Below the pieces are notes generated by a model. The model had not been told where the DNA came from and ran no database searches. It worked only from the letters and a program-made list of their open reading frames with translations. A stretch of 64,000 nucleotides of DNA, from assembly GCA_044222185.1 (NCBI GenBank), contig JBGANV010000001.1, forward strand, positions 2,080,001 through 2,144,000, in the 5' to 3' direction. The position numbers were made by a program, and so were the translations under genes. This document shows, piece after piece, positions 1 to 64,000 of this stretch (positions are counted from its first letter, which is position 1; each line of letters opens with the position of its first letter). Source of the stretch: Planctomycetota bacterium. GTDB lineage: Bacteria; Planctomycetota; GCA-002687715; CAIWVZ01.

Positions 1-414
1 ACGGAGGAGTACCCCGGCCTGAATCTCCCCCTGCGAGAGGATGTGGTGGCCTCGGCGCCGGAGAGAGAAGAACAAGCGAGCGTGTTTGCTGCCGACGAAT
101 CCGACCTCGAGTTCGAGCCGCTGGAGGTCGGGGCCGACGTCGCGCGTCCGTGGCTCGTGGCGAACCCTGACGCGAATGCCCGCGGCAACGGCGAGACGGG
201 GCTCGAGCTCGCGGTCGAACCGCCGAAGCTCCCCCGGCAGCCCGCCGAACGTCCGGCCGCCCCCCCGCCGCCGCCACGACGAACGCGGCCGACGGCAGCT
301 CCGGCCGCCGAGGCTCCCCCTGCACCGGCTCCAGCTCCGACACCGCCCCCGATGCCACCGCCGGAACCCCCAATCGAGCCACCGGCGGATCCCTTCGGCT
401 TCGGGATCATCTGA
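1..414 (+). CDS. 3' end of a hypothetical protein with Pro/Ala-rich C-terminal tail (5'-truncated by the window)
   Basis: The 43..414 frame has GC-typical codon use and a Pro-rich tail (PAPAPAPTPPPMPPPEPP) ending DPFGFGII-stop; the true start probably lies upstream of the window. Confidence 0.6.
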   Translation, partial: TEEYPGLNLPLREDVVASAPEREEQASVFAADESDLEFEPLEVGADVARPWLVANPDANARGNGETGLELAVEPPKLPRQPAERPAAPPPPPRRTRPTAAPAAEAPPAPAPAPTPPPMPPPEPPIEPPADPFGFGII

Positions 415-745
415 CGTCTGTTCCGAGTGACGCACCGGTCGCGCCCTGATGCCGCCGACCCCCAGGCGCGCCCGCGACCAGCGAACCCCCGCGGCCGCCT
501 TGGTCACCACGCCAACCGGACGCCGTCGCGCGGGTCGGCGCCGCACGCGCGACGCTGACCCGGGGATCGAGGCCCGACGTCGTGCCGTCACCGCCGTGTG
601 ACACCTGCGTGCGAGGTCCCGCTTCCAAGACAGGGCCCCGGCGAGCGACGCCAACGCGCGCCGGCCGAAGGCCGCACTCAGGGAGTATTTGCTTCGACGC
701 ACGCGAGACTTCGGTCGAAGATGTGTAAGTCTTGCACGCCCTGCA

Positions 746-758
746 GGGGGGGGGGGGG
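746..758 (+). repeat. G13 homopolymer tract 10 nt upstream of ATG 769
   Basis: ctgca-G13-ccgacgacacATG read directly from the sequence. Confidence 0.9.
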
Positions 759-768
759 CCGACGACAC

Positions 769-2502
769 ATGAAGGACCTCGACCTGGCCGCTCGGATGAA
801 AACTCGAAAGCGAATCGTCCGGGCAGGCACGTTCCTGGCCGTCCTCGCGCTCGCACCGGTTCTCGGCGGCTGCGGCGGCAGCCCTGCCCCCCAGGGAACC
901 GACGTTGCGGATGGAGCCGATCCCCCCGAAGTCCAACTGGGTGAACGGTTGTTCGTCGAGACGCGCTTCGCGCAAGTCTTCGCGGCAAACGCTTCGGGCG
1001 ACGTGAACGCGCCGCTCCAGACCGGAGACCCGACGCTCGACGTCCTGGTTACGTCGGGCGCGCCGCTCCCCGGTCCCTTCTCGGGCGCGACGATCAACTG
1101 CCGTCAGTGTCATCTGGTCGACGAGGCGGACGGCGTCCAGGGAGGTGGGATCAGGACCTACGGTGACTTCGCGCCCCGCTCAGCCATCCCGGCACGGCTC
1201 GACGGCCTGGTCACCGCACCGCGGAATTCGCCGCCCCTGGTGAACGCGTCCCTCGATCGGACCGGGCCTTTCGTCCTTCACTTCGACGGCGAGTTCGAGT
1301 CGATCGAAGCGCTCGTCGTCGGGACGCTCACGGGCAGGAACTACGGATGGCTGGCCAACGAACGCAGCGCCGCACGTGCGCACATCGCGCGCATCATCCG
1401 GGAGGACGATGGCAGGGGGCCGATCGCCGCGGACTTCGGCGGACTCTCGTACGCCGAGGTCCTGAAGTCGTCGCCGACGGTCCGTGCGCCGTGGCGCCTT
1501 CCCGCCGACCTGCGCCTCGACGTGGAGGTGGCATCCGACGACTCCATCATCGAGGTCGTCGCGCGCTTGATCGCGATCTACGTCAAGCAGCTCGAGTTCG
1601 CCCGGAACGAAGCCGGCGAGTTCGTGGGCAGCCCGTTCGACCTCTTCCTCGCACGCAATGGGCTTCCCAGGCAACCGGACGCTGGCGAAACGCCGCTCGC
1701 CTATGCGCGTCGACTTCGTGCGTCTCTCGGGCACCTCTCCCCGCCGCAGTTCATCACGCCGGCGGATGGCACCTTCATCCACCACGCGCAGCCATTCGTA
1801 TTCGGGGCCACCGAGCTCGCCGGCCTGACGACCTTCCTCGCGGAACCCTCCACGATGCCCCCGTCGCCGGCCGAGATCGCACAAGGCACGATCGGAAACT
1901 GCATCGCCTGCCATCAGCCGCCGGTGTTCACGGACTTCGCGTTCCACAACGTCGGCGTCTCCCAGGCCGCATTCGACTCGCTCCACGGGCCGGGCGCCTT
2001 CTCGAACCTGCCCATCCCCGACCTCGCGGCGCGGTCACTCGCCCCGTCACAGTGGCTGCCGCCGACGGCAGAGAACCCGATCGCGGCGAGCGTCTTTCGG
2101 AGCGTGCCGAGCCTGTCGGACCCCGCAGCGACGGACCTGGGGTTGTGGAACGTCTTCGCCAACCCCGCGCTCCCGGGCCCGCAAGCGGCGTTGACGTCGA
2201 TCGTGCAGGAAGTGTTCTCCCTCCCGGCGACGACCACCGACCCGGCTCGGCTCCTGCCGATGACCGTGGCGTTGTTCAAGACGCCGAACCTGCGGGACCT
2301 GGGCCATGGCGCGCCCTATTTCCACGACGGATCGAAGGAAACGCTCGACGACGTCGTTCAGCATTACAGGGTGTTCTCGCCCCTCGCCCGGGCAAAGCAG
2401 GTACGGAACGCGGACCCGCGGCTTCAGGGCATCGCACTGAACGCGGGCGACGTCGCGCCGCTCATCGCATTCCTTCAGTCGTTGAACGAGGACTACGAGT
2501 GA
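769..2502 (+). CDS. Di-heme cytochrome c peroxidase/MauG-family lipoprotein
   Basis: Lipobox-like LGGC after a hydrophobic stretch; two CxxCH motifs (CRQCH, CIACH); RNSPPL and FKTPNLRDL..APYFHDGS family motifs. Start placed at ATG 769 (796 is an alternative). Confidence 0.85.
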   Translation: MKDLDLAARMKTRKRIVRAGTFLAVLALAPVLGGCGGSPAPQGTDVADGADPPEVQLGERLFVETRFAQVFAANASGDVNAPLQTGDPTLDVLVTSGAPLPGPFSGATINCRQCHLVDEADGVQGGGIRTYGDFAPRSAIPARLDGLVTAPRNSPPLVNASLDRTGPFVLHFDGEFESIEALVVGTLTGRNYGWLANERSAARAHIARIIREDDGRGPIAADFGGLSYAEVLKSSPTVRAPWRLPADLRLDVEVASDDSIIEVVARLIAIYVKQLEFARNEAGEFVGSPFDLFLARNGLPRQPDAGETPLAYARRLRASLGHLSPPQFITPADGTFIHHAQPFVFGATELAGLTTFLAEPSTMPPSPAEIAQGTIGNCIACHQPPVFTDFAFHNVGVSQAAFDSLHGPGAFSNLPIPDLAARSLAPSQWLPPTAENPIAASVFRSVPSLSDPAATDLGLWNVFANPALPGPQAALTSIVQEVFSLPATTTDPARLLPMTVALFKTPNLRDLGHGAPYFHDGSKETLDDVVQHYRVFSPLARAKQVRNADPRLQGIALNAGDVAPLIAFLQSLNEDYE

Positions 2503-3176
2503 ACCAACCGGATGCCCCAACCGTGGCTCGAACGCGTCCGATCGACCTCCGCCTCTCGCACCAGGTGCGGCGGGCTCGGCGGCCGATCCTGATCGCCATC
2601 TTGCCGAACTGCGCGATCCTCGGCGCCTTCGCGGCCTGGGGCCTCGCGAGCCATCAACGCCTCGACCATTTCACCGGCGATCCCGTGGCACTGCTCCATG
2701 GGTCCGCATCCACCGGCGCGGTCTCCATGCTCGGAGCCATCCTGTGGGCCGCGGCGACGGCGCTCGCGGTCTTCGGGATGCTGTTCCGGTTGCCGGACTC
2801 CGACCTCACGCGCAGGTTCCTCGGGTGGACGGCCGCGTTCAGCGCATGGCTGATGCTCGACGACGTCTTCCTCCTGCACGAACGGGTGTTTCCCAAGTAC
2901 ATGAACATCCCGGAACCGGCGGTGTTCGTGGCGTACGTGGGTTCCTGCGTCGGATGGCTCGGCGCGTTCTGGCGCCGAATCCTCGCGACTGACTGGCTTC
3001 TGATGGTGACCGCCTTCGCCTTGCTCGGGGCATCGATGGGCATCGATGCCTGCATTCATTGGGACTCGCACGTGGTGACCTTCATCGAGGACTCGCTGAA
3101 GTACCTCGGGATCGCGGTCTGGGTCGCCTACACCGGCAGCGTCGCGCGGCAGGCCGTCGGCCGCGCGGGGACGTAG
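2499..3176 (+). CDS. Integral membrane protein (about 6-7 TM), translationally coupled to the di-heme enzyme
   Basis: GTG start overlaps the upstream TGA (GTGA); several hydrophobic helices; LDDVFLLHE and IEDSLK motifs. Confidence 0.75.
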   Translation: MNQPDAPTVARTRPIDLRLSHQVRRARRPILIAILPNCAILGAFAAWGLASHQRLDHFTGDPVALLHGSASTGAVSMLGAILWAAATALAVFGMLFRLPDSDLTRRFLGWTAAFSAWLMLDDVFLLHERVFPKYMNIPEPAVFVAYVGSCVGWLGAFWRRILATDWLLMVTAFALLGASMGIDACIHWDSHVVTFIEDSLKYLGIAVWVAYTGSVARQAVGRAGT

Positions 3177-3386
3177 CGCGCGAAGGTCGAGGCCGCGCGC
3201 TCGGACCCGACGAGCAAGGACGCGGCGGGCACCCGCCCCGGTTCGCGCGATCCCCCATCCGAGAACCCGCCGGCTGAGACGGCGGCGTCGCCCCGGCCCC
3301 GCGTCACACGGAACCCGTCGTCCCCCGGCGTGCGGTTTCCCGGGCACGAGTCTCGACAGGTGCGCAACGGTCGGTCGCTCGGCGCC

Positions 3387-3443
3387 GTCTGACGTCGAAA
3401 CGCCCCGGAACGTCCCGCGAGTTCCCGGGGCGCACGGTCAGAC
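3387..3443. other. Long imperfect intergenic hairpin
   Basis: gtctgac...cgccccggaac / gttcccggggcg...gtcagac nested inverted repeat. Confidence 0.5.
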
Positions 3444-3503
3444 TCGCGCCGCCCGGGGCGTCGCGCTGCGGTGCGGTCGGCGCCGTTCATTACAATCCCC
3501 GCC

Positions 3504-6347
3504 ATGCACGGCGTGACATCGGCGGCGCGGGCGCTCCTCGGACTGGCTCTCCTCGGGCTTTCAGCGTTCGGACAGGACCCCACGGGCGCAGCGGCCGCGC
3601 GCGTGACGCTCGAGTCGCTGATCCCCAAAGGCACGAAGGACATCACCGCCGTACTCGACAAGCGCGGCAACGACGTCTTCGACGTGCTCGTGACCGCCGT
3701 CGGAACCGACCCCGCGCCGCTGGCCAACGCGAAGAAGGTCGCCGAGTTGCTCGCCGGTCCGGAACGGGATGGCGTGAAACAGATGCTCTCGGCGATGGAG
3801 GCGGCAAAGCCCGAGGAGCGGGAGGCGTTCGCGCGGGGCGTCGCGGGCCTGGGCGCTCTGGAGTCCGCACTGATCGACCCGAAGGGGATCGTCAAGGCGG
3901 TCGCGGAGGCACAGTCCGCGCTGAAGGAGAAGCTCGGGGCGACACCGCACCCCTGGCTCAAGGCGCGAGCCGCCGTCGCCGACGCACTCGCCGGGATCAC
4001 GAACGATTCAGCGTCCGCCGAGCCGGCCCTGAAGGAAGCCGTGACGGCGTTCGCCGCGGTGAGCGATCGCTACCATCTCGCGCTCGCGTCAGCCCTGTGG
4101 TCGAAGGCGTTGCTCGATGCAAACCAGGGATTCGATTCGATCCGTGCCCGTGAGAACGCCCAGGCTCTCGTCGCCGAGCTGAAGGTCCAGCTCGACCGCC
4201 CGGGGCTCGTCACGACGGTGCTTGCGCGCGTGGACCTCGTCCTCGCCCGACGCATGTTCGACGAAGGCTGGGACGAGCCCGCACTCACCGCTGCGCAGCG
4301 TGCGCGGTCGACCTTCAAGACCTACGATCCCACGCGTGATCTCGACGCGGCCGTCGTCTTCGCGTGGTTGATGATCGAGCGCCGGAGCTTCGCCGCCGCC
4401 CTGGAAGCCCTGAAGCCCTACCAGGCGAAGATGATGGCGATCGAGCGTCGCGAGTTGCTCCTGCGCTACTCGAACTGCCTCGCGACGGCGCTTCGACTGT
4501 CCGGCAAGCCACAAGTCGGGGCGGACATCCTGAAGAAGGTCCTCGTTCAAACGAAGCAGATGAACGCCGACCCGAAGGACGAGGTCGTTCCGCGCTTCGC
4601 GCTCGCTCTGTGCCTCGCTCAGAGCAACCAGACCGAGGCTGCTGCCGTGGCGTTCGAGGGCGTGGCCAGGCAGGCGGACGATGCCGGCGTGCCGGCCATC
4701 GGGCGGGCCGCCATCATGAACCGCGCCCTCCTCCAGCTGTCGCAGAAGCGTGACGTCGACGGCACGAAGACGATGGAACGCGCCATCGCGCTCTCCGCAG
4801 GCGGGCCGACGCTCGACCGCATCCAGGGATCCAGCGCGATGATGGCGTACGCGGAACTCCTGGTGGACATGGAGAAGCTGCCGGAGGCCATGAAGTGGTT
4901 CAAGCTGGCCTCGGGTGTCGCGGAGGAGCTGGGCGTCTCGCCCGACGACCTGCGCAGCGCCTCGGGAATGGTCGTCGCGCCGACGGGCGTCCCCATGGCG
5001 ACGCGCCTGGCCTCGACGATCACGACCGCGGAGGTCCGCCTCGACTGGGCGTCGCTCGAGCCCGCATTCCTCGCAGCAGAGCGCCCCGGGTTCGACATCA
5101 TCGCGAAGCTTGCGAGCGACGACACGGCCACGCCCGAGATGATCGAGCAGGCGCAGAACTCGCGCCGCCAGATCACGCGGATCCTGCGCGGACTCGCCGG
5201 CCTGCGCCCTGCGATCTCCGAGGATGAGACGGCGCGGATCGTGCGCGAGCGAAAGGGCCTCATGGACGGCGTCTGGACCGCGAATCCTGCGTTTGCCACG
5301 AAGGCGTTCCCGCGGATTGCATCGATCGCCCGAACCAGGACGCATTACTGCGGAATCGACGGCGCCGTCTTCCACGCCGTCATCACATCCGGTGGTTCCT
5401 ACGTGATGGGGTTCTCGCGCCACCAGATGTCGCTCCGCGCCTTGAACACGGCGCAACCGGCGACGATGGATCTCGTGGCCGCCTACCGAGCGGTGATGAA
5501 GAACCCCAAGTCGTCGATCCCCGAGTTCCTCGCGGCCGCGGGTCCGCTCTACGACCGAATCATCGAGCCCGTGAAGAACACCTTCGAAGGCAAGAAGTGG
5601 ATCGCGGTCTACGTCGACAAGGAGCTGGACGACGTCCCGATCGAGTGCCTGGTGCCGCCGGGGACGACGGCCACGAGCTGGAAGTCCATGCCGTTCCTCA
5701 TGAACTCGATCGCGATCGCGCGCGTCCCGACGGCGAGTCGCGCCCTCATGCCACGGGAGCGGCGCACCACGAACTGGCTGTCGACGCCGTGGCTCGGCGC
5801 CGTCGTCACGGGCGCGCCGGACGAGGTCCTCGCCGGGGCGCGCTACTTCGACCCGAGCCTGTCGGCGACGCAGCTGAAGGGAGATCGCGCGAACATCCTG
5901 ACGCTCCCCGACTACAAGTCGCTGTTCGTCAAGTCGGACCCGCCGCCCGAGGGCCGGTTCCCCAACGGAGGCGTGCTCTGGTTCGGCCCCGGTTACACGC
6001 AGAAGTTCTGCGACTGGCCCCACGGCAGCACCCCCGAGGTCGTCGTTTCCTCCGATCTGCTCACGCCGCAGTACAACGGCGACGATCTGCCCATGCGCCT
6101 CCTCGGCAAGGGCCCGCGGGCGGTCGTCCACCCGCGGGCGAAGATGGACAAGGCTCTCGCGCTTGCGCTCGTGCAGGCGACGCTCCAGGGAATGGGGCAG
6201 CAAGGGCTGAGCCCCGCGGAGGCCGTCACCGAAGCGAAGAAATCACTCGTGCAGGGCACGCTGAAGGTCGCGGGCGCGCCGCCCAAGGACGAGATGCTTC
6301 ATCCGGCCTCCTGGTGCCCCATGGAAGCCTGGGTCGTGCAGCCCTGA
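3504..6347 (+). CDS. Secreted TPR-repeat protein with degenerate C-terminal CHAT-like domain
   Basis: Signal peptide (LLGLALLGLSAFGQ); Ala-rich helical repeats; CHAT hallmarks LYDRIIEPV, ELDDVPIECL, PAEAVTEAK and HPASW near the C-terminus. Confidence 0.7.
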   Translation: MHGVTSAARALLGLALLGLSAFGQDPTGAAAARVTLESLIPKGTKDITAVLDKRGNDVFDVLVTAVGTDPAPLANAKKVAELLAGPERDGVKQMLSAMEAAKPEEREAFARGVAGLGALESALIDPKGIVKAVAEAQSALKEKLGATPHPWLKARAAVADALAGITNDSASAEPALKEAVTAFAAVSDRYHLALASALWSKALLDANQGFDSIRARENAQALVAELKVQLDRPGLVTTVLARVDLVLARRMFDEGWDEPALTAAQRARSTFKTYDPTRDLDAAVVFAWLMIERRSFAAALEALKPYQAKMMAIERRELLLRYSNCLATALRLSGKPQVGADILKKVLVQTKQMNADPKDEVVPRFALALCLAQSNQTEAAAVAFEGVARQADDAGVPAIGRAAIMNRALLQLSQKRDVDGTKTMERAIALSAGGPTLDRIQGSSAMMAYAELLVDMEKLPEAMKWFKLASGVAEELGVSPDDLRSASGMVVAPTGVPMATRLASTITTAEVRLDWASLEPAFLAAERPGFDIIAKLASDDTATPEMIEQAQNSRRQITRILRGLAGLRPAISEDETARIVRERKGLMDGVWTANPAFATKAFPRIASIARTRTHYCGIDGAVFHAVITSGGSYVMGFSRHQMSLRALNTAQPATMDLVAAYRAVMKNPKSSIPEFLAAAGPLYDRIIEPVKNTFEGKKWIAVYVDKELDDVPIECLVPPGTTATSWKSMPFLMNSIAIARVPTASRALMPRERRTTNWLSTPWLGAVVTGAPDEVLAGARYFDPSLSATQLKGDRANILTLPDYKSLFVKSDPPPEGRFPNGGVLWFGPGYTQKFCDWPHGSTPEVVVSSDLLTPQYNGDDLPMRLLGKGPRAVVHPRAKMDKALALALVQATLQGMGQQGLSPAEAVTEAKKSLVQGTLKVAGAPPKDEMLHPASWCPMEAWVVQP

Positions 6348-6354
6348 CGCCGCA

Positions 6355-6933
6355 GTGCGCGCCGACGAACTCATCGCGCGGCTCTCCACGTCGCGCCCGA
6401 CGGAGCTCCCGCTCGAGCCCGGCGACGTTCACGCCGCCGTCGCCGTGATCCTCAGCGACCGTCCCGGCGCGGGAACGGCGGTCCTGTTGATCCAGCGCGC
6501 GATCCGCGAGGGGGATCCCTGGTCGGGCCACACGGCGTTTCCCGGCGGCCGTGTGGAACCGCAAGACCGCTCGCTCGCCGACACGGCGCGACGAGAGACG
6601 TGGGAGGAAGTCGGCCTCGAACTGGATGCTGAGGAGATCCGCGGCACCGGCAGCGACATCCGTGCGTGGCGACAGGGGCGTCCAGCGCCCGTGATCGTCC
6701 GGCCGATCCTCTTCCAGGTCGCCCGGCCGCCGTCGCTGACCCTCTCGAACGAAGTCCAGAAGGCGTGCTGGACGCCCATCGACGAGCTCACCGCGGAGCG
6801 GAACCGCACCACGCACAGCGTCCACGATCGGACACACCCGGCGATTCGCACGAACGAGCTGTTCGTGTGGGGCCTCACCTACCGCGTGCTTTCCCAACTG
6901 TTCTCCCGCGCTGGCGTCTGCTCGCTTCCCTGA
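6355..6933 (+). CDS. Nudix hydrolase, CoA pyrophosphatase (NudL-like)
   Basis: AAVAV, PWSGHTAFPGG..E......ARRETWEEVG Nudix box, VWGLT. Confidence 0.9.
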   Translation: MRADELIARLSTSRPTELPLEPGDVHAAVAVILSDRPGAGTAVLLIQRAIREGDPWSGHTAFPGGRVEPQDRSLADTARRETWEEVGLELDAEEIRGTGSDIRAWRQGRPAPVIVRPILFQVARPPSLTLSNEVQKACWTPIDELTAERNRTTHSVHDRTHPAIRTNELFVWGLTYRVLSQLFSRAGVCSLP

Positions 6934-6959
6934 CGGCGACAACGCGGCACAATCGTCCC

Positions 6960-8090
6960 ATGTCGCACCCCCGCCCTTCCGTCGCGTCCCGACTCGGCCC
7001 CGCCGCACTGCTGCTGGGCGTCCTCACCCTCCCGCTCGCAGGACTCCTCGCCCAGGAGACCGCGTCGAAGCCCGCGAAGCGGATCCACTGGAGCATCCAG
7101 GCGCCGATCGCCGGGGTGCCGTGTCCGTCGCACGTCCAGAAGCTCGATGCGCCCGAATCCTGCGTGTTCGGGACCTTCCCGCTGGCGACGTCGCGCAAGC
7201 CCGTCGTCGACGGCGACACCATCCGCGTGGAGGGCAAACAAGAGTCGCTCCGCCTCATCGGCCTCGATTGCGAGGAGACGTTCAAGGACGAGGGGAAGCG
7301 TCAGCTCGCGCGAGCCGATTGGAACGAGTACGTGAAGACGGAGCTCGCGGGCCACGACCCGGCGCGTCCTCCCAAGTACGCCACGTGGATGGGTGAAGCC
7401 GCCAAGGACTTCGCCGAACAGTTCTTTGCCGGCAAGAAGACCGTGCGGCTGGAGTGGGACGAACCGTCGCGCAAGATCGACACCTACGGCCGCCACCTCG
7501 TGCTGATTCTCGTCGAGGACGCGGGCCACTGGGTCAACTTCAACGTCGAAGTCGTCCGGCAGGGACTCTCGCCGTACTTCGTGAAGTACGGTCGCAGCGT
7601 CCGCTACCACGACGCCTTCGTGGCGGCGCAGAAGGAGGCGCAGACGGCGGGACGAGGCATCTGGGCGACCCCGGGACCGTTCCAGCACTACCCCGACTAC
7701 GCCGTGCGCCTCGCGTGGTGGAACGAGCGTGATGCCGCCATCGCCGAGGCGGAGGCCTTCCGCAAGACCCACGAGGATCTGTTCATCCTCGGCGTCGACG
7801 CGGAATGGCAACGGCTGCTGAAGGCCGAGGGGAAGCCCGTCACGGTGTTCGGATCGACCGGCGACGTGAAGACGGCGGGCGAGCACGTGATCCAGCACTT
7901 CAACCACGCGAAGGGCGTGGACTTCGCCGTGGTCGGGTCCAGGGCCGAGATCGACGCGCTCGCGTTCACGGCCCAGGAGGGCAACCTCCTCTACCTCCAC
8001 GGGACCCTCGAGCTGTACCAGGGCAAGCCGCAGTTCCGCGCCGCCACGGTCAAGGTGACGCGAAAGCCCCCGGAGGCCGCAGCGAAGTAG
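6960..8090 (+). CDS. Secreted thermonuclease (SNase) family protein with C-terminal OB-fold-like extension
   Basis: Signal peptide; VVDGDT, RLIGLDCEE, DTYGRHL, N..VVRQG, AQKEAQ..GRGIW motifs; C-terminal G.LELYQGKPQ. Confidence 0.85.
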   Translation: MSHPRPSVASRLGPAALLLGVLTLPLAGLLAQETASKPAKRIHWSIQAPIAGVPCPSHVQKLDAPESCVFGTFPLATSRKPVVDGDTIRVEGKQESLRLIGLDCEETFKDEGKRQLARADWNEYVKTELAGHDPARPPKYATWMGEAAKDFAEQFFAGKKTVRLEWDEPSRKIDTYGRHLVLILVEDAGHWVNFNVEVVRQGLSPYFVKYGRSVRYHDAFVAAQKEAQTAGRGIWATPGPFQHYPDYAVRLAWWNERDAAIAEAEAFRKTHEDLFILGVDAEWQRLLKAEGKPVTVFGSTGDVKTAGEHVIQHFNHAKGVDFAVVGSRAEIDALAFTAQEGNLLYLHGTLELYQGKPQFRAATVKVTRKPPEAAAK

Positions 8091-8127
8091 CCGCCCCTCA
8101 TGGCGCGCGGCGCGCCGTCTTTCCCCG

Positions 8128-10242
8128 ATGCCCGCCGCTGCTACGGTTCGCCTCGTTTCGCTCGATCCATTCGCGATCCGCAGCATGGGCCTCACGCAGC
8201 CGATCCGTCGCCGCGCGGCGAAGTTCTTCCGTGAACGTGAAGACGAGATCTTCTTCGCGTTCTGTGGATTCATCGGCGTTCTCGCGAGTCTCGTCGCCGC
8301 TGGCTTCCGAATCGGTACGGATTGGCTGCGAAGCCACCTCGTCGGGCCGCAAACGAACGTGCTCGACGCCATGGCGGCGCTCGATCCGCTGCAACGCGTG
8401 TTGATCCCCGCGGCGGGCGGCCTGGTCGTCGGGTTGATCCTTCTCGTCCTGCGACAGGATGACGGCTCGGGCCACGGCGTCCCCGAGGTCATGGAGATCT
8501 TCGTCCTCGGCAAGCGGTCGCTGCGACTGCTGTCGGTCCTGAAGAAGTCGTTCGCGTCGATGGTCGGCATCGTCACGGGGAGCTCGGTCGGACGCGAGGG
8601 TCCGATCATCCAACTCGCAAGCGCGATTGCAGCGCGGGCGGGAATCCGCGCGCGCCTCAGCGACGAGAGTTACCGGATCCTCACGGCAGCGGGCGTCGCC
8701 GCCGGCGTGGCGGCCGCCTATCACACGCCACTGGCTGGGACGCTGTTCGTCGCGGAGATCATCGTCGGGACGTTGAACGTGCGCGTCCTCGGTGCGGCCG
8801 TGGTCGCCGCCGTCTCCGCGTCGGTCACGTCGGACGCGATCCTCGGAATGGAACCGCCCCTCTACGCGCTGCCGCCCTTCCACGTGGCGTCCGTCGCGGA
8901 GTACGGCGCGTACGTCGTCCTCGGTGGGCTCGCCGGAGTCGTCGGGGTGGCGTTTCTCGCGACGATCCGCGGCGGGTCGTGGGTCTTCGCCCGCGTCCGC
9001 CTTCCCATTCCCGTCCGCACGGCCCTCGGCGGTGCCATCGTCGGTGCGATCGGCCTGAGGTTTCCCGAGGTCTATGGAAACGGTTACGAAGCCACGCGCG
9101 CCATGCTTCAGGACGCGTTTCCGCTTGGCGTCCTCGTGGCCCTCGGCGTGCTGAAGATGATCGCCACGGGGACGAGCGTCTCGAGCGGCGTGCCCGGCGG
9201 GATCTTCACGCCGACCCTCTTCGGCGGAGCGGCACTCGGCGCCGCATTCGGCCACGTGGTCGCCAAGTACGTTCCGATCGCATCGACCCAGGTGCCGTCG
9301 TACGCGCTGCTGGGAATGGCCGGAGCCCTCGCCGCGACCATGCACGCTCCGCTGCTCTCGACCGTGATGATCATCGAGCTCACGAACAACTACAGCATGG
9401 CGCTCCCTCTCCTCGTCGTCAGTTTCGTCGGACGCACGGTGGCGAAGGGGCTCCACAAATCCTCCGTCTACACGGAAGTCCTCGAGAAGAAGGGGCTCCC
9501 GACGGAAGGGTCCATGGAATCCCGGATGATGGGCTCGCTGAAGGTGAAGGACCTGGTCCGCACGGACGTGGAGCTCCTGCCGCAAGCGACGCCGCTCACG
9601 GAGATCGTGCGGCGGTTCTCCGAGTCCAGGGCCCTGTACCTCTACGTGGGTGACGACGACCGCAGGCTCGTCGGCGCGATCGACCTGCACGACCTGAAGG
9701 GCGCGCTGGGCGAACACGACATCAGCGCGGTGATCATCGCCCGCGATCTCGCCAAGCCCGTGCCCGTGGGATATCCGCACGAGTCCATCACGGAGGTGAA
9801 TCACCGCCTGTGGCTCCAGGACGTGGGCCATCTCCCCATCGTCAAATCCGAGGAGGATCACACGTGGCTCGGCGTTCTGACGCGTCGCGACGTGCTCGGC
9901 GCCGTGGACCGCGAGATCCTCAAGCGCAACCTCATGATGGCGCCGATCCGAGCAGCCGGTGCCGAAGAGACCGACTGGTTCGAGTTGCCGCCCGGCGGGC
10001 GGCTGGAGGCGATCCGCGTTCCCGCCGACCTGATCGGGAAGACCATTGCCGAGGCGGGCCTGGGCCAGCGGCTCGGGGTCACGATCCTGGCGATCCGGCG
10101 GCGCGGCAAGAACGGCGAGGAGTCGAGGTACCTCCCGCGACCGGACATCCGCCTCGAGGGGGCGGACCTCATCGTCGTCCTGGGTCCGAACGACGTCGTC
10201 GGGGCCCTCCTCGAGGGAAAGACGCCCGACGGCCTGGGCTGA
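8128..10242 (+). CDS. ClC-family chloride channel/antiporter with CBS pair and TrkA-C (RCK_C) domain
   Basis: GHGVPEV, GREGP and GGIFTP motifs; many TM helices; CBS pair; C-terminal LIGKTI....LGVTILAIRR. Alternative start at 8185. Confidence 0.9.
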   Translation: MPAAATVRLVSLDPFAIRSMGLTQPIRRRAAKFFREREDEIFFAFCGFIGVLASLVAAGFRIGTDWLRSHLVGPQTNVLDAMAALDPLQRVLIPAAGGLVVGLILLVLRQDDGSGHGVPEVMEIFVLGKRSLRLLSVLKKSFASMVGIVTGSSVGREGPIIQLASAIAARAGIRARLSDESYRILTAAGVAAGVAAAYHTPLAGTLFVAEIIVGTLNVRVLGAAVVAAVSASVTSDAILGMEPPLYALPPFHVASVAEYGAYVVLGGLAGVVGVAFLATIRGGSWVFARVRLPIPVRTALGGAIVGAIGLRFPEVYGNGYEATRAMLQDAFPLGVLVALGVLKMIATGTSVSSGVPGGIFTPTLFGGAALGAAFGHVVAKYVPIASTQVPSYALLGMAGALAATMHAPLLSTVMIIELTNNYSMALPLLVVSFVGRTVAKGLHKSSVYTEVLEKKGLPTEGSMESRMMGSLKVKDLVRTDVELLPQATPLTEIVRRFSESRALYLYVGDDDRRLVGAIDLHDLKGALGEHDISAVIIARDLAKPVPVGYPHESITEVNHRLWLQDVGHLPIVKSEEDHTWLGVLTRRDVLGAVDREILKRNLMMAPIRAAGAEETDWFELPPGGRLEAIRVPADLIGKTIAEAGLGQRLGVTILAIRRRGKNGEESRYLPRPDIRLEGADLIVVLGPNDVVGALLEGKTPDGLG

Positions 10243-10253
10243 AACGACTCGAG

Positions 10254-10327
10254 TGGGCGCTACTGGGGTCGAACCAGTGACCTCTGCGGTGTGAACACAG
10301 CGCTCTAACCAACTGAGCTAAGCGCCC
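10254..10327 (-). tRNA. tRNA-Val (anticodon CAC), CCA not encoded
   Basis: Reverse complement GGGCGCTTAGCTCAGTTGGTTAGAGCGCTGTGTTCACACCGCAGAGGTCACTGGTTCGACCCCAGTAGCGCCCA folds as a cloverleaf; anticodon loop TT-CAC-AC. Confidence 0.95.
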
Positions 10328-10340
10328 CGAGAAGGCCCCG

Positions 10341-10369
10341 GTTCTACTGACGCCGGGAGCCTCGTTCAA
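10341..10369 (-). promoter_or_regulatory. Putative sigma70 promoter for tRNA-Val
   Basis: Minus strand TTGAAC-17 nt-TAGAAC, ending 13 nt before the tRNA 5' end. Confidence 0.55.
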
Positions 10370-10384
10370 CCGCCGAGGTTCACG

Positions 10385-12931
10385 TCACCAGCCGCCCTCG
10401 TATGCGACGCGGGCTGCCTGGTAGGCGTTTCCCCACCGGAGCGCGTTGCCGATCACCTTCGACTCGGACGATGGGTACTGGTACGGCCGGCACGTGATCG
10501 ACGACCAGGTGCCCGGGTTCAGGACGTTCTGCGGCCCCATGGTCGGGTATCCCTGCGGGTACCGGGTGAGCGTGTCGAAGAACATCTGCCCCCACAGCAG
10601 GTCGATGGGATCCTGCGAGATCACGTAGGTGTACGCGAACGACTCGACGAACGGCCACGCGAGGTGGATCGACGTTCCGCCCGGGTTCGTCGGCGACCAC
10701 TGGTCGTGGACGGAGGGAAGCGTCATCGCGGTCAGCGGGCCGGACGGGAGCGACGTCACCGCCGTCTTGAACCAGTTGCGCATGCGCCCGAGGAGCGGCA
10801 GGTACGTGGGATCGCCGCTGTTCAGGTAGTACTTGCACGCGGCGATGTAGAAGATCGCCTCGCCCCACGATGCCGTGAGCCCGTTCGCCGGATTGATGAC
10901 GTACCCGTTGGCGCCGCCACCCACCTCGATCTGCTCGTAGCGTTGGATGCCGAGCCGCGCTTCGTTCAGGTAGACCGGGTCGCCGAGGTAGTTCGACGCC
11001 GACACGAGCGAGTCGATGGACCAGCCCGGACCGCGCGAACCCCAGTGCCCCGACCAGTTCTTCGGTGCTGCGGCGCGGATGATGTACCCCAGGTTCTCGA
11101 CGGCCGCCTCGCGAGTGCCCTCGTCGCCGGTCATCGCGTAATGGACGAGGAGCCCCTCGACCCAGTTATGCGTGTCTCGGCCCGTGGTCGCGTTCCCGTG
11201 CCACCAGCCCTTCTCGTAGAACTGCGCCCCTCGCCACGTCTCCGCCGGGTTCGTCGAGTGGTTCTGGTTGTAGTCGCGCCGCGACGCCGCCATGTCGCGA
11301 CCGAAGTCGTAGAAGCGATAGTCGCCCGTCCGCCAGAACGCATAGAGGATCGACGCGGTCCAGTCGTAATGCTGGGAGCAGAAACCGTCGGCCCACCAGA
11401 TGTCGCCGTAGTGATCCCACCCGAACGTCTGGTTGCCTCCGTAGGTGCCCCCGCGACGGAGGAATTTCTTCAGTCCGATGCGCTCCTGCCCCGTGAGGTC
11501 CGCCTGATTGTCGTCGACGAGCATCATCGACATGCGGTCGAAGCGCTGGAAGCCCGGATCGGTCCAATTGCGGTGCTCCATGAACAGGGTGCCCGTGGCG
11601 CCGGAGCGACGAACCCACGAACCGTTGGGCATTCCGAAGAGCGGTGCGTTGGCGCGCGCCGACGCGGCCGCGACGTTCGCCTGGCTTCGGGGCCCGCCGC
11701 CGTGGAAATCGAACACGACGCGGTGAGTCTTCCAGCGGCCGCCCTCGAAGCGGTAGTTCGTGAGCGACATCGGATCCGGAAGCGTCGGCGAGCTCGGGTT
11801 CTCGTATGGGCCTTTGTACTCGGGCCCGTTCCCCCACTCGGGGAAGATCCCGACCTCGACGGCACCGTCCCGCGCCCGGATCGCCTTGGGGAACTGTTGC
11901 CAGAAACGATCGATCGTCACGGTCGCACCTGCGCTCGAGTTGGCGAGGTCGACGGCCCCGCAGGATCGCGACCCTGACGCCATCTGGACGCCGTCGATGC
12001 CCTCCGTGAATTGGAATCCCGTGTACAGGTCCAGGTTGTTCGTCGGGGTGACGAAGCGCTGGCGAAGGTCGTAGAGCTGCCCGACGGCGAGCGGCTGCAC
12101 GAGACTCTCGCTCGCGACCGTCATGCCGGCTGCCGGGCCGATGGGCTGCACGAGGTAGATGCGATCGAAGTACTGCTGGCCGTCAGCGACGTTCTGGTCG
12201 AACAGGCCGTACGCCGCGCGATTCTCCAGGCGAAACTCGAACGCCACGTCGGATCGGCCCCAGTAGAAGAACCACCGGCACGTGAAGCGAAGCTGCGCGA
12301 CGATTCCCGTTTGCTTGACGACGGCGCGCACCGACGGCCAACCGGCGTACTCCTCGAGCTCCGTCGACGTCACTTGCACCTGGGGGAAATCCCCCGCACC
12401 GCCCACGAAGTCCATGTGGCCGGGCGACGCCATGGTGACGCCGTCGACGATGGCCGAATCGAACAGAGTGAATGCATTACGGCGGATCGTGAACCAGGTG
12501 CTCGGGCCCGTGTGGACCTGGATCGTCTGCGCGTCTTGTTGCGCCCAGAGGCCGGATGTCGGCTGCGGCGTCCCGATTGCGAGGTGGTACGTCGCGTTCC
12601 CATTGGCGGGCGCGTCGGCGAGGAACGAGACGAGCACCCACCGGATCGGCTTCGTCGCATCCGTTCGGGTGCCGCCCCAGCGCGTGAGCACCTTGAACTG
12701 ACAGGGCACGGAGTGAAGCGATGGGTCGAGCACGCCGATGCCCGCCATCGAGAACGTCGCCGGCTGTGCCGGGAGCGGGATGCCGAAACTCGTCGGCTCC
12801 TGCACGCGAGGCTGGCTCGTGCCGTTCATGACGGTGAGATCGAGAACCGGAGTCCCCTGGCCCAGGGCGCTCAACGCACAGGAAACGACGGCGGCGAGAC
12901 ACACGACGGCACGGCGAGTTCGTGACCACAT
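10385..12931 (-). CDS. Secreted PcRGLX/YetA-like (exo-rhamnogalacturonan lyase-like) protein
   Basis: Signal peptide; EPTSFGIPLP, VPCQFKVLTRW and IRWVLVSFLAD N-terminal barrel motifs; FGWDHYGD and an aromatic-rich helical C-terminal region; SD GGAG before ATG 12931. Confidence 0.6.
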   Translation of the reverse strand: MWSRTRRAVVCLAAVVSCALSALGQGTPVLDLTVMNGTSQPRVQEPTSFGIPLPAQPATFSMAGIGVLDPSLHSVPCQFKVLTRWGGTRTDATKPIRWVLVSFLADAPANGNATYHLAIGTPQPTSGLWAQQDAQTIQVHTGPSTWFTIRRNAFTLFDSAIVDGVTMASPGHMDFVGGAGDFPQVQVTSTELEEYAGWPSVRAVVKQTGIVAQLRFTCRWFFYWGRSDVAFEFRLENRAAYGLFDQNVADGQQYFDRIYLVQPIGPAAGMTVASESLVQPLAVGQLYDLRQRFVTPTNNLDLYTGFQFTEGIDGVQMASGSRSCGAVDLANSSAGATVTIDRFWQQFPKAIRARDGAVEVGIFPEWGNGPEYKGPYENPSSPTLPDPMSLTNYRFEGGRWKTHRVVFDFHGGGPRSQANVAAASARANAPLFGMPNGSWVRRSGATGTLFMEHRNWTDPGFQRFDRMSMMLVDDNQADLTGQERIGLKKFLRRGGTYGGNQTFGWDHYGDIWWADGFCSQHYDWTASILYAFWRTGDYRFYDFGRDMAASRRDYNQNHSTNPAETWRGAQFYEKGWWHGNATTGRDTHNWVEGLLVHYAMTGDEGTREAAVENLGYIIRAAAPKNWSGHWGSRGPGWSIDSLVSASNYLGDPVYLNEARLGIQRYEQIEVGGGANGYVINPANGLTASWGEAIFYIAACKYYLNSGDPTYLPLLGRMRNWFKTAVTSLPSGPLTAMTLPSVHDQWSPTNPGGTSIHLAWPFVESFAYTYVISQDPIDLLWGQMFFDTLTRYPQGYPTMGPQNVLNPGTWSSITCRPYQYPSSESKVIGNALRWGNAYQAARVAYEGGW

Positions 12932-13012
12932 GACGGCTCCAGTCACCCGGCATGTTTGCCGGAGATCTACCGTCCGTATCGTCGTGTGCATGCGCCCGGC
13001 TTGGGCGCGAGA

Positions 13013-14791
13013 TCACGTGCCCTGGTAACGAGTCCCGGTATCGAGCTGGCGCACCGACAGAGCCCCTGCGACGACGGCGAGAGCGATCAGACCCGCGGCC
13101 TTGAGCGGCGCGCCGAAGATGATTTCGCCAGTCGCTCCAAGTACGGAATAGACAGCGACCACCGAAAGGAGCGTTCGCGCGAAGCTCACGAAGACGAAGC
13201 GGAACTGTCCCGCGTGCGCACCGGAGAAGGGACGCCAGCCCGGACCTTCGGGCCGTATTTTTGCGTAGAAGCGATCGAGCACGCCGCGGTCGGTCGCAGG
13301 CATGATGAACGTCAACCCGACCCACGCGATCGTCGTCACGCCCGCGATCACGAGGAACCGCACGCTCACGTCGTCGAGTCTGTCGCCCGCGAGACCGGGA
13401 ATGCGATTCACGACGATGGCCATGATCAACGCGACGACCATCGCCGAGATCTCCGACCACGCGCTCACCCGCCACCAGTACCACCGCAACGCATACACGG
13501 CGCCCGTGCCGGCGCCCACGGCGAGGAGCCACTCCCACGCCGTCTTGATGGACTCCATCTGCGGCGTGACGAGGCACGATGCCAGCAACACGATCGCGGT
13601 CGCGATGCGTCCGGCATTCGCCTGTTGCCGCGGCGTGGCGTCGCGCTTCATGAACCGCAGGTAGACGTCACCGACGAGGTACGACGCGCCCCAGTTCAAC
13701 TGAGTCGACAGCGTCGACATGTACGCCGCAGCGAAGCTCGCGAGCATCACGCCACGCCACGCCGGCGGAAGGTGGTCGATGAGCACTTGCACGTAGAGCT
13801 TGCCCGGGTCCTTCGCATAGACCCCGCCGCCCGGATAGAGGACGAGGGCGCACAGCCCCACGATGATCCAGGGCCACGGCCGTAGCGCGTAGTGCGCGAT
13901 GTTGAACCACAGCGTCGCGAGTACGGAGTCACGCTCGCTGCGCGTGGCGAGGAGTCGCTGCACGATGTAACCGCCGCCGCCGGGTTCCGCGCCCGGGTAC
14001 CAGCTCGCCCACCACTGCGCGCCGAGGTAGACGAGGAACGTCATCAGGGGAACGGCCCACGGCTGTCCGTGCGGCAGGAGCGAAAGTACGGCATCGGCAC
14101 TCCCGAACGGCACCAGGCTGCCGGCGGGCGTGGCCTGACCGAGCTTCTGTACGAGCGCGTCCACACCGCCTACGGCGGAGAGCGAGTACAGCGCCAGAAC
14201 GACGGCACCGACCATGGCGATCACGAACTGGATCGCATCCGTGAGCACCACGCCCCACAGCCCCGACAACAGGGAGTACGCCCCGGTGACCACGACACAC
14301 GCAGCCAGCGACTGGAACATGTTCCAGCCGAGCGTGAGTTCGAGGATCTTCGCCATGGCGAGGTTGACCCATCCGATGATGAGGCAGTTGGCGAAGAGCC
14401 CGAGGTAGACGGCGCGGAACCCGCGCAGGAAGGCCGCAGGCCTTCCCGAGTACCGCAGCTCCGCGAACTCCTGATCCGTCATCACCTCCGACCGTCGCCA
14501 CAACTTCGCGAACGCGAAGACCGTCAACATCCCCGAGAGCGCGAACGACCACCAGAACCAGTTGCCCGCGACACCGTACTTCGTCACGAGTTCGGTCACG
14601 GCGAGGGGCGTGTCGGCGGCGAACGTCGTCGCCACCATGCTCGTCCCCGCCAACCACCACGGAAGCGTGCGCCCCGAGAGGAAGAACTCGCTGCTGCTCG
14701 TCCCGGCGCGTTTGGAGTATCGAAGGCCGATCCAGAGCGAGAGCGCGAAGTAGGCCGCGATGACGACGCCGTCCAGGATCCCGAGTTGCAT
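13013..14791 (-). CDS. Sodium:solute symporter (SSS) family protein
   Basis: FFLSGRTLPWW, SMVATTFAADTP, AAYMSTLSTQLN motifs; about 13-14 TM helices. Confidence 0.9.
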   Translation of the reverse strand: MQLGILDGVVIAAYFALSLWIGLRYSKRAGTSSSEFFLSGRTLPWWLAGTSMVATTFAADTPLAVTELVTKYGVAGNWFWWSFALSGMLTVFAFAKLWRRSEVMTDQEFAELRYSGRPAAFLRGFRAVYLGLFANCLIIGWVNLAMAKILELTLGWNMFQSLAACVVVTGAYSLLSGLWGVVLTDAIQFVIAMVGAVVLALYSLSAVGGVDALVQKLGQATPAGSLVPFGSADAVLSLLPHGQPWAVPLMTFLVYLGAQWWASWYPGAEPGGGGYIVQRLLATRSERDSVLATLWFNIAHYALRPWPWIIVGLCALVLYPGGGVYAKDPGKLYVQVLIDHLPPAWRGVMLASFAAAYMSTLSTQLNWGASYLVGDVYLRFMKRDATPRQQANAGRIATAIVLLASCLVTPQMESIKTAWEWLLAVGAGTGAVYALRWYWWRVSAWSEISAMVVALIMAIVVNRIPGLAGDRLDDVSVRFLVIAGVTTIAWVGLTFIMPATDRGVLDRFYAKIRPEGPGWRPFSGAHAGQFRFVFVSFARTLLSVVAVYSVLGATGEIIFGAPLKAAGLIALAVVAGALSVRQLDTGTRYQGT

Positions 14792-14973
14792 GGGGGCAGA
14801 TGACACACGCAGCGGCGCGCGGCGTCAAGCTCGGAAACACGGCGCCTGAAGCGGGGACGGTCCGCGCGAAACCCGATCCGCGCGCGGCGCCGAGGGCGGA
14901 CGGCGACCCGTCCCTGCGCCGGGGCTGCGCGAATCCCGAGGCGTCCTCCTCGGCCGTTAGGATCCCGGCCGAC

Positions 14974-16047
14974 GTGAGCGGCCCCTCAACACCTGGTCGC
15001 GGAGCCGGATTCAACCCCGCCAATCGCTTCGGCGCGAATCACCTCGAGCCGTTCGACGTGGACGTTCCGTGTGAAGACGACGTGCCGCGGACTTTGAAGA
15101 CGACGTTCTTCGCCGACCGTTCGAAGTCGATCCTCACGCGGAACGACAGTCCCGACGTCCCGTTCACGTGGAGCATCAACCCGTACCGCGGCTGCGAGCA
15201 CGGATGCATCTACTGCTACGCGCGGCCGAGTCACGAGTACCTGGGCTTTTCGGCAGGGCTCGACTTCGAATCGAAGATCGTCGTGAAGCCGGACGCACCC
15301 GAGCTCCTGCGGGACGCGCTCCAATCGCGGAAATGGGAGCCTCAGGTCGTTTGCATCTCCGGGAACACCGACGGCTACCAGCCCGTCGAGCGGGCACTGG
15401 GGATCACCCGCAAGTGCCTGGAGGTCTTCCGAGACTTCCGCAACCCCGTCGCCGTCATCACGAAGAACGCGCTCGTCTCCCGCGACACCGACATCCTCGC
15501 GGACCTCGCTCGGTTCGACGCCGTGAACGTGACCTTCAGCGTGACGACGTTGGACACCGACGTCGCGCGGTCGATGGAGCCGCGCGCGTCAGCTCCCATG
15601 CGCCGCCTCGCTGCCATGCGAACGCTCGCGGATGCGGGGGTGCCCGTGGCCGTCAACATCGGCCCGGTCGTGCCCGGGCTGACGGACGACGAGATTCCCG
15701 CGATCCTGGCGGCTGCGAAAGCGCACGGCGCCACGGGCGCGGGCTTCTTGATGATGCGCCTCCCCGGGCTCGTCGAACCGCTGTTCGTCGAGTGGGTGCA
15801 GCGGGTCTTCCCGGCCCGTGCCCAGAGGGTCCTCGCCCGCATCCGCGACGTCCGCCAGGGCGATCTCCACGACACACGCTTCGGCACCCGCATGCGGGGC
15901 GAGGGCGCGATAGCCGACGCCGTCGCGCGCCTCTTCGAGATCCACGCCGCGAGACTCGGTCTTGGAACGCGGCGATTCGACCTCTCGGCCGCACACTTCA
16001 TCCGACCCGGCGGGCGACAGGGGGAGCTCTTCCACGGCGGAGACTGA
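14974..16047 (+). CDS. PA0069/Rv2578c-family radical SAM protein (SplB-like)
   Basis: SINPYRGCEHGCIYCYARPSHEYLG CxxxCxxC motif; NTDGYQPVE; start estimated at GTG 14974. Confidence 0.9.
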   Translation: MSGPSTPGRGAGFNPANRFGANHLEPFDVDVPCEDDVPRTLKTTFFADRSKSILTRNDSPDVPFTWSINPYRGCEHGCIYCYARPSHEYLGFSAGLDFESKIVVKPDAPELLRDALQSRKWEPQVVCISGNTDGYQPVERALGITRKCLEVFRDFRNPVAVITKNALVSRDTDILADLARFDAVNVTFSVTTLDTDVARSMEPRASAPMRRLAAMRTLADAGVPVAVNIGPVVPGLTDDEIPAILAAAKAHGATGAGFLMMRLPGLVEPLFVEWVQRVFPARAQRVLARIRDVRQGDLHDTRFGTRMRGEGAIADAVARLFEIHAARLGLGTRRFDLSAAHFIRPGGRQGELFHGGD

Positions 16048-16152
16048 TGGCACGTCCGGCCCCTCCTCCCGTGACGGATCCCCGTCGTCTTGGACCTTTC
16101 TGGCGGCGACGGTCGCAAGTACGCTCGGGCGCCGCGCGGATCGGCACCGACC

Positions 16153-18891
16153 ATGGACCCCGACGACGATCGGCCCGTTGACCACACGCGGCGCGCACCT
16201 GCTGCGTGGTGGCTCGCTGCCCTGGCATGCCTCGCATGCGACGTCGCGCTCCTCGCACCGGCACTGTTCACGGATCGAGTCCGCGCCCCCGGTGACATCC
16301 TGGACGCCACGCGCCCGTTCACGCCACGTGAACGGCCCACCTCGACACCGGCGAACCCGCTGCTTGGCGACTGGCCGTCCCAGTTCCTTCCGTGGCAGCG
16401 GCTCGTGCGGCGCTCGTGGCTGTCCGGACGCGTGCCCCTGTGGAACGACCTCTCCGGGAACGGGGCCCCACTGCTCGCGAACGTTCAATGCGAAGCGCTG
16501 TCCCCCTACCTGCCTCTCATGCTCGCAGGCGGCGATCAGTTCGCCGACCTGAAACAGCTGGCCCAGCTCCTCATCGCGCAGCTCGGATGCCTCGTTCTCG
16601 CCCATCACCTCCGGCTGCGCGCGACGGCGGCCTGCCTCGTCGCGCTGGCGTTCTCGTTCTCTTCGTACATGCAGGCGTGGGCCATGCACCCGCACTCCGG
16701 GGCGGCCGCCTTCGCGCCTCTCGTGGCATGGACGCTCCTCCGCCTGCGCGAGTCTCCGTCCCTCTCCCGCGTGCTGTGGGCGGCGGTCCCGATCGCGGCG
16801 TCGATCCTGGCCGGCCACGTGGAAACGGCGTTCACGTTCACGGCCGGTGCGTGCCTCGTCGCCTGGCTCGCCGTTTCACCACCGAGGCACGCGGTGGCGC
16901 GCGCGGTCGCCTTCCCCGTGCTCGCGCTCGGAAGCGGCGCAGTGGCTGGCGCCCTGTGCGCCGGGCTGATCGCGCCATTCTTCGAGTACGTCGCGCTGTC
17001 GCCCGTCGTCCAGCTTCGGACCTTCACGACACCCACGCCGCTCCCTGCATCACAGTTGCTGTCGTTGCTCGACCCGTTCGCGTTTGGAAGCCCGGTCGCA
17101 GGAGCGCGTCCCTACGCTGGCGACGGGAACGTGGCCGAATCCACGATCTTCGTCGGGCGCATCGCCCTCGCGTTCGCGGGCATCGGGTTCGTGAACGGCA
17201 TGCGGTCGCGACGGGCGGCGACGCTCGCCCTCGCGTGTACGATCGCCGTGGGGTTCCTCCTCGCGTGCATGCCGGCGGGACTGGCTCCCCTCCTCACGCA
17301 GCTGCCGCCCCTGGACCGCATGCCGCTCGGCCGGATGACGTCCATGGGAATCCTCCCGATGGCGCTGCTCGCGGGTCTGGGCTGGGATGCCCTCGGCGAT
17401 GCCGCGATGTCGATCCGCGCCCGCCGGGTGGACGCAGTCGTCGGGTTCGCATCCGTGGGCCTCGCGATCGCCATGCTCCGTGTCGCGGCGGCGCCCGCGC
17501 CGGATTCGTTCGTGCTCCGCTCGGCGACACTCGGGTTCGCCGGAGCGGCCCTGACCCTCGGAGCCTCGCGGGTCGTCGTCCCGAATCGGCCGGCATTCGT
17601 CCGCTGTGTGTCGCTCGTGTTCGTGGCAGCGGTCGGCCTCGAATGCGTCTCCACGTGGCGGGATTGGGTGCCGACCGTCGAGCCCGGCGTGCTCGGTCGC
17701 CGACCGTCGATCGTCGAGGCCTGCCCGCCCACGATGCTCGAGACGGGGCGCTGCCTCCCCATGGACACGTTGTTCCACCCGGAGACCGGCATCCTCGCCG
17801 AGGTCCCGAATCTGCGCTCCGGCGACGCACTCGGTTTCCTGCGCCGCTGGCAACTGATGTTCGCGTGGCAGGCGTTCACCCTCGCGTGGGGTTCGCAACC
17901 GACGGCGTCCGCAGACCCGAGGCTGCTCGACATGATCTCGGCGCGTTGGATCGTCGCTGATTGGCCGGTGAGCCAGACGGTGACGGCCGACACCGCCCTC
18001 GTGACTTCCGCGGAACCTCACGACCTCGTGGCGAGCGCTCCGCGTTGCATCGAGTTCCTGCTGCACCGCGGCCCAGGCGCGTCGGTGCGCGATGGAACCA
18101 TCACCATCGAAGCGTCACGGGACGTGGCGGAGCCCGAGCAGCGACTCCTCACCGAGTCCGCCGGCGCGGAGGTCCGCGGTTCGCGCATCACGTTCCCCGT
18201 GCCCGACCGAGCGCTCGCGTCCCTGATCGCCGCGGGGCTCCCGGGCATCCGCCCCGCGTTCGTGCGGATCCCGACCGACGCCGTCCATTCGGTGGCGTCG
18301 GTGCGAGTCCGCGTCGCGAACGGGGCTGCGCCGGTCCAGATCGTGCGGATTTCGCGCGATGGGCTCGGCCCGACGCGCGTTCTGGCCACGCGGGACGGGT
18401 ACGAGCTGGCGGAGCGAGTCACGGCCCTCCCCCGCGCCTACCTGACACCGGCCGTCGTTTCCGCCGCCGACGCGGAGGGCGCCACGCTCGCGACGCGCGC
18501 GCCGGGATTCGATCCCCATCGAGCGACGATCGTCGAGGGAATCGCCCCAGATGACGCGACGCGGCGCCGCCTCGATCGAACCGTTCCGCTCGCCGTCGAG
18601 TCACCGTCGCCGCAGGAGTTGCGAATCGCCGTGGACGCGCCCGGAGATTGCGTGCTGGTCGTCACCGACGCCTACTGCCCTGGCTGGGTCGCCTCGATCG
18701 ACGGCAACGAGACTCCGATCCGCGCCGCCAACGTCGCCGGCCGCGCAATCCTCGTCCCGGCCGGTCGCCACGACGTCCGATTCGAATATCGACCGCGGAC
18801 GTTCACCGTGGGAATGGCGGTCTCCGGATTCACGGCACTCGCGATGGCCGGGTGCCTGCTGCGCGGACGCAGGCGCGCCCGAGCTACTTGA
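16153..18891 (+). CDS. YfhO-family membrane protein (GT-C-fold glycosyltransferase-like)
   Basis: GRVPLWNDLSGNGAPL; multiple TM helices; C-terminal LPRAY and VVTDAYCPGW.A.IDG...VPAGRHDVRFEYRP followed by a final TM helix. Confidence 0.85.
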   Translation: MDPDDDRPVDHTRRAPAAWWLAALACLACDVALLAPALFTDRVRAPGDILDATRPFTPRERPTSTPANPLLGDWPSQFLPWQRLVRRSWLSGRVPLWNDLSGNGAPLLANVQCEALSPYLPLMLAGGDQFADLKQLAQLLIAQLGCLVLAHHLRLRATAACLVALAFSFSSYMQAWAMHPHSGAAAFAPLVAWTLLRLRESPSLSRVLWAAVPIAASILAGHVETAFTFTAGACLVAWLAVSPPRHAVARAVAFPVLALGSGAVAGALCAGLIAPFFEYVALSPVVQLRTFTTPTPLPASQLLSLLDPFAFGSPVAGARPYAGDGNVAESTIFVGRIALAFAGIGFVNGMRSRRAATLALACTIAVGFLLACMPAGLAPLLTQLPPLDRMPLGRMTSMGILPMALLAGLGWDALGDAAMSIRARRVDAVVGFASVGLAIAMLRVAAAPAPDSFVLRSATLGFAGAALTLGASRVVVPNRPAFVRCVSLVFVAAVGLECVSTWRDWVPTVEPGVLGRRPSIVEACPPTMLETGRCLPMDTLFHPETGILAEVPNLRSGDALGFLRRWQLMFAWQAFTLAWGSQPTASADPRLLDMISARWIVADWPVSQTVTADTALVTSAEPHDLVASAPRCIEFLLHRGPGASVRDGTITIEASRDVAEPEQRLLTESAGAEVRGSRITFPVPDRALASLIAAGLPGIRPAFVRIPTDAVHSVASVRVRVANGAAPVQIVRISRDGLGPTRVLATRDGYELAERVTALPRAYLTPAVVSAADAEGATLATRAPGFDPHRATIVEGIAPDDATRRRLDRTVPLAVESPSPQELRIAVDAPGDCVLVVTDAYCPGWVASIDGNETPIRAANVAGRAILVPAGRHDVRFEYRPRTFTVGMAVSGFTALAMAGCLLRGRRRARAT

Positions 18892-20170
18892 GCCCGGACT
18901 TCAGGACCTTCTCCAGCACCTCGCTGAACAGGTCGACCTCGCGCAGCTGCGTGTACACGTTCGGGGAGATCCGCAGACCTTTGAACTGCGTGTGGTTGAT
19001 GCCCACGGTGAAGATGCCGTGCTTTTCCATGAGGTGCGACACGATCGCCGTCGGATCGACGTCATGGATCTCGACGAAGCCCAGGCCGCACGACTGCTGG
19101 GGGTCGTCCGGCGTCAGCACCTTCGCGTTGGAGACGTTCACGATCCGGTCCGCCCAGCGCTTGCGCAGAAAGCGGAGCCGCTCCGCCTTGCGCGCGATGC
19201 CGATCGCGTGGTTGAAGGCGATCGCTTCGCCGATGGCGTAGGGAATGGCGGACGGGTGGGTGCCGATCTCCTCGAACTTGCGGATGTCGTCCTTCTTTTC
19301 GTCCGGCGCGGCCATCAACGGCCACACGGATCCGATCTTCGACTTCCGCACGTAGAGGAACCCCGTGCCGATGGGCGCGCCCAGCCACTTGTGCAGACTC
19401 GTCGCGTAGTAGTCGCAGTCGAGCTCGTCGCGAGTGAACGGAAAGTGGGCGAATGCGTGGGCGCCATCGACGATGACCTCGATCCCCTTCTTGCGCGCCA
19501 TGTCGACGATCTCACGCACGGGATAGATCTGGCCCGTGAGGTTCGTGATGTGACACACCTCGATGACGCGTGTCTTCGGAGTGATCGCCTTCTCGAATGC
19601 CTTCGTGAGGTCGGACCACCGGTCCGGCGGCGCGGGCATCGGCAGCGGGTTGAAGAGGATGCCCTCGCGGGCGCGCCGCTGGCGCCAGCTCTGGGCCATG
19701 CGGGGATAGTTCTGATCGGTCGCCAGGACCTCGTCGCCGGGTTTCAGGTCGAGGCCGAAGATCAGCGCCTCCAACCCTTCGCTCGCGTTGCGAGTGATCG
19801 CCAGCTCTTCCGGGTCGCAGCCGAACATGCGCGCCAGATCCCGCCGCGTGCTCTCGAGCTTCGGATCCATCTGCCGCCACATGTAGTACGACGGGATCAG
19901 ATTCTGGATGTCGATCCCACGCTTCTCCGTGTCGATGACCCCGCGGGGGGCCGGTGCCACGCCACCGTTGTTGAGATTGATGATCTGGGGATCGACGGTG
20001 TACGCCTGCCGGATCGTGCCCCAATAGTCCTCGTCCCCCGCCAGCTCCGCCGGTGACTTGCCCTCCACGCTCCGGTTCTTGGCGAGGACGTCCGCGAGTG
20101 CCTCGGGACGCCGCATGGCGAGGGCCGCACCGGAACCGAGAATCTTCATGACGTCGCGACGGTTCAGCAT
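18884..20170 (-). CDS. Tat-exported class V PLP aminotransferase (isopenicillin N epimerase-like)
   Basis: MLNRRDVMK twin-arginine leader; INLNNGG, TRNASEG, VDGAH and SLHKW (PLP lysine). Confidence 0.9.
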   Translation of the reverse strand: MLNRRDVMKILGSGAALAMRRPEALADVLAKNRSVEGKSPAELAGDEDYWGTIRQAYTVDPQIINLNNGGVAPAPRGVIDTEKRGIDIQNLIPSYYMWRQMDPKLESTRRDLARMFGCDPEELAITRNASEGLEALIFGLDLKPGDEVLATDQNYPRMAQSWRQRRAREGILFNPLPMPAPPDRWSDLTKAFEKAITPKTRVIEVCHITNLTGQIYPVREIVDMARKKGIEVIVDGAHAFAHFPFTRDELDCDYYATSLHKWLGAPIGTGFLYVRKSKIGSVWPLMAAPDEKKDDIRKFEEIGTHPSAIPYAIGEAIAFNHAIGIARKAERLRFLRKRWADRIVNVSNAKVLTPDDPQQSCGLGFVEIHDVDPTAIVSHLMEKHGIFTVGINHTQFKGLRISPNVYTQLREVDLFSEVLEKVLKSGLK

Positions 20171-20293
20171 GGCGGTCTCCCCGTGGTTCGGCCGATCATC
20201 GCCCCGTCGCCCGGCGTTGGCAACGACGAAGTAGCCTCGGGGATTTCGTGAGTTAGCCTTGCCGCGCGAACCAGGACTCGAAAGGAGCCCCAA

Positions 20294-21493
20294 GTGTCAC
20301 GATCCGTCCTTCTCGCTCTCGCCTTCGTCGTCTGCGTGCCGGCCCAGACCGACACGAAACCCGTCACCGGCGGAGACCCGGTCATGCCGGCCGACACCGA
20401 AATCAAGACGACTCCGTCCGGACTCAAGTACTCCGTGCTGAAGGCAGGCAAGGCCGACGGCCGTACGCCTGGGCCGGGCGACAAGGTCCGCGTCCACTAC
20501 AGCGGCTGGCTGACGGACGGCAAGCTCTTCGACTCGTCGGTGAAGCGCGGGCAGCCGTTCGACTTCAGCGTCGGGTCCGGCGTCATCCAGGGATGGAGCG
20601 AAGCCGCCCAGCTCATGACCGAAGGGCAACGCATCAAGGTCACGATCCCGCCGAACCTCGGCTACGGCGAGCGCGGGTCGCCGCCGGTCATTCCGGCGAA
20701 CGCGACGCTCGTGTTCGAGATCGAGTTGCTCGACATCCTGGCGATCGCGCCCAAGCTCCCGGAGTCGCACGCCGACAAGCAGAAGACGACGGCCTCCGGT
20801 CTGAAGTACGAGGTGATCCAGGAAGGAAGCGGCGACTCGCCCAAGGAAGAGGACACCTGGGAGCTGAAGTACGCCTTCTGGAACGGCACGGGCAAACTGA
20901 TCGACTCGTCGGAGGCGAACGGTCGTCCGTTCAAGGGATCCGCGAAGACGATGCGCTTCAAGTTCCTGCAGGAGGCGCCGGCACTGATGAAGGTGGGCTC
21001 GAAGGTCCGCTTCGACGTCCCGCCCGAGCTTCTGTTCGGCGCGCAGGCGCGCGGCCCGGACCTCCCCGCCAACTCGGCGACGGTGTGGTTGCTCGAGCTC
21101 GTCCAGATCGTGAAGCCGCTGCCCATTCCCGAGTTCGCCAAGAGCGATCCGGCGAAGCTCCAGAAGACCGCGAGCGGCCTCCAGTACGAGGTGATCAAGG
21201 AAGGCACGGGCAAGACGCCCACGATGGGTCAGAAGGTGACGGTCCACTACGCCGGCTGGCTCATGGACGGCAAGCTCTTCGACTCGTCCTTCGGCCGCGG
21301 TGAGCCCATGTCCTTCACCCTCGGCGCCGTCATCAAGGGCTGGAACGAAGGCCTGCAGATGATGAAGGAAGGTTCGATCTACAAGCTCACGATCCCGCCC
21401 GAGCTGGCGTACGGATCGCAGGGCGCGCCGCCGACCATCCCGGCCGAGGCGACGCTCCTCTTCTACGTCGAGCTGATCAAAGTCGGCGAGTGA
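20294..21493 (+). CDS. Secreted FKBP-type peptidyl-prolyl isomerase with three tandem FKBP domains
   Basis: Signal peptide; VHY.GWL.DGKLFDSS and VI.GW.E motifs in domains 1 and 3, degenerate middle copy; SD AAAGGAG. Confidence 0.92.
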   Translation: MSRSVLLALAFVVCVPAQTDTKPVTGGDPVMPADTEIKTTPSGLKYSVLKAGKADGRTPGPGDKVRVHYSGWLTDGKLFDSSVKRGQPFDFSVGSGVIQGWSEAAQLMTEGQRIKVTIPPNLGYGERGSPPVIPANATLVFEIELLDILAIAPKLPESHADKQKTTASGLKYEVIQEGSGDSPKEEDTWELKYAFWNGTGKLIDSSEANGRPFKGSAKTMRFKFLQEAPALMKVGSKVRFDVPPELLFGAQARGPDLPANSATVWLLELVQIVKPLPIPEFAKSDPAKLQKTASGLQYEVIKEGTGKTPTMGQKVTVHYAGWLMDGKLFDSSFGRGEPMSFTLGAVIKGWNEGLQMMKEGSIYKLTIPPELAYGSQGAPPTIPAEATLLFYVELIKVGE

Positions 21494-21521
21494 TCGAACG
21501 GCTGCACTCCCGCAGCCCACG

Positions 21522-21911
21522 TTGCGGCGCGTCACTGCGCCGCCAAGCAACTCCACGAGCGGCAGCCGTCCCCACGGCGGGCCGCTCGCTTCGTCGATGG
21601 GGCGCGGTTCAGCGGGATTCTCGGCGCCGCTCTCCGTGTTCGAACCGAACGGCGCGCCCTGGGCGAAGGTCGCACCGAATGGCCCCGGCAACATTCCCGT
21701 GCCGCCGTTCGGTCACATCCTGATCGATCCGTCCTCGTCCATCGTGCTTGCACCCGGCACGATCACACCACCGTCGGGCACCACCGTCACCGTCAACGTC
21801 CCGCCGAACCCCGCGCTCGCGGGGTTCTCGGTCTGGTGGCAGGCCCTCATCGTCGAACCGGCCGGACCCCGGCTCACGGGCGCCGTCGTGACGACCGTGC
21901 TCTGGATTTGA
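21522..21911 (+). CDS. Small ORF or remnant consisting mainly of the shared C-terminal domain
   Basis: Ends VNVPPNPALAGFSVWWQALIVEPAGPRLTGAVVTTVLWI, matching the C-termini of other exported proteins here; no signal peptide; start uncertain. Confidence 0.45.
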   Translation: MRRVTAPPSNSTSGSRPHGGPLASSMGRGSAGFSAPLSVFEPNGAPWAKVAPNGPGNIPVPPFGHILIDPSSSIVLAPGTITPPSGTTVTVNVPPNPALAGFSVWWQALIVEPAGPRLTGAVVTTVLWI

Positions 21912-22054
21912 AACCCGCGCCTTTGCGTCGACGCGTCGGCGCATGCTGACCAGGAACGCGCCACGACGCCGCGTGTCGCGGTCCCCGACCGCGCGCGCAG
22001 GCCGCGTAAAACGCCGGTCGCGCGGCGCTCATGGTGGATCGAAAGGTCACAACC

Positions 22055-24982
22055 ATGCACCACAGGCTCCTGCTCGTCGTCGCCTCGCTCGCCTTCCCGG
22101 CGGCGAGCCAGATGACTCTCGTTTCCATCTCCCCGCCCTCCGCGATCGTCGGAGGTCCCGGCTTCACGCTCTCGCTCACCGGAAGCGGATTCGCGTCGAC
22201 GAACGTCGTGCTGTGGGACGGTGGCACGCTCGCCACGACGTTCTCCAACTCGACGCACCTGACGGCCGCGGTCCCGGCGGCGTTGATCGCGACGGCCGGC
22301 ACCGCCACCGTCCGCGTCAGGCAACTCCTTCCGACGCCCACCTTCTCCAACTCCCTCGTCTTCTCCATCAACAACCCCGCGCCGGTCCTCGCGACCGTGA
22401 CGCCATCGACGTTGCAGGTCGGCGCCGCATCGACGACGCTGACGATCACGGGGTCGGCCTTCAGCCCCGCGACCGTCGCGCGCATCGGATCCACGGACCT
22501 GTCGACGACCTTCGTCAGCTCGACGGTGATCCAGGCCGTGGTCCCGGGCAGCCTCACGAGCGTCACGGGGAACGTCCAGTTCTCGATCTTCAATCCAGCT
22601 CCGGGCGGTGGCACCTCGTCGGTCGTGAGCTTGAGCGTGCAGAATCCGCTGCCGGTCCTCTCATCCATCAGTCCGAATCAGGTCGGCGTCGGGAACGTCG
22701 CGGTCACGATCGTCGCGTCCGGCAGCGGGTTCGTCCCGGGATCCACCGTTCGACTGGGCGCCGGTGCCTTGTCGACGACGTTCGTCAGCTCCACGCAGCT
22801 CTCGGCCATCCTGCCCGCGTCGGCCCTCGGGAACGCAGGAACGAGCCAGATCTCCGTCACGTCGCCGACGCCCGGTGGCGGCACGAGCCTGGGGCAGCCG
22901 TTCACGGTGACGAATCCGGCTCCGACGCTCTCGAGCGCGACGCCCACGGTCGTGCCCGCCGGCACGGCCACGACGCTCACGCTCGTCGGGACGGGATTCA
23001 ACGCACAGACCGCGGTGCAGGCCGACGGCGGCGTGTTGCAGACGTTCCTCGTGAGCTCCACGCAGCTCACGGCGATATTCGTCCCGTCGATCGCGGGAGT
23101 CGGCAACCTCGTGGCGATCACGGTCGTGAATCCGTCCCCGGGCGGCGGCACGACCGCGGCTCAGACGCTGGCGATCGGCAACCCGATCCCATTGCTGTCG
23201 ATCGTGACACCGCCCACCGTCACGGCGACGACGACCGGCTTTGGGATCGCCGTGATCGGTTCGAGATTCGTGCCGACGAGCACCGTCCAGTGGGACTCCA
23301 CCACACTCTCGACGACGTTCGTCAATTCGCAGCAGCTGCTGGCGACGGTCCCACCCGGCTTCGCGACGATCGCCGCCGCGCACACCATCGCGGTCTTCAG
23401 CCCGGCGCCGGCCGGCGGCGTCTCGTCGACGAGGACGCTGACCGTCGAGAATCCGGTTCCGACGCTCACGTCGATCGAACCTGCGGCCGTTGCGGTCGGG
23501 ACTCCGGCCCTCACCATGTCCATCGTCGGCGCGGACTTCGTTCCGTCGAGCTCTGCGTTGGTGGACGGCGTCCCGGTCACCACCACGTTCATCGACTCGT
23601 CGTCCCTGATCGCGACCGTTCCCGCGTCGGCGCTTCTCGATCCAGCGGTGCGCCTCATCGCCGTCTCGAATCCAACGCCCGGCGGCGGCGTCACGGCCGC
23701 GCTCAGTCTCACCGCGGTGAACGCGATCCCGAGCATCACCTCCGTGAGTGCGGTGCAACCACCCCTCGTGGTCGACGGCCCGGAGACGCTTTCCATCGCC
23801 GGCTCGGGGTTCCACGACTTCTCCGTGGCGAAGCTCGATGGCGCCGCGTTGGCCACGACATTCGCCGGATCGTTGACGGGCCCTGCGACCTTGACGGCAA
23901 CCGTTCCGGCCAACTTCCTCGGTGTGGGTGGGCCGCACCAGCTCACGGTGTTCAACTCCGGTAACGGCGAAGGAGAGTCGGCGCCCGTCACGATCGTCTT
24001 CGAGAACCCCCACCCCGTGATCGCATCCCTGTCCCAGGCGTCGATCCCGGGAGGCAGCACCGACACGACCGTCGTCGTGAACGGCTCGGGGTTCGTCACA
24101 TCGACGGTCGCGACGCTTTCGGGATCGCCGGTGGCGTCGCTCTACTTCGGCCCGGGGACCATACACGTCGTCGTCCCCGCGGCGTTGGAGCGGGCGTCAC
24201 GGCAGTTCTCGCTGGGACTGACCAACTCGGGGCCCGGCGGAGGCAGCACATCGACCCCGCTCCTCGTCACGGGTCCCGTCGTCGCGTCCGTGGTTCCCGC
24301 AGCGGTCCCCGTTCTCGCGCCCGGCTCGACGCCGGTCTCCCTGACCGTGACCGGCGGGCCGTTCCAGCCCTCGGACACGATCCACCTGAACGGCGCAGCG
24401 TTCGCGACGAACCACCTGACGGCACCCACGCTGACGTGCACGCTCGATCCGAACGTGCTCGTGGTGCAATCGCCCGGCGGATTCGCGCTCACGGTCGTCC
24501 GTTCCGGCACCGCGGGGCTCGTCGCGTCGAATGCGGTTGGCGTCGCCGTCGGTTCGCCCGACAACGCCGGGACCGTCACGCTCGCGCCGCGGGCGCCTCC
24601 GCCCGGACAGGGGTTCAACGTTCGCGCCGAGTTCCCCGTCGGCTCCGTGCCGTTCACGCTTCTCGCGGAGATTCCGGCGCCGACGGCGCTCCTGCTCTCG
24701 ATCACTCCGTCGTTCGAGCTGGCGCTCGGGCCGGGCCTCGCGTCGCCCATCGTGCTCGTGGACGGGCTCGGTCTCTTCGGCCCCGCGTCGGGTGCGGTCA
24801 CCGCACCCGACGACCTGTCGGTCCTCGGCGGACCCGCCGCCCGCAGCCTCTTCGAGATCCCGGGACTCGTTGCGCCGTCGCCACCGCTCGGCACCACGTT
24901 CTCGCTCGCGGCGATCTTCGCGGACCCCTCGTCGCCGATCGGGCTGAACGTCACCCACATCGGTGGACCGCACGGAATGTGA
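22055..24982 (+). CDS. Secreted surface protein with about 9 IPT/TIG repeats and the shared C-terminal domain
   Basis: Signal peptide; repeated P.L.SI.P....G...LT..GS.F...LSTTFVSSTQL.A.NP.PGGG units; SD GAAAGG. Confidence 0.85.
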   Translation: MHHRLLLVVASLAFPAASQMTLVSISPPSAIVGGPGFTLSLTGSGFASTNVVLWDGGTLATTFSNSTHLTAAVPAALIATAGTATVRVRQLLPTPTFSNSLVFSINNPAPVLATVTPSTLQVGAASTTLTITGSAFSPATVARIGSTDLSTTFVSSTVIQAVVPGSLTSVTGNVQFSIFNPAPGGGTSSVVSLSVQNPLPVLSSISPNQVGVGNVAVTIVASGSGFVPGSTVRLGAGALSTTFVSSTQLSAILPASALGNAGTSQISVTSPTPGGGTSLGQPFTVTNPAPTLSSATPTVVPAGTATTLTLVGTGFNAQTAVQADGGVLQTFLVSSTQLTAIFVPSIAGVGNLVAITVVNPSPGGGTTAAQTLAIGNPIPLLSIVTPPTVTATTTGFGIAVIGSRFVPTSTVQWDSTTLSTTFVNSQQLLATVPPGFATIAAAHTIAVFSPAPAGGVSSTRTLTVENPVPTLTSIEPAAVAVGTPALTMSIVGADFVPSSSALVDGVPVTTTFIDSSSLIATVPASALLDPAVRLIAVSNPTPGGGVTAALSLTAVNAIPSITSVSAVQPPLVVDGPETLSIAGSGFHDFSVAKLDGAALATTFAGSLTGPATLTATVPANFLGVGGPHQLTVFNSGNGEGESAPVTIVFENPHPVIASLSQASIPGGSTDTTVVVNGSGFVTSTVATLSGSPVASLYFGPGTIHVVVPAALERASRQFSLGLTNSGPGGGSTSTPLLVTGPVVASVVPAAVPVLAPGSTPVSLTVTGGPFQPSDTIHLNGAAFATNHLTAPTLTCTLDPNVLVVQSPGGFALTVVRSGTAGLVASNAVGVAVGSPDNAGTVTLAPRAPPPGQGFNVRAEFPVGSVPFTLLAEIPAPTALLLSITPSFELALGPGLASPIVLVDGLGLFGPASGAVTAPDDLSVLGGPAARSLFEIPGLVAPSPPLGTTFSLAAIFADPSSPIGLNVTHIGGPHGM

Positions 24983-25195
24983 CGTCGGAGTCGAGGCCGC
25001 GGTGGCCGAGTGACCGCCGCGGTCGCTCGGCTCCGGCACTCCCGCGCACGACGTGCTACCGCCGTCGGCTCGGTGTTCCTGCGACTCATGTCCGCCTTCG
25101 CCTCGACGACGCGCCTGGGCCGAATCAGAAGCCGGACCGCTCGGCCTCGCACCCCGGCTAAGATCGCGACCGTCTCGATCGCAGGGAGGTGCCCC

Positions 25196-25882
25196 GTGAA
25201 AGTCGCCATCATGATCGCCGTCGTCGCGCTCGGCCTCGCGGGCTGCGGAGCCCCCGACTCCCGCCCCACGGCTGGCGCCTCGCCCGATGCGGCCGCATTC
25301 GCCCAGCTCCCCATCGAACTGACGGTGAACCAGCGGACGACGACGCCCCTTCCCGGATCCGTGGGCCCGATCAGGCTCACGATCGACGACGTCACGCGCG
25401 GTCAGGTGATGACGAGCCTGGCGGCGCACGAGGGGACGACGCTGCTCGCTCCGACGTCATTGCGCGAGGGCGATACCGCCCCGTTCCAGGCCGGATCGCG
25501 TACGTATTCACTGCGCCTGAAGACGCTCACCAACAACCTGATCGGAAACGACTCGGCCACGTTCGTCGTCGAGCCCGATGGCGCCGTGAGGCCCGCGAGC
25601 GCGACGATCGAGACGCTGATCACCGCCGTCGCGAACATGGACGGAGCGGTGTTCATCCGGAATGGAGCCGAGTACTCGGCCGGGGACGCCGCAGATCACC
25701 TCCGTGCCAAATGGCAGGCTGCTGGCGAGGCCGTGACCACCGTCGACGAGTTCCTGCGGCAGGTCGCCGGTGGTTCCTGGTTGACGGGAAAGCCGTATCG
25801 CGTGCGCTTCGCAGACGGTTCGACGCGCCTGCTCGTCGACGTTCTGCGTGAGCGCCGCGCGGAGATCGAACGCCACGACTGA
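25196..25882 (+). CDS. Lipoprotein with C-terminal DUF5329-like domain
   Basis: Lipobox LAGC; FIRNGAEY..A.DHLR.KW and EF...AGGSWLTGKPY motifs; SD GGGAGG. Confidence 0.75.
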   Translation: MKVAIMIAVVALGLAGCGAPDSRPTAGASPDAAAFAQLPIELTVNQRTTTPLPGSVGPIRLTIDDVTRGQVMTSLAAHEGTTLLAPTSLREGDTAPFQAGSRTYSLRLKTLTNNLIGNDSATFVVEPDGAVRPASATIETLITAVANMDGAVFIRNGAEYSAGDAADHLRAKWQAAGEAVTTVDEFLRQVAGGSWLTGKPYRVRFADGSTRLLVDVLRERRAEIERHD

Positions 25883-25942
25883 ATCGTCGCCATCGCCGAC
25901 GGAACCGGCGTGCGATCGTCACCTCTGTCGGGACCCCGCGCT

Positions 25943-26413
25943 CTAGAAGAACGACGCCGCCAGGCCGTTCGACATCTGGAAGCTGCTGCAGAGGCAGAAC
26001 GTGTCGAAGTGCCGTGCCGCGCCCTGAACGTAGACCACGATGCCGGCCAACGGTGGGCCGGACGGGAGTTGGAGCATCAACGTGTCACCCGACGACGACG
26101 GCCACTCGAGCACCGCGATGTCGGGATTGACGAGCAAGGAGCACCCCGTCCCGATCGTCGGGAGCGGAACGTTCGCAGGTGAGGTCCCCAGGGCGAACAC
26201 ACGCCCCACGAGATAGACGTTGCAGCAGACGGGCGACGCCTGAACGCGCAGACTGACGGCGCAGGCGTTGGGGTCATACGACCCCGAAAGGATTGGCACG
26301 ACTCCGAACGGGGCGCATCCCGCGCCATAGGACGAGAACGAGACGCCCGAGAGGTTGTTGCACTGCCCGAGTGCTGCTGCGCACACGATGACGGCGAGGA
26401 TTGCTGACTTCAT
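25943..26413 (-). CDS. Small secreted Cys-rich protein (signal peptide plus shared C-terminal domain only)
   Basis: MKSAILAVIVCAAALGQ; YGAGC...GCSLLVNPD...LPSGPPLAGIVVYVQG...MSNGL. Confidence 0.75.
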   Translation of the reverse strand: MKSAILAVIVCAAALGQCNNLSGVSFSSYGAGCAPFGVVPILSGSYDPNACAVSLRVQASPVCCNVYLVGRVFALGTSPANVPLPTIGTGCSLLVNPDIAVLEWPSSSGDTLMLQLPSGPPLAGIVVYVQGAARHFDTFCLCSSFQMSNGLAASFF

Positions 26414-26584
26414 GGGCGCCGATCGTACTGCGCAGGTTCCGGCTGATGAAAGCTGCGCCCTTCGGCCGGCGACGGGGATCACGCGACGACGCACAGGTCG
26501 TTCATCCACGATCCGCGTTCGACAGTCCGCACTGGCGCAAACCCCGTGAGTGGTCTATGTTCCGGCACCGACCGGAGGTCGCAA

Positions 26585-28834
26585 ATGAGGTTGAAGCGCG
26601 CCGCTTTGGCGTTCACACGAACGCCGAAGCGCTGGATCGACGGCTGGAGCCCGTGCCTCGACGCACGACGGCGCGGGCCCACGCCCGTGCTTCGAGCCAT
26701 CGTTGCGACCTTGTGCTTCGCCACGGCGTCGGCCGGAGAGCTGTCCGCCCAAGCCCACACGCGCGGAAGCGGTCAGATCATCCTCGCGTCGCGCTGGAAC
26801 GACGAACCGGTCGTGGAAGTCGCCGCCGGAAAGGACCACGCGTTGGCGCGCCGCGGCGACGGCACCGTCGTCGCCTGGGGGCGCAACGTCGAAGGCCAAT
26901 GCAACGTGCCAACCCTTCCGCCGGGCGTCGTCTTCGTCGCCATCGCCGCGGGCGGCAACAACTCGCTCGCGAAACGAAGCGATGGATTGGTCGTCGAGTG
27001 GGGCGACAACACGTTCAATCAGAACACGGTACCGGCACCGCCAGCCGGAACGTCCTACGTCGAGTTCTCCATGGGCCTGAGCTTCACGCTCGCGCGCCGG
27101 AGCGACGGAGTGGTCAGGGGCTGGGGTGCAACGACGTTCGGACAGGCCAACGTCCCCGCTCCAGCGGCGGGGGTGACGTACACGAGGTTCAAGGCCGGCG
27201 CCTACCACGGGATCGGCCTGCGCAGCAACGGAACGGTCGCGACGTGGGGGCTGTGCCTCGGCGGCGCATGCGCCGTCCCGTCACTGCCCGGTGGCGTCGT
27301 GTGGGTGGACGTCGCCGCTGGCGAAGGCTGGTCCACGGGACTGCGCAGTGACGGCTCCGTCGTGGGCTGGGGAAGCGGGACGACGTCGTCGATCGCGGCA
27401 TCGCTGGTGCCCGCTCTTCCACCAGGCGTGTTCTATGACGCCGTCCTGACGGGCTGGGGATTCCCGGTGGCACGCCTCACCGATGGAACCTACGTGGGTT
27501 GGGGTTACCTGGGAGCCAATGCTCCCGCTCCGCCTCCCCCGCCTGTTGGGATGTCATACACGAGCGTGGGCAGCGGGCGGCTCGCCGGCGTTGCTGCGCG
27601 ATCCGACGGACTTCTCGTCCCCTTCGGTGACAACGCAGCCGGGCAGATGAACGTGCCGGCGCTCCCGCCCGGGATCTCGTACTTCGATGTGAAGACGACC
27701 TCGACCCACACCCTCGCATTGCGAAGCGACGGCATCGTGGTCGCCTGGGGGACCAACGCGAACGGCGAGCTCTTCGTCCCCGCCTTCCCGCCAGGCGTCC
27801 TCGGCACCAAGATCGCCGCGGGTGCCACGCACAGTGCGGCCCTGCTGAGCGACGGGTCGATCACGGCCTGGGGCAATACGCAGAACAACCTCACGTTCAC
27901 TCCGCCGCTCCCGCCGGGGGTCACGTACACGGACGTCGCCGCGGGAGACCTGCACGACTTCGCGCAGCGCAGCGACGGAACGGTGGTGGCCTGGGGTGAC
28001 AACACCTACGGGCAGTTGAACATCCCCGCTCCGCCCAGCGGTCAGACCTACAACGTGATCGCCGCGGGACCGCGCAGCAGCTTCGCGGCGCGCAGCGACG
28101 GCGTGATGCTCGCGGCCGGGCAGAACCTCTACAACAACCTGAACGTGCCCGCGCTTCCGCCGGGCGTGTTCTACGTGCAGGTCGCGGCCTCGCTCGAGCA
28201 CACGCTCGCGCGGCTGAGCAACGGCACGGCCATCGCGTGGGGTTGGAATGCCTACGGCCAATGCAACGTGCCCGCGCTCCCGCCGGGAGTGAGCTACACC
28301 GACATCGCGGTCGGGAGCCAGTTCAGCCTGGCGCTACGCAGTGACGGCGTACTCGTGACCTGGGGGAACAACGGCGCGCACCAGCTCGACATCCCCCCGC
28401 TGCCGGCAGGCCTCGTGTACACGGGCATCGCCGCACGCGATGCGGAGGTCATCACGCTCGACAGTCCATCCGTGCCCGGCGTCCTCGAGCTCCACTTCTC
28501 ACAGCCATCGGGGCCCGGGACCGGCCTCGCCATCGCCGAGTTCGGCCTCACGGCGGGTCGCGAGTACCGCACGATCTTCAGCCTGGATCTCTGCCCCGCG
28601 GGTCCCGGGACGGGCCCGCTCGGCGGGTTGTGTTTCAACAACCTCTCGTTCCTCGGACTGCAGGTCCTCTACCCCGTCAACGCATTGCCGTTCCACTTCG
28701 CGCCGTTCGGGCCCGTCAACGTCTTCGGACCCTATCGGCTCCAACCGGGGCTCACGTTCGAAGCCATCACCGTGGACGTGACGAACGGGGTCCCGGGGCT
28801 GATATCACCAGCCGTGCGGTATTCGGTGCTCTGA
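26585..28834 (+). CDS. Secreted RCC1/BLIP-II-type beta-propeller repeat protein
   Basis: About 13-14 repeats of roughly 40 aa (AAG..H.LA.RSDG.VVAWG.N..GQ.NVPALPPG); SD GGAGG before ATG 26585 (GTG 26687 is an alternative). Confidence 0.88.
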   Translation: MRLKRAALAFTRTPKRWIDGWSPCLDARRRGPTPVLRAIVATLCFATASAGELSAQAHTRGSGQIILASRWNDEPVVEVAAGKDHALARRGDGTVVAWGRNVEGQCNVPTLPPGVVFVAIAAGGNNSLAKRSDGLVVEWGDNTFNQNTVPAPPAGTSYVEFSMGLSFTLARRSDGVVRGWGATTFGQANVPAPAAGVTYTRFKAGAYHGIGLRSNGTVATWGLCLGGACAVPSLPGGVVWVDVAAGEGWSTGLRSDGSVVGWGSGTTSSIAASLVPALPPGVFYDAVLTGWGFPVARLTDGTYVGWGYLGANAPAPPPPPVGMSYTSVGSGRLAGVAARSDGLLVPFGDNAAGQMNVPALPPGISYFDVKTTSTHTLALRSDGIVVAWGTNANGELFVPAFPPGVLGTKIAAGATHSAALLSDGSITAWGNTQNNLTFTPPLPPGVTYTDVAAGDLHDFAQRSDGTVVAWGDNTYGQLNIPAPPSGQTYNVIAAGPRSSFAARSDGVMLAAGQNLYNNLNVPALPPGVFYVQVAASLEHTLARLSNGTAIAWGWNAYGQCNVPALPPGVSYTDIAVGSQFSLALRSDGVLVTWGNNGAHQLDIPPLPAGLVYTGIAARDAEVITLDSPSVPGVLELHFSQPSGPGTGLAIAEFGLTAGREYRTIFSLDLCPAGPGTGPLGGLCFNNLSFLGLQVLYPVNALPFHFAPFGPVNVFGPYRLQPGLTFEAITVDVTNGVPGLISPAVRYSVL

Positions 28835-28921
28835 CGTCCGCGGCGCGTCCGCGTTGCGAACGTCCTCGGCCGGGCGGTGCCGCCGCGTGCGACGACATCG
28901 CGGCGGGCACACGCCGCGCCG

Positions 28922-29779
28922 TCACTTCTTCGCCGGAGCCATCCACTCCTCGAGCAGCTTGCGGAGCCCGGCGATGTACTCCTTCGGCGCCTTTCCCTCC
29001 GCGATCTCAGCGGCCTTCTCCACGCAGGGCACGGCTTCGTCGCCACGGCCGAGTTGTTTGAGGATCCGCCCCTTCCACTCCCACGCCCAGAAGCTGTTGC
29101 TCGCGACGCGAGCCTCTTCGGCCCAGCCGAGCGCCTCCGTGAGCCGCGTGCCCTTGTTGCTGTAGTACTTGGCCGCCTGCAACAGCGGCGCCACGTCCTC
29201 TTTCTTGCGAGTCGCGAGCGCAGTCGCGAGCTTGCGGTCGACGATGGCGCTCACGTCGACGTGCACGCGGAACGACCAGCGGATCCGATCCCAGCGGAAC
29301 GACACCTCGGCGTTCTCGTCGTCGACGGGATCGATCGCGAGAGTCATCCATTCGCAGACGTCGGCTCGGGACTCCGCCTTCACGTCGAAGCGAAGCACGT
29401 CCGCTTTCTCGTCGTAGAAGTACGAACCCCACTGTTTGGCCTGCCGATTGAGGATGATCGTCCACGCATCGTCCTTGACCGTCGCGAAGAGGGCGTACGT
29501 ACCGGCCGCCAGCTCCTTCCCGGCGATCGTGCACGGGTCTCCAACCTCGAACGTCGTGGCTTCGTTCGCACCGAGACGCCAGACCACGCCCGCGTTCGCG
29601 ATCTCCTTGCGCAGGTCGCGTCCCTTCACGGCGGGCCGGTGATAGCGAACCTCGATCTTCGTGGTGCCGACCACGAGGCTCGAAGATGCCGCCGGGCTCG
29701 GCCATGGCGTGAGGGGCTCCTGTGAGATCAGGTCGACCGAACAGACCATCGCCAGGATCAACGCAGCGGAACGAATCAT
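28922..29779 (-). CDS. DUF2911 domain protein with C-terminal TPR
   Basis: Signal peptide; PSP, YHRPAVKGR, WRLGANEAT, AGTYALF, WTIILN motifs; SD GAGGAG. Confidence 0.88.
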   Translation of the reverse strand: MIRSAALILAMVCSVDLISQEPLTPWPSPAASSSLVVGTTKIEVRYHRPAVKGRDLRKEIANAGVVWRLGANEATTFEVGDPCTIAGKELAAGTYALFATVKDDAWTIILNRQAKQWGSYFYDEKADVLRFDVKAESRADVCEWMTLAIDPVDDENAEVSFRWDRIRWSFRVHVDVSAIVDRKLATALATRKKEDVAPLLQAAKYYSNKGTRLTEALGWAEEARVASNSFWAWEWKGRILKQLGRGDEAVPCVEKAAEIAEGKAPKEYIAGLRKLLEEWMAPAKK

Positions 29780-30100
29780 GAGAACTCCTCAGGTAGGGGC
29801 CGTGTCACGATGTCTCAGGTCGGAAAAAGCTTACGAGGTCGACCGAAAACCCGTCCACCGTGTTCCTCTTAACCGAGTGTGTCGGATTCGTTGGACGGAC
29901 GAGACCAAACAGCCGGTTTGACTCTCCTTCGCGAAATGCTGATGATCCGGCCGCAACCTTTCCGGGACGGCCTCGACGTCCCCCGCATGCAGCCGCGAAT
30001 CGACGCGAAGGTCGCCGCGGGCAGGCGCAATGGCACGTACTTGCCGTCACGCTGACGGACTCGTCCCTACCCGCGAACCACGCAACCCAGGAGTGATCGA

Positions 30101-31588
30101 ATGTCCAGGATCGCCAACGTCCGGCGCGCGCTCGGCGCCGTTCTCGTCACCCTCTGCATCTCCCTCGGATCGACGGCCTCTGCGCAGTCACCCATCGGAA
30201 CCGGGAACCTGGTCGCCGTCCGCATCGGCGACGGCGTGGCCGCGCTCAGCGGTTCGTCCCAGGCGACGTTCCTGGACGAATTCACGACGGCAGGAACTGC
30301 CGTGCAGTCCGTCGCCATGCCGACGGCGGTGAGCGGAACCAACTACCGGCTCACGAACTCGGGCACGGCGACGTCCGAAGGCAACCTGAACCTGTCGACC
30401 GATGGCCGCTACTTGATCCTGTGCGGGTACGACGCGGCGCCCGGAACGACCGGCATCGCAGCCACGACCACCAGCGGCGCCACCGCCGTCCTCCGCGTGA
30501 TCGGCCGCGTCGATCGCAACCTCGGCATCGACACGACGACGGGTCTCACGGCGTACTCCGCCACGAACATCCGCTCGGCGACGAGCGTCACGGGCAACGA
30601 TTTCTGGGTCGGTGGACCGACGAACGGCGTCAGCTACGTGCCCAGCGTCGGCGCGACGACCTCCACCCAACTCGTGACGAACCCGAACAACATCCGCGTC
30701 GTTCGGATCTTCGGCGGCCAGCTCTTCACCGGTTCCGCCACGGGTGCGTACCAGGGCGTGAGCGCCGTGGGCGTCGGGACTCCGACCACGTCGGGACAGA
30801 CTCTCTCGCTCCTCCCGGGATTCCCCACGGCGACCGGTCCATCGGCCTATGACTTCTTCTTCGCGGACGCGAACACGCTCTACGTGGCCGACGACCGCAC
30901 GAACGGGTCGGGCGGGATCCAGAAGTGGGTTCTCACGGCCGGGACGTGGACGCTCCAGTACACGCTCGCCATCGCGCCGACGGTCGGCTGCCGCGGCCTC
31001 ACCGGCGTCGTCTCGCTCGGCACGACCACGCTCTATGCCACCACGACGGAATCGAGCGCGAATCGCATCGTGACGGTGACGGATGCGGGCGCGGGATCGC
31101 CCTTCACCGTTCTCGCCACGGCCGCCGTGAACACGGTGTACCGCGGCCTCCGCTTCATGACGCCTCTCGCGAGCGTGAGCGTCGTCGGAACCGGCTGCCC
31201 GGGTACGGGCTCGCTCGTTCCCACGCTCTCCACGTCGCAGCTGCCGTTCCTCGGCAACCTCGGTTTCTCGGTCGACGTCGCGCAGGGTGCGTCCGGCTCG
31301 GCGGCCTTCCTCTACGTGTCGCTCGGGACGGATCCGAACGGCGTGGCCGTCGGTGGCGGCTGCACCGTCTACCTCGATTTCCCGAGCCTCCTGATCCTGC
31401 TCCAGGCGAACATCACGCCTACGGGCCCGGTGCCCACGGGCATCGCCGGTGACGCCGTGATTCCGTTCCCGATCCCGGATCTGGCGCAGCTCGCCGGTCT
31501 GCACGTCGGGTTCCAGTCGGCGATCGTGGATGCCGGCTCACCGCTCGGGCTCACGCTCACCAACGCGCTCGACTGCGTCCTGAACTGA
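30101..31588 (+). CDS. Secreted Thr/Gly-rich beta-rich protein with the shared C-terminal domain
   Basis: Signal peptide; GNLVAVRIGDG, SEG.L.LS.DG and YVADD motifs; ends IPDLAQLAGLHVGFQSAIVD...LTNAL; SD CAGGAG. Confidence 0.85.
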   Translation: MSRIANVRRALGAVLVTLCISLGSTASAQSPIGTGNLVAVRIGDGVAALSGSSQATFLDEFTTAGTAVQSVAMPTAVSGTNYRLTNSGTATSEGNLNLSTDGRYLILCGYDAAPGTTGIAATTTSGATAVLRVIGRVDRNLGIDTTTGLTAYSATNIRSATSVTGNDFWVGGPTNGVSYVPSVGATTSTQLVTNPNNIRVVRIFGGQLFTGSATGAYQGVSAVGVGTPTTSGQTLSLLPGFPTATGPSAYDFFFADANTLYVADDRTNGSGGIQKWVLTAGTWTLQYTLAIAPTVGCRGLTGVVSLGTTTLYATTTESSANRIVTVTDAGAGSPFTVLATAAVNTVYRGLRFMTPLASVSVVGTGCPGTGSLVPTLSTSQLPFLGNLGFSVDVAQGASGSAAFLYVSLGTDPNGVAVGGGCTVYLDFPSLLILLQANITPTGPVPTGIAGDAVIPFPIPDLAQLAGLHVGFQSAIVDAGSPLGLTLTNALDCVLN

Positions 31589-31605
31589 CGCGCGGAATGC
31601 GCTCG

Positions 31606-31639
31606 CACCGGCGTCGGCCCGTCGCGGGCCGGCCCGGTG
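31606..31639. terminator. GC-rich hairpin between convergent genes
   Basis: caccgg..tcggcccg / cgggccgg..ccggtg imperfect inverted repeat; no U-tract. Confidence 0.45.
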
Positions 31640-31640
31640 A

Positions 31641-33662
31641 TCAATCGAGCAGTGTCACACCGAGGATCACGTCTCCCGGGACGAGAGCGTCGACGACGTC
31701 CATCCCGGACTCGACGTCACCGAAGTTCGTGTAGCGGCCGTCGAGGTGCGGTGTTGCGCGGTGGCAGATGAAGAACTGGCTGCCACCCGTGTCCTTGCCG
31801 GCGAGCGCCATTCCCACGGACCCGCGAACGTAGGGGCGGGCATTCAGCTCGCAGCGAATCGTGTAGCCGGGGCCGCCCCAGCCATCGCCGCGCGGGCATC
31901 CCGCCTGGGCGACGAACGCGGGCACGACGCGGTGCCACAGGATGCCGTCGTAGAAGCCCGACTTCGCGAGGCGCACGAAGTTCGAGACGGTGATCGGCGC
32001 CTCCGACGTCACGAGGCGCAGAGTCACGTCGCCCCGGTTGGTGCGGAGTTTCGCGCGCACCACGGCATGAGCGTGCGTGAAGTCCACGCGCTCCCAGGCG
32101 GCGGCGTAGAGGCGGCGCAGGTCGTCGACGCGCAGGCGCACACCCGAGGTCTTCAGGCCCAGTGCTTCGCGGGCCTTCGCCGAGGTGTCGATCTCGGGAC
32201 TCGCTGCGAGGCGTTCGAGAGCCCGCGTGCCCGTCTCGCCGCCGACGGTCTTCGCGTAGTCGATGACCGACTGCAGGCATTCGACCTCACAGGCAGGGAC
32301 AGCCTTCACGAAGTCCATGGGGTCCGGGCCGTCGAACGCGCCGCGGGTCGTCGCGCTGATCCCCGCGAGGAGCTTGGCGAGAAGCGAGACCTCGACCGTG
32401 TCGGTCGTGACGACGGTGAGGGTCTTGCGCTTGCCCTCGGCGGACGGCGTCACGCGAAGCATCGATTCGGGGATCAGTCCGAGCTTCTCGCGCTCGACGC
32501 CCTGGGCGGCCTGATCTCCGGGCTTGCCGCTCGTGCCCACGGGCTCGGCGAGCTTCTCGAGCACGGCCGAACGCACGCGTCGGTCAGGGTCTTCGAGGAA
32601 GGTGCGCACGCGCCCGACGAGGTCGGGCCGACCGGCGCAGGCCTCGCCGGCCGCCGAGCGCACGGACCACGGATCGGCGAGACGCAGCCGCGGAAGCTCG
32701 GCGATGAACCGCTCCTCGTCCAAAGCCAACAGCGCGAGCACGGCGGCGCGCCGCACGTCGGCGACGGGATCGTCGGCGATCGACGCGAGGGCCCGCTCCG
32801 TCAGCATCGTCTTGGCCGGCGACGCGACGCGCACGGCGAAGCCCGCGGTCGTCTCGAAGGCCGTGCGGCGCAGATGGGGATCCGTCGAGTCGAGGGCGGA
32901 CGTGAGGCAGCGAATTGCCGGCGTTGGCGCGAGATAGCCGAGCGCCCGGAGCCGATCGATCTGCGCGACCCGATCCCCGCCGGCGACGTAAGCCGCCGCG
33001 ATCACCCGCGCGCTCGCGTCCACGTCGCCGCCGGCTCGCGCGAGAGCGCGCGCCGAGAGGCCCGCAATCTCTGGGTCCTCGGACGGGAGGCGAGCCATGA
33101 TGTCGTCGACCTGCGACGCCGTCGCACGCTTCCCGCGCACGAAGTAGTGCAGGGCTCCACGAACGAGTTCGGGCGGTGCGTCAGTCCGCCCGAGGATGGC
33201 GTCGGCGCGCGCGGCGTCGGCTTCGTTGGCGCCGTCCCCCGTTGCGAGTGCGCGTTCCTGCGAAAGGGTGACGGGAGCACCAGGTTCGAACATGATGGCG
33301 GACGCGAGGAAGTCGCTCGCAGCCGCAACCGGTGCGGGCGGCATCACGCCTCCAGCAAGCAGCCGCGAGTCGTACGCAGCAGGCAAACACGCGCGGGCCG
33401 CCGCGAGCACGACGGCGCGCCGCTCGTTCATGAGCGATGCCTCGTAGAGCGCGCGCCAGATCGCGGGGTCGGTCACCCGTGCATCCTCGAGAAACGCCCG
33501 TGCCACTTCCCGGGAAATGGGCGAAGCGGTGAAGCCGCGCTGCACGCCGTCGAAGAACGCCTTCACTTCCCCCGCCGGATCGACCTGCTGCGCGATCGCA
33601 CCGGAGATTGCAACGCCGAACGCGATCGCTGCCGTGATGCCGTGAATGAAATTCCGATTCAT
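31641..33662 (-). CDS. Exported HEAT-repeat protein with C-terminal cyclophilin-type PPIase
   Basis: APITVSNF..L..GFYDG..WHRVVPAFVAQAGCP, GMALAGKDTGGSQFFI, PHLDGRYT; HEAT-like repeats; SD GGAGG before ATG 33662. Confidence 0.9.
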   Translation of the reverse strand: MNRNFIHGITAAIAFGVAISGAIAQQVDPAGEVKAFFDGVQRGFTASPISREVARAFLEDARVTDPAIWRALYEASLMNERRAVVLAAARACLPAAYDSRLLAGGVMPPAPVAAASDFLASAIMFEPGAPVTLSQERALATGDGANEADAARADAILGRTDAPPELVRGALHYFVRGKRATASQVDDIMARLPSEDPEIAGLSARALARAGGDVDASARVIAAAYVAGGDRVAQIDRLRALGYLAPTPAIRCLTSALDSTDPHLRRTAFETTAGFAVRVASPAKTMLTERALASIADDPVADVRRAAVLALLALDEERFIAELPRLRLADPWSVRSAAGEACAGRPDLVGRVRTFLEDPDRRVRSAVLEKLAEPVGTSGKPGDQAAQGVEREKLGLIPESMLRVTPSAEGKRKTLTVVTTDTVEVSLLAKLLAGISATTRGAFDGPDPMDFVKAVPACEVECLQSVIDYAKTVGGETGTRALERLAASPEIDTSAKAREALGLKTSGVRLRVDDLRRLYAAAWERVDFTHAHAVVRAKLRTNRGDVTLRLVTSEAPITVSNFVRLAKSGFYDGILWHRVVPAFVAQAGCPRGDGWGGPGYTIRCELNARPYVRGSVGMALAGKDTGGSQFFICHRATPHLDGRYTNFGDVESGMDVVDALVPGDVILGVTLLD

Positions 33663-34657
33663 GATTTCACCTCCGCGCGGGGGCGGTTGAGCGCGAGCAA
33701 CATCAGGGCGACGACCACCGTGAGCGTCCCGACGACGGACGTCCACTTGGGCCACTTGTCGAAGAACATCACGTCGAACGCGAGGCCGAAGATGGGCCCG
33801 GTCATGGTGACCGCCGTCGCGCGCGCGGCCCCGGCGCGAGCGAGGCCTTCGGTCAGCGCGAACTGACCGACGAGACCTGCCGTGGCGACGGCGACGTGAG
33901 CAATCCAGTCGTGCAGATTGGTCGGAAGCGCCGGCGCCCCGGCTCGGATCGACATGATCAATGCGCCGGGAATCATCACCCCCGAGAACCAGACGAGCAC
34001 GGTGAGCGGGTGCTCGGTCTTCGCCAGGTCACGCACCGTGAGGTAGGCGAACCCCGACAGCACGGAGCCGAACAGCCCCACGCTCGCCTCGCGGTTGATG
34101 GTCCCGCTGGGTCCGACGATGAACGCCACACCGGCCAGCGCGACGACCACGAGCGGCCAATGCCAACGCCCCGTGCGTTCGTGAAGGAGGAGGGGCGCGA
34201 GTACGGCGACGAAGACCGGATGGCTGTATTGCAGCAGCACGGCGTCGCCGAGCGGAATGTGCTGGACGGAGTAGAAGTAGCAGGACACCGCGAGGTAGCC
34301 GAGCAGCCCGCGAAGCATGAGTTTGTGAGGCCGCACGCCGACGACGGACACGCGCTTCGCGAGCGCCATCCCGAGGAACACGATCGTCATGATCACGGCA
34401 CGTGAGAGCACGACCGACTGCGTGGGAACGTGCGGGAGCATGGCCTTGGCGATGGCCGCCATGAGCGCGAAACACGCGGCCGACAACACCATCAACGCGA
34501 GACCGCGCAGGTCCGCCGTCGCACGACCCGCGGCTCGCACGTTGCCCCAGATGTCGGCGACGCCCGTCAACAGGAGCGACAATCCACCGCGTCGCGGCGA
34601 CGGCGTCTCAGGGGAATCTGCGGCCCTTGCGGATCGTGGGTCGATGGGCGCGGCCAT
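33659..34657 (-). CDS. DMT/EamA-family transporter
   Basis: About 10 TM helices; LRGLLG, PLGDA..LQYSHPVF, LLHER motifs; stop overlaps the next start (ATGA). Confidence 0.88.
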   Translation of the reverse strand: MAAPIDPRSARAADSPETPSPRRGGLSLLLTGVADIWGNVRAAGRATADLRGLALMVLSAACFALMAAIAKAMLPHVPTQSVVLSRAVIMTIVFLGMALAKRVSVVGVRPHKLMLRGLLGYLAVSCYFYSVQHIPLGDAVLLQYSHPVFVAVLAPLLLHERTGRWHWPLVVVALAGVAFIVGPSGTINREASVGLFGSVLSGFAYLTVRDLAKTEHPLTVLVWFSGVMIPGALIMSIRAGAPALPTNLHDWIAHVAVATAGLVGQFALTEGLARAGAARATAVTMTGPIFGLAFDVMFFDKWPKWTSVVGTLTVVVALMLLALNRPRAEVKS

Positions 34658-34819
34658 GGGGCAAAGGATGCCCGTCAAGGCGGTGCCGGACAAGAAGATG
34701 CGGCCGAACCCGCTCAGGTGTAGAGTCGCGACCAGACTCGGGCTTCCGGCGTCGGCATCGCGATTCTGCGGACACCGCCAACACTCCCCGCGGCTGCGGC
34801 AACGACTCCTGCAGAAGCC

Positions 34820-37800
34820 ATGAACACGACGCCTCCCATGCTCGATCAACTCCTCCACCACGCAGGTTGGGCCCATCGGCTCGCTCGACGGCTCGTGCGC
34901 GACGCCGCCGCGGCGGACGACGTCGTCCAGTCGACGTGGTGCTCGGTGGTGCGTCGAGGCGCGGAGATTCGCGTCGCGCCGAGAGCGTGGCTGACGGGTG
35001 CGATCCGGAACGCCGCCGCCGAGTGGCGCCGTGCGGCGCAACGCCGTGCGCGCCGCGAGGAGCGCGCCGCGACTCGCGAAGGAGTGACGCTCGACCCGGC
35101 AGAGATCGCGCAGAGAGCCGAAGGGCAGCGCATCCTCGCCGACGCCGTGACGACCCTCGACGAGCCGTACCGATCCACCGTCATGCTTCGCTACTTCGAC
35201 GACCTGTCCGCCGCCGACATCGGACGCCGACTTGGTGTCCCGGCGGCGACCGTCCGGTGGCGCCTGATGAAGGGATTGGATCTGCTGCGCGAACGCCTCG
35301 ACGAGCGTCATCATGGCGATCGTCGCGCGTGGTGTCTGATCTTCATCCCTCTCGCGGGGCGTCCTCTGCTCCTGGCTTCGCTGAAGGCCGGCCTGATCCA
35401 GGCCGGCAAAGGAGCCATGGTCATGAAACCCGCGACGAAGGTCTCGGCTGCCGCAGTCCTGCTCATCGCAACGCTCGGCACGGCGTTCCTGCTCACCCGC
35501 GACGGAGGCGACGATCTCCCGCGCTCACGACCCGCGACGGATGCCGGCGCGGGCAGAATCGTCCCCGTCGCTCGCAGCGAGCTGCGCGCGCCAGCGGATC
35601 CAGTGGTGCCGTCGCCATTCCGTGAGACCGACCCCAAGCCCGCCGCCACGGGTGCCGTTGCGTCCGCGGCAGCGGGGGCGTCGGTCCACGTCGTGGGGCG
35701 GTGTCTGGACTCCGACGGTCGTCCGATCGCCGGCGCCCTGGCCTTCGAAGCGCGCTTCCCGGAAACGCTCCGAGCGATGACGACTGCCGACGGGCGGTTC
35801 GACTTCCGGCTCGAAGACGCGGCGCTCATCCGATCGCTCGGTCTCGATACCCAGGAGCAGGATGGGCGGTTCGTCATCACGGCGGCCGGTCATGCGCGTG
35901 CGGTCCGCGGTGGTCGCGTTCGCGTGGGGACGCTGACCGACGTCGGCGACGTGGTGTTGAAGCCGGGCGGGTCGCTCCAAGGGCGCGTCGTCGGCGACGC
36001 TGGCCAGCCGATCGCCGGGGTGCTCGTGGTGCCCTGCACAGCCGATTCCCGCACCGGGCCCGACACTCCGACTCCCCACGTGGGATTCGAGGAGGATCGC
36101 ATCGAGGCGCGCGCCGTTCGCTCTCTCATCGGCCACCTCGCCGGCTCGATGACGAACAGCGAGTCAGAACAGGCCGCCGTGCGCTCGGCGCTGGGCGACG
36201 ACCAGGAGTTTGGCGTGAGTCGCCCGTGGGAGGTCGCGTCCGCAATCACGCGCGCCGACGGCACGTTCCAGGTAGACGGGCTGCCGGAAGGACCGACGCG
36301 AATTCACGCCACGAAGCCCGGATGGCTCGGTACGACCAGCGAGCCCGTCACCATCACCGCGGGGCGCACGGCCGAGATGCCCGAGATCGAGATGCCCCCC
36401 GAGGGTGGAAAGAAACACGTACTCCGGGGCCGCGTCGTCGACTCGGGTGGCCAGCCGGTCTCCCGACCGTGGGTCGACGTCGGGTTCAAGTCCACGTCGC
36501 CGCACGACGGCTCATCGAGGTTCGCGCAGCATGCGACGAACGAGGGCCATTTCGCCGTCTCGACGAACCTCGACGGCGCGTGGACGTTCCGCGTGCGGGA
36601 CAAGTCGGGGCGGCTGGGATCCGCGTGCGTGCCGAACGTCGGGTGCGAGACCGAGACGCTCACGATCACGCTCCCGCAACCGCGCTCGTTCCGGGTGCGA
36701 GCGACCCACGCGGGCAAGCCGATCGACGGGTTCGCCGCGACCCTCGTGGCGAAGGACTCTCCCGAAGACGCGACCGCCGCGTCTTCGGACGCGCTCGGTC
36801 ATTTCGAGGCCAGCGCAATCCGCGACGGCTGGCTGTCGGTCACGATCCCGGCCGAACCGTTCGCCGTCGAAGTGGAGGCGCCGGGGTTCAAGCGTCGCCG
36901 TTCGCCGGTGCTGACGCCCGAGACCGTCGGTGATGAACTGACGCTCGATCTGCTCCGCCTCGGCTCGTTGCACGGGCGGATCTCCAGCGCCGGCGTGGCC
37001 GTAGGCAACGCGTCCGTCGTCGTGCATCAGGCGCACGACGAAACGACGAGCGCGATGATCAACGGGTTTCTCTCGTGGGTGGAGACGCCGTCCGTCGCCG
37101 AGGGACGAACCGACGCGAACGGCGCCTACGACCTCCCCGTGCGAACGGCGGGCACGTACGTCGTCGAAGTGGTCGCGCCAGGCTTCCCGCGGACATACTC
37201 CGAGCCCGTCGCGGTAGATCCCGCGATCGGCGCGACTCACGACGTGAGAATCGCGCACGGTGGGGTCATCCGCGGGCGAGTGATCACGGCGCCTGGCCGG
37301 AGCCCGGCCGGAACGATCGTGGGCGTATCGCAGGGTGGGCCCGACGCTGAAACACGCCGAGTCCAAGCCGACGGCTCGTTCGCATTCGAGAACCTCGCCG
37401 AGGGACCGTGGATGGTTCGGGTTGTTCGTCGTGAGGTCACGCCGGACCGGACGTGGAGCGTCACGCTGAAGAAGCGCCCGCCACCGTTCGCATGGGACTG
37501 CCGGGTTCGCGCAGGCGAGACGACCACATTCGACGTCGACTTGAGTGCATCCGGCACCCCGTGCGTCGTCGAAGGTGTCGTGCCGACGCAGCTCGCGCCG
37601 AAGGCCGAGTGGACGGCTGCGCTGGTGACGACGGAAGACCCGCTCGGATACAGCACCCGCACCGTCAAGGGCACCGTCGCCTTGGACGGCACGTTCAGGA
37701 TCGACGCCGAGGGCGCGGGAACGGCCACCCTGCTGCTCACCGCTGGCGGCGGCTCGGCGCCGCGTGTCAAGATCCGCGACGAGGTCTTGCTGCGCCCGGG

Positions 37801-38065
37801 GGCGATCCGTTGGACGGGGATCACGCACTTCGGGACGCTGCGGGTGGGGGGCCGGTCGGGCGGCGACGTGCGCCACGTCCTGCGGCGCGATCCGGGCCTG
37901 ACGGTCGAGACGATGGTGGTCAGGGATCCGACCGGGAATTTCTTACCAGCCATCGTCCCCGCCGGAGCCGCGGAACTCACGCGAAAAACGGCCGATGGCG
38001 AGGGGCCGTCGGCGGTGCCCGTCGTCATCGCGACGGAGGGCACCCTCGACTTCCAGATCCAGTGA
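34820..38065 (+). CDS. ECF sigma-70 factor fused via a TM helix to multiple carboxypeptidase-regulatory-like (Ig) domains
   Basis: Region 2 (RLARRLVRD..ADDVVQ.TW) and region 4 (LDEPYR...LRYFDDLS..DIGRRLGVP.ATVR); TM VSAAAVLLIATLGTAFLL; repeated GRV.D..G.PI.G and T.ADG.F motifs. Confidence 0.88.
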   Translation: MNTTPPMLDQLLHHAGWAHRLARRLVRDAAAADDVVQSTWCSVVRRGAEIRVAPRAWLTGAIRNAAAEWRRAAQRRARREERAATREGVTLDPAEIAQRAEGQRILADAVTTLDEPYRSTVMLRYFDDLSAADIGRRLGVPAATVRWRLMKGLDLLRERLDERHHGDRRAWCLIFIPLAGRPLLLASLKAGLIQAGKGAMVMKPATKVSAAAVLLIATLGTAFLLTRDGGDDLPRSRPATDAGAGRIVPVARSELRAPADPVVPSPFRETDPKPAATGAVASAAAGASVHVVGRCLDSDGRPIAGALAFEARFPETLRAMTTADGRFDFRLEDAALIRSLGLDTQEQDGRFVITAAGHARAVRGGRVRVGTLTDVGDVVLKPGGSLQGRVVGDAGQPIAGVLVVPCTADSRTGPDTPTPHVGFEEDRIEARAVRSLIGHLAGSMTNSESEQAAVRSALGDDQEFGVSRPWEVASAITRADGTFQVDGLPEGPTRIHATKPGWLGTTSEPVTITAGRTAEMPEIEMPPEGGKKHVLRGRVVDSGGQPVSRPWVDVGFKSTSPHDGSSRFAQHATNEGHFAVSTNLDGAWTFRVRDKSGRLGSACVPNVGCETETLTITLPQPRSFRVRATHAGKPIDGFAATLVAKDSPEDATAASSDALGHFEASAIRDGWLSVTIPAEPFAVEVEAPGFKRRRSPVLTPETVGDELTLDLLRLGSLHGRISSAGVAVGNASVVVHQAHDETTSAMINGFLSWVETPSVAEGRTDANGAYDLPVRTAGTYVVEVVAPGFPRTYSEPVAVDPAIGATHDVRIAHGGVIRGRVITAPGRSPAGTIVGVSQGGPDAETRRVQADGSFAFENLAEGPWMVRVVRREVTPDRTWSVTLKKRPPPFAWDCRVRAGETTTFDVDLSASGTPCVVEGVVPTQLAPKAEWTAALVTTEDPLGYSTRTVKGTVALDGTFRIDAEGAGTATLLLTAGGGSAPRVKIRDEVLLRPGAIRWTGITHFGTLRVGGRSGGDVRHVLRRDPGLTVETMVVRDPTGNFLPAIVPAGAAELTRKTADGEGPSAVPVVIATEGTLDFQIQ

Positions 38066-38183
38066 AGCCGCCCGGGTCGGTGCCGACGTCGGCTTCCGCG
38101 TCGCCTCTCACAAACGACCGCGGCATGACCCTGGTTCATCGTCGAGACCACGTATCATGCCGCCCACCGAGAGGCCCCACGGA

Positions 38184-38846
38184 ATGCCCGAAAAGGAATC
38201 CATCACCGTCTATCTCGTCGATGACCAGGCCATGATCCGGGCCGCATTCGCGAGCTGGATCCGCCAGTCAGATGGGATGACGGTGGTCGGAGAACAGGGC
38301 GATCCCCGTATCGCCATCACCGAGATCGCGCGTATCCGACCGGACGTCGTGATCCTCGACATCGCCATGCCGGGGCTTTCGGGTCTCGACGCCATCCCTT
38401 CGATCCGCGAGAAGAACCCCCACGGTCGCGTGCTCATGATGAGCAACCACGAGGGCGAGACGTTCGTTCAGCAGGCGCTCACGCAGGGGGCTGACGGCTA
38501 CCTCTCGAAGGATTCGAAGCCCGAGGAGCTGGTACTCGCGATCAAGTCCGTGCGACGCGGGATGCCGTACATCTCGCCCAAGGTTGCCGGCGGCCTGCTG
38601 CCGCGCGCCAAACCGCGCGAAGACGCGCCCGCGACGAGCAGTGGCGTTCAGTCGCTGACGGGTCGTGAGCGGGAGGTGTTCCTCCTCCTCGCCGTCGGCA
38701 AGAGCAACAAGGAGATCGCGCGCGAACTCGGCATGTCCATCGGGACTGCCAAGAAGCATCGCGAGAACCTCCAGCGCAAGCTCGACTGCCACTCGCCCGC
38801 CGACCTCGCCCGCCTCGCGATTCGCGAAGGCCTCCTGGGCGCCTGA
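38184..38846 (+). CDS. NarL/LuxR-family response regulator (copy 1)
   Basis: VDD, LDIAMP.LSG (phospho-Asp), GYLSK and LT.RE.EV.....G.SNKEIA HTH. Confidence 0.93.
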   Translation: MPEKESITVYLVDDQAMIRAAFASWIRQSDGMTVVGEQGDPRIAITEIARIRPDVVILDIAMPGLSGLDAIPSIREKNPHGRVLMMSNHEGETFVQQALTQGADGYLSKDSKPEELVLAIKSVRRGMPYISPKVAGGLLPRAKPREDAPATSSGVQSLTGREREVFLLLAVGKSNKEIARELGMSIGTAKKHRENLQRKLDCHSPADLARLAIREGLLGA

Positions 38847-38863
38847 TCCGCGGGGCCGACCAG

Positions 38864-39262
38864 AGCGCCAGGCTCTGCATGGCCGGACGGCAGGGCTCCA
38901 GCCCTGCCGAGAATGCCCACCGGGCTTCATCGGCTGCACGCAGCACGCCGCACCGGCCGACGACACTCATCGGGCGCAGGACTCCTCGTCGATCCTCCCG
39001 GCAGGGCTGGAGCCCTGCCAGCCAGCCACGCGCAGCGTGGCGTTCCGGCGCGGCAACACTCACGTGGATCCGCTGCAAGCAGCGCCAGGCTCTGCATGGC
39101 CGGACGGCAGGGCTCCAGCCCTGCCCGGAGCGGCGACACTGATCGAGGCCGCGCCTCTGCATCGGTCCGGCCGACGACACGCACGCACGGATTGAACGGT
39201 CACCTTCAAACCCGGCAGGGCTGGAGCCCTGCCAGCCAGCCACGCGCAGCGTGGCGTTCCGG
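38864..39262. repeat. Tandem REP-like inverted doublets (BIME/REPIN-like)
   Basis: 20-nt palindrome GGCAGGGCT(CC/GG)AGCCCTGCC at 38889, 39000, 39106 and 39214 in alternating orientation; 45-nt unit A at 38864 and 39081, 52-nt unit B at 38997 and 39211. Confidence 0.85.
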
Positions 39263-39516
39263 GCGCGACAGCCAAAGTGGAAAAACGCGGCGGGGGTGGC
39301 TGGGGCGTTCGGGTATTCGCCAATTGGCGCGAGGGCGGAGTGACGAACGCGGACCTGCGACTGAGGCGGCGGCGGCGAGCGCTGAATCCAATCCGGCACC
39401 CTGGTGCAGTCGATCGACGCCGACTATTCTCCTGCCTCGAAGCGTCGGCACGGTCGCCCGCCACGCTTCTCGACGGCGCCCCACCCGCCGATTTCGCGCG
39501 CGACGTCCCGCTCGCC

Positions 39517-42500
39517 ATGCCAACAAGAAGAAGGTGCACGGTCCCGGTTGGGGTCGTGTTTCTCTGTCTCGTTTCGGTACTGAAGGCGCAGACGACCGTC
39601 ACGTTCCAAGCAGGCGGTGCTGCCGGAACGACGAACACGCTCTGCAGGTCCTGCTACATCAACCAGACTGCGGCCATCACCGGCGGCAGTGCTTGGGTGG
39701 CCGAGTCGAACACGCTCGTCATCCAGAACCAGGGTGGCGTCGGACTCGTCGACTTCCCGGACGTCATCGGCACCGGAAGCGGCCGCATCCCACCAGGCTC
39801 GACGATCACGAGTGCCGTGCTGCAGCTCTACTGCCTCTCGGCAAACGGGACGCTTTCGTCTGCGCGCACCATCACGTGCACCCCGATCAAGGACATGGAC
39901 CGCCTCGGCACCTGGCGTGAGCCCGAGATTCCGACGACCGTCGCGACGGGCGTCGAACAGGGCGTGATGTGGCGCCGCCGCAACCGTTATCGCGACGCAA
40001 GCGGGCAACTGACCGACGACGTGCCGTGGGACCTCGGAACGAGCACCGGGCCGTCACTCGCGAACGACCCGTCGATCGTCGCCGCGTTCCCCACGATCGT
40101 GTCGTCGTTCACGTCGACGCCCTCGTCCGGCACGACCGGGATCAACTTGTTTCACACGTGGAACGTCACGACGGCCGTGAGTTTCTGGGCACAAGGGCTT
40201 CCGAATCAGGGGTTCCACTTGTCCTCGAGCTCGACGCAGGCGTTGAACTACGCCTCGGACGATCACGCGACCGTCGCACAACGTCCCAAACTCGTCGTCA
40301 CGTACGTCCCACCCGGCCCCGGAGTGCAGCCATTCAATCACGTACCCGTTCTCGGCAACGTGGGCGCGCTCAGCACCACCGTCGGCGTCGACATCCCGAT
40401 CATCCTCGCGGCCGCCGACCCCGATCCCACGCCACTCGAGTTCCTCATCACGACGAACCCGCTGAAGGGCACGATCGTCGGGACACCTCCGTACATCACC
40501 TACCGGCCGAATCCCGGCGCGACGGGAGCGGACTCGTTCGCATGGACCGCTCGCGACCAGGTGACGACGGCCTACCCGCAGACCGTCGCGATCAACATCG
40601 CCACGAGCGCCTCGACGGTGACGGCGACCTTCCAGGAGGGCGTCGCGCCAGCGGCGAACCTCGCAGTCGGTGCGACGAAGAACTGCTCGACGGATTTCGT
40701 CGCGGCGCCGGGCCCGCAGCGTTGCATCAACGACATCGAGGTCCGCATCATCCCCGACTATCGCCAGGGCTTCCTCCAGTTCCCCCAACTGATCGGGAGC
40801 GGCGTGGGCCAGGTTCCCGCGGGCTCCAACGTCCTGTCGGCGCGGCTCGAGCTCAAGACGAAAGACATCTGGACGGCCGGTAGCCCGGAGCGCGTCATCC
40901 AGCTCCGCCGGATACTCGACCCGCTGGCCCGCGGAACGTCGTGGACCGAGCCACCGACGCTCACGCCGATCGAGCCCACGGGCTGTACGTCGTGCGCCGT
41001 CTCGTTCAGCTACCCGGACTCCACGCAAACGTCGCAGCCGTGGCACATCCCGGGCGGCGACGTCCACCCCTACGAAGGTTCGAGCTTCACCATCACACCG
41101 ACGGAAAGCGGCCAGATCTGGAAATCGATCGACGTCACGAACGCCGTGCGCGCGTGGGCTTCTGGTGAGCCGAACTTCGGTTGGCAGATCCGGATGCCGA
41201 ATCTGAACGCGAGCGCGAGCGGCATCGTCCTGTGGACCGACGACGCGACGGCGCCCGCCGATCGCCCGCGGTTGAGCGTGAGCTATCGCCCTGCAGGCCC
41301 CCTGGCCGGCGCACCGCCGCACGTGATCGCCGGGCCGGCACAGCTCGTGTTCTCCGACCAGACGGTGACTCTGGACGGGCAAGGAACGACGTACCCCGGT
41401 GGGACGCTCGCCTCGACGATCTGGCTGCAAGTCGCCGGACCTGCCGTCCAGCTCTCTTCCACCTCGTCGATGACGACGACGTTCACGGCGCCCCACGTCG
41501 CGGGCACGAGCAACGTCGAGCTGCGCTTCGTGCTCGGCGTCATCGACAACACGGGTCACTACGCAGCAGACACGGTGCGGATCATCGTGCAACCCCAGCC
41601 CGGCTCGGGGTCGATCCCCTCGCCCACCGTCAGCGCCGGCGCAAATCGAACGGACCCCGAGCTCACGACCGTCACCCTGAACGGCACGGCGTCGGGCGGC
41701 ACCGGCGCGCAGAACCTCAGCGTTCGCTGGACGCAGTTGTCGGGCCCGCACGTCATCATGACCGGGGCGCAGACCCTCACGCCCAGTTTCATCACGCCTC
41801 CGCTCGCCGTTCCGAGCACGCCGCTCGTCTTCGACCTCGCGGTGACGGACGACGGCGTGACACCGCCCCTCGTCTCGGTCGTTCACGACACGATCACCGT
41901 GACCGTGACCAACGCTTTCAATTCGCCGCCCAACCCATCCACCGCCGGCACGCCGTCCACCGTCGAGTCGGGATCGTGGATGGTGCTCGACGGCTCGTCC
42001 AGCACCGACCCGCAAGGTCAAGTGCTTTCCTTCGCCTGGTCGCAGGTGTCGCCGTCCTCGCCGGCTATCCCGCTTTCGGCCTACGTCACTCACCCGTCAG
42101 TCACCGCGGCGCACACTCCGCTGCTCGCGCCGCAGGTGGCAGCGCCGACGGTGTTCACGTTCCACCTCGTGGTGAGCGACGGCGAGCTCTCGGCCTCGAC
42201 GAACGTCTCCGTCACGGTGACGCCGTCGCCTCAGCCGTTCCAAGGCACGAACTCCATGACGCCCTACAGGGACCAGCTCTCACGGGAGGAAGCGCAGCAT
42301 CTGCTCCGCCGGATGGGAACCGGGTGGCACCCCGACGACGTGGCCCAGGTCCGGAGTGCGGGCCTCGCGGCGACCGTAGCCTCCGCGGTCGTGCCGGCCC
42401 CGCGTCTTGTCGGCGGGCAACTGTCGCCAGCGCTCCAGGAAGCACTGTTCTATGCGTCCACGGTCTCGTTCCCGTTCCTGGGGCCGCCCCCGATCTTCAA

Positions 42501-43872
42501 CCCCAGCTTCGATCCCTACGCCCAGTATCTGCCAGAACACGTCACGGCGCAGTGGCTGATCCACGCGTTCCGCACGACGAGCCCGTTGCATGAGCGCATG
42601 TGCCAGTTCTGGCACGATCGGCTCGCAGTCAGCATCGGCAACCTCGTGGACCAGAAGCGGCACTGGGGCCCGATCCACCAGGACATGATCCGGTTCGGCG
42701 CGACCCCCGGTGGCGGCGCGCTGGGCAACTTTCGGACGCTGCTCGTGGACTTCGTTCGCGACCCCGCCTGCCTGGCGTTCATCGATGGTTTCGAGAACTT
42801 CAGCTTCGCGCCCAACGAGAACTTCGCTCGCGAGTTCATGGAGCTGCACACGCTCGGGATCCTCGACATCGCCACGGGACAACCGAACTACACGGAGACC
42901 GACGTCCGTGAGTGCGCACGCGCGTTCACGGGCTATCGACCGACGTGCTACCCGGCGAGCTCGCCGACGCCCACGTGCTACCCGAGCTTCGTGCCGTTCT
43001 TCCACGACACGGGCGTGAAGACGATCCTGGGACAGGTCGGCAACTTCGACGACGCCGGCGTCGTCGACGTCGTTCTCGGTTATGCATCCAACGGGATCCC
43101 GGGCCAGAAGGCGTCGCGATATCTCGCAAAGAACCTCCTCCGCGCGTTCGTCATGGACGCGCCGTCGCTCTCGCTCATCGACGAACTCGCCACGATCATC
43201 CGCTCCAACAACTGGGAGCTGACGCCGGTGATGAGCGCACTGCTCCGTTCCAACGCCATGTTCTCGCCGGCCGCGCGACGGTCGATCGTGAAGAGCCCGG
43301 TGGAGGTGGCACTCGGCATCGTGAAGACGCTGAAGGTGCCGGTGCAGACGCACGACATCGTGGCGCCCTCCTACGAAGGCATCCGGTACAACCTCGCGTT
43401 CATGGGACAGGTCCTCGGTCAGCCCATCGACGTGAACGGATGGCCGTCCGGTCTGGACTGGCTCACCGAGTACTCGATGATCCGGTACATGGAACTCGTC
43501 CGGAGCATGCTGAACCTCGCGCGAGCGCCGACGAATCCGGCGACGCTCACGGGTGCATTCCCCGGCATCCCGCCCACTCCGACGGACATCACGAAGTTCC
43601 TTCCGCCCATCAGCGCGCGCACCGGGACGAACACCGTCGCCTACCTCGCGAAGACGCTCGACGTCGACCTCGCGACCTCACCAGCCAGCGGGGCGTCGTC
43701 CTCCGAGTTCCAGCTCTTCGTCGATTACATCGATCATCAGGCTCTCTACTCGGCGACGGTGCCCTACGTCCTCGGCGGCACGCCCTTCAACGGAGACAAC
43801 CCCAATCACCTCGACAAGCTCTGGAGTACGGTGATGCTCTTCCTCCTCCACCCGGACTTCCAGAAGCTGTAG
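39517..43872 (+). CDS. Large secreted protein: two DNRLRE-like domains, cadherin-like Ig, three PKD-like domains and C-terminal DUF1800
   Basis: ITSAVLQLY...RPKL.V.Y-type unit twice; W.Q..GP PKD-like repeats; DUF1800 motifs HLLRRMG, LHERMCQFWHD, PNENFAREFMELHTLG, YTETDV.ECARAFTG, KSPVE. Confidence 0.88.
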   Translation: MPTRRRCTVPVGVVFLCLVSVLKAQTTVTFQAGGAAGTTNTLCRSCYINQTAAITGGSAWVAESNTLVIQNQGGVGLVDFPDVIGTGSGRIPPGSTITSAVLQLYCLSANGTLSSARTITCTPIKDMDRLGTWREPEIPTTVATGVEQGVMWRRRNRYRDASGQLTDDVPWDLGTSTGPSLANDPSIVAAFPTIVSSFTSTPSSGTTGINLFHTWNVTTAVSFWAQGLPNQGFHLSSSSTQALNYASDDHATVAQRPKLVVTYVPPGPGVQPFNHVPVLGNVGALSTTVGVDIPIILAAADPDPTPLEFLITTNPLKGTIVGTPPYITYRPNPGATGADSFAWTARDQVTTAYPQTVAINIATSASTVTATFQEGVAPAANLAVGATKNCSTDFVAAPGPQRCINDIEVRIIPDYRQGFLQFPQLIGSGVGQVPAGSNVLSARLELKTKDIWTAGSPERVIQLRRILDPLARGTSWTEPPTLTPIEPTGCTSCAVSFSYPDSTQTSQPWHIPGGDVHPYEGSSFTITPTESGQIWKSIDVTNAVRAWASGEPNFGWQIRMPNLNASASGIVLWTDDATAPADRPRLSVSYRPAGPLAGAPPHVIAGPAQLVFSDQTVTLDGQGTTYPGGTLASTIWLQVAGPAVQLSSTSSMTTTFTAPHVAGTSNVELRFVLGVIDNTGHYAADTVRIIVQPQPGSGSIPSPTVSAGANRTDPELTTVTLNGTASGGTGAQNLSVRWTQLSGPHVIMTGAQTLTPSFITPPLAVPSTPLVFDLAVTDDGVTPPLVSVVHDTITVTVTNAFNSPPNPSTAGTPSTVESGSWMVLDGSSSTDPQGQVLSFAWSQVSPSSPAIPLSAYVTHPSVTAAHTPLLAPQVAAPTVFTFHLVVSDGELSASTNVSVTVTPSPQPFQGTNSMTPYRDQLSREEAQHLLRRMGTGWHPDDVAQVRSAGLAATVASAVVPAPRLVGGQLSPALQEALFYASTVSFPFLGPPPIFNPSFDPYAQYLPEHVTAQWLIHAFRTTSPLHERMCQFWHDRLAVSIGNLVDQKRHWGPIHQDMIRFGATPGGGALGNFRTLLVDFVRDPACLAFIDGFENFSFAPNENFAREFMELHTLGILDIATGQPNYTETDVRECARAFTGYRPTCYPASSPTPTCYPSFVPFFHDTGVKTILGQVGNFDDAGVVDVVLGYASNGIPGQKASRYLAKNLLRAFVMDAPSLSLIDELATIIRSNNWELTPVMSALLRSNAMFSPAARRSIVKSPVEVALGIVKTLKVPVQTHDIVAPSYEGIRYNLAFMGQVLGQPIDVNGWPSGLDWLTEYSMIRYMELVRSMLNLARAPTNPATLTGAFPGIPPTPTDITKFLPPISARTGTNTVAYLAKTLDVDLATSPASGASSSEFQLFVDYIDHQALYSATVPYVLGGTPFNGDNPNHLDKLWSTVMLFLLHPDFQKL

Positions 43873-43883
43873 GAGCCAACGTC

Positions 43884-45197
43884 ATGACTCTCTCCCGTCG
43901 AAAGTTCCTCGGTCGAGTCGCCGCCGGCGTCGGCGCTGCGGCCCTGCACCCGATCTTCGCGTCCGCCGCCGCTGCCGCTCCGGCCGTGCGCCGGCCCGGG
44001 CTCAACAATCTCGTTCTGCTCAACCTGGAAGGCGGGCTGGATGGTTTGTCGCTGCTGATCCCGCAGCCGTCGCTCCCGGCCTACGCCACCTACGCAAGCC
44101 GGCGCTCACGGATCATCCCGGATCTGGCTGGGGCACCACGAACGTTGAACGGTGTTCCGGATTACAAGCTGCACCCGTCCCTGAACGTCATCCAGTCCGA
44201 GTTCAACCTGGGCAAGTGCGCCATCGTCCGGAAGGTGGGGAACCCGATCCCCAACTTCTCGCACTTCTCGTCGAAGGACCTGATGTCGCTCGGTCGCAAC
44301 GACCTGAACCACCCGGATCACCGGGGATGGCTCGGGCGGGTTGCCGACGTGCACTTCACATCGGGGCCGCCGACGACGAATGCGCTTCGCATCGTCGGAC
44401 TCGGGGTTCCCCGGCTGTTGGATTTCAACTCGAACGTCGTGCGGCCGGTCGTCATCAACAACCTCAGCAACCTCGTCTCGTTCAACTACGTTTCCGCGAT
44501 GGAGAGCGCCTATCGGAAGGACACGATCCAGCAGATGCTGCCGCAGACGTTCGCGTCTCGAGGCCCCGCCGACGCATCGATCCGTCAACTGATGGCGCAG
44601 GCGACCGCGATGCAGTCACTGCTGGCCCCCGCCCTGAACGTCACGCTGCCGAACGCGGCCTCCTACCCGACGAACGACCTCTTCGCCGGCGCGCTGAAGG
44701 ACATCGCGCGGATGATCGCGCTGAACGTCGGAACGCGCATCTACTACGCCGGGACGTCGCAGTTCGACACGCACATCGGCGAAGAGAATGCGAGCTTGAG
44801 CGCCGGCAGCAAGCCCACGCTCACGATGCGTTTGAATGCCGTCATGCAGGCCCTCTCGGCCTTCGTGGCGGATCTGAAGTCGGCATCGATCGGCGCCTGG
44901 AACCAGACGGCGATCGTGCTCTTCTCCGAGTTCGGCCGTCGCAACTACGACAACGAAGCGGGCGGGACGGACCACGGGTACGGCAGCCACTGCTTCGTGC
45001 TCGGTGGAAGTGTGCTCGGCGGTCTGAAGGGCAACGGCCTCGTCACCGCCGATCTCACGTCGGACAACCTGCCCGTCGAGATCGACATCCGCGCCGTGTA
45101 CAAGGCGTGCCTGGGGAACTGGCTCGGCTTGGACCCCGTGCCGATCTTCGACGACTTCGTCGCCTCACCGCAGCAGCCTGCGTTCCAGTTGTTCTGA
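43884..45197 (+). CDS. Tat-exported DUF1501 protein
   Basis: MTLSRRKFL leader; L.GGLDGLS, SHFSS, FDTH, SEFGRR and GTDHG motifs; SD AGGAG. Confidence 0.9.
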   Translation: MTLSRRKFLGRVAAGVGAAALHPIFASAAAAAPAVRRPGLNNLVLLNLEGGLDGLSLLIPQPSLPAYATYASRRSRIIPDLAGAPRTLNGVPDYKLHPSLNVIQSEFNLGKCAIVRKVGNPIPNFSHFSSKDLMSLGRNDLNHPDHRGWLGRVADVHFTSGPPTTNALRIVGLGVPRLLDFNSNVVRPVVINNLSNLVSFNYVSAMESAYRKDTIQQMLPQTFASRGPADASIRQLMAQATAMQSLLAPALNVTLPNAASYPTNDLFAGALKDIARMIALNVGTRIYYAGTSQFDTHIGEENASLSAGSKPTLTMRLNAVMQALSAFVADLKSASIGAWNQTAIVLFSEFGRRNYDNEAGGTDHGYGSHCFVLGGSVLGGLKGNGLVTADLTSDNLPVEIDIRAVYKACLGNWLGLDPVPIFDDFVASPQQPAFQLF

Positions 45198-45240
45198 GCG
45201 TCGCGGCTGCCGCCGCATTCTCGCCGTCTCCCGCCGCAGT

Positions 45241-45948
45241 TCAGGTCGGTGGCGGCGGCTGCTGCGACCGGCTCTTCTCGTACGCCGCGACGGCTGCGGC
45301 GGTGAGCGGGGCCATCTTCGACGTCGCGTTCACGGTCTGGAGCACGAGCAGGAGTCCGATCCTGTGAGGCATCACGTCCTTCACGGCGATCAGGGCCTCT
45401 GCGATGGCGTGGGCGGCGGCCCGAATCCGCGCCTTGAGGTCTGCCCCCACCGGCTCGAGCGCGAGATCCACGGTCGCACGCAGATCGTAGGCGATGGCCA
45501 TCGAGTGGACCGTTGGATGGCCCTCCGGCGGGATCGAAAGCGGAGCCCGATTGCGGAGTTCTTTCCTGCCGCAGTTCGCCGCGAAGAACTCGAACACTTC
45601 CCTCTTCAGGTCCGGGAACTCGGCGAGCGAATAGCCGATTGGACTGAGCCGGTCACGGAGGATGCCGACGACGGAGTCCGCTGGGGCCTTGGAAACGTCG
45701 AGGACATCCCCGCAGATCGTGGCGTTCGCGTGGTCGCCAAGGATCAGCGTGCCGGGATTGACCGAGAGTTGCCGGAGCGAGGTCTTCATCAGGGAGTCGA
45801 GGCAGAGCTCGCCCGTGACGCTGGCGAGGGCCGTGAGGAGGTCCTCGGCGCGGATGCGCCCCGCCGGATCGCGCATCTTCCCGCAAACCGCATTGAACAG
45901 GGCCTTCCCGGCCGCGCTTTCCTTGTCGCCCGCCTTCTTCCAGAACAT
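45241..45948 (-). CDS. Hypothetical protein
   Basis: Natural amino-acid composition; SD GGAGAGG before ATG 45948; no family recognised. Confidence 0.7.
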   Translation of the reverse strand: MFWKKAGDKESAAGKALFNAVCGKMRDPAGRIRAEDLLTALASVTGELCLDSLMKTSLRQLSVNPGTLILGDHANATICGDVLDVSKAPADSVVGILRDRLSPIGYSLAEFPDLKREVFEFFAANCGRKELRNRAPLSIPPEGHPTVHSMAIAYDLRATVDLALEPVGADLKARIRAAAHAIAEALIAVKDVMPHRIGLLLVLQTVNATSKMAPLTAAAVAAYEKSRSQQPPPPT

Positions 45949-46038
45949 GGACCTCTCCGTCGGTGCGGAGATTACCACGCCGATTGCCGCGCGGCCCTCA
46001 CTGGCGATGGCCGGCGCTGATGAGGGCTCGCCCGCGAA

Positions 46039-46857
46039 CTACTTCGCCAGCAGCACGGGGCACGGTGCCAGTTGCAGGAGCTTCTCGCTCACGCTGCCGA
46101 CGAGGAGTCCCTCGAGGAGTCCCAATCCCCGACGCCCCATGACGATCATGTGATGGCCCCCGCGCTTCAGCTCGGCCATGAGCTCCATCGCCGGGTCGCC
46201 CGCGACGTCGCGCGTCGTGACGTTCAGCCCGGCGAGGCCCGCCGCGCCCACGGCGTCTCGGAGGATCGGCTCGGCGGACGGCGCTCCGGGCGACCGCACG
46301 TGCATCGCCACGATCTCCGCCTTGGGGAAGAACGTGTGGGCCGAGCGCAGGGCCCGAACGCTGTGGGACGACCCATCGACGGCCACCAGCACTTTCCGCA
46401 TGGGTCCCAGCGGCGGGTGATTCCCCGTCACCAGCACGGAGCACGGCGCCAGCCGCACGACTTCCGTGCTGACGGTGCCGATGAGGAGCCGCTTCAGCTT
46501 CCCGGCGCCCCGTTGGCCGATCACGATCAGCTCGGCACCGACCTCCAGCGCCTTGTCCAGGATCGTCTCCACGGGGAGCCAGTTGCGGACGTGCTCGAAC
46601 GCGACCAGGCCCCGGGCCCGAAGCGCGTCGGCCGCGTTCTTCAGCATCGCTGACGCCTCTCGGGACGAGGTCGCGATGAGCTGCTCGACCACCTGGGCAC
46701 TGGCGTGGGATGGCACGGCCTGCAGGTGGACGGAGTTGACGAGGTGGACCTCGGCCGGAACGGTCAGCGCGATCTCACTCGCCCAGCCGAGCGCGCATTC
46801 AGCATCCGACGTCTGGTTGTATGCAACGACAATCTTCACGTGGCCGCTCCTTTGCAT
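46039..46857 (-). CDS. Universal stress protein, tandem USP domains
   Basis: KIVVAY, LIVIGQRG...LLIGTVS, KVLVAVDGS, MIVMGRRG...LVGSVSEK...APCPVL. Confidence 0.92.
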   Translation of the reverse strand: MQRSGHVKIVVAYNQTSDAECALGWASEIALTVPAEVHLVNSVHLQAVPSHASAQVVEQLIATSSREASAMLKNAADALRARGLVAFEHVRNWLPVETILDKALEVGAELIVIGQRGAGKLKRLLIGTVSTEVVRLAPCSVLVTGNHPPLGPMRKVLVAVDGSSHSVRALRSAHTFFPKAEIVAMHVRSPGAPSAEPILRDAVGAAGLAGLNVTTRDVAGDPAMELMAELKRGGHHMIVMGRRGLGLLEGLLVGSVSEKLLQLAPCPVLLAK

Positions 46858-47119
46858 CGCATCGCTGTCCGACTCGCGCGGACTGTATTCGCTCGCCGAA
46901 CGCGGTGACACAACCGACGCGCCGCCTACGCAAAATGTCGGGAACGTCGGAGACGGCCGACGGCAGCGCGGAAGCGGGCCGTCGCGTGCACCGCCTGAGC
47001 CTCATGACGCGGTGATTCGACGGTGGATCGGCGGCGCGCCGCTCGATCGGCCGCCCCAGCGCTCAGCCACGAGCCGCACGACGCCGCCGCGCGGGCCGAT
47101 CGGACGGCGCGCCACGCGG

Positions 47120-47135
47120 TACGCACTGTTCCGTA
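47120..47135. promoter_or_regulatory. Candidate NarL-type 7-2-7 operator upstream of the Rieske operon
   Basis: TACGCAC-TG-TTCCGTA imperfect inverted heptamers, 18 nt upstream of a TATAAG hexamer at 47154. Confidence 0.4.
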
Positions 47136-47199
47136 GCTCCTGGCAACACCATGTATAAGAGCGGCCCTCGCACTGGAACAATGACGCGGGAGCCACTTC

Positions 47200-47811
47200 A
47201 TGCAGCACAGCCACGAGCCCAAGCCGAGCCAAGATCCAAGCACTGCTGACCGGCGCACGTTCCTCTCGACGGCCTCGTCCGTCGTCATGGCCGGCGGCCT
47301 TCTCGCGGGTTACGGCACGTTCGCAGGGTTCGCCGCGCGCTACCTCTATCCGGCGAAGCCGACTCCGAAGGGCTGGATGTTCGTGGCGACGACGACGTCG
47401 CTGAAGCCGGGAGAATCGCTGGCCTACAAGACTCCCGCCGGTGCCGCCGTGGCGATCGCTCGCCAGGGCGCGGGCGAAACCGCCGCGGATTTCATCGCGC
47501 TCTCGAGCACGTGTCCTCACCTGGGCTGCCAGGTGCATTGGGAGTCGAAGGACAGCCGCTTCTTCTGCCCGTGCCACAACGGTGCGTTCGACGGGAACGG
47601 CGTCGCCATCGGTGGTCCCCCGAAGGAGGCCGGCCAATCCCTGCCGCGATACCCGCTCAAGGTCGAACACGGGCTCCTGTTCATCGAAGTGCCGACGGGT
47701 CGAGAGATCGCGTCCGCCGATCGACCCGCACGCGAGGCCCCGTGCCGTCCCCGTCGGGACATCCAAGCGTTCGACGGGCCCCTCGGCGACACGACGGAAA
47801 TGCGAGTCTGA
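47200..47811 (+). CDS. qcrA: Rieske [2Fe-2S] subunit of a quinol:cytochrome c oxidoreductase
   Basis: Tat motif DRRTFL plus TM helix; CPHLGC and CPCH boxes; GGPP loop. Confidence 0.92.
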   Translation: MQHSHEPKPSQDPSTADRRTFLSTASSVVMAGGLLAGYGTFAGFAARYLYPAKPTPKGWMFVATTTSLKPGESLAYKTPAGAAVAIARQGAGETAADFIALSSTCPHLGCQVHWESKDSRFFCPCHNGAFDGNGVAIGGPPKEAGQSLPRYPLKVEHGLLFIEVPTGREIASADRPAREAPCRPRRDIQAFDGPLGDTTEMRV

Positions 47812-47814
47812 CCC

Positions 47815-48864
47815 ATGGCGACGATCAAGGCATGGCTTCGTGAGCGCATTCCGCTCGACCCCGCGCAGCTGCGCGAGATCACGAATGAACCCGTCCCCTA
47901 TCACCTGAAACGTTGGTGGTTCTGCCTGGGCGGAACCCCCATGTATCTCTTCGTCGTCCAGATCGTGACGGGGATCCTCCTGGCGTTCTACTACGAGGCG
48001 TCACCGGGTCGCGCCTACGACTCCGTCCGCTTCATCACGGACCACGCGGCCTACGGATGGTTCCTGCGCAGCATGCACAAGTGGGCGGCGACGCTGATGG
48101 TGGCGGCCGTCATCCTCCACCAGATGCGGATCTTCTTCACGGGCGCCTACCGGAAGCCGCGCGAACTCAACTGGATGATCGGCATGTGCCTGCTCTTGTG
48201 CACGCTCGTCGCCGGGTTCACGGGCTACAGCCTCGTGTTCGAGCAGTTGAGTTTCTGGGGCGCGACGGTCGCGGCGAACATCACGGACACGATCCCGGTC
48301 GTCGGTGGGTTGTTGAAGCGCATGCTGCTTGCCGGCGATGCCTACAACGAGCAGACGGTTCCCCGGTTCTTCATCCTTCACGCCGCCGTCCTGCCGGTGA
48401 CGATGACGCTGCTCCTCGCCATTCACATCGGCCTGATCCGGCTCCAGGGAATCACCGAGTTCAAGTTCCGCGACGAACCGGAAGGCAAGCCGCGCATCTT
48501 CGCCTTCTTCCCGGATCACTTCTTCACGGAGCTCATGATCGGGCTCTTCCTGATGATCCTGCTCGGCGCGCTCTCGGTCGTCCTCCCCGCGGACATGGGC
48601 CCCAAGGCCAACCCGCTCGCGACGCCCGAGATCATCAAACCCGAGTGGTACTTCTACGTCGCATTCAGGTGGCTGAAGCTGTTCTCGGGCGTCTTCGCCG
48701 TGCTGAGCATGGGGCTCGTGGTGTTCACGATGTTCCTCTGGCCCTTCATCGACGGCTGGTTCCGCAAGCGTGCGAGATTCGCCGAAGCGAGCGTGTGGAT
48801 CGGGATCGTCGCCGTGTCGCTGATCGTCAGCCTCACGGTCTGGGAAGCCGCGGTCGCGCACTGA
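47815..48864 (+). CDS. qcrB: Cytochrome b (b6-type fused to subunit IV)
   Basis: Four heme His (SMHKW, ILHQM, ILHAA, AIHIG); PRELNW; IKPEWY Qo motif; FCLGG heme-ci Cys motif. Confidence 0.93.
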   Translation: MATIKAWLRERIPLDPAQLREITNEPVPYHLKRWWFCLGGTPMYLFVVQIVTGILLAFYYEASPGRAYDSVRFITDHAAYGWFLRSMHKWAATLMVAAVILHQMRIFFTGAYRKPRELNWMIGMCLLLCTLVAGFTGYSLVFEQLSFWGATVAANITDTIPVVGGLLKRMLLAGDAYNEQTVPRFFILHAAVLPVTMTLLLAIHIGLIRLQGITEFKFRDEPEGKPRIFAFFPDHFFTELMIGLFLMILLGALSVVLPADMGPKANPLATPEIIKPEWYFYVAFRWLKLFSGVFAVLSMGLVVFTMFLWPFIDGWFRKRARFAEASVWIGIVAVSLIVSLTVWEAAVAH

Positions 48865-48891
48865 ACCCCAAACGAATACCGGAGATCGTGA

Positions 48892-50502
48892 ATGTCCCTG
48901 GAAACCAAGCGCTTCGTGATCGGGATCCTCGGCGTCGTGTTCCTCGCGTCGCTGATCTTCGTCCAGTACATGGAGGTGACGCGACGACGCGCGGAGGCCG
49001 GCCTCGATCCCGCCACGATCTCGGTGCCATCGAATTCCAAGCAATGCGTCGATTGCCACAGGCAGTCGAATCCGGCGATCGTGGAACACTGGACTGGCAG
49101 CACGCACGCAGCCAAGGGCGTGGGTTGTTTCGAATGCCACCAGGCCCAGCAAGGCGAAGCGGACGCGTTCGAGCACTACGGCCAGACGATCGCCACCGTC
49201 GTGACGCCGCGGGACTGCTCCCGCTGCCACGACGAGGAGACGAAGCAATTCGCCGCGAGCCATCACTCGAAGGCCGGCGACATCCTGGCGTCCCTCGACA
49301 ACTTCCTCGCCGAGAACGTGGAAGGCATGCGCGGCCGCTTCAACCCGCACTCGCCCACACCGGGCAAGCCGAACGACATGGTCAACGGCATGGCCAGCGT
49401 GAACACGGGCTGCAAGCAATGCCACGGCGGCAAGGTCGGGATGCAGACCGATGATGGCGGCATGGTGACGGTCGACGACCTCAAGCCCGACGAGACCGGC
49501 AAGCCCACGAACAAGGAAGCCGTCGCGAAGATCTTCAAGGATCAAAACGGCAAGCCGCGCCTGCACGCGAGCACGTGGCCCAACACGGGGATCGGCCGCA
49601 TCAACCTGGACGGGTCCCGAGGATCGTGCTCCGCGTGCCACAGCCGTCACGACTTCTCGCCGCGACGCGCACGGCAGCCCGAAAACTGCGGCAAGTGCCA
49701 CCTCGGACCGGACCACCCGCAGGAGGAGATCTACAACGAATCCAAGCACGGCGTCGCCTATCGCGACCTGCGCGACAAGATGAACCTGGACTCGAAGACG
49801 TGGGTCCTCGGCAAGGATTACTCGGCAGCCCCCACCTGCGCCACGTGCCACATGTCCGGGAACACGCGCAACGGGGGCAAGAGCACGCACGACCCGGGTG
49901 AGCGCATCTCGTGGACGAACCGCCCGCCGATCAGTCTCGTGATGGACACGGACGCGAACCACAAAGTCATCACCGAGGCGGATCCGGCCAAACGAGCCGC
50001 GCAGACGGCGGACAACGCGGAAAACAAGCGCACGCGCATGAAGGAGGTCTGCTCGCACTGCCACACGCCCGACTACATCAACGGGTTCTACAAGCAGTAC
50101 GACGACTTCGTGATCCTCTTCAACGAGAAGTTCGCGAAGCCCGGCAAGCAGATCATCGACCTCCTCCGCGCCCAGAACCTCATCACGAAGCCCGACTTCG
50201 ATGAGGAGATCGAGTGGACGTGGTACTTCCTCTGGCACCACGAGGGTCGCCGTGCGCGCCACGGTGCATCCATGATGGCGCCGGACTACGCGCACTGGCA
50301 CGGCATGTACGAGGTCGCGGACCGCTTCTACATGCAGCTCCTCCCTCAAGCGCGTGAGATCGCCAAGCACGCGGCAGAGTCGGGCAAGACGGAACAAGCC
50401 GCGGCGGTGAACGGGCTACTGGATTCGATCCTCGCCCGCCCCGAGCACAAGTGGCTCCCCGACCAGCTCGCGACCCTCAAGCCGACGGCGCCGCCGAAGT
50501 GA
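48892..50502 (+). CDS. Membrane-anchored octaheme cytochrome c, hydroxylamine oxidoreductase (HAO)-like family
   Basis: Eight CxxCH (CVDCH, CFECH, CSRCH, CKQCH, CSACH, CGKCH, CATCH, CSHCH); CHSRHDFS, GPDHPQ.EIY.ESKHG, APTCATCHM and APDYAHWHG; N-terminal TM helix. Confidence 0.9.
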   Translation: MSLETKRFVIGILGVVFLASLIFVQYMEVTRRRAEAGLDPATISVPSNSKQCVDCHRQSNPAIVEHWTGSTHAAKGVGCFECHQAQQGEADAFEHYGQTIATVVTPRDCSRCHDEETKQFAASHHSKAGDILASLDNFLAENVEGMRGRFNPHSPTPGKPNDMVNGMASVNTGCKQCHGGKVGMQTDDGGMVTVDDLKPDETGKPTNKEAVAKIFKDQNGKPRLHASTWPNTGIGRINLDGSRGSCSACHSRHDFSPRRARQPENCGKCHLGPDHPQEEIYNESKHGVAYRDLRDKMNLDSKTWVLGKDYSAAPTCATCHMSGNTRNGGKSTHDPGERISWTNRPPISLVMDTDANHKVITEADPAKRAAQTADNAENKRTRMKEVCSHCHTPDYINGFYKQYDDFVILFNEKFAKPGKQIIDLLRAQNLITKPDFDEEIEWTWYFLWHHEGRRARHGASMMAPDYAHWHGMYEVADRFYMQLLPQAREIAKHAAESGKTEQAAAVNGLLDSILARPEHKWLPDQLATLKPTAPPK

Positions 50503-50706
50503 GGAATTCACCCGCGATTCACCGCGCGGGTGCTCCGGGCTCCGCCCGAATCGACGCCTCGGGTACGCACCGCTGACGCACGCCGATCTGCCGTTGTGCG
50601 TAGAGATCCAATCGCGTCATCGGACGAAACTAAAGACACGTTCGGGCCCCGCAGAGCCCCTTGTGGCGGTGCGATGACCGGGCACCAACGTGTGGTCATG
50701 ATCGAA

Positions 50707-51363
50707 ATGGCGAAGACGACCGTTTACCTGCTGGATGATCAGGCGATGATCCGGGCAGCGTTCCGGCATTGGCTGAGCCAGGCCGACTGGCTCACGATCG
50801 TTGGAGAGCAGGGCAACCCGAGGACCGCGATTCACGAGATCGCGGACATCAAGCCCGACATCGTCCTCCTCGACATCGCCATGCCCGAACTCTCGGGCCT
50901 CGACGCCATCCCGTTGATCCGGGACGTCGCGCCACAGGCGCGCATCGTGATGATGACCAATCACGAGGGCGAGTGCTTCGTTCGCCAGGCCATCGACCGC
51001 GGCGCGAGTGGCTATCTGTGCAAGGACTCCGATCCCGACGAACTCGTGACGGCGCTTCGGGCCGTGCGCGGCGGGACGAGATACGTGTCACCGAAGGCCG
51101 GCGCGCAGAACCCGACGGCTCCGCCAACCACGCATCCCGAGACCCAAGCGGCGAACGGACTCGACGCCCTCACGCCCCGCGAGCGCGAGGTGTTCCTTCT
51201 CCTCGCCATGGGGCGGTCGAACAAGGAAGTCGCGCGCGAGTTCCACATCAGCCTCGGGACGGCCAAGAAGCACCGCGAGAACCTGCAGCGCAAACTGGAC
51301 TGCCATTCGCCCGCGGATCTGGCGCGGCTCGCGATTCGCGAGGGGCTGCTCCCCGCGAAGTGA
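50707..51363 (+). CDS. NarL/LuxR-family response regulator (copy 2, paralog of 38184..38846)
   Basis: Same receiver and HTH motifs; identical C-terminal GTAKKHRENLQRKLDCHSPADLARLAIREGLL. Confidence 0.93.
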   Translation: MAKTTVYLLDDQAMIRAAFRHWLSQADWLTIVGEQGNPRTAIHEIADIKPDIVLLDIAMPELSGLDAIPLIRDVAPQARIVMMTNHEGECFVRQAIDRGASGYLCKDSDPDELVTALRAVRGGTRYVSPKAGAQNPTAPPTTHPETQAANGLDALTPREREVFLLLAMGRSNKEVAREFHISLGTAKKHRENLQRKLDCHSPADLARLAIREGLLPAK

Positions 51364-51366
51364 CGC

Positions 51367-52293
51367 TCACCGCACGGTGAAGCGTGCGACGACGGGGCGG
51401 TGATCGGAGACGGTCGTCGCGACGACGCGCGTCTCCAGGTGCTCCCAGGAACCGGGCGCCAGGACGAAGTCGATGCGCTCCTTCGGATCGTCCGCCGGGA
51501 AGGTGAACGCGCGACCGTCGAAGTCGCCGCTGAACGCATGGGTCTCGCGGAACGCCGCCATCGACGGGCTGGGCGGATCCGCATTGAAGTCGCCCGCGAC
51601 GATCGCGGGCGCGCCCCCGAGCCACGCCACGATCTGCGCGGCCTGGCGCGCGTTGTTCGTCCGGCTGAAGGAGTCGGTGTGCATGGCCCCGAGAAGCACG
51701 GGGCCCGAGGGCAGGCTCAAGCGCGCGCGTAGGAACCTCCGATTGTTCGTCGTCACCCAGAACGGGCGGCGGCCGGCCAGATCCTGGTTGTCCACGGGTT
51801 CGATCGGATAGCGCGAGAGGATGGCGTTCCCGCCGACGATGCGAAGGAACGGGACCCCGAAGTTGTAGTTCTCGCCGAAAACCCAATGGCGCAGCCCCGC
51901 CGCCTCTGCGATGCCGATCACCTGATCCGTCGCGCAGGGCGTGCACTCCTTCACGGCTTCGGAGAGGAACACGATGTCCGGTCGCTCACGACGAACCACG
52001 TCGGCGAGGTCATCCAGTCGCCTGCGAGCTTCCGCCCGCGACGCGAACCGCACGCCTCCCCTGTGAACGAATCCCTTCGCCACGTTGTAGGCAAGCACGG
52101 TGACGGTCGTGCCCACGGCCGGCGGCGGTGCGGCCACGGCGGTCGTGACTCCGGCCGTCGGTGTCGTGCCGGCAGCGAGCACCAGCCCGTTGACGACGAA
52201 CAGCAGCGGCGGTGCGACGAGAAGCACCAGAACCGACACGATGATTCGGCGTCGGCGGGTTCGAGACCGAGGGGAAAGGCTCTCATCGACCAT
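51367..52293 (-). CDS. Endonuclease/exonuclease/phosphatase family protein with N-terminal TM anchor
   Basis: AYNV, PDIVFLSE, GNAILSRYP, IVAGDFN, RIDFV and SDHRPV motifs. Confidence 0.9.
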   Translation of the reverse strand: MVDESLSPRSRTRRRRIIVSVLVLLVAPPLLFVVNGLVLAAGTTPTAGVTTAVAAPPPAVGTTVTVLAYNVAKGFVHRGGVRFASRAEARRRLDDLADVVRRERPDIVFLSEAVKECTPCATDQVIGIAEAAGLRHWVFGENYNFGVPFLRIVGGNAILSRYPIEPVDNQDLAGRRPFWVTTNNRRFLRARLSLPSGPVLLGAMHTDSFSRTNNARQAAQIVAWLGGAPAIVAGDFNADPPSPSMAAFRETHAFSGDFDGRAFTFPADDPKERIDFVLAPGSWEHLETRVVATTVSDHRPVVARFTVR

Positions 52294-52475
52294 CGGTGAA
52301 CTATACCCCGCCCCATCTCAGCCTGCCCGATCCGGCGCGCAGGCAGGAGGTTGGAGCAGCTACCCACGTCGCCCCCGCACGGGGTGCCCAGGTTCGTAGC
52401 GTCGTCCGAGGACCGCCGAGCGATGATGAAGCCATGGAGCCGCCCCGACGTGCCCGGCTCCGGAAAGGTTCGGCC

Positions 52476-52937
52476 ATGTTCGCGATCAAGAAGATCCTCG
52501 TGCCAACCGATTTCTCGCCCAGTGCACGCGATGCAGTCCTCTACGCCGTGGACCTGGCGAAGACGTTCGGAGCCGACCTCGTGGTGATGCATGCCCTCGA
52601 GCCTGTCCTCGCCTATCCGGTGTACGGCATCGAGACGCCCATCACGATTCCCCAGCAGGACGAGGTGCGAAAGAGCATCGACGTCCAGATGAAGAAGCTG
52701 CTGGAGAACGACATCAAGGGAGCCGTGCGCACGAAGACGCTGGTTCGTGAGGGTCGCGCACCGGTCGAGATCGTCCGCGCCGCCAAGGAAGAGCACGTGG
52801 ACCTGATCGTGATCGGGAGCGCGGGCTACTCCGCGTTCACCTACGCGCTCCTGGGCAGCACGGCCGAAAAGGTCGCGCGCAAGGCGAGCTGCCCCGTCCT
52901 GCTGTACCGCGAGAAGGGTCGGGAGGAGCCTCGGTAG
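52476..52937 (+). CDS. Universal stress protein (single domain)
   Basis: KILVPTDFS, DLIVIGS.G, LLGSTAEKVAR.ASCPVL; SD GAAAGG. Confidence 0.93.
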   Translation: MFAIKKILVPTDFSPSARDAVLYAVDLAKTFGADLVVMHALEPVLAYPVYGIETPITIPQQDEVRKSIDVQMKKLLENDIKGAVRTKTLVREGRAPVEIVRAAKEEHVDLIVIGSAGYSAFTYALLGSTAEKVARKASCPVLLYREKGREEPR

Positions 52938-53029
52938 CCCCACGGCGGCGGGAGTCCGGATCGACCTGACGCGCACGCCGGCTTCGATCGGAGGCTCGCA
53001 CCAAAGAAATTCGGCCTCTCGCCGTGTCC

Positions 53030-54160
53030 ATGGGTGTGGTGCCTCGTCTCACGACTCGCGGTGCACTCACGGCGACGGTCGCTCTCGCAGCCTGGGTGCT
53101 CGCCGCCGCGATCCTGCTGGCTCCCCCGCCGCATGACGGGTCGTTCCCGGTCGGCCGTGGCGATCCGCCGGCAACCGTCGTCGCGGCGTCGTCGCCGGAT
53201 CCGCAGCCGCCGATTGCCGCCTGCCGGTTCGCTCCGGCCGCAGAGAGCGTGGAAATCGCCGGCTCCGAAACGGGCGTGGACGCGCCTCCGCCGAGCGGTG
53301 GCGCGGTCATCGTCACCGTGACCGCCGTCGGCGTCCCGATCGCCGGCGCGAGCGTGCGCGTGTTCAGCGATGGCGCCGTGCCATTCCGTGCGGGCGAAAC
53401 GGACGCGCAGGGCCTGGTCCGCTTCGAGAACCTCGAGGAGGGCGACTACTTCGCGACCGCGGCGCCACCCAACGCGATCGCGCCCGGTGCTCGAAGCGAG
53501 GAGTCCTTCCACGTCGGCAAAGGCGAGACGGCGCATGGCGTCGATCTCGGCCGGCCGACGACCGTCACGTTCCAGTTCGTCTGCGAAGGACCCGCGTGCA
53601 CGCCAGCGGACCTGGAGGTCGCACCGGGATGGGACGTCGTCGGAACCTGGAGTCTGGGCCTCGCGACCACGTCGGACTGGGTCCTCGACGCGCCCGCCTG
53701 CAACGCGACGCTCCGCTGGTGGGCGCCGCCGGGCGCCGACGGTTTCGTGGTGCAGTTCCAAGCTCCGAGCCTCGCGAAAACGCGAACGGAGGTCCGCCTC
53801 ACGGGCCGGGCTATCGATGGCCCGATCCTGGTGACGCTCACGCGCGCGCCCGCGCAACTCGGCGTGCGGGTGATGCGCCCGCTCGGTGGCCTCCGGGCCG
53901 TCGACCTCTGCCTCGACCGCCTGGACGAGGGCGGAGATTCCCTCCTCGGTACGGAGGTCTTCTGCCCGCCGCGGGACCCGGAGGCCCGGCTCGTGGGCGG
54001 CCCGCCGGATGGCAGCGTGCGCCTCCGCCGCGCTGCCCTGCCGCCCGGCGTCTATTCCGTGCGCCACACGCCGTCGGGGCTGCGCACACGCCCTGTCGAC
54101 CTCCGGCTCGGCGGGTCCGCCGCCGAGGTGAGCTTGGACCTGTCGTCGCTCGACCGCTGA
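53030..54160 (+). CDS. Membrane-anchored hypothetical protein with carboxypeptidase-regulatory-like domain
   Basis: N-terminal TM helix; GVPIAGASVRV...TDAQG.VRFENL..GDY motif; start approximate. Confidence 0.6.
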   Translation: MGVVPRLTTRGALTATVALAAWVLAAAILLAPPPHDGSFPVGRGDPPATVVAASSPDPQPPIAACRFAPAAESVEIAGSETGVDAPPPSGGAVIVTVTAVGVPIAGASVRVFSDGAVPFRAGETDAQGLVRFENLEEGDYFATAAPPNAIAPGARSEESFHVGKGETAHGVDLGRPTTVTFQFVCEGPACTPADLEVAPGWDVVGTWSLGLATTSDWVLDAPACNATLRWWAPPGADGFVVQFQAPSLAKTRTEVRLTGRAIDGPILVTLTRAPAQLGVRVMRPLGGLRAVDLCLDRLDEGGDSLLGTEVFCPPRDPEARLVGGPPDGSVRLRRAALPPGVYSVRHTPSGLRTRPVDLRLGGSAAEVSLDLSSLDR

Positions 54161-54393
54161 GGTTCCGCTCGGCGGCCGCATGCCGGTCGAGCGCGATTTC
54201 TTGCGCCTGAGCAAAAGTCGAGACCGTATCTCGCCCGATACTCATCCGGTCCCGATGTGTGGGACGCGCCACCGTCCTGGAGCGCATGTCCGAAGCGATC
54301 GACTCGACCGCACGCGGACGACCCGACATCCCGTGAAGTCCCGAACCCTCCCGGCGAGGGGCGTTCGCCGTCCACCACGACCGAGGTTTCAAC

Positions 54394-55935
54394 ATGTCAC
54401 GCAAGGCGGTTTTCACTCCACTGGCGCTCGTCTCATGTCTCGTCATCGCGGGCACCTCCGTCGCGCAAATCGGTGTGCCGGTGATCGTTCACCCGACGCT
54501 GTCGGCAACGGTCGGCGCGACCGTCGTCTTCAGCGGCTCGAATGATCCCTCGGCCCTCGCCGTCGACGTGCGCATCGACGGGAGCCTGAACACGGCGACG
54601 GTGAACGGCACCTCGTGGGCGTTCCGCACGACGCTCACCGACGGTGTCCACACGGTCGACGTGCGGGCGGGCGACGGCTCCACCTACAGTGCATTCTCGA
54701 CGGCACAGTCCATCACCGTGGACAGCGTCAGCGTGCCGGCGACCACCAGCCCGCCGTCTGGAGTCTCCCCGACGGCCGCCGTGATCGCCATGGAGTGGAG
54801 CTCGGCACCGACGGCGGTGTCGTACAACGTCTACCGCAACGACGAGCTGGTCGTGAACGTCGCCGTGACGTCGTTCACGGAAAGCGCCGTCCTCGCCGAC
54901 GGGACGTACAGCTACAGCGTCGCCGCGATCGACCAGTTCGGGTTCGAGGGATCGGTGAGCTTCCCCCGCGACTTCCAGCAGAATGCCACCTGGCCTTCCA
55001 ATGTGATGACCGTGGGGTCCCAATCCGGTGACGGCTTCGGAGAGATCGACGCCGCCGTGAACTGGATCGCGAGCCATTCGCTCACGAATCAGACCATCCT
55101 CGTTCACGACGGCTTCTACCAGCCGTTCGCGGCATACAACGGCGTCCGCATCCACGCCGTTCCCGGATCGTCGGTCGTGGTCGACACGTCGACGGCAGGC
55201 GCCATCGTCTCCGGCGGGGCAGCCTCCGAGAGCTTCGAGGTCGTCGGGATCTCGTTCGTCGGATCGGCGACGCCGCAATTCGACGTGAGTGGATGCTCCG
55301 TTCCCGTCGTCCTCGAGAGTTGCGGCTTCAGCGGCTCTGCCGGGACGGCCGTCAACGTCTCGGGCTCGCGCAGCGTTTCGATCCAACGTTGCACGATCTC
55401 CGGCAACGCTCCCCTCGTGCTCGGAGGTTACTCGCTCGCGTCCATGATCGCCGGCAGTCTGACCACGACGGGTACGGATGCCGTCACGCTCTCCCAGGCG
55501 TCGCAGCTGTTCAGCCAGGGTGCGACCGTCAGCGGCAACGCCTCGGTATCGCCGAACTCGCAGTTCGTGACGCTCGGCGGCACGCCGATGGAGATCGACG
55601 CCCCGTGCACGGTGACGGCTGGAGTCACCTTCCAGCTCACGTTCCGTGGTCCGGCCTCGCAGGTCTGGGGGCTGTTCGCGCACGGTACGACGAGCCTCGG
55701 CTACGCGTACAACCCGTGGGCTTCGATCGACGGTGCATTGCTGCTCGACTCGACGTCCGTCGTACTCGCATACGCGGGCATGACCGACGTGGCGGGCCAG
55801 GAACAGGTGAACGTGAGCATTCCGAACGACTCGTATTTCCGCGGGTACCCGTTGCAGGTGCAGGCCGTTGGCTTCGAGCCGACCGCGAGCGCGTGGAGCC
55901 TCAGCAACGAACTGACGGTCGTCGCAATTCCTTGA
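54394..55935 (+). CDS. Secreted protein: Ig-like, FN3-like and beta-helix-like regions plus the shared C-terminal domain
   Basis: Signal peptide; SYNVYRN and YSYSVAAID FN3 motifs; ends VSIPNDSYFRGYPLQVQAV...SLSNELTV; SD GAGG. Confidence 0.82.
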   Translation: MSRKAVFTPLALVSCLVIAGTSVAQIGVPVIVHPTLSATVGATVVFSGSNDPSALAVDVRIDGSLNTATVNGTSWAFRTTLTDGVHTVDVRAGDGSTYSAFSTAQSITVDSVSVPATTSPPSGVSPTAAVIAMEWSSAPTAVSYNVYRNDELVVNVAVTSFTESAVLADGTYSYSVAAIDQFGFEGSVSFPRDFQQNATWPSNVMTVGSQSGDGFGEIDAAVNWIASHSLTNQTILVHDGFYQPFAAYNGVRIHAVPGSSVVVDTSTAGAIVSGGAASESFEVVGISFVGSATPQFDVSGCSVPVVLESCGFSGSAGTAVNVSGSRSVSIQRCTISGNAPLVLGGYSLASMIAGSLTTTGTDAVTLSQASQLFSQGATVSGNASVSPNSQFVTLGGTPMEIDAPCTVTAGVTFQLTFRGPASQVWGLFAHGTTSLGYAYNPWASIDGALLLDSTSVVLAYAGMTDVAGQEQVNVSIPNDSYFRGYPLQVQAVGFEPTASAWSLSNELTVVAIP

Positions 55936-56079
55936 GCACGAGCCTCGGCGCTCGTTGCAGATCCACGGCGCGGACGTAGCCTTGCGGCTCATCCGCGTCG
56001 CGGAGCTTCCTCGCAGGTGCGCGGCTCGACGCCTCGCGCTGGGCGACGGCGATCTCCGGCGGGTGCGCCGGAGATCCGC

Positions 56080-57726
56080 ATGAACACCCGCCTCACCCTC
56101 GGCACGATCGTCGCGCTCTGCGCACTTCTCACGAGCTGCGCCCACACGGATGCGGAGAAGGCGCCGCTCGCCGCCGAGCCGGCCGGCTTCCATCGCGCCG
56201 TGACGACGAAGTCCCCGTCAGCGCAGGACGCGTTCGATCGAGGGCTGCTCGCCTGCTTCGCGTTCAACCACGAGCAGGCGATCGCGGCGTTCCAGGAGGC
56301 CGTCTCGCACGATCCATCGTGCGGAATGGCGTGGTGGGGCCAGGCCCTCGCGGCCGGACCGAACATCAACAATGCGGAGATGACGCCCGACAGTCTGCGC
56401 ATGGCGGTCGACGCCGTCGGACGGGCGCGCATCCTCGCGCCGGCTCAAAGCCCGGTGGAACGCGAGCTGATCGAGGCCCTCTCGAAGCGCTACACGGACC
56501 CGCCGCCGGCCGACCGGGCCGCCCTCGATCGCGCCTACGCCGATGCCATGCGCGAGGTGTGGAGGCGCCATCCTGATGACGCCGACGTCGCCGCGCTCTT
56601 CGCCGAATCCATGATGGACCTGCGTCCGTGGGACCTGTGGACGCCCGCCGGCGAACCCCAGCCAGGCACGCTCGAGATCGTCTCCACGTTGGAGGCCGCG
56701 CGACGTCTCGCTCCCGACCACCCCGGAGCCCTGCACTACACCATCCATACGCTCGAAGCGTCCCCCGAGCCCGGCCGTGCGCTTCCCGCAGCCGATCGCC
56801 TGCGCGACCTCGTCCCCGATGCCGGCCACCTCGTGCACATGCCGTCGCACATCGACATCCGCATCGGGCACTACGAAGAGGCCATGAAGGCGAATCGACG
56901 CGGCATCGCCGCCGACCTCCGCCTCGTGGAGCGCGTGGGTCGCGGACACTTCTACGACCTGTACCGCGCGCACAACTACCACTTCCTCGTGTACGCAGCG
57001 ATGTTCGACGGGCAGAGCCGCGTGGCGATCGAAGCCGCGCGCGAGCTGCAACGAGAGCTCGCTCCCATGCTCGCGACCGACGCGAAGCGATACGTCGACG
57101 GGTTCGTGGCGACCCCGTACTCGGTGCTCGTCCGCTTCGGCCACTGGCAGGAGATGCTGAACGAGCCGGCGCCGGACCCGGAGCTGAAGTACACCGTCGC
57201 CATGTGGCACCACGCTCGCGGAATGGCGTTCGCCTCGCTCGGGCATCCGGAACAAGCCTCGGCCGAGCTGGCCGCCTTCAACGCCGCAGCCAAGGAGATC
57301 GCACCCAGCGTTCACATCGGCAACAACGCGGCGCAGACGGTGCTCGACGTCGGACGTCCACTCCTCGAGGGAGAGATCGCGTACCGCCTCGGCCACTTCG
57401 ACGAGGCGTTCGAACGGCTGCGCGAGGGCGTGGCGCGGGACGACGCGCTGAAATACGACGAACCCTGGGGCTGGATGCAGCCGGTCCGGCATGCGCTCGG
57501 CGCGTTGTTGCTCGAGCAGGGGCGGGCCGAGGAGGCACTCGCGGTCTACGAAGCCGACCTCCGCGCCCACCCCGAGAACGGCTGGTCGCTGACGGGGCTC
57601 GCGGACGCGCTCACGCGCATGGGTCGCCTCGAGGAGGCGAAGGTGGTCGAGGCGCGGTTCGCGAAGGCCTGGGAGCGCTCCGACACGCGGCTTCCCGGCT
57701 CGTGCTTCTGCAAACGGCCCCGCTGA
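56080..57726 (+). CDS. TPR-repeat lipoprotein, His-rich conserved family
   Basis: Lipobox LTSC; FNHEQA, GPNIN, HPGALHY.IH, GHLVHMPSHI and HNYHF motifs; C-terminal SCFC. Confidence 0.85.
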   Translation: MNTRLTLGTIVALCALLTSCAHTDAEKAPLAAEPAGFHRAVTTKSPSAQDAFDRGLLACFAFNHEQAIAAFQEAVSHDPSCGMAWWGQALAAGPNINNAEMTPDSLRMAVDAVGRARILAPAQSPVERELIEALSKRYTDPPPADRAALDRAYADAMREVWRRHPDDADVAALFAESMMDLRPWDLWTPAGEPQPGTLEIVSTLEAARRLAPDHPGALHYTIHTLEASPEPGRALPAADRLRDLVPDAGHLVHMPSHIDIRIGHYEEAMKANRRGIAADLRLVERVGRGHFYDLYRAHNYHFLVYAAMFDGQSRVAIEAARELQRELAPMLATDAKRYVDGFVATPYSVLVRFGHWQEMLNEPAPDPELKYTVAMWHHARGMAFASLGHPEQASAELAAFNAAAKEIAPSVHIGNNAAQTVLDVGRPLLEGEIAYRLGHFDEAFERLREGVARDDALKYDEPWGWMQPVRHALGALLLEQGRAEEALAVYEADLRAHPENGWSLTGLADALTRMGRLEEAKVVEARFAKAWERSDTRLPGSCFCKRPR

Positions 57727-57735
57727 CTCGCCCGC

Positions 57736-58206
57736 TCAGCCCGACAACGCGCGGAGCAGATCGAGTGCGGTCGCGATGCCGATGGGGTGACGATCCTCGT
57801 CGACGACGATCACCCGGTGGATCCGCCCCTCGACCATCTGGCGCGCGACGGACTTGACGGACGCGCTCTCCTTCGCACAGACCGGCGTCGTCGACATCAG
57901 GTCCTCGGCGACTCCGAGATCGTCCGGGTTGAACGCCGCCTCGGACGGCCCCGTCCGGAGGCTCTCCCAGAAGTCGGTGCTGCCTGGACCGCCGGCTGGC
58001 CCTTCCACGCATCGGCGGATGATGTCGGTCTTCGAGATGACGCCGACGACACAGTCCATCTCGTCGACCACGGGCACGCCCGAGATGTCGTTCTCGGTGA
58101 ACACCTCGGCGATCCGCTGCAGCGACGCGGAGCGCAGCACGCAGATCGGGTCCTTGGTCATGACCTCGCCGACGGTCATCACTTGGCTCTTGGACTTCGT
58201 TGTCAT
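57736..58206 (-). CDS. CBS domain pair protein
   Basis: VGEVMT, ISGVPVVD, VGVISKTD, IHRVIVVD, IGIAT.LD; SD GGAG. Confidence 0.9.
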   Translation of the reverse strand: MTTKSKSQVMTVGEVMTKDPICVLRSASLQRIAEVFTENDISGVPVVDEMDCVVGVISKTDIIRRCVEGPAGGPGSTDFWESLRTGPSEAAFNPDDLGVAEDLMSTTPVCAKESASVKSVARQMVEGRIHRVIVVDEDRHPIGIATALDLLRALSG

Positions 58207-58423
58207 GGACGTGTCTCCGGTGCCGGCGAAAGCCGGGTTGTGTTCCACGCGAACGATTGTCCGAGCGACACGACGACGCGTCCCTCCGTTGAAGTTCGTA
58301 ATGGTGCCGGAGATGGGACGAGTGCGAACGGTTCGATGAGACCGGTCGCGAGACGCAGTGCGCGCTCGGTGCCCGCCCCGCGTGCCGCTTGCGAGCCCGC
58401 CCCGAGCAGGCACCATCGTGCCC

Positions 58424-58702
58424 ATGGACTGGAAGCTCATCGCCACGACGTTCGTCACCATCTTCCTGGCGGAGCTCGGCGACAAGACGCAGCTCGCGAC
58501 GCTTTCGCTCGCGGCCGACGGGACGTCGAAGCGCAGCGTGTTCGTCGGGTCAGCCGCAGCCCTCATCGCCACGTCCGCCATCGCCGTCCTCGGCGGCGAG
58601 ATGATCGCCCGCGTGATCCCGCCGATCTGGATCAAACGGGTGGCGGGCGCGTTGTTCGTCGTGCTCGGCGCGCTGATGCTCTTGCGCAGCGGCAACGACT
58701 GA
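58424..58702 (+). CDS. TMEM165/GDT1 (UPF0016) family half-size membrane protein
   Basis: Signature FLAELGDKTQLA; three TM helices. Confidence 0.92.
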   Translation: MDWKLIATTFVTIFLAELGDKTQLATLSLAADGTSKRSVFVGSAAALIATSAIAVLGGEMIARVIPPIWIKRVAGALFVVLGALMLLRSGND

Positions 58703-58765
58703 GGCGCGGCGCGGAGCCGCGCCGCTCCGAAACTGCGGGCGCCTGCGTGCAGGCGCTCGAGCGAA

Positions 58766-59944
58766 TCAGGTCTTCTTCGCGGCCGTCAGACGGGCCACCG
58801 CGAGCTTCAGCAGCGCCTCGTTGCCATCGCCGGAACCGACGACGACGATCACGACCTTGCCCTCCTTGTCGACCAGCGCCAGCGTCGGGATTCCCGGCAC
58901 CTTGTAGTTGTCGAAATCGGACTTCTGCGCGATCACGAACGGATAGGCGATCTCGGTCACTTTCTTGAACGCCTCGACGTGCTTGGGGAACGCCGCCTCG
59001 TCCATGCCCTTCACGGATTCGCCGCCCACGTCCATCTGGGACTTGTTCGCCGGCATGTAGCCGTTGTCGTAGAAGCGGGTGACGCCGATGACCTCCAGGC
59101 CGTCCTTCTGATGCGCGGTGAACATCTCGCTCAGCTTCGGCATGACGTGGCGGCACGGTGGGCACCAGGTCGCCCAGAAGTCGACGAGCACCACCTTGCC
59201 CTTCATGGCGCTGAGGGCCTTCGCGTCGCCACCGATCCATTGCTTCGAATCGATGTCGGGGGCCTGCTTTCCGACGAGCGCGATCCGCAGATCCGTGTAG
59301 CGCTTCTGCTTCTCGTCGACCTTCGCTGCCTCCTCGAACTTCGCGATGGCGGCTTTCGTATCGCCGTCGATGGCCGCGAGGTCGCCCAGCGTGACCATGG
59401 CACGGAACTTCTCGGCGGCGGCCCCATTCTTCACCACCTCGTCGAGCGCCTTGCGCGCGTCGTCGACTCGACCGGCCGAGAGGAGCGCCGTCGGATAGGT
59501 GTTGTTCCGGATCATCTTCGCCGACTCGTGCTCGCCGAAGTTCTTCAGGATCGCTTCGCAGGCAGCGACCTTCGTCTCCGGCGCACTCTCACCGTTCGCG
59601 AGGCCGACGAGCCCATCGCGCATCATGTCGCCGTCGGTCTTCGGATCCATCTTCTTCCAGTCCGCGGTCGCGAACTGTTTGTGGAACGACTCGCGCGCGG
59701 TGTTCATCGCCTTGCGAAGCGGGTCGATCTCGGCGGTCAGTTTCTTCCGTTCGTCGGCGGGCAGGCTGCGATCCTGCATCTTCGGCGACGCTTCCTTCAT
59801 CGCGGTGGTGAACTTGTCGGAAGCGGCCTTGTACTCCGAGTAGGACTTCGACAACGGCGACGCTGGAGCGGGCGCGGCGCCAGGCTCCTGCGCGACGACG
59901 AACGCACAACAGAGCAGCGCGACCGAGATCGGAAGCAGACGCAT
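58766..59944 (-). CDS. Exported TlpA-like thiol:disulfide oxidoreductase with N-terminal helical/TPR region
   Basis: Signal peptide; KGKVVLVDFWATWCPPC and GIPT..LVDKEG; SD AGGAG. Confidence 0.9.
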   Translation of the reverse strand: MRLLPISVALLCCAFVVAQEPGAAPAPASPLSKSYSEYKAASDKFTTAMKEASPKMQDRSLPADERKKLTAEIDPLRKAMNTARESFHKQFATADWKKMDPKTDGDMMRDGLVGLANGESAPETKVAACEAILKNFGEHESAKMIRNNTYPTALLSAGRVDDARKALDEVVKNGAAAEKFRAMVTLGDLAAIDGDTKAAIAKFEEAAKVDEKQKRYTDLRIALVGKQAPDIDSKQWIGGDAKALSAMKGKVVLVDFWATWCPPCRHVMPKLSEMFTAHQKDGLEVIGVTRFYDNGYMPANKSQMDVGGESVKGMDEAAFPKHVEAFKKVTEIAYPFVIAQKSDFDNYKVPGIPTLALVDKEGKVVIVVVGSGDGNEALLKLAVARLTAAKKT

Positions 59945-60083
59945 GATCGAGTCTCCTGGGGTTCTTCGGCGGGTGACGTTCGACGGCCTCTGGCCAGGCG
60001 CGAATCCCATGCCCTGAGGGCAGACTGCGCGACGAGGGGCCAAAGACTGAGGACGCAATCCGCGACGCGGTTATTCACGGCGA

Positions 60084-60129
60084 CCGGTGCGAGCCGCGCC
60101 TCGCCGCCACGGCGAGTGAGTCGCACCGG
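60084..60129. terminator. Hairpin downstream of the ara operon
   Basis: ccggtgcga...ctcgcc / ggcgag...tcgcaccgg nested inverted repeat. Confidence 0.45.
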
Positions 60130-60144
60130 AGACTGGGTGGATTC

Positions 60145-61647
60145 TCAGACCTCGAGCGGCGCCCGGATCCGGACGTCCGTCGCCTCGATTCCTGAGAATG
60201 GGAGGTCGGAGGTGTAGAGGCCGGGCGTCTCCTGGCGAGCGTGGTAGGTCGCCATGCCGAGGTAGTTCCCGAACGCCTCCCACAGCACGTTCGCGACCCG
60301 CCCCTGCGTGATCGCCACGTGGTGCGGGAAATGGCGCAGCAGCACGTTGCGGTAGAGCCGCTGGAGGTCTGGGAGTCGACACCAGCCGTAGCACCCGAAG
60401 GTGACGGCCGGGTTCTCCTCGATCCGCCCCTCGGCAACCATGGCCTTCATGGTGCCGTCGGCGTCCTGCGTGACCCGGCACAGCGTCAGCGGCGTCTCGC
60501 GGGCGACGAACTCGATGGTGCCCTCCGAGTCCTCGTAGCGCGCCGCTCCGCTGGAAGCGATGATTTCCTGAACGCCCAACTTCACAGGCGTGCGGGCGAA
60601 CGCCGCGGGGAACACGCCGCAGTGCCAGACGTTCACCAGTTCGTCGTCGTCGTTGTGGACGTTGTTCCAGTCAGCGAGCCCCGCTGGCGAATCGCTCGCG
60701 AGCATCGCGGCGTGCATGGAGAGCGTTCCCATGATGTCCGCCTCGCAGGCACTCGGCATCCCCTCGTCGCCGAACCGGCTCATCGTCGTACACGAGCACA
60801 CGCCGTAATTCGCCTGCAGACTCGTCCAGCACTGGATCGCGAACGCATCCAGGGCGTTGGCCTTGGCCCAGCGCCGCAGGAACAGTTCGAGCTTGGCGCT
60901 GCGCAGGATCGACGCGTCCTTCACCGCAGACGTGTCGGCGTATCCGCGGATCGAGGTCGCGACCTGAATCACCGCCGGATCGTCGTCCGCGAGCTTGCCG
61001 GCTCCTCCGATCACCTCGCTCAGGTCGAGGGTGACGACGGTCGGTCCCATCCGCTGAAGCCGTTTCTCGTCGTAGCGGCAAGTCCAGAATGCGTCGGGGC
61101 GGGCGCCCACCTGTCCGTACCGGGCGCCGCGAATCCCGCGGACGACGCGACACAGCCTGATGAAGAAGTCGATGTCCTCGGCGAACGAAGGATCCGTCGG
61201 GAAGCAGATCGGCCGCTGCGCCACCGTGTACTTCGCACCGATCTGGCGGAGCACCTCGCCGATGCTGAGGAGGCCGCAGAAACTGTCGCGACGACGTGTC
61301 GTCATCGTGAGCCGTTCCTCCTCCTGGCAGCCGTAGATGAGGATCGGAACGTCGAGGCGGGCGCGCCGCACGCACCACGCCACTCCCTGCTCCTCGCCGA
61401 AGTTCACGGCACCGATGAGGATCCCATGGACGTCTTCGCGCCGGAACATCTCGGCGGTGAGTTCGGCCTCCTCACGGGTCTCGACGCAGCCGACCTTCGT
61501 CTGCCCGGGTGACGGGACGACGACGTCGACGCCGAGCTTCGCGAGAACCTCGAGCGTCTCGTTCCGCATCTTCGCGGCCAGTTCGCTCGAGAAGAACCCG
61601 CGATTCGCCGGGATGTAGCCGATCTTCACTCTCTTCGATGAATGCAT
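60145..61647 (-). CDS. L-fucose/L-arabinose isomerase family protein
   Basis: NFGEE, RRDSFCGLLS, AIQCW, ACEAD, WHCG and FPHHVA motifs; lies downstream of araB-araD. Confidence 0.85.
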   Translation of the reverse strand: MHSSKRVKIGYIPANRGFFSSELAAKMRNETLEVLAKLGVDVVVPSPGQTKVGCVETREEAELTAEMFRREDVHGILIGAVNFGEEQGVAWCVRRARLDVPILIYGCQEEERLTMTTRRRDSFCGLLSIGEVLRQIGAKYTVAQRPICFPTDPSFAEDIDFFIRLCRVVRGIRGARYGQVGARPDAFWTCRYDEKRLQRMGPTVVTLDLSEVIGGAGKLADDDPAVIQVATSIRGYADTSAVKDASILRSAKLELFLRRWAKANALDAFAIQCWTSLQANYGVCSCTTMSRFGDEGMPSACEADIMGTLSMHAAMLASDSPAGLADWNNVHNDDDELVNVWHCGVFPAAFARTPVKLGVQEIIASSGAARYEDSEGTIEFVARETPLTLCRVTQDADGTMKAMVAEGRIEENPAVTFGCYGWCRLPDLQRLYRNVLLRHFPHHVAITQGRVANVLWEAFGNYLGMATYHARQETPGLYTSDLPFSGIEATDVRIRAPLEV

Positions 61648-61661
61648 GGCGTTCCTGTGGT

Positions 61662-62366
61662 TCAGCGACCCTGGCCGTAATAGGCGCCGGGTCCGTGCTT
61701 GCGATCGTGGTGTCGTTCGAACAGCGGTTGTCTGGACGACGCGCCAGCGGGCGCGACGAGGAGCGACAGGGTCCCGAACGCCATCTGGGCGACGGCCTCG
61801 AGGGCGACGGCGTTCTCCAGGCTCTTCGTCGCCGTCTCCCCAAAGCAGAATGGAGCGTGCTGGCGGACGAGAACGGCCGGCATGCGGAGCGGGTCGCGCG
61901 AGCCAAGCACGTCGAGGATCGTGCGCCCCGTGGCCTCCTCGAAGCTGCCCTCGACCTCTGCGCGTTCGAGGGGACGCGTGACTGGGATGTCGCCTTCGAA
62001 GTGGTCCGCGTGCGTGGTGCCGAGACAGGGGATCCACCGCTCGGCCTGCGCGAACATGCAGGCGTACGCACTGTGCGTGTGGGTGATGCCGCCGACGGAC
62101 GGCAGCGCGCGGTACAGCATCCGGTGAATCGGCGTGTCGGTGGATGGCCGCGCCGAGCCTGCGCAGTGGCCGCTTGCCGCGTCCACGACGCACATGTCTT
62201 CGGGTCGCAGCGCGGCGTACGGCACGCCGCTCGGCTTGATGACGAGTGTGGAGCGGTCACGCGTGATCCCGCTGACGTTCCCCCACGTCAGTGCGACGAG
62301 GCGATGGCGTTCCAACCCCCGATTCGCCTCGCAGACCTCGGCGCGCAGATCGTCGATCTCGCTCAC
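61662..62366 (-). CDS. araD: L-ribulose-5-phosphate 4-epimerase
   Basis: LTWGNVSG, VIKPSGV.Y, PSTDTP.H, HTHS, GTTHADHF and KHGPGAYYGQ; GTG start overlaps the araB stop. Confidence 0.93.
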   Translation of the reverse strand: MSEIDDLRAEVCEANRGLERHRLVALTWGNVSGITRDRSTLVIKPSGVPYAALRPEDMCVVDAASGHCAGSARPSTDTPIHRMLYRALPSVGGITHTHSAYACMFAQAERWIPCLGTTHADHFEGDIPVTRPLERAEVEGSFEEATGRTILDVLGSRDPLRMPAVLVRQHAPFCFGETATKSLENAVALEAVAQMAFGTLSLLVAPAGASSRQPLFERHHDRKHGPGAYYGQGR

Positions 62367-64000
62367 GACGAACCTCCGTGTCCGCGCCGGGCCTCCGTGC
62401 GGATCGAGATGAGCTCCTTCATGACGTCGTGGAGCGCGCCCGACGCGCCGACGACGCCGAAGGCATCGTGGACGCGCCGGTACAGCGCGTAGAGCCGGCG
62501 GTAGACCGCGACCCGCTCCGCCTGTGGCTCGTGAACGCGCGGCTTCCACCCGGTCATGGCTCTCTGCGCAGCGGCGAAGTCCGCGTGCGCCCCGCCGACG
62601 ATCGCCCCGCAGATCGCGGCCCCCAGGGCGCAGGTCTGCGCCGAGCGAGACGTCACCATGGGTCGGTTGCACACGTCCGCGTAGATCTGCATCAGCACCG
62701 GGTTCTTCTCCGCGACGCCGCCGCAGTTGACGACGCGATCGACCTTCACACCGTACTCCTCCACGCGCTCGAGGATGCGCAGAGCTCCGAACGCCGTCGC
62801 CTCGATCAACGCGCGGTAGATTTCGGCCGGCGTCGTGGAGAGGGTCTCGCCGACGATGAGCCCGGTCAGCAGCGGATCCACGAGAATCGTGCGATTCCCG
62901 TTGTGCCAATCGAGTGCGAGGAGGCCCGACTCCCCTGGGCGCAGGCGACCCGCAGCGTCCGACAGCGCGGCGTGCGCGGCGTCGCCAGTCCCGAATCCAG
63001 CCGGCGCGATCTTCGCGACGAACCAGTGGAAGATGTCGCCGACGGCGGACTGCCCTGCCTCGATGCCCCAGGCGTTGGAGACGACCGATTCGGGCACGAT
63101 GCCGCAGACGCCGGGGATGTCCGGAAGCGCGACATCGAGTGGCGCCACGAGGATGTCGCACGTGCTCGTGCCGATGATCTTCACCAGGGTGCCTGGCGCG
63201 ATTCCCGCCCCGACCGCGCCCAGGTGCGCATCGAACGCTCCGACGGCGACGGGAATGCCGGCGGGAAGTCCCACCTCCGATGCGATCGGGGAAGACAGTC
63301 CGCCGGCGCGACGGTCGGCAGGCAGGCACGGCTGTCCGAACGAGCGACGGTGTCGGGAGAGCCCGGGCGCGAGGCGGTCGAGGAAGTCGGCCTGCGGCGG
63401 ACCGTCCCATGCCGCGGCGTACAGCGCCTTGTGGCCGGCGGCGCAAACGCTTCGGTTCAGACGGAACGGGTCGAGCCGGCCCGTGAGCCACGCGGGCACG
63501 AAATCGCAGCACTCGACCCAGCTCGCCGCGGCCGCCGCGACCTTCGGAGCCGCGCGCTCGCAGCGCAGGACTTTCGACCAGTACCACTCGGACGAGTACG
63601 TCCCTCCGCAGCGCGCCAGGTAGGGTCGATCTTCACGGCGGGCGCGGTCCGTGATCTCGGCGGCTTCGGCGAACGACGTGTGGTCCTTCCAAAGCCATGC
63701 CATGGCGGACGGGTTGCCTCGAAACTCGGATTTCCAGGCGAGAGGCTCGCCATCGGCGGCGACGGGCATGGGGGTCGAGCCGGTCGTGTCCACTCCGATG
63801 CCGACGACGCGCGCGGGATCGAACCCGGGAACGGCGCGGGCGGCGCGGATCGCGATCCTGACGGACTCGAGGAAGCCCGTCGTGTATTCGCGTGGGTCCT
63901 GCCGCGCCACGTTGGGGTCGGCCGAATCGCCGATCACGCCGGCGTCACCGCAGGCGTACGGATGGACTCCGGTCGCGATCTCCTCGCCGGAGTGCGTCTC
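62363..64000 (-). CDS. araB: Ribulokinase (5'-truncated by the window)
   Basis: GIGVDTTGSTP, LWKDHT, GGTYSSEW, CAAGHK, AFDAH, GTSTCD, ALDWHNGNRT and EATAFG motifs. Confidence 0.93.
   Translation of the reverse strand, partial: ETHSGEEIATGVHPYACGDAGVIGDSADPNVARQDPREYTTGFLESVRIAIRAARAVPGFDPARVVGIGVDTTGSTPMPVAADGEPLAWKSEFRGNPSAMAWLWKDHTSFAEAAEITDRARREDRPYLARCGGTYSSEWYWSKVLRCERAAPKVAAAAASWVECCDFVPAWLTGRLDPFRLNRSVCAAGHKALYAAAWDGPPQADFLDRLAPGLSRHRRSFGQPCLPADRRAGGLSSPIASEVGLPAGIPVAVGAFDAHLGAVGAGIAPGTLVKIIGTSTCDILVAPLDVALPDIPGVCGIVPESVVSNAWGIEAGQSAVGDIFHWFVAKIAPAGFGTGDAAHAALSDAAGRLRPGESGLLALDWHNGNRTILVDPLLTGLIVGETLSTTPAEIYRALIEATAFGALRILERVEEYGVKVDRVVNCGGVAEKNPVLMQIYADVCNRPMVTSRSAQTCALGAAICGAIVGGAHADFAAAQRAMTGWKPRVHEPQAERVAVYRRLYALYRRVHDAFGVVGASGALHDVMKELISIRTEARRGHGGSS

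Follow-up and report, generated by a model that had tools for sequence, protein, structure and literature searches.

Dockerin and SLH modules are small autonomous domains that occur on many exported proteins, mostly in a terminal position and at either end, and hold diverse enzymes and adhesins to a common surface partner. The T9SS CTD (TIGR04183 / PF18962 for type A, TIGR04131 for type B) forms a small beta-sandwich that closes the C-terminus of many unrelated, leader-bearing proteins, with hundreds of copies per genome and more than one tail class in a genome. PPC (PF04151) is a C-terminal beta-sandwich on secreted Gram-negative proteins for which a role in secretion or folding has been proposed. 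Soli_cterm (TIGR03437, 'Solibacter uncharacterized C-terminal domain') is a lineage-specific terminal domain. Little is known of how Planctomycetota bring their very large sets of exported proteins to the outer membrane surface or past it, and the C-terminal tails described here provide a concrete handle on this question.

The window analyzed is a 64,000-nt stretch from a Planctomycetota bacterium (GCA_044222185.1, JBGANV010000001.1, positions 2,080,001-2,144,000, forward strand). A preliminary description, made from the sequence of the window, had proposed that six ORFs with different passengers share one related tail that acts as an export or docking signal. Exactly six tagged frames (designated A-F) were found within the 64 kb, and all six tail strings quoted in that description are present at the ORFs to which they had been assigned. 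Like T9SS CTDs, the tails sit at the end of many different passengers in hundreds of copies and more than one class; unlike them, they are longer (~140 aa), are not strictly terminal and also occur in stand-alone forms. The logic proposed for them below is that of dockerin and SLH modules, from which they differ in fold and sequence, in having no Pfam match and in lacking a known cohesin-like or polymer partner. PPC differs as well, since only one of 57 tails matched PF04151, at chance level (E 0.16), and most passengers of these tails are not proteases.

T9SS CTD models were absent from scans of the six proteins (E<=0.1) and of 57 tails (E<=1), and FlgD Ig-like (PF13860) was not among the Pfam matches of the six proteins or of the 57 tails at E<=1. 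No characterised family was assigned to the tails by Pfam and NCBIfam at these thresholds, in line with the earlier remark that the tail was not recognised as a named family. The T9SS CTD is also not among the Foldseek matches listed or the top 50 VIA matches, although families outside these matches are not thereby excluded. A PDB sequence search with the family-1 profile gave no accepted match; antibody light chains and the galactose oxidase C-terminal domain appeared at E 0.026-0.55 and were taken as chance or fold-level noise because the corresponding Pfam families gave no match. T9SS and exosortase genes are absent from the genome, which is 93.8% complete: SprA (TIGR04189, searched without a positive control), PorV (NF033710) and exosortase (PF09721) each gave 0 matches. 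A genome search with TIGR04183 scored nine candidates and matched none, the control genomes giving no match either. A C-terminal hydrophobic helix was not found in any of the six proteins (maximum Kyte-Doolittle 19-residue mean <=1.3 in the last 60 aa), as had been noted earlier for the five full-length genes, and their last 10 residues contain at most one K or R. With no hydrophobic helix, no basic cluster and no exosortase, the tails are not of the PEP-CTERM/exosortase type.

Six tagged frames and their tail families

An HMM of the commoner tail family (family 1) was built from 196 paralogous tails located elsewhere in the genome, with the window members left out, and run on the 61,510 open frames of a six-frame translation of the 7.08-Mb genome. 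A, B, C and D were matched with E 1.6e-26 to 1.7e-8, while none of the three HMMs used had a match at E<=1e-4 in the reversed-database control, where the best value for the family-1 HMM was 0.14. These four frames therefore have one domain of ~140 aa in common, far beyond chance. Gene A (30101..31588, plus strand) encodes a Sec-type leader, a passenger of ~340 aa without match in the Pfam/NCBIfam scans, and a family-1 tail (~31169-31585) carrying both Cys motifs, whose match (E 1.6e-26) ends 3 aa before the stop. Gene B (54394..55935, plus strand) encodes a leader, a Big_13 Ig-like domain (Pfam, E 2.3e-6), a beta-helix-like region (Beta_helix, under cut-off) and a family-1 tail of the Cys-free subtype (~55504-55932; E 7.7e-11). 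Gene C (25943..26413, minus strand) consists of a short leader and a lone family-1 domain (~25952-26338; E 1.7e-8) without a passenger. Of the 22 further genomes from the order, 6 have stand-alone relatives resembling C, as frames of 172-200 aa with 32-42% identity. D (21477..21911, plus strand) is a 144-aa open frame without a leader in which the family-1 domain (~21561-21899) is reduced to its C-terminal two thirds, matching at E 5.7e-16 from HMM position 23 on; the HMM alignment shows degeneration across the domain's N-terminal half. D is probably a gene remnant; the triple-FKBP gene upstream (20294-21493) is complete, has a normal end and lies in a frame other than that of D.

Gene E (22055..24982, plus strand) encodes a leader, nine choice-of-anchor-Z / TIG repeats and an E-type tail (~24473-24964). 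Its passenger is a choice-of-anchor Z repeat protein, matching NF058597 in nine repeats with E 1.3e-147 and 480 bits (cut-off 30) and Pfam TIG eight times. The E tail had no match to the family-1 HMM at E<=10. By phmmer, E-type tails form a family of 17 open frames, namely E and 16 paralogues (1e-22 to 1.4e-9), all of the latter ending <=10 aa from the stop. Profile-profile comparison with hhalign aligned the E-type with family 1 over 94 columns (93.7% probability, E 1.9e-7), and on this basis the E tail is classed as a divergent relative, or subtype, of family 1.

Gene F (26585..28834, plus strand) encodes a long leader region, an RCC1-repeat propeller (RCC1_2 matched ten times in Pfam) and an F-type tail (~28463-28828). 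Paralogous F-type tails were recovered with phmmer values of 4e-30 to 6e-11, ending <=12 aa from the stop, and the hhalign probability was 17% against family 1 and 0.2% against the E-type. Judged by these alignments, the F tail is a separate family occupying the same position, and the six tails fall into two families unrelated in sequence, with family 1 divided into two subtypes. The earlier proposal of a single related tail thus stands for A-D, where the alignment is significant, extends to E as a divergent relative, and fails for F.

Reading of the translations indicated N-termini resembling Sec leaders in A, B, C, E and F, in agreement with the leaders previously noted on the five full-length genes. 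A strict and crude leader heuristic scored 98 of 166 family-1 members as leader-like compared with 181 of 600 control genes; family-wide export is therefore enriched, not proven.

Copy number, position and distribution

Across the genome, 319 open frames carry a tail of either family, corresponding to ~5% of its proteins, and 278 of these tails end <=15 aa from the stop. Family 1 contributes 214 copies, 176 of them C-terminal (<=15 aa) and 38 (18%) N-terminal or internal, the latter adjoining Kelch propellers or other modules. The non-terminal copies are scattered on the domain tree (19 state changes versus 34-36 in the five listed of 200 shuffles). Genome proteins with two copies of the domain were not found, so no repeat scaffold of the same module was seen. 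Family 1 is matched by 16,627 cluster representatives of public proteins, and in 146 of the best 150 of these the match ends <=5 aa from the C-terminus; both data sets confirm the expectation that matches would be mostly C-terminal. The passengers are diverse, with 42 different Pfam families N-terminal to the tail in 96 public representatives, including FG-GAP (11), Kelch (5), RCC1 (4), LamG (3) and beta-helix (3). Most proteins with a tag belong to the propeller, repeat, lectin-like and adhesin-like kinds and have N-termini of Sec-leader type, and most are not proteases.

Homologues of the E passenger carry alternative ends. Among the 120 best homologues of the E repeat region, 17 end in Soli_cterm, 0-7 aa from the end, and four, counting E itself, have the E-type tail there; regular expressions and hydrophobicity identified 0 PEP-CTERM-like, 0 LPXTG-like and one other helix-plus-basic tail in the same set, so that the exchange with Soli_cterm was the one informative outcome. 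Soli_cterm resembles the E tail in being lineage-specific and in taking the same end slot on homologous choice-of-anchor-Z passengers, and differs in its length of ~225 positions. An alignment of the 17 Soli_cterm sequences gave hhalign probabilities of 0.2% against family 1, 0.3% against the E-type and 0.1% against the F-type. One of 57 family-1 tails weakly matches TIGR03437 (E 0.0023), and the Soli_cterm HMM retrieved nothing from the genome at E<=0.01. Soli_cterm, itself uncharacterised, explains nothing further about the tails; the titles and abstract openings searched included no paper on the family-1 tail domain or TIGR03437.

Within the phylum, family 1 was detected in 80 of 401 sampled Planctomycetota genomes (321 negative). 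In the window's class, 23 of 23 genomes carry it, at 5 to 123 copies per genome. The F-type was present in 35 genomes, all of which (35/35) were also positive for family 1, so that the rarer family is nested within the commoner one. Positive genomes occupy whole families, and other whole families in the sample are at zero (0/20, 0/23, 0/11 and 0/16), a distribution restricted to particular clades. Cultured model species appear to be without the tag, which may be a reason why it has gone unnamed.

Predicted fold and conserved residues

Family 1, including the E subtype, spans ~140-165 aa and the F-type ~130 aa. AF2 modelled the last 150 aa of A as an Ig-like sandwich (pLDDT 95.7, pTM 0.89) and the F-type tail with pLDDT 87.9; both families are predicted to adopt a generic Ig/FN3-like fold. 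The top fold match, to complement C3 macroglobulin domains (Z 8.6), has a score inside the range deemed uninformative, and the matches to these models are generic and would be uninformative on binding. Intramolecular ester-bond adhesin domains were recovered by Foldseek (E ~7e-3 to 5e-2, TM 0.30-0.34) and were rejected, as family 1 has a Gln and no conserved His relative to what we take to be the ester-bond motif. A three-copy complex prediction of the A tail scored 0.00 in both runs, a value with no bearing either way on self-association.

The tails are very low in charge (K 0.3%, E 1.2%, R 2.3%, D 3.2%). Gly and Pro (G34, G90, P99, P102, G106) make up most of the conserved family-1 positions, and a Gln at column 112 is retained in 85% of copies. 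The upstream Cys elements reported earlier on two ORFs are real, with both motifs present in A and C and none in B and D. Across the 214 family-1 genome copies, both Cys columns are filled in 65, neither in 132 and a single one in 17, and such an optional covarying pair suits an oxidising, extracytoplasmic location.

Possible role of the tails

From architecture alone we infer a function in export or docking, and the reading we prefer, at somewhat below an even chance, is that the tails are a common address or docking module for exported proteins at the cell surface, acting via a shared partner. An uncultured group of Planctomycetota would attach independently folding, low-charge Ig-like modules to its proteins, nearly always as the last domain. 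The tagged protein would be exported past the inner membrane by Sec, and the tail would then bind one shared envelope partner, putatively a scaffold protein or a polymer at the surface. Such binding would retain very different passengers at the cell surface, following the dockerin/SLH logic. Docking is supported because one tail sits on many different passengers and because the tail slot on E homologues is alternatively filled by the unrelated Soli_cterm. Also in its favour are the size of the family and its preference for the C-terminus, the confident prediction of a module that folds by itself, the Cys pair, the low charge and the distribution among genomes. The end of the domain 0-5 aa from the stop speaks against docking, as this bias is stronger than we would expect of binding modules and fits a recognised free C-terminus; no partner and no two-copy proteins were found, the leader heuristic is crude and the fold matches are generic. 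The preliminary proposal of an export or docking signal is accordingly retained in part: the tails align, are mostly terminal and match no characterised family, whereas the existence of two families, the 38 non-terminal copies of 214, the stand-alone forms and the lack of any machinery found require it to be amended.

The terminal bias (146/150 at <=5 aa in public proteins, 176/214 at <=15 aa in the genome) would also be explained if the tails were T9SS-like C-terminal export signals, in which a translocon in the outer membrane would read the folded end domain of cargo in the periplasm and pass this cargo through the membrane. Cleavage of the tail and anchoring of the cargo on the surface may follow, with family 1 and the F-type as two signal classes like types A and B of T9SS. 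The co-occurrence of two unrelated tail families in the same genomes (35/35) is consistent with this, as is the need of large, folded, leader-bearing cargo for a route over the outer membrane in a genome that is without T9SS or exosortase genes, yet has eight secretin genes over the Pfam cut-off. A pure export signal is nevertheless considered doubtful. Docking is favoured over it because the 38 non-terminal copies do not form a single divergent clade and are scattered on the tree, and because cargo-free proteins consisting of leader plus domain only are conserved (6/22 related genomes); the tails also have no sequence relation to T9SS CTDs, and no candidate translocon, processing peptidase, scaffold or receptor was found. 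We hold to be possible, and rather unlikely, an undescribed sorting pathway of mostly uncultured Planctomycetota that is defined by its C-terminal domain. A single machine in the outer membrane, dedicated to export or attachment and unrelated to T9SS, would then recognise two or more unrelated classes of tag and handle ~5% of the proteome, as a new secretion or surface-attachment system comparable in scale to T9SS or the exosortase system.

An improbable reading is that the tails are structural or folding helpers without a common partner, such as an Ig-like cap, a spacer or an intramolecular chaperone as proposed for PPC, spread by domain shuffling in a lineage expanding secreted repeat proteins. 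The generic Ig/FN3-like fold predicted for both families, the flexible position of 18% of genome copies, the Gly/Pro conservation typical of fold maintenance and the failure to find a partner would all fit. In our judgement, however, a plain spacer is not expected to lie <=5 aa from the stop in 146 of 150 proteins, to persist as a conserved stand-alone exported protein or to swap with another lineage-specific terminal domain on homologous passengers, and 85% of copies share the Gln at column 112. The similarity might also reflect high-GC composition or spurious open frames, since the genome is 64-71% GC with many long spurious frames. This is refuted by the reversed-database controls, by the 187 of 214 family-1 frames that a codon-position GC filter accepts as real genes, by the 16,627 matching public representatives and by the confident AF2 models, leaving an artefact practically inconceivable.

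The scale of the tag, with 16,627 public protein clusters and ~320 proteins in one genome, means that it marks a putative surface proteome by sequence alone, and it could serve as bait for the partner or machine and possibly as a display tag. If the partner were a dedicated machine, this would constitute a new bacterial sorting system. A DUF5329 lipoprotein gene lies 3' of E; the genome has a single copy of it and the other tagged genes have none as a neighbour, and it was rejected as a machinery candidate on these grounds. In a neighbours-only BLAST around tagged genes, the only enriched genes were Ser/Thr kinases and ECF sigma factors, which are regulators rather than sorting parts.

Tail families on the window proteins

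The six open reading frames named in the preliminary description were all found in the window (64-71% GC), and their tail strings were verified by translation. The host genome (7.08 Mb, 16 contigs, 93.8% complete) was translated in six frames, yielding 61,510 stop-to-stop frames of at least 60 aa each, and phmmer searches with each single tail returned many paralogues, nearly all ending a few residues before the stop. Iterated HMMs seeded with the tails of A (30101-31588, +), B (54394-55935, +) and D (21477-21911, +) reached the same set (209 frames from A, 200 from D, 189 common), and gene C (25943-26413, -) fell inside it. An HMM of this ~140-aa family 1, built from 196 members with the window's own proteins removed, found A (1.6e-26), D (5.7e-16), B (7.7e-11) and C (1.7e-8); E (22055-24982, +) and F (26585-28834, +) were not recovered at E<=10. 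In profile-profile comparison the E-type tail matched family 1 (93.7%, E 1.9e-7, 94 columns), while the F-type gave no link (17% to family 1, 0.2% to E-type). Judged from HMM recovery and profile comparison, the six tails are thus two families, one of them with two subtypes. The single tail proposed for all six therefore holds for A-D, with E as a divergent relative, and fails for F; the alignment suggested at that time was significant for A-D, and reversed-sequence controls gave 0 matches at E<=1e-4 with all three tail HMMs. Tagged frames other than A-F were not found in the window.

Pfam and NCBIfam scans gave no match for the passenger (the part ahead of the tail) of A, a Big_13 domain plus a beta-helix-like stretch for B, nine choice-of-anchor-Z/TIG repeats for E (NF058597, E 1.3e-147) and an RCC1 propeller for F, while C consists of a leader and the tail domain without passenger. 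Direct reading showed Sec-type leaders on A, B, C, E and F (E and F taken from their ATG codons at 22055 and 26585, respectively); these leaders are basic, then hydrophobic, and finish with an Ala-x-Ala-like site. No C-terminal transmembrane helix was present in any of the six (maximum Kyte-Doolittle 19-residue mean <=1.3 in the last 60 aa). D, a frame of 144 aa, has no leader and begins just past a complete triple-FKBP gene; the first third of its family-1 domain is missing or degenerate and the upstream gene terminates normally in a different frame, so we read D as a gene remnant.

The gene directly upstream of D (20294-21493, +) encodes three FKBP-type peptidyl-prolyl isomerase domains in one protein, which exceeds the cut-off of the NCBIfam BamJ model (190 bits vs 100). 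Immediately 3' of E lies a single-copy gene (24983-25879, +) whose product is probably a lipoprotein and has DUF5329 at its C-terminus. In an open frame at 34724-38062 (+), N-terminal regions 2 and 4 of an ECF sigma factor precede a long CarboxypepD_reg-repeat region; the frame may represent either a fusion of a sigma factor with an extracytoplasmic domain or two separate genes that appear as a single frame. A DUF1800 protein (39196-43869, +) is extended at its N-terminus by ~1000 aa comprising Big_9, CBM96 and PKD-like domains, and a frame with a DUF1501 match (42912-45197, +) lies downstream, overlapping it in another reading frame.

Conserved core and predicted fold

The most conserved family-1 columns (G34 86%, G90 90%, P99 90%, P102 79%, G106 77%, Q112 85%) confirm the P..P.L.G.....Q core described previously. 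The upstream cysteine elements, suggested as a possible disulfide, covary (both present in 65 copies, neither in 132, one in 17), a pattern which fits a disulfide in a subfamily including A and C. Family-1 domains are charge-poor (K 0.3%, E 1.2%, R 2.3%, D 3.2%; median net charge -3).

AF2 modelling of the last 150 residues of A (57-row alignment; pLDDT 95.7, pTM 0.89) predicted a sandwich of about ten strands and one short helix. Foldseek of this model against the PDB returned nothing at E<=1e-3, and the top match in an exhaustive VIA search was to macroglobulin domains of complement C3 (Z 8.6, a range rated uninformative by the tool; rmsd 3.3, 105 aligned), with many Ig and FN3 domains ranking next. 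The F tail model (pLDDT 87.9, pTM 0.78) has a similar strand-helix-strand order and scores best (Z 7.5) against cytokine receptor FN3 domains. As modelled, family-1 and F-type tails are generic Ig/FN3-like sandwiches.

The view that the tail is not a named family was upheld, with no Pfam or NCBIfam match to it in the six proteins (E<=0.1) or in 57 tails (E<=1); recurrent Pfam matches in the 57-tail scan were FG-GAP repeats, which we ascribe to passenger residues retained in front of the tails. Searched against PDB sequences, the tail profile gave chance-level matches only (E>=0.026).

Copies in the genome and distribution

At domain E<=1e-6 the genome contained 214 family-1 frames, 46 E-type frames (11 also matched by family 1) and 70 F-type frames, for a union of 319, in 278 of which the tail lies <=15 aa from the stop. 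C-terminal placement, as previously proposed, applied to 176 of the 214 family-1 copies and not to the other 38. What comes after the domain is an unnamed ~220-aa module in 12 of these, a Kelch propeller in 6, another propeller-like module in 4 and assorted domains in the rest. The ~220-aa module is itself C-terminal and without Pfam match in its twelve proteins, three of them encoded in tandem (contig C6:644344-648691) and the others at nine further loci. A FastTree of the 214 domains, weakly resolved because the domain is so short, required at least 19 terminal/non-terminal changes, compared with 34-36 in five printed of 200 shuffles; non-terminal copies are clustered by paralogy, yet do not form one divergent clade. 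A weak leader heuristic was positive for 156/176 terminal members versus 360/600 control genes in its loose form, and for 98/166 versus 181/600 in its strict form.

Searching 1.84 billion cluster representatives with a 24-tail profile yielded matches to 16,627 proteins at E<=1e-3 (1,728 at E<=1e-10). Among the best 150 of these, the tail was <=5 aa from the C-terminus in 146, 6-15 aa in 3 and N-terminal in 1. In the 96 of these 150 with at least 300 aa, the regions preceding the tail represent 42 different Pfam families, most commonly FG-GAP (11), Kelch (5), RCC1 (4), LamG (3), beta-helix (3) and CBM96 (3). None of the nearest ESM Atlas clusters had a name or a Pfam assignment, and Planctomycetota was their most common source. 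Family 1 was present in 80/401 genomes of a Planctomycetota sample (E<=1e-5), in 23/23 species genomes of the window's class, comprising one order (E<=1e-8, 5 to 123 matches each), in 4/151 of a phylum sample centred on a Thermoanaerobaculia-titled record (1-3 matches each) and in 0/5 genomes titled as other phyla; since related genomes are non-independent, these counts are descriptions and not tests. Across the phylum it tracked families cleanly (4/4, 8/8, 9/9, 12/12, 8/8 vs 0/20, 0/23, 0/11, 0/16). The F-type occurred in 35/401 genomes of the same sample, all 35 among the 80 family-1 positives, and was multi-copy in 23/23 class genomes with 1-2 copies elsewhere. Stand-alone relatives of C (172-200-aa frames, 32-42% identity) were found in 6/22 other genomes of the order.

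Possible roles and neighbouring genes

The architecture supports the tails being a shared address module, one form of which would be a docking module of the dockerin or SLH kind. We tentatively favor docking, since the non-terminal share of copies in this genome is 18%, leader-plus-domain proteins that lack any cargo are conserved, and the fold appears autonomous and optionally disulfide-stapled. The other form, a T9SS-like export signal, is somewhat less likely; in its favor are the very strong terminal bias and the joint occurrence of both tag classes within single genomes. Neither a T9SS CTD model nor SprA matched in the genome, both in searches without positive control, and PorV and exosortase gave no match. 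A purely structural or folding role is improbable. No partner for the putative docking module was found, including by neighborhood analysis of tagged genes in the genome. Eight secretin genes exceeded the Pfam cut-off, at loci such as C1:1543071-1546090 and C7:76468-84972, with two pairs close together.

The passenger of E belongs to the NCBI 'choice-of-anchor Z' repeat family, and 3,290 homologues were found for its repeat region; of the best 120, 17 had a terminal Soli_cterm (TIGR03437) that stops 0-7 aa before the C-terminus, and 4, including E, a terminal E-type tail. The same terminal slot on homologous passengers is thus filled by different lineage-specific modules, as would be expected of an interchangeable address or anchor. 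Soli_cterm is itself an uncharacterised, lineage-specific terminal domain, so the swap offers an analogy and not a function; it was not found in this genome and showed no homology to family-1, E-type or F-type tails (hhalign <1%).

Enriched neighbours of tagged genes were regulators only. By crude GC3-based gene calls, 58/114 Ser/Thr kinases had a tagged gene no more than two called genes away, versus 767/3,475 other genes (odds ratio 3.7, p 4e-11), and 19/45 E-type genes had such a kinase nearby; phmmer found 115 in the genome and none in the window. ECF sigma factor genes often adjoin tagged genes. Furthermore, 8/9 paralogous 570-810-aa neighbours of tagged genes (e.g. C16:226860-228749, C1:819047-820876 and C4:95142-97085, all +) share a C-terminal motif of Phe/Pro/Asn, then Gly-Asn-Tyr-Asp-Trp-Thr-like, which may be a fourth tail type.

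What the first reader, a model, noticed from the sequence alone, without database searches (positions are those of the whole stretch)
47200..50502. Rieske/cytochrome b complex whose c-type subunit is an octaheme HAO-like enzyme
Seen: a tight three-gene operon (3-nt and 27-nt gaps) of Tat-Rieske, cytochrome b with PEWY, and a TM-anchored protein with eight CxxCH and HAO-family motifs. No c1 or f subunit is present. Established: HAO-family octahemes oxidise hydroxylamine or hydrazine when Tyr-crosslinked, and tend to reduce nitrite or hydroxylamine when not; Rieske/cyt b gene clusters that include an HAO-like gene are known from anammox bacteria. Inference: a minimal quinol-driven nitrogen-oxide reductase coupled to a Q-cycle in a sugar-using heterotroph (ara genes nearby), a possible Nrf-independent route to ammonium. 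The APDYAHWHG segment suggests Trp near the crosslink position, but I cannot confirm the register by eye.
Basis: partly seen in the sequence, partly recalled or inferred. Interest (0 to 1): 0.8.

Follow-up and report, generated by a model that had tools for sequence, protein, structure and literature searches.

The report
Rieske/cytochrome b operon with octaheme reductase
Three adjacent genes encode a quinol-oxidising membrane complex whose usual small cytochrome c is replaced by an eight-heme enzyme of the hydroxylamine-oxidoreductase family, probably a nitrite reductase; the module is common, already described from genomes, and never tested biochemically.

Summary
Rieske (47200-47811), cytochrome b (47815-48864) and a membrane-anchored octaheme (48892-50502) form a tight operon.

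- **Family.** The octaheme belongs to the HAO family. Its closest solved structure is IhOCC (4qo5), and its closest characterised relative by score is the Nautilia-type epsilon-Hao.
- **Active site.** It keeps the Asp-His pair beside the catalytic heme. Where oxidising HAOs have the cross-linking Tyr, it has His468/Trp469.
- **Synteny.** The gene order holds in 62 of 69 related loci with enough upstream DNA, across several phyla.
- **This genome (93.8% complete).** It has narGHJI, two narK-like genes and a qNOR. No NrfA, NirK, NirS, sirohaem nitrite reductase, Hcp or NosZ was found.
- **Phylum sample (301 genomes).** Carriers of the module more often have Nar or Nap (28/47 against 56/254). They rarely have NrfA (4/47 against 76/254).

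My best reading, at 0.55, is a quinol:nitrite oxidoreductase coupled to a Q-cycle, most likely forming ammonium. Formation of NO is the main rival.

The idea is not new. The same module was described from the genomes of Nitrospina, Nitrospira, Caldithrix and anammox bacteria. This scan has also noted it before on other DNA (24 notes). In the papers I read I found no biochemical test of such a Rieske/cytochrome b-linked module. I class it as a new member of a known kind, of moderate interest.

The parts
47200..47811 (+). Rieske [2Fe-2S] subunit, 203 aa, with a Tat motif (DRRTFL), an N-terminal anchor and the motifs CPHLGC...CPCH
   Evidence: ORF; PF00355 E 4.6e-11; weak sub-threshold hits to b6f, bc1 and arsenite-oxidase Rieske models; translation read
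47815..48864 (+). Cytochrome b, 349 aa, a fused b6 + subunit IV type with a KPEWY Qo motif and four His haem ligands
   Evidence: PF00033 4.8e-49, PF13631, PF00032; cytb_ExtP and cytochrome b6 models; H88/H102/H189/H204 and KPEW invariant in 30/30; six or seven hydrophobic segments
48892..50502 (+). HAO-family octaheme cytochrome c, 536 aa, membrane-anchored, taking the place of cytochrome c1/f
   Evidence: 8 CxxCH; PF13447 2.4e-21; 4qo5 E 4.1e-39 as single sequence and 1.2e-104 as profile; AlphaFold2 pLDDT 92.3, Foldseek 4qo5 E 7.8e-21, TM 0.64/0.66
48898..48996 (+). N-terminal transmembrane helix of the octaheme (residues 3-35)
   Evidence: Helix 3-35 in the model; hydropathy peak at 8-26; column identity 0.72-0.77 across 120 orthologues, about that of the globular part, so a kept anchor rather than a cleaved signal
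49411..49425 (+). Fourth haem motif C174-K-Q-C177-H178, the predicted catalytic haem 4
   Evidence: Aligns with the fourth CxxCH of NeHAO in the profile alignment; invariant in 120/120
49711..49716 (+). Asp274-His275 (GPDHPQ), counterpart of the NeHAO distal pair Asp267/His268
   Evidence: Residue mapping from the printed HMMER alignment; H275 conserved 120/120; motif GPDHPQ conserved. D274 is at least 90% conserved in the wider family; a sister clade has D-Q instead
50287..50301 (+). Y466-A-H468-W469-H470, the segment that aligns with the cross-link loop of NeHAO (W465-T-Y467-T-E)
   Evidence: alignment posterior only about 0.5-0.6 here, so the register is uncertain by one or two residues; Y466, H468, W469 and H470 are 120/120; identical motif in the Nautilia protein P0317; position 466 is Y/F/W/I in the wider family
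46039..46911 (-). Tandem universal stress protein, divergent upstream neighbour (context only; not shown to belong)
   Evidence: PF00582 1.2e-42, two stretches; not conserved next to the module in the 80 related loci
50530..51363 (+). NarL/LuxR-type response regulator 27 nt downstream (context only; a possible regulator, not shown)
   Evidence: PF00072 + PF00196; a relative found in only 8 of 80 loci and not in a fixed place

Best explanation
This is a three-subunit quinol:nitrite oxidoreductase. Quinol, presumably menaquinol, is oxidised at the Qo site (PEWY) of the cytochrome b. One electron passes to the Tat-exported Rieske cluster and from there into the haem chain of the membrane-anchored octaheme, which sits where cytochrome c1 or f normally sits. 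It ends at the open haem 4, where periplasmic nitrite is reduced, most likely all the way to ammonium. In this organism the nitrite would be made by NarGHI and exported by NarK-type carriers, or taken from the sludge. The second electron returns through the two b haems (Q-cycle), so nitrite reduction would add to the proton-motive force, unlike NrfHA. Shown: gene order, family membership, the motifs, synteny and gene-content patterns. Inferred: that the three proteins form one complex, the substrate, the product and the Q-cycle.
For: (1) Anatomy: see the observation check.
(2) The octaheme is of the reductive type. The Asp-His pair is kept and no Tyr lies at the aligned cross-link position. 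It shares the identical PDYAHWHG motif, at 32% identity and E 3e-69, with the Nautilia protein P0317. Nautilia HaoA is reported to lack the critical Tyr and to be induced 8.5-fold on nitrate (PMC3701875). Four epsilon-Haos reduce nitrite and hydroxylamine in vitro, as cited in PMC8042395.
(3) Synteny: 62 of 69 loci, in Planctomycetota, Myxococcota, Krumholzibacteriota, Gemmatimonadales and others.
(4) Own genome: narG scores 1506 bits over a cut-off of 1084, with narHJI and two narK-like genes beside it. No NrfA, no NirK over the cut-off (39), no convincing NirS (40), no NIR_SIR (41) and no Hcp (103). The octaheme is the only PF13447 hit, so it is the only candidate nitrite reductase found.
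(5) It is not the housekeeping complex III. Another Rieske/cytochrome b set lies beside the aa3 oxidase genes, and 254 of 301 genomes of the phylum lack the module.
(6) Phylum sample of 301 genomes:
- Nar or Nap: 28/47 carriers against 56/254 non-carriers.
- NrfA: 4/47 against 76/254.
- Any of NrfA, NirK or NirS: 6/47 against 92/254.
- 16 of the 18 NapA-like genes in carriers lie directly beside the octaheme gene.
(7) Only 18 of 46 other carriers have a qNOR-like gene, which argues against NO as the obligatory product.
(8) In the 80 loci, a NapA-like gene lies directly downstream in 16, an Rrf2 regulator is present in 8 and an outer-membrane barrel in 8.
(9) RNA-library contigs with 0-1 mismatches cover parts of all three genes in runs of three studies.
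Against: - There is no biochemical evidence for this or any Rieske/cytochrome b-linked HAO-like protein in the papers read (PMC6311188, PMC12485887, PMC5317091).
- 19 of 47 carriers have no Nar or Nap detected.
- 7 of 69 loci lack Rieske/cytochrome b upstream.
- The solved reductive relative HAOr makes NO from nitrite with a mild electron donor (PMC8042395), and this genome does carry a qNOR.
- The genome counts are not corrected for relatedness, and the carrier threshold (E <= 1e-170) was set after seeing the score gap.
- The alignment around the cross-link position is of moderate confidence, and an invariant Tyr466 lies two residues away.
- Five-coordination of haem 4 was not tested: 14 invariant non-motif His exist, so counting cannot exclude a sixth ligand.
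- Rieske/cytochrome b complexes are dimers and HAO-family enzymes trimers (the latter stated for oxidative HAOs in PMC8042395). How the two would fit together is unexplained.
- AlphaFold3 gave no reasonable model for the Kuenenia complex with Kuste4574 (PMC12954380).
- The RNA contigs cannot exclude DNA carry-over.
Confidence: 0.55

Rival explanations
1. The complex is the same, but the octaheme stops after one electron. It would be an NO-forming nitrite reductase, as proposed for Kuenenia HAOr and Kuste4574. The NO is then taken by the genome's qNOR, giving a truncated denitrification that ends at N2O.
For: HAOr, which lacks the Tyr cross-link, made only NO with phenazine ethosulfate/ascorbate (PMC8042395). 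Kuste4574 in a Rieske/cytochrome b complex is proposed to make NO (PMC12485887). This genome has a qNOR (PF22085 + COX1) and no NosZ. Electrons leaving a Rieske centre are at high potential (303 and 335 mV measured for two Kuenenia Rieske proteins, PMC12954380); by my inference this favours the one-electron step.
Against: 28 of 46 other carriers show no qNOR-like gene with this query. The module is scarce where NrfA is present (4/47 against 76/254), the pattern expected of an NrfA substitute. NirK and NirS are too rare in the sample to test. By score the protein is nearer to epsilon-Hao (224.6 bits) and IhOCC (138 bits) than to HAOr (85.7 bits). Epsilon-Haos are reported to reduce nitrite and hydroxylamine, and IhOCC is called an octaheme nitrite reductase; the papers I read do not name their product. 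Caldithrix, with a comparable locus and no NrfA, is proposed to reduce nitrite to ammonia through its epsilon-Hao (PMC5317091).
Confidence: 0.2
2. The octaheme is mainly an electron-transfer subunit. It would be a c1 substitute that hands electrons from the Rieske protein to other periplasmic acceptors, such as NapA through a tetrahaem or oxidases, with no catalysis of its own that matters.
For: A NapA-like gene lies directly downstream in 16 of 80 loci, followed by a small tetrahaem in 7, and in 16 of 47 carriers of the phylum sample. The Caldithrix paper proposes that the Rieske/cytochrome b pair may feed NapM and NapA (PMC5317091). Seven of the eight haems are wire haems in this family (PMC8042395 abstract).
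Against: This genome has no NapA-like gene at E <= 1e-120, and NarGHI has its own quinol site. The Asp-His pair and the whole distal-pocket segment are invariant in 120 orthologues, and residues 241-350 are the most conserved part (0.91). That is hard to explain for a plain wire. A separate Rieske/cytochrome b set serves the oxidase.
Confidence: 0.1
3. It is a defence enzyme: quinol-driven removal of hydroxylamine or NO (nitrosative stress) in nitrifying and denitrifying sludge, not a respiratory nitrite reductase.
For: HAO-like reductases also reduce NO and hydroxylamine (PMC8042395). Rrf2-family regulators, the family of the NO sensor NsrR (a recalled link), lie beside the module in 8 of 80 loci. 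USP genes and a NarL-type regulator flank it here. 19 of 47 carriers lack Nar and Nap. The organism comes from bioreactor or activated-sludge samples.
Against: It is linked with nitrate reductases in gene content and position and scarce where NrfA is present. A three-subunit Q-cycle machine is a costly way to detoxify.
Confidence: 0.1
4. It is an oxidative HAO that feeds electrons from hydroxylamine or hydrazine into the chain.
For: HAO-family fold. An invariant Tyr466 lies two residues from the aligned cross-link position, and the local alignment confidence is only moderate.
Against: The same PDY motif occurs in the Nautilia protein P0317; Nautilia HaoA is described as lacking the critical tyrosine (PMC3701875), and epsilon-Haos show negligible hydroxylamine oxidation (cited in PMC8042395). 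Position 466 varies (Y/F/W/I) in the wider family. Rieske/cytochrome b complexes oxidise quinol. No ammonia monooxygenase or hydrazine synthase context was seen in the window; the rest of the genome was not searched for them.
Confidence: 0.02

Closest known systems
Genome-predicted Rieske/cytochrome b + octaheme (OCC, 'ONR', epsilon-Hao) clusters of Nitrospina gracilis, Nitrospira moscoviensis/japonica and Caldithrix abyssi
   Same: The same gene set and the same idea. A Rieske/cytochrome b pair has an atypical octaheme as its only c-type partner (PMC3578206). [quoted passage not shown] In Caldithrix, Rieske/cytochrome b may feed epsilon-Hao directly and the organism has no NrfA (PMC5317091).
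   Different: Nitrospina has a split cytochrome b; here it is fused. In Caldithrix the genes sit inside a nap operon; here the three genes stand alone and the nitrate reductase is NarGHI elsewhere in the genome. I could not fetch those named sequences, so orthology with them was not tested.
Epsilon-Hao (HaoA) of Nautilia profundicola and other Campylobacterota
   Same: Reductive HAO type. The cluster of P0203 holds the Nautilia profundicola AmH protein ACM93230.1: 32% identity over 470 aa, E 3e-69, with identical HHEGRR.RHGA...PDYAHWHG and GPDHP motifs. It is the best-scoring characterised relative (224.6 bits). It is induced on nitrate and lacks the critical Tyr (PMC3701875).
   Different: Nautilia HaoA is proposed to be fed by a NapC/NrfH-type tetrahaem CycB, not by Rieske/cytochrome b. 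In the quick tree the Nautilia cluster falls outside the 28-row clade that holds the query. That ACM93230.1 is locus NAMH_1280 is my assumption.
IhOCC of Ignicoccus hospitalis (PDB 4QO5)
   Same: Closest solved structure: phmmer E 4.1e-39, profile E 1.2e-104 over the full length, Foldseek E 7.8e-21 and TM 0.64/0.66. It is called an octaheme nitrite reductase with a penta-coordinated haem in the C-terminal module and no P460 (PMC9250108).
   Different: Only 23% identity in the structural alignment. IhOCC is archaeal. It has W/T/T where the query has Y466/A/H468. I found no Rieske/cytochrome b partner described for it in the passages read. The original structure paper was not seen.
Kuenenia stuttgartiensis Rieske/cytochrome b complex Kuste4569-4574
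   Same: A Rieske/cytochrome b complex with an HAO-like octaheme proposed to reduce nitrite. All its subunits co-migrate experimentally (PMC12954380). Its activity is untested (PMC12485887).
   Different: The Kuenenia complex also has a hexa- or octaheme c subunit and an NAD(P) oxidoreductase, with split b6/SUIV. None of these is present here. In the anammox-like family of the phylum sample the best matches are at most about 55% identical, and the two I inspected in G031 stand alone, away from any Rieske/cytochrome b genes. Kuste4574 itself was not compared.
NrfHA, cytochrome c nitrite reductase
   Same: The likely function is the same, quinol to nitrite to ammonium in the periplasm. The two are nearly mutually exclusive in the sample: NrfA in 4/47 carriers against 76/254 non-carriers.
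   Different: It is a different family (pentahaem, Lys-ligated catalytic haem). NrfA models match only weakly (E 0.0097). The quinol dehydrogenase NrfH is not a Q-cycle machine (established knowledge, recalled).
Nitrosomonas europaea HAO (1FGJ, 4FAS)
   Same: Same fold and the same eight-haem frame; the Asp-His pair is kept.
   Different: NeHAO Tyr467 (cross-link) aligns with His468, and NeHAO Tyr334 with Arg344. NeHAO has no membrane anchor and no Rieske/cytochrome b partner (recalled).

Membership tests
HAO family of octaheme cytochromes c (PF13447) | Eight CxxCH motifs in the family's order and spacing | tested here: met
   8 motifs, invariant in 120/120 orthologues; PF13447 76.6 bits over a cut-off of 21.9; profile alignment to 4qo5 over the full length
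HAO family of octaheme cytochromes c (PF13447) | HAO fold including the long C-terminal helices | tested here: met
   AlphaFold2 pLDDT 92.3, helices 393-427, 439-460 and 464-496; Foldseek top ten hits are all HAO-family chains with probability 1.00
HAO family of octaheme cytochromes c (PF13447) | Five-coordinate catalytic haem 4 with a distal Asp-His pair | tested here: inconclusive
   D274/H275 align with NeHAO D267/H268 and are conserved. Coordination itself cannot be read from sequence, and the model carries no haems
Oxidative HAO/HDH (P460 enzymes) | Tyr that cross-links to haem 4 of the neighbouring subunit | tested here: not met
   NeHAO Y467 aligns with H468 (W469 if anchored on the Pro). 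The motif is identical to that of the Nautilia protein P0317; Nautilia HaoA is reported to lack the critical Tyr. Caveat: the alignment posterior is about 0.5-0.6 and Y466 lies two residues away
Reductive epsilon-Hao-type enzymes | Nitrite and hydroxylamine reductase activity with negligible hydroxylamine oxidation | not testable with these tools
   Activity is known only for relatives (cited in PMC8042395)
Reductive epsilon-Hao-type enzymes | Membership of the Campylobacterota epsilon-Hao clade | tested here: not met
   In the quick tree the Nautilia cluster lies outside the 28-row clade that holds the query (SH-aLRT 94). The tree was unfinished and midpoint-rooted
Rieske/cytochrome b (bc/b6f-type) complexes | Rieske protein with CxH...CxxH cluster ligands and export by Tat | tested here: met
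   PF00355; CPHLGC, CPCH and DRRTFL read
Rieske/cytochrome b (bc/b6f-type) complexes | Cytochrome b with four His ligands for two b haems and a PEWY Qo motif | tested here: met
   H88, H102, H189, H204 and KPEW invariant in 30/30
Rieske/cytochrome b (bc/b6f-type) complexes | Membrane-anchored c-type subunit that binds the complex | tested here: inconclusive
   The anchor helix is present and conserved and synteny is 62/69. The complex prediction could not be run
Anammox composite complex (Kuste4569-4574 type) | NAD(P) oxidoreductase subunit and an extra hexa- or octaheme subunit in the operon | tested here: not met
   Only three genes are present; the flanks are a USP gene and a response regulator

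The most novel reading that the evidence does not exclude
The Rieske/cytochrome b-octaheme module is a widespread, energy-conserving ammonifying nitrite reductase that stands in for NrfHA. It occurs in about one in six sampled Planctomycetota (47 of 301) and in at least 401 species genomes across several phyla. If so, surveys of nitrate ammonification that count only nrfA and onr (PMC10716430 used IhOCC and HAO as negatives) miss a sizeable guild. Nitrite reduction would then be coupled to a Q-cycle, a coupling that NrfHA is not known to have (recalled).
Probability: 0.35. Interest if true: 0.7.

Novelty: new member of a known kind. Interest (0 to 1): 0.42.

Why it matters
If the module works as inferred, it is a second common route from nitrite to ammonium. 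That route would retain nitrogen in soils, sediments and treatment plants, and marker-gene surveys based on nrfA and onr would not see it. It would also conserve more energy per nitrite than NrfHA.

For this organism it gives a concrete and testable prediction. Nitrate respiration through NarGHI would be followed by periplasmic nitrite reduction by this complex, because no other nitrite reductase was found.

The structural question is also open: how would a trimeric HAO-type enzyme dock on a dimeric Rieske/cytochrome b core?

The finding itself is one more instance of a module already described from genomes and already met many times in this scan.

Tried and rejected
- **Complex prediction (cytochrome b + octaheme).** The job was accepted and lost on the remote machine. 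The queue was full again, and the tool was declared unavailable. There is no result, so binding remains inferred from synteny.
- **Promoter scan, 46800-50800.** No sigma-70-like promoter was found, and 2 terminator-like sites against 2.4 expected. I saw no FNR-like box by eye in 46880-47200.
- **Assigning each distal His to a haem.** I could not do this from sequence. The C-terminal helix region aligns NeHAO H454/H459 with R456/M461 of the query, so the register there is doubtful.
- **Looking for the Kuste4574 counterpart.** In an anammox-like genome (G031) the two best HAO-like hits are stand-alone genes: one is 42% identical with a signal peptide, the other is an IhOCC-like paralogue at 31%. 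The search scored only 4 of 26 candidates, so the counterpart may simply have been missed.
- **Tree.** Only the quick search finished. Many forks are open and long branches meet, so it is used only for coarse placement.
- **RNA evidence.** All runs are assembled contigs with small shares of the stretch (0.07-0.12). Parts without cover, and the absence of a laid silent control stretch, mean that expression is only hinted at.
- **Housekeeping complex III.** Rejected: another Rieske/cytochrome b set lies beside the aa3 oxidase genes.
- **A 'reverse-HURM' route with free hydroxylamine passed to Hcp.** Not supported here: no Prismane/Hcp hit in the genome.

Full report
**What is there.** On the + strand lie three ORFs: 47200-47811 (203 aa), 47815-48864 (349 aa) and 48892-50502 (536 aa). 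The gaps between them are 3 and 27 nt.
- The first is a Rieske protein (PF00355, E 4.6e-11). It has a twin-arginine motif and the cluster motifs CPHLGC and CPCH.
- The second is a cytochrome b of the fused b6 + subunit IV kind (PF00033 4.8e-49, PF00032 1.9e-09). The four haem-ligand histidines and KPEW are invariant in 30 of 30 aligned orthologues.
- The third has exactly eight CxxCH motifs, all invariant in 120 of 120 orthologues. It matches PF13447. It also has one N-terminal transmembrane helix, whose sequence is about as conserved as the globular part. That fits a retained anchor, not a cleaved signal.

No c1 or f gene is present. The neighbours are a tandem USP gene, a NarL/LuxR-type response regulator, an EEP-family protein and a second USP gene.

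**What the octaheme is.**
- By sequence, the closest solved chain is 4qo5 (E 4.1e-39). It is followed by the Kuenenia reducing HAO-like protein 6h5l (3e-23) and Nitrosomonas HAO (1.5e-18).
- A profile of 29 family members matches 4qo5 over its full length (E 1.2e-104) and NeHAO at 8e-51.
- The AlphaFold2 model is confident (pLDDT 92.3, pTM 0.85). Foldseek ranks 4qo5 first (E 7.8e-21, TM 0.64/0.66), followed only by HAO-family chains.
- Among relatives with any functional study, the best score belongs to the cluster of P0203 (224.6 bits). That cluster contains a Nautilia profundicola AmH protein and Caminibacter proteins.
- BLASTP against the Nautilia protein gives 32% identity over 470 residues, E 3e-69.
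- In a quick, unfinished tree the query's orthologues form a tight group (SH-aLRT 95). Its sister is a small clade in which the Asp-His pair reads Asp-Gln. The Nautilia and IhOCC-like sequences branch elsewhere.

The protein is therefore a distinct branch of the reductive HAO-like radiation. It is not an epsilon-Hao in the narrow sense.

**The cross-link question.** I mapped residues from the printed profile alignment to NeHAO.
- NeHAO Asp267/His268 fall on Asp274/His275 (GPDHPQ).
- NeHAO Tyr334 falls on Arg344.
- The cross-linking Tyr467 (NPGGWTY467TEG) falls on His468 of P-D-Y466-A-H468-W469-H470-G. If the segment is anchored on the proline instead, it falls on Trp469.

The alignment posterior in this segment is only about 0.5-0.6, and an invariant Tyr466 lies two residues upstream. 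Sequence alone cannot close the point. Three observations argue that Tyr466 is not a cross-linker.
- The Nautilia protein has the identical PDYAHWHG motif. Nautilia HaoA is described as lacking the critical tyrosine (PMC3701875, passages read).
- Four epsilon-Haos had negligible hydroxylamine-oxidising activity (cited in PMC8042395, passages read).
- In the wider family, position 466 is Y, F, W or I.

I recall, but did not see, a paper by Haase and co-workers (2017) that places a Trp at the cross-link position in epsilon-Hao. Whether haem 4 is five-coordinate could not be tested. There are 14 invariant non-motif histidines, so counting settles nothing. The conserved Asp-His pair is the positive hint.

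**How common it is, and how fixed.**
- More than 7,998 clusters at 90% identity match the octaheme, and the best 120 are 70-75% identical to it.
- In the 50%-identity library, 1,930 proteins match at E <= 0.001.
- A scan of one genome per species found 401 stretches encoding a relative. The best 80 (62-75% identity) carry titles of Planctomycetota (most), Myxococcota/Polyangia, Krumholzibacteriota, Omnitrophica, Thermoanaerobaculia, Gemmatimonadales and others.
- Of the 69 loci with at least 1,700 nt upstream, 60 have Rieske and cytochrome b directly upstream by strict criteria. Two more have them with overlapping genes. Seven have neither.
- Nine of the 11 loci with a short upstream part end inside a cytochrome b gene.
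- Eight loci show a variant with a shorter, b6-like cytochrome b (about 50% identity) and about 800 nt more before the octaheme gene.
- Among the exceptions, some octahemes have a signal-peptide-like start or lack the anchor, and one keeps the anchor without Rieske/cytochrome b nearby.
- Recurrent neighbours in the 80 loci are a NapA-like molybdoenzyme directly downstream (16), a small tetrahaem after it (7), an Rrf2 regulator (8), an Alginate_exp-type outer-membrane barrel (8) and MobB (4).

**This genome.** The window lies in a 7.08 Mb, 16-contig genome, 93.8% complete. DNA runs holding the stretch are labelled bioreactor or activated-sludge metagenomes.
- It has four cytochrome b genes: the one here, two in a multihaem cluster about 60 kb upstream of the window, and one beside aa3 oxidase genes. 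The module is therefore not the housekeeping complex III.
- It has narG (1506 bits, cut-off 1084), with narH, narJ, narI and two narK-like genes beside it.
- It has a qNOR (PF22085 + COX1).
- I found no NrfA (best hit 20.9 bits, under the cut-off), no NirK over the cut-off, only weak propeller hits for NirS, no sirohaem nitrite/sulfite reductase domain, no NosZ and no Hcp.
- The octaheme is the only PF13447 hit.

Absence in a 94%-complete genome is not proof. As it stands, though, the octaheme is the only candidate for removing the nitrite that NarGHI would make.

**Gene-content pattern in the phylum.** I searched the same 301 genomes, G000 included, with six queries. I defined carriers as genomes with an octaheme match at E <= 1e-170. 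I chose this threshold after seeing a gap between 1e-178 and 1e-134. That gives 47 carriers.

| Feature | Carriers | Non-carriers |
|---|---|---|
| NarG | 16/47 | 27/254 |
| NapA-like | 18/47 | 36/254 |
| Nar or Nap | 28/47 | 56/254 |
| NrfA family | 4/47 | 76/254 |
| NirK | 1/47 | 9/254 |
| NirS | 1/47 | 14/254 |

- Sixteen of the 18 NapA-like genes in carriers lie directly next to the octaheme gene (coordinates).
- Of the 84 genomes with a nitrate reductase, 23 have only this module as a candidate nitrite reductase, 29 have only a conventional one, 5 have both and 27 have neither. Of those 27, 16 have another HAO-like gene.
- Naive Fisher tests give odds ratios of 5.2 (Nar or Nap) and 0.22 (NrfA). 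Relatives are not independent, so these overstate.
- Counting by hand at genus level gives about 25 of 38 carrier genera with Nar or Nap, and 4 of 38 with NrfA.
- A qNOR-like gene was found in 18 of 46 other carriers.

**Reading.** The module goes with nitrate reductases, is scarce where NrfA is present, and mostly does without an NO reductase. This is the pattern expected of an ammonium-forming nitrite reductase fed from the quinol pool. The proposed path is quinol, Qo site, Rieske cluster, haem chain of the anchored octaheme, haem 4 and nitrite. The second electron cycles through the b haems.

The main rival is a one-electron reduction to NO, as shown for Kuenenia HAOr with a mild donor (PMC8042395) and proposed for Kuste4574 (PMC12485887). 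This genome's qNOR and the high potential of Rieske centres fit that rival. Minor rivals are a pure electron hub for Nap, which does not apply here because no NapA-like gene was found, and a detoxifying role.

**Expression.** Contigs from libraries recorded as RNA, in three studies, match parts of the locus with 0-1 mismatches:
- the Rieske gene (47270-47420 and 47522-47672);
- the end of cytochrome b (48666-48882);
- the octaheme gene (49149-49299, 50071-50221 and 50203-50356);
- the regulator and both USP genes.

This is a hint only. DNA carry-over cannot be excluded, and contigs show neither strand nor level.

**What is known already.**
- Luecker et al. 2013 note, for Nitrospina, a Rieske/split-cytochrome b operon whose only c-type partner is an atypical octaheme. 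They report the same structure in Kuenenia and Methylomirabilis (PMC3578206, passages).
- A 2018 review states that the Nitrospira OCC is co-localised with a Rieske/cytochrome b pair and probably reduces nitrite to ammonia. It also says the OCC replaces NirA and lacks biochemical characterisation (PMC6311188, passages).
- Kublanov et al. 2017 propose, for Caldithrix, that Rieske/cytochrome b feeds epsilon-Hao directly or through NapM and makes the process electrogenic (PMC5317091, passages).
- For Kuenenia, all subunits of Kuste4569-4574 co-migrate, and AlphaFold3 gave no reasonable model including Kuste4574 (PMC12954380, passages).
- A million-genome survey of ammonifiers used only nrfA and onr, and treated IhOCC and HAO as negatives (PMC10716430, passages).

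My literature searches turned up no biochemical study of a Rieske/cytochrome b-linked HAO-like enzyme. Subscription journals are largely outside the library. Earlier notes of this scan describe the same module on other DNA many times: 24 notes in at least 21 genomes.

**Verdict.** It is a new member of a known, genome-predicted kind.
- the residue mapping of the cross-link and distal-pocket positions;
- the finding that this genome has NarGHI but no other recognisable nitrite reductase;
- the gene-content pattern that favours an NrfA-like role over an NO-forming one.

The physical complex, the substrate and the product remain untested.

Noticed in passing
G000:C1:2010001-2028000 (locus L006), about 52-70 kb upstream of the window start: A second respiratory cluster holds a Tat-Rieske gene, two cytochrome b genes and six multihaem cytochromes with 4, 9, 9, 11, 13 and 16 CxxCH motifs. 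It may be an extracellular or metal-directed electron-transfer system.
   Followed up: partly
G000:C14:483001-497000 (locus L007): The likely housekeeping Rieske/split cytochrome b set lies next to aa3-type oxidase genes. Its c-type partner is a 1107-aa protein with 8 CxxCH and weak hits to monohaem class I cytochrome c models.
   Followed up: partly
G000:C6:144001-164000 (locus L103): narGHJI with two narK-like genes. Directly beside them lie a small multihaem cytochrome (cytochrome c7/c3-type hits) and a 703-aa protein with a Tat signal, which may be an alternative-complex-III-like module. A 280-aa cytochrome c lies upstream of narG.
   Followed up: partly
G000:C6:197944-199221 (locus L088): A formate-dehydrogenase-like molybdoenzyme is read through one in-frame TGA, so it is a selenocysteine candidate.
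   Followed up: no
window 47923-47925 (Cys37 of cytochrome b): A Cys in WWFCLGG sits where b6-type cytochromes bind the extra haem ci (a recalled link). It is Cys in 17 and Ala in 13 of 30 orthologues, so a fourth haem, if any, is not universal in this module.
   Followed up: partly
window 46039-46911 (-), 50530-51363 (+), 52296-52937 (+): Two USP genes and a NarL/LuxR-type response regulator frame the operon. This recalls hypoxia and NO regulons (a recalled analogy with DosR). The arrangement is not conserved in the related loci.
   Followed up: partly
Genomes G176, G179, G248, G265, G278: Octaheme orthologues in five genomes of the phylum sample contain one in-frame stop (TGA, TAA, TGA, TAG, TAA). 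These may be broken genes, sequencing errors or, for TGA, something else.
   Followed up: no
Loci L014, L038, L043, L048, L054, L058, L066, L075: A variant of the module has a shorter, b6-like cytochrome b (47-53% identity) and about 700-1300 nt more before the octaheme gene, presumably a separate subunit IV. Upstream, five of these loci carry a TPR/4Fe-4S protein and four of those a beta-eliminating lyase (L043 has its lyase downstream).
   Followed up: partly
window 39277-45197: A 1531-aa DUF1800 protein with PKD and Ig domains is followed by a Tat-signal DUF1501 protein. I recall this pair as typical of planctomycetes.
   Followed up: no
Whole complex (concept): Rieske/cytochrome b cores are dimers and HAO-family enzymes trimers. 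Each octaheme chain here has its own membrane anchor. I found no explanation of how the symmetries are matched.
   Followed up: no
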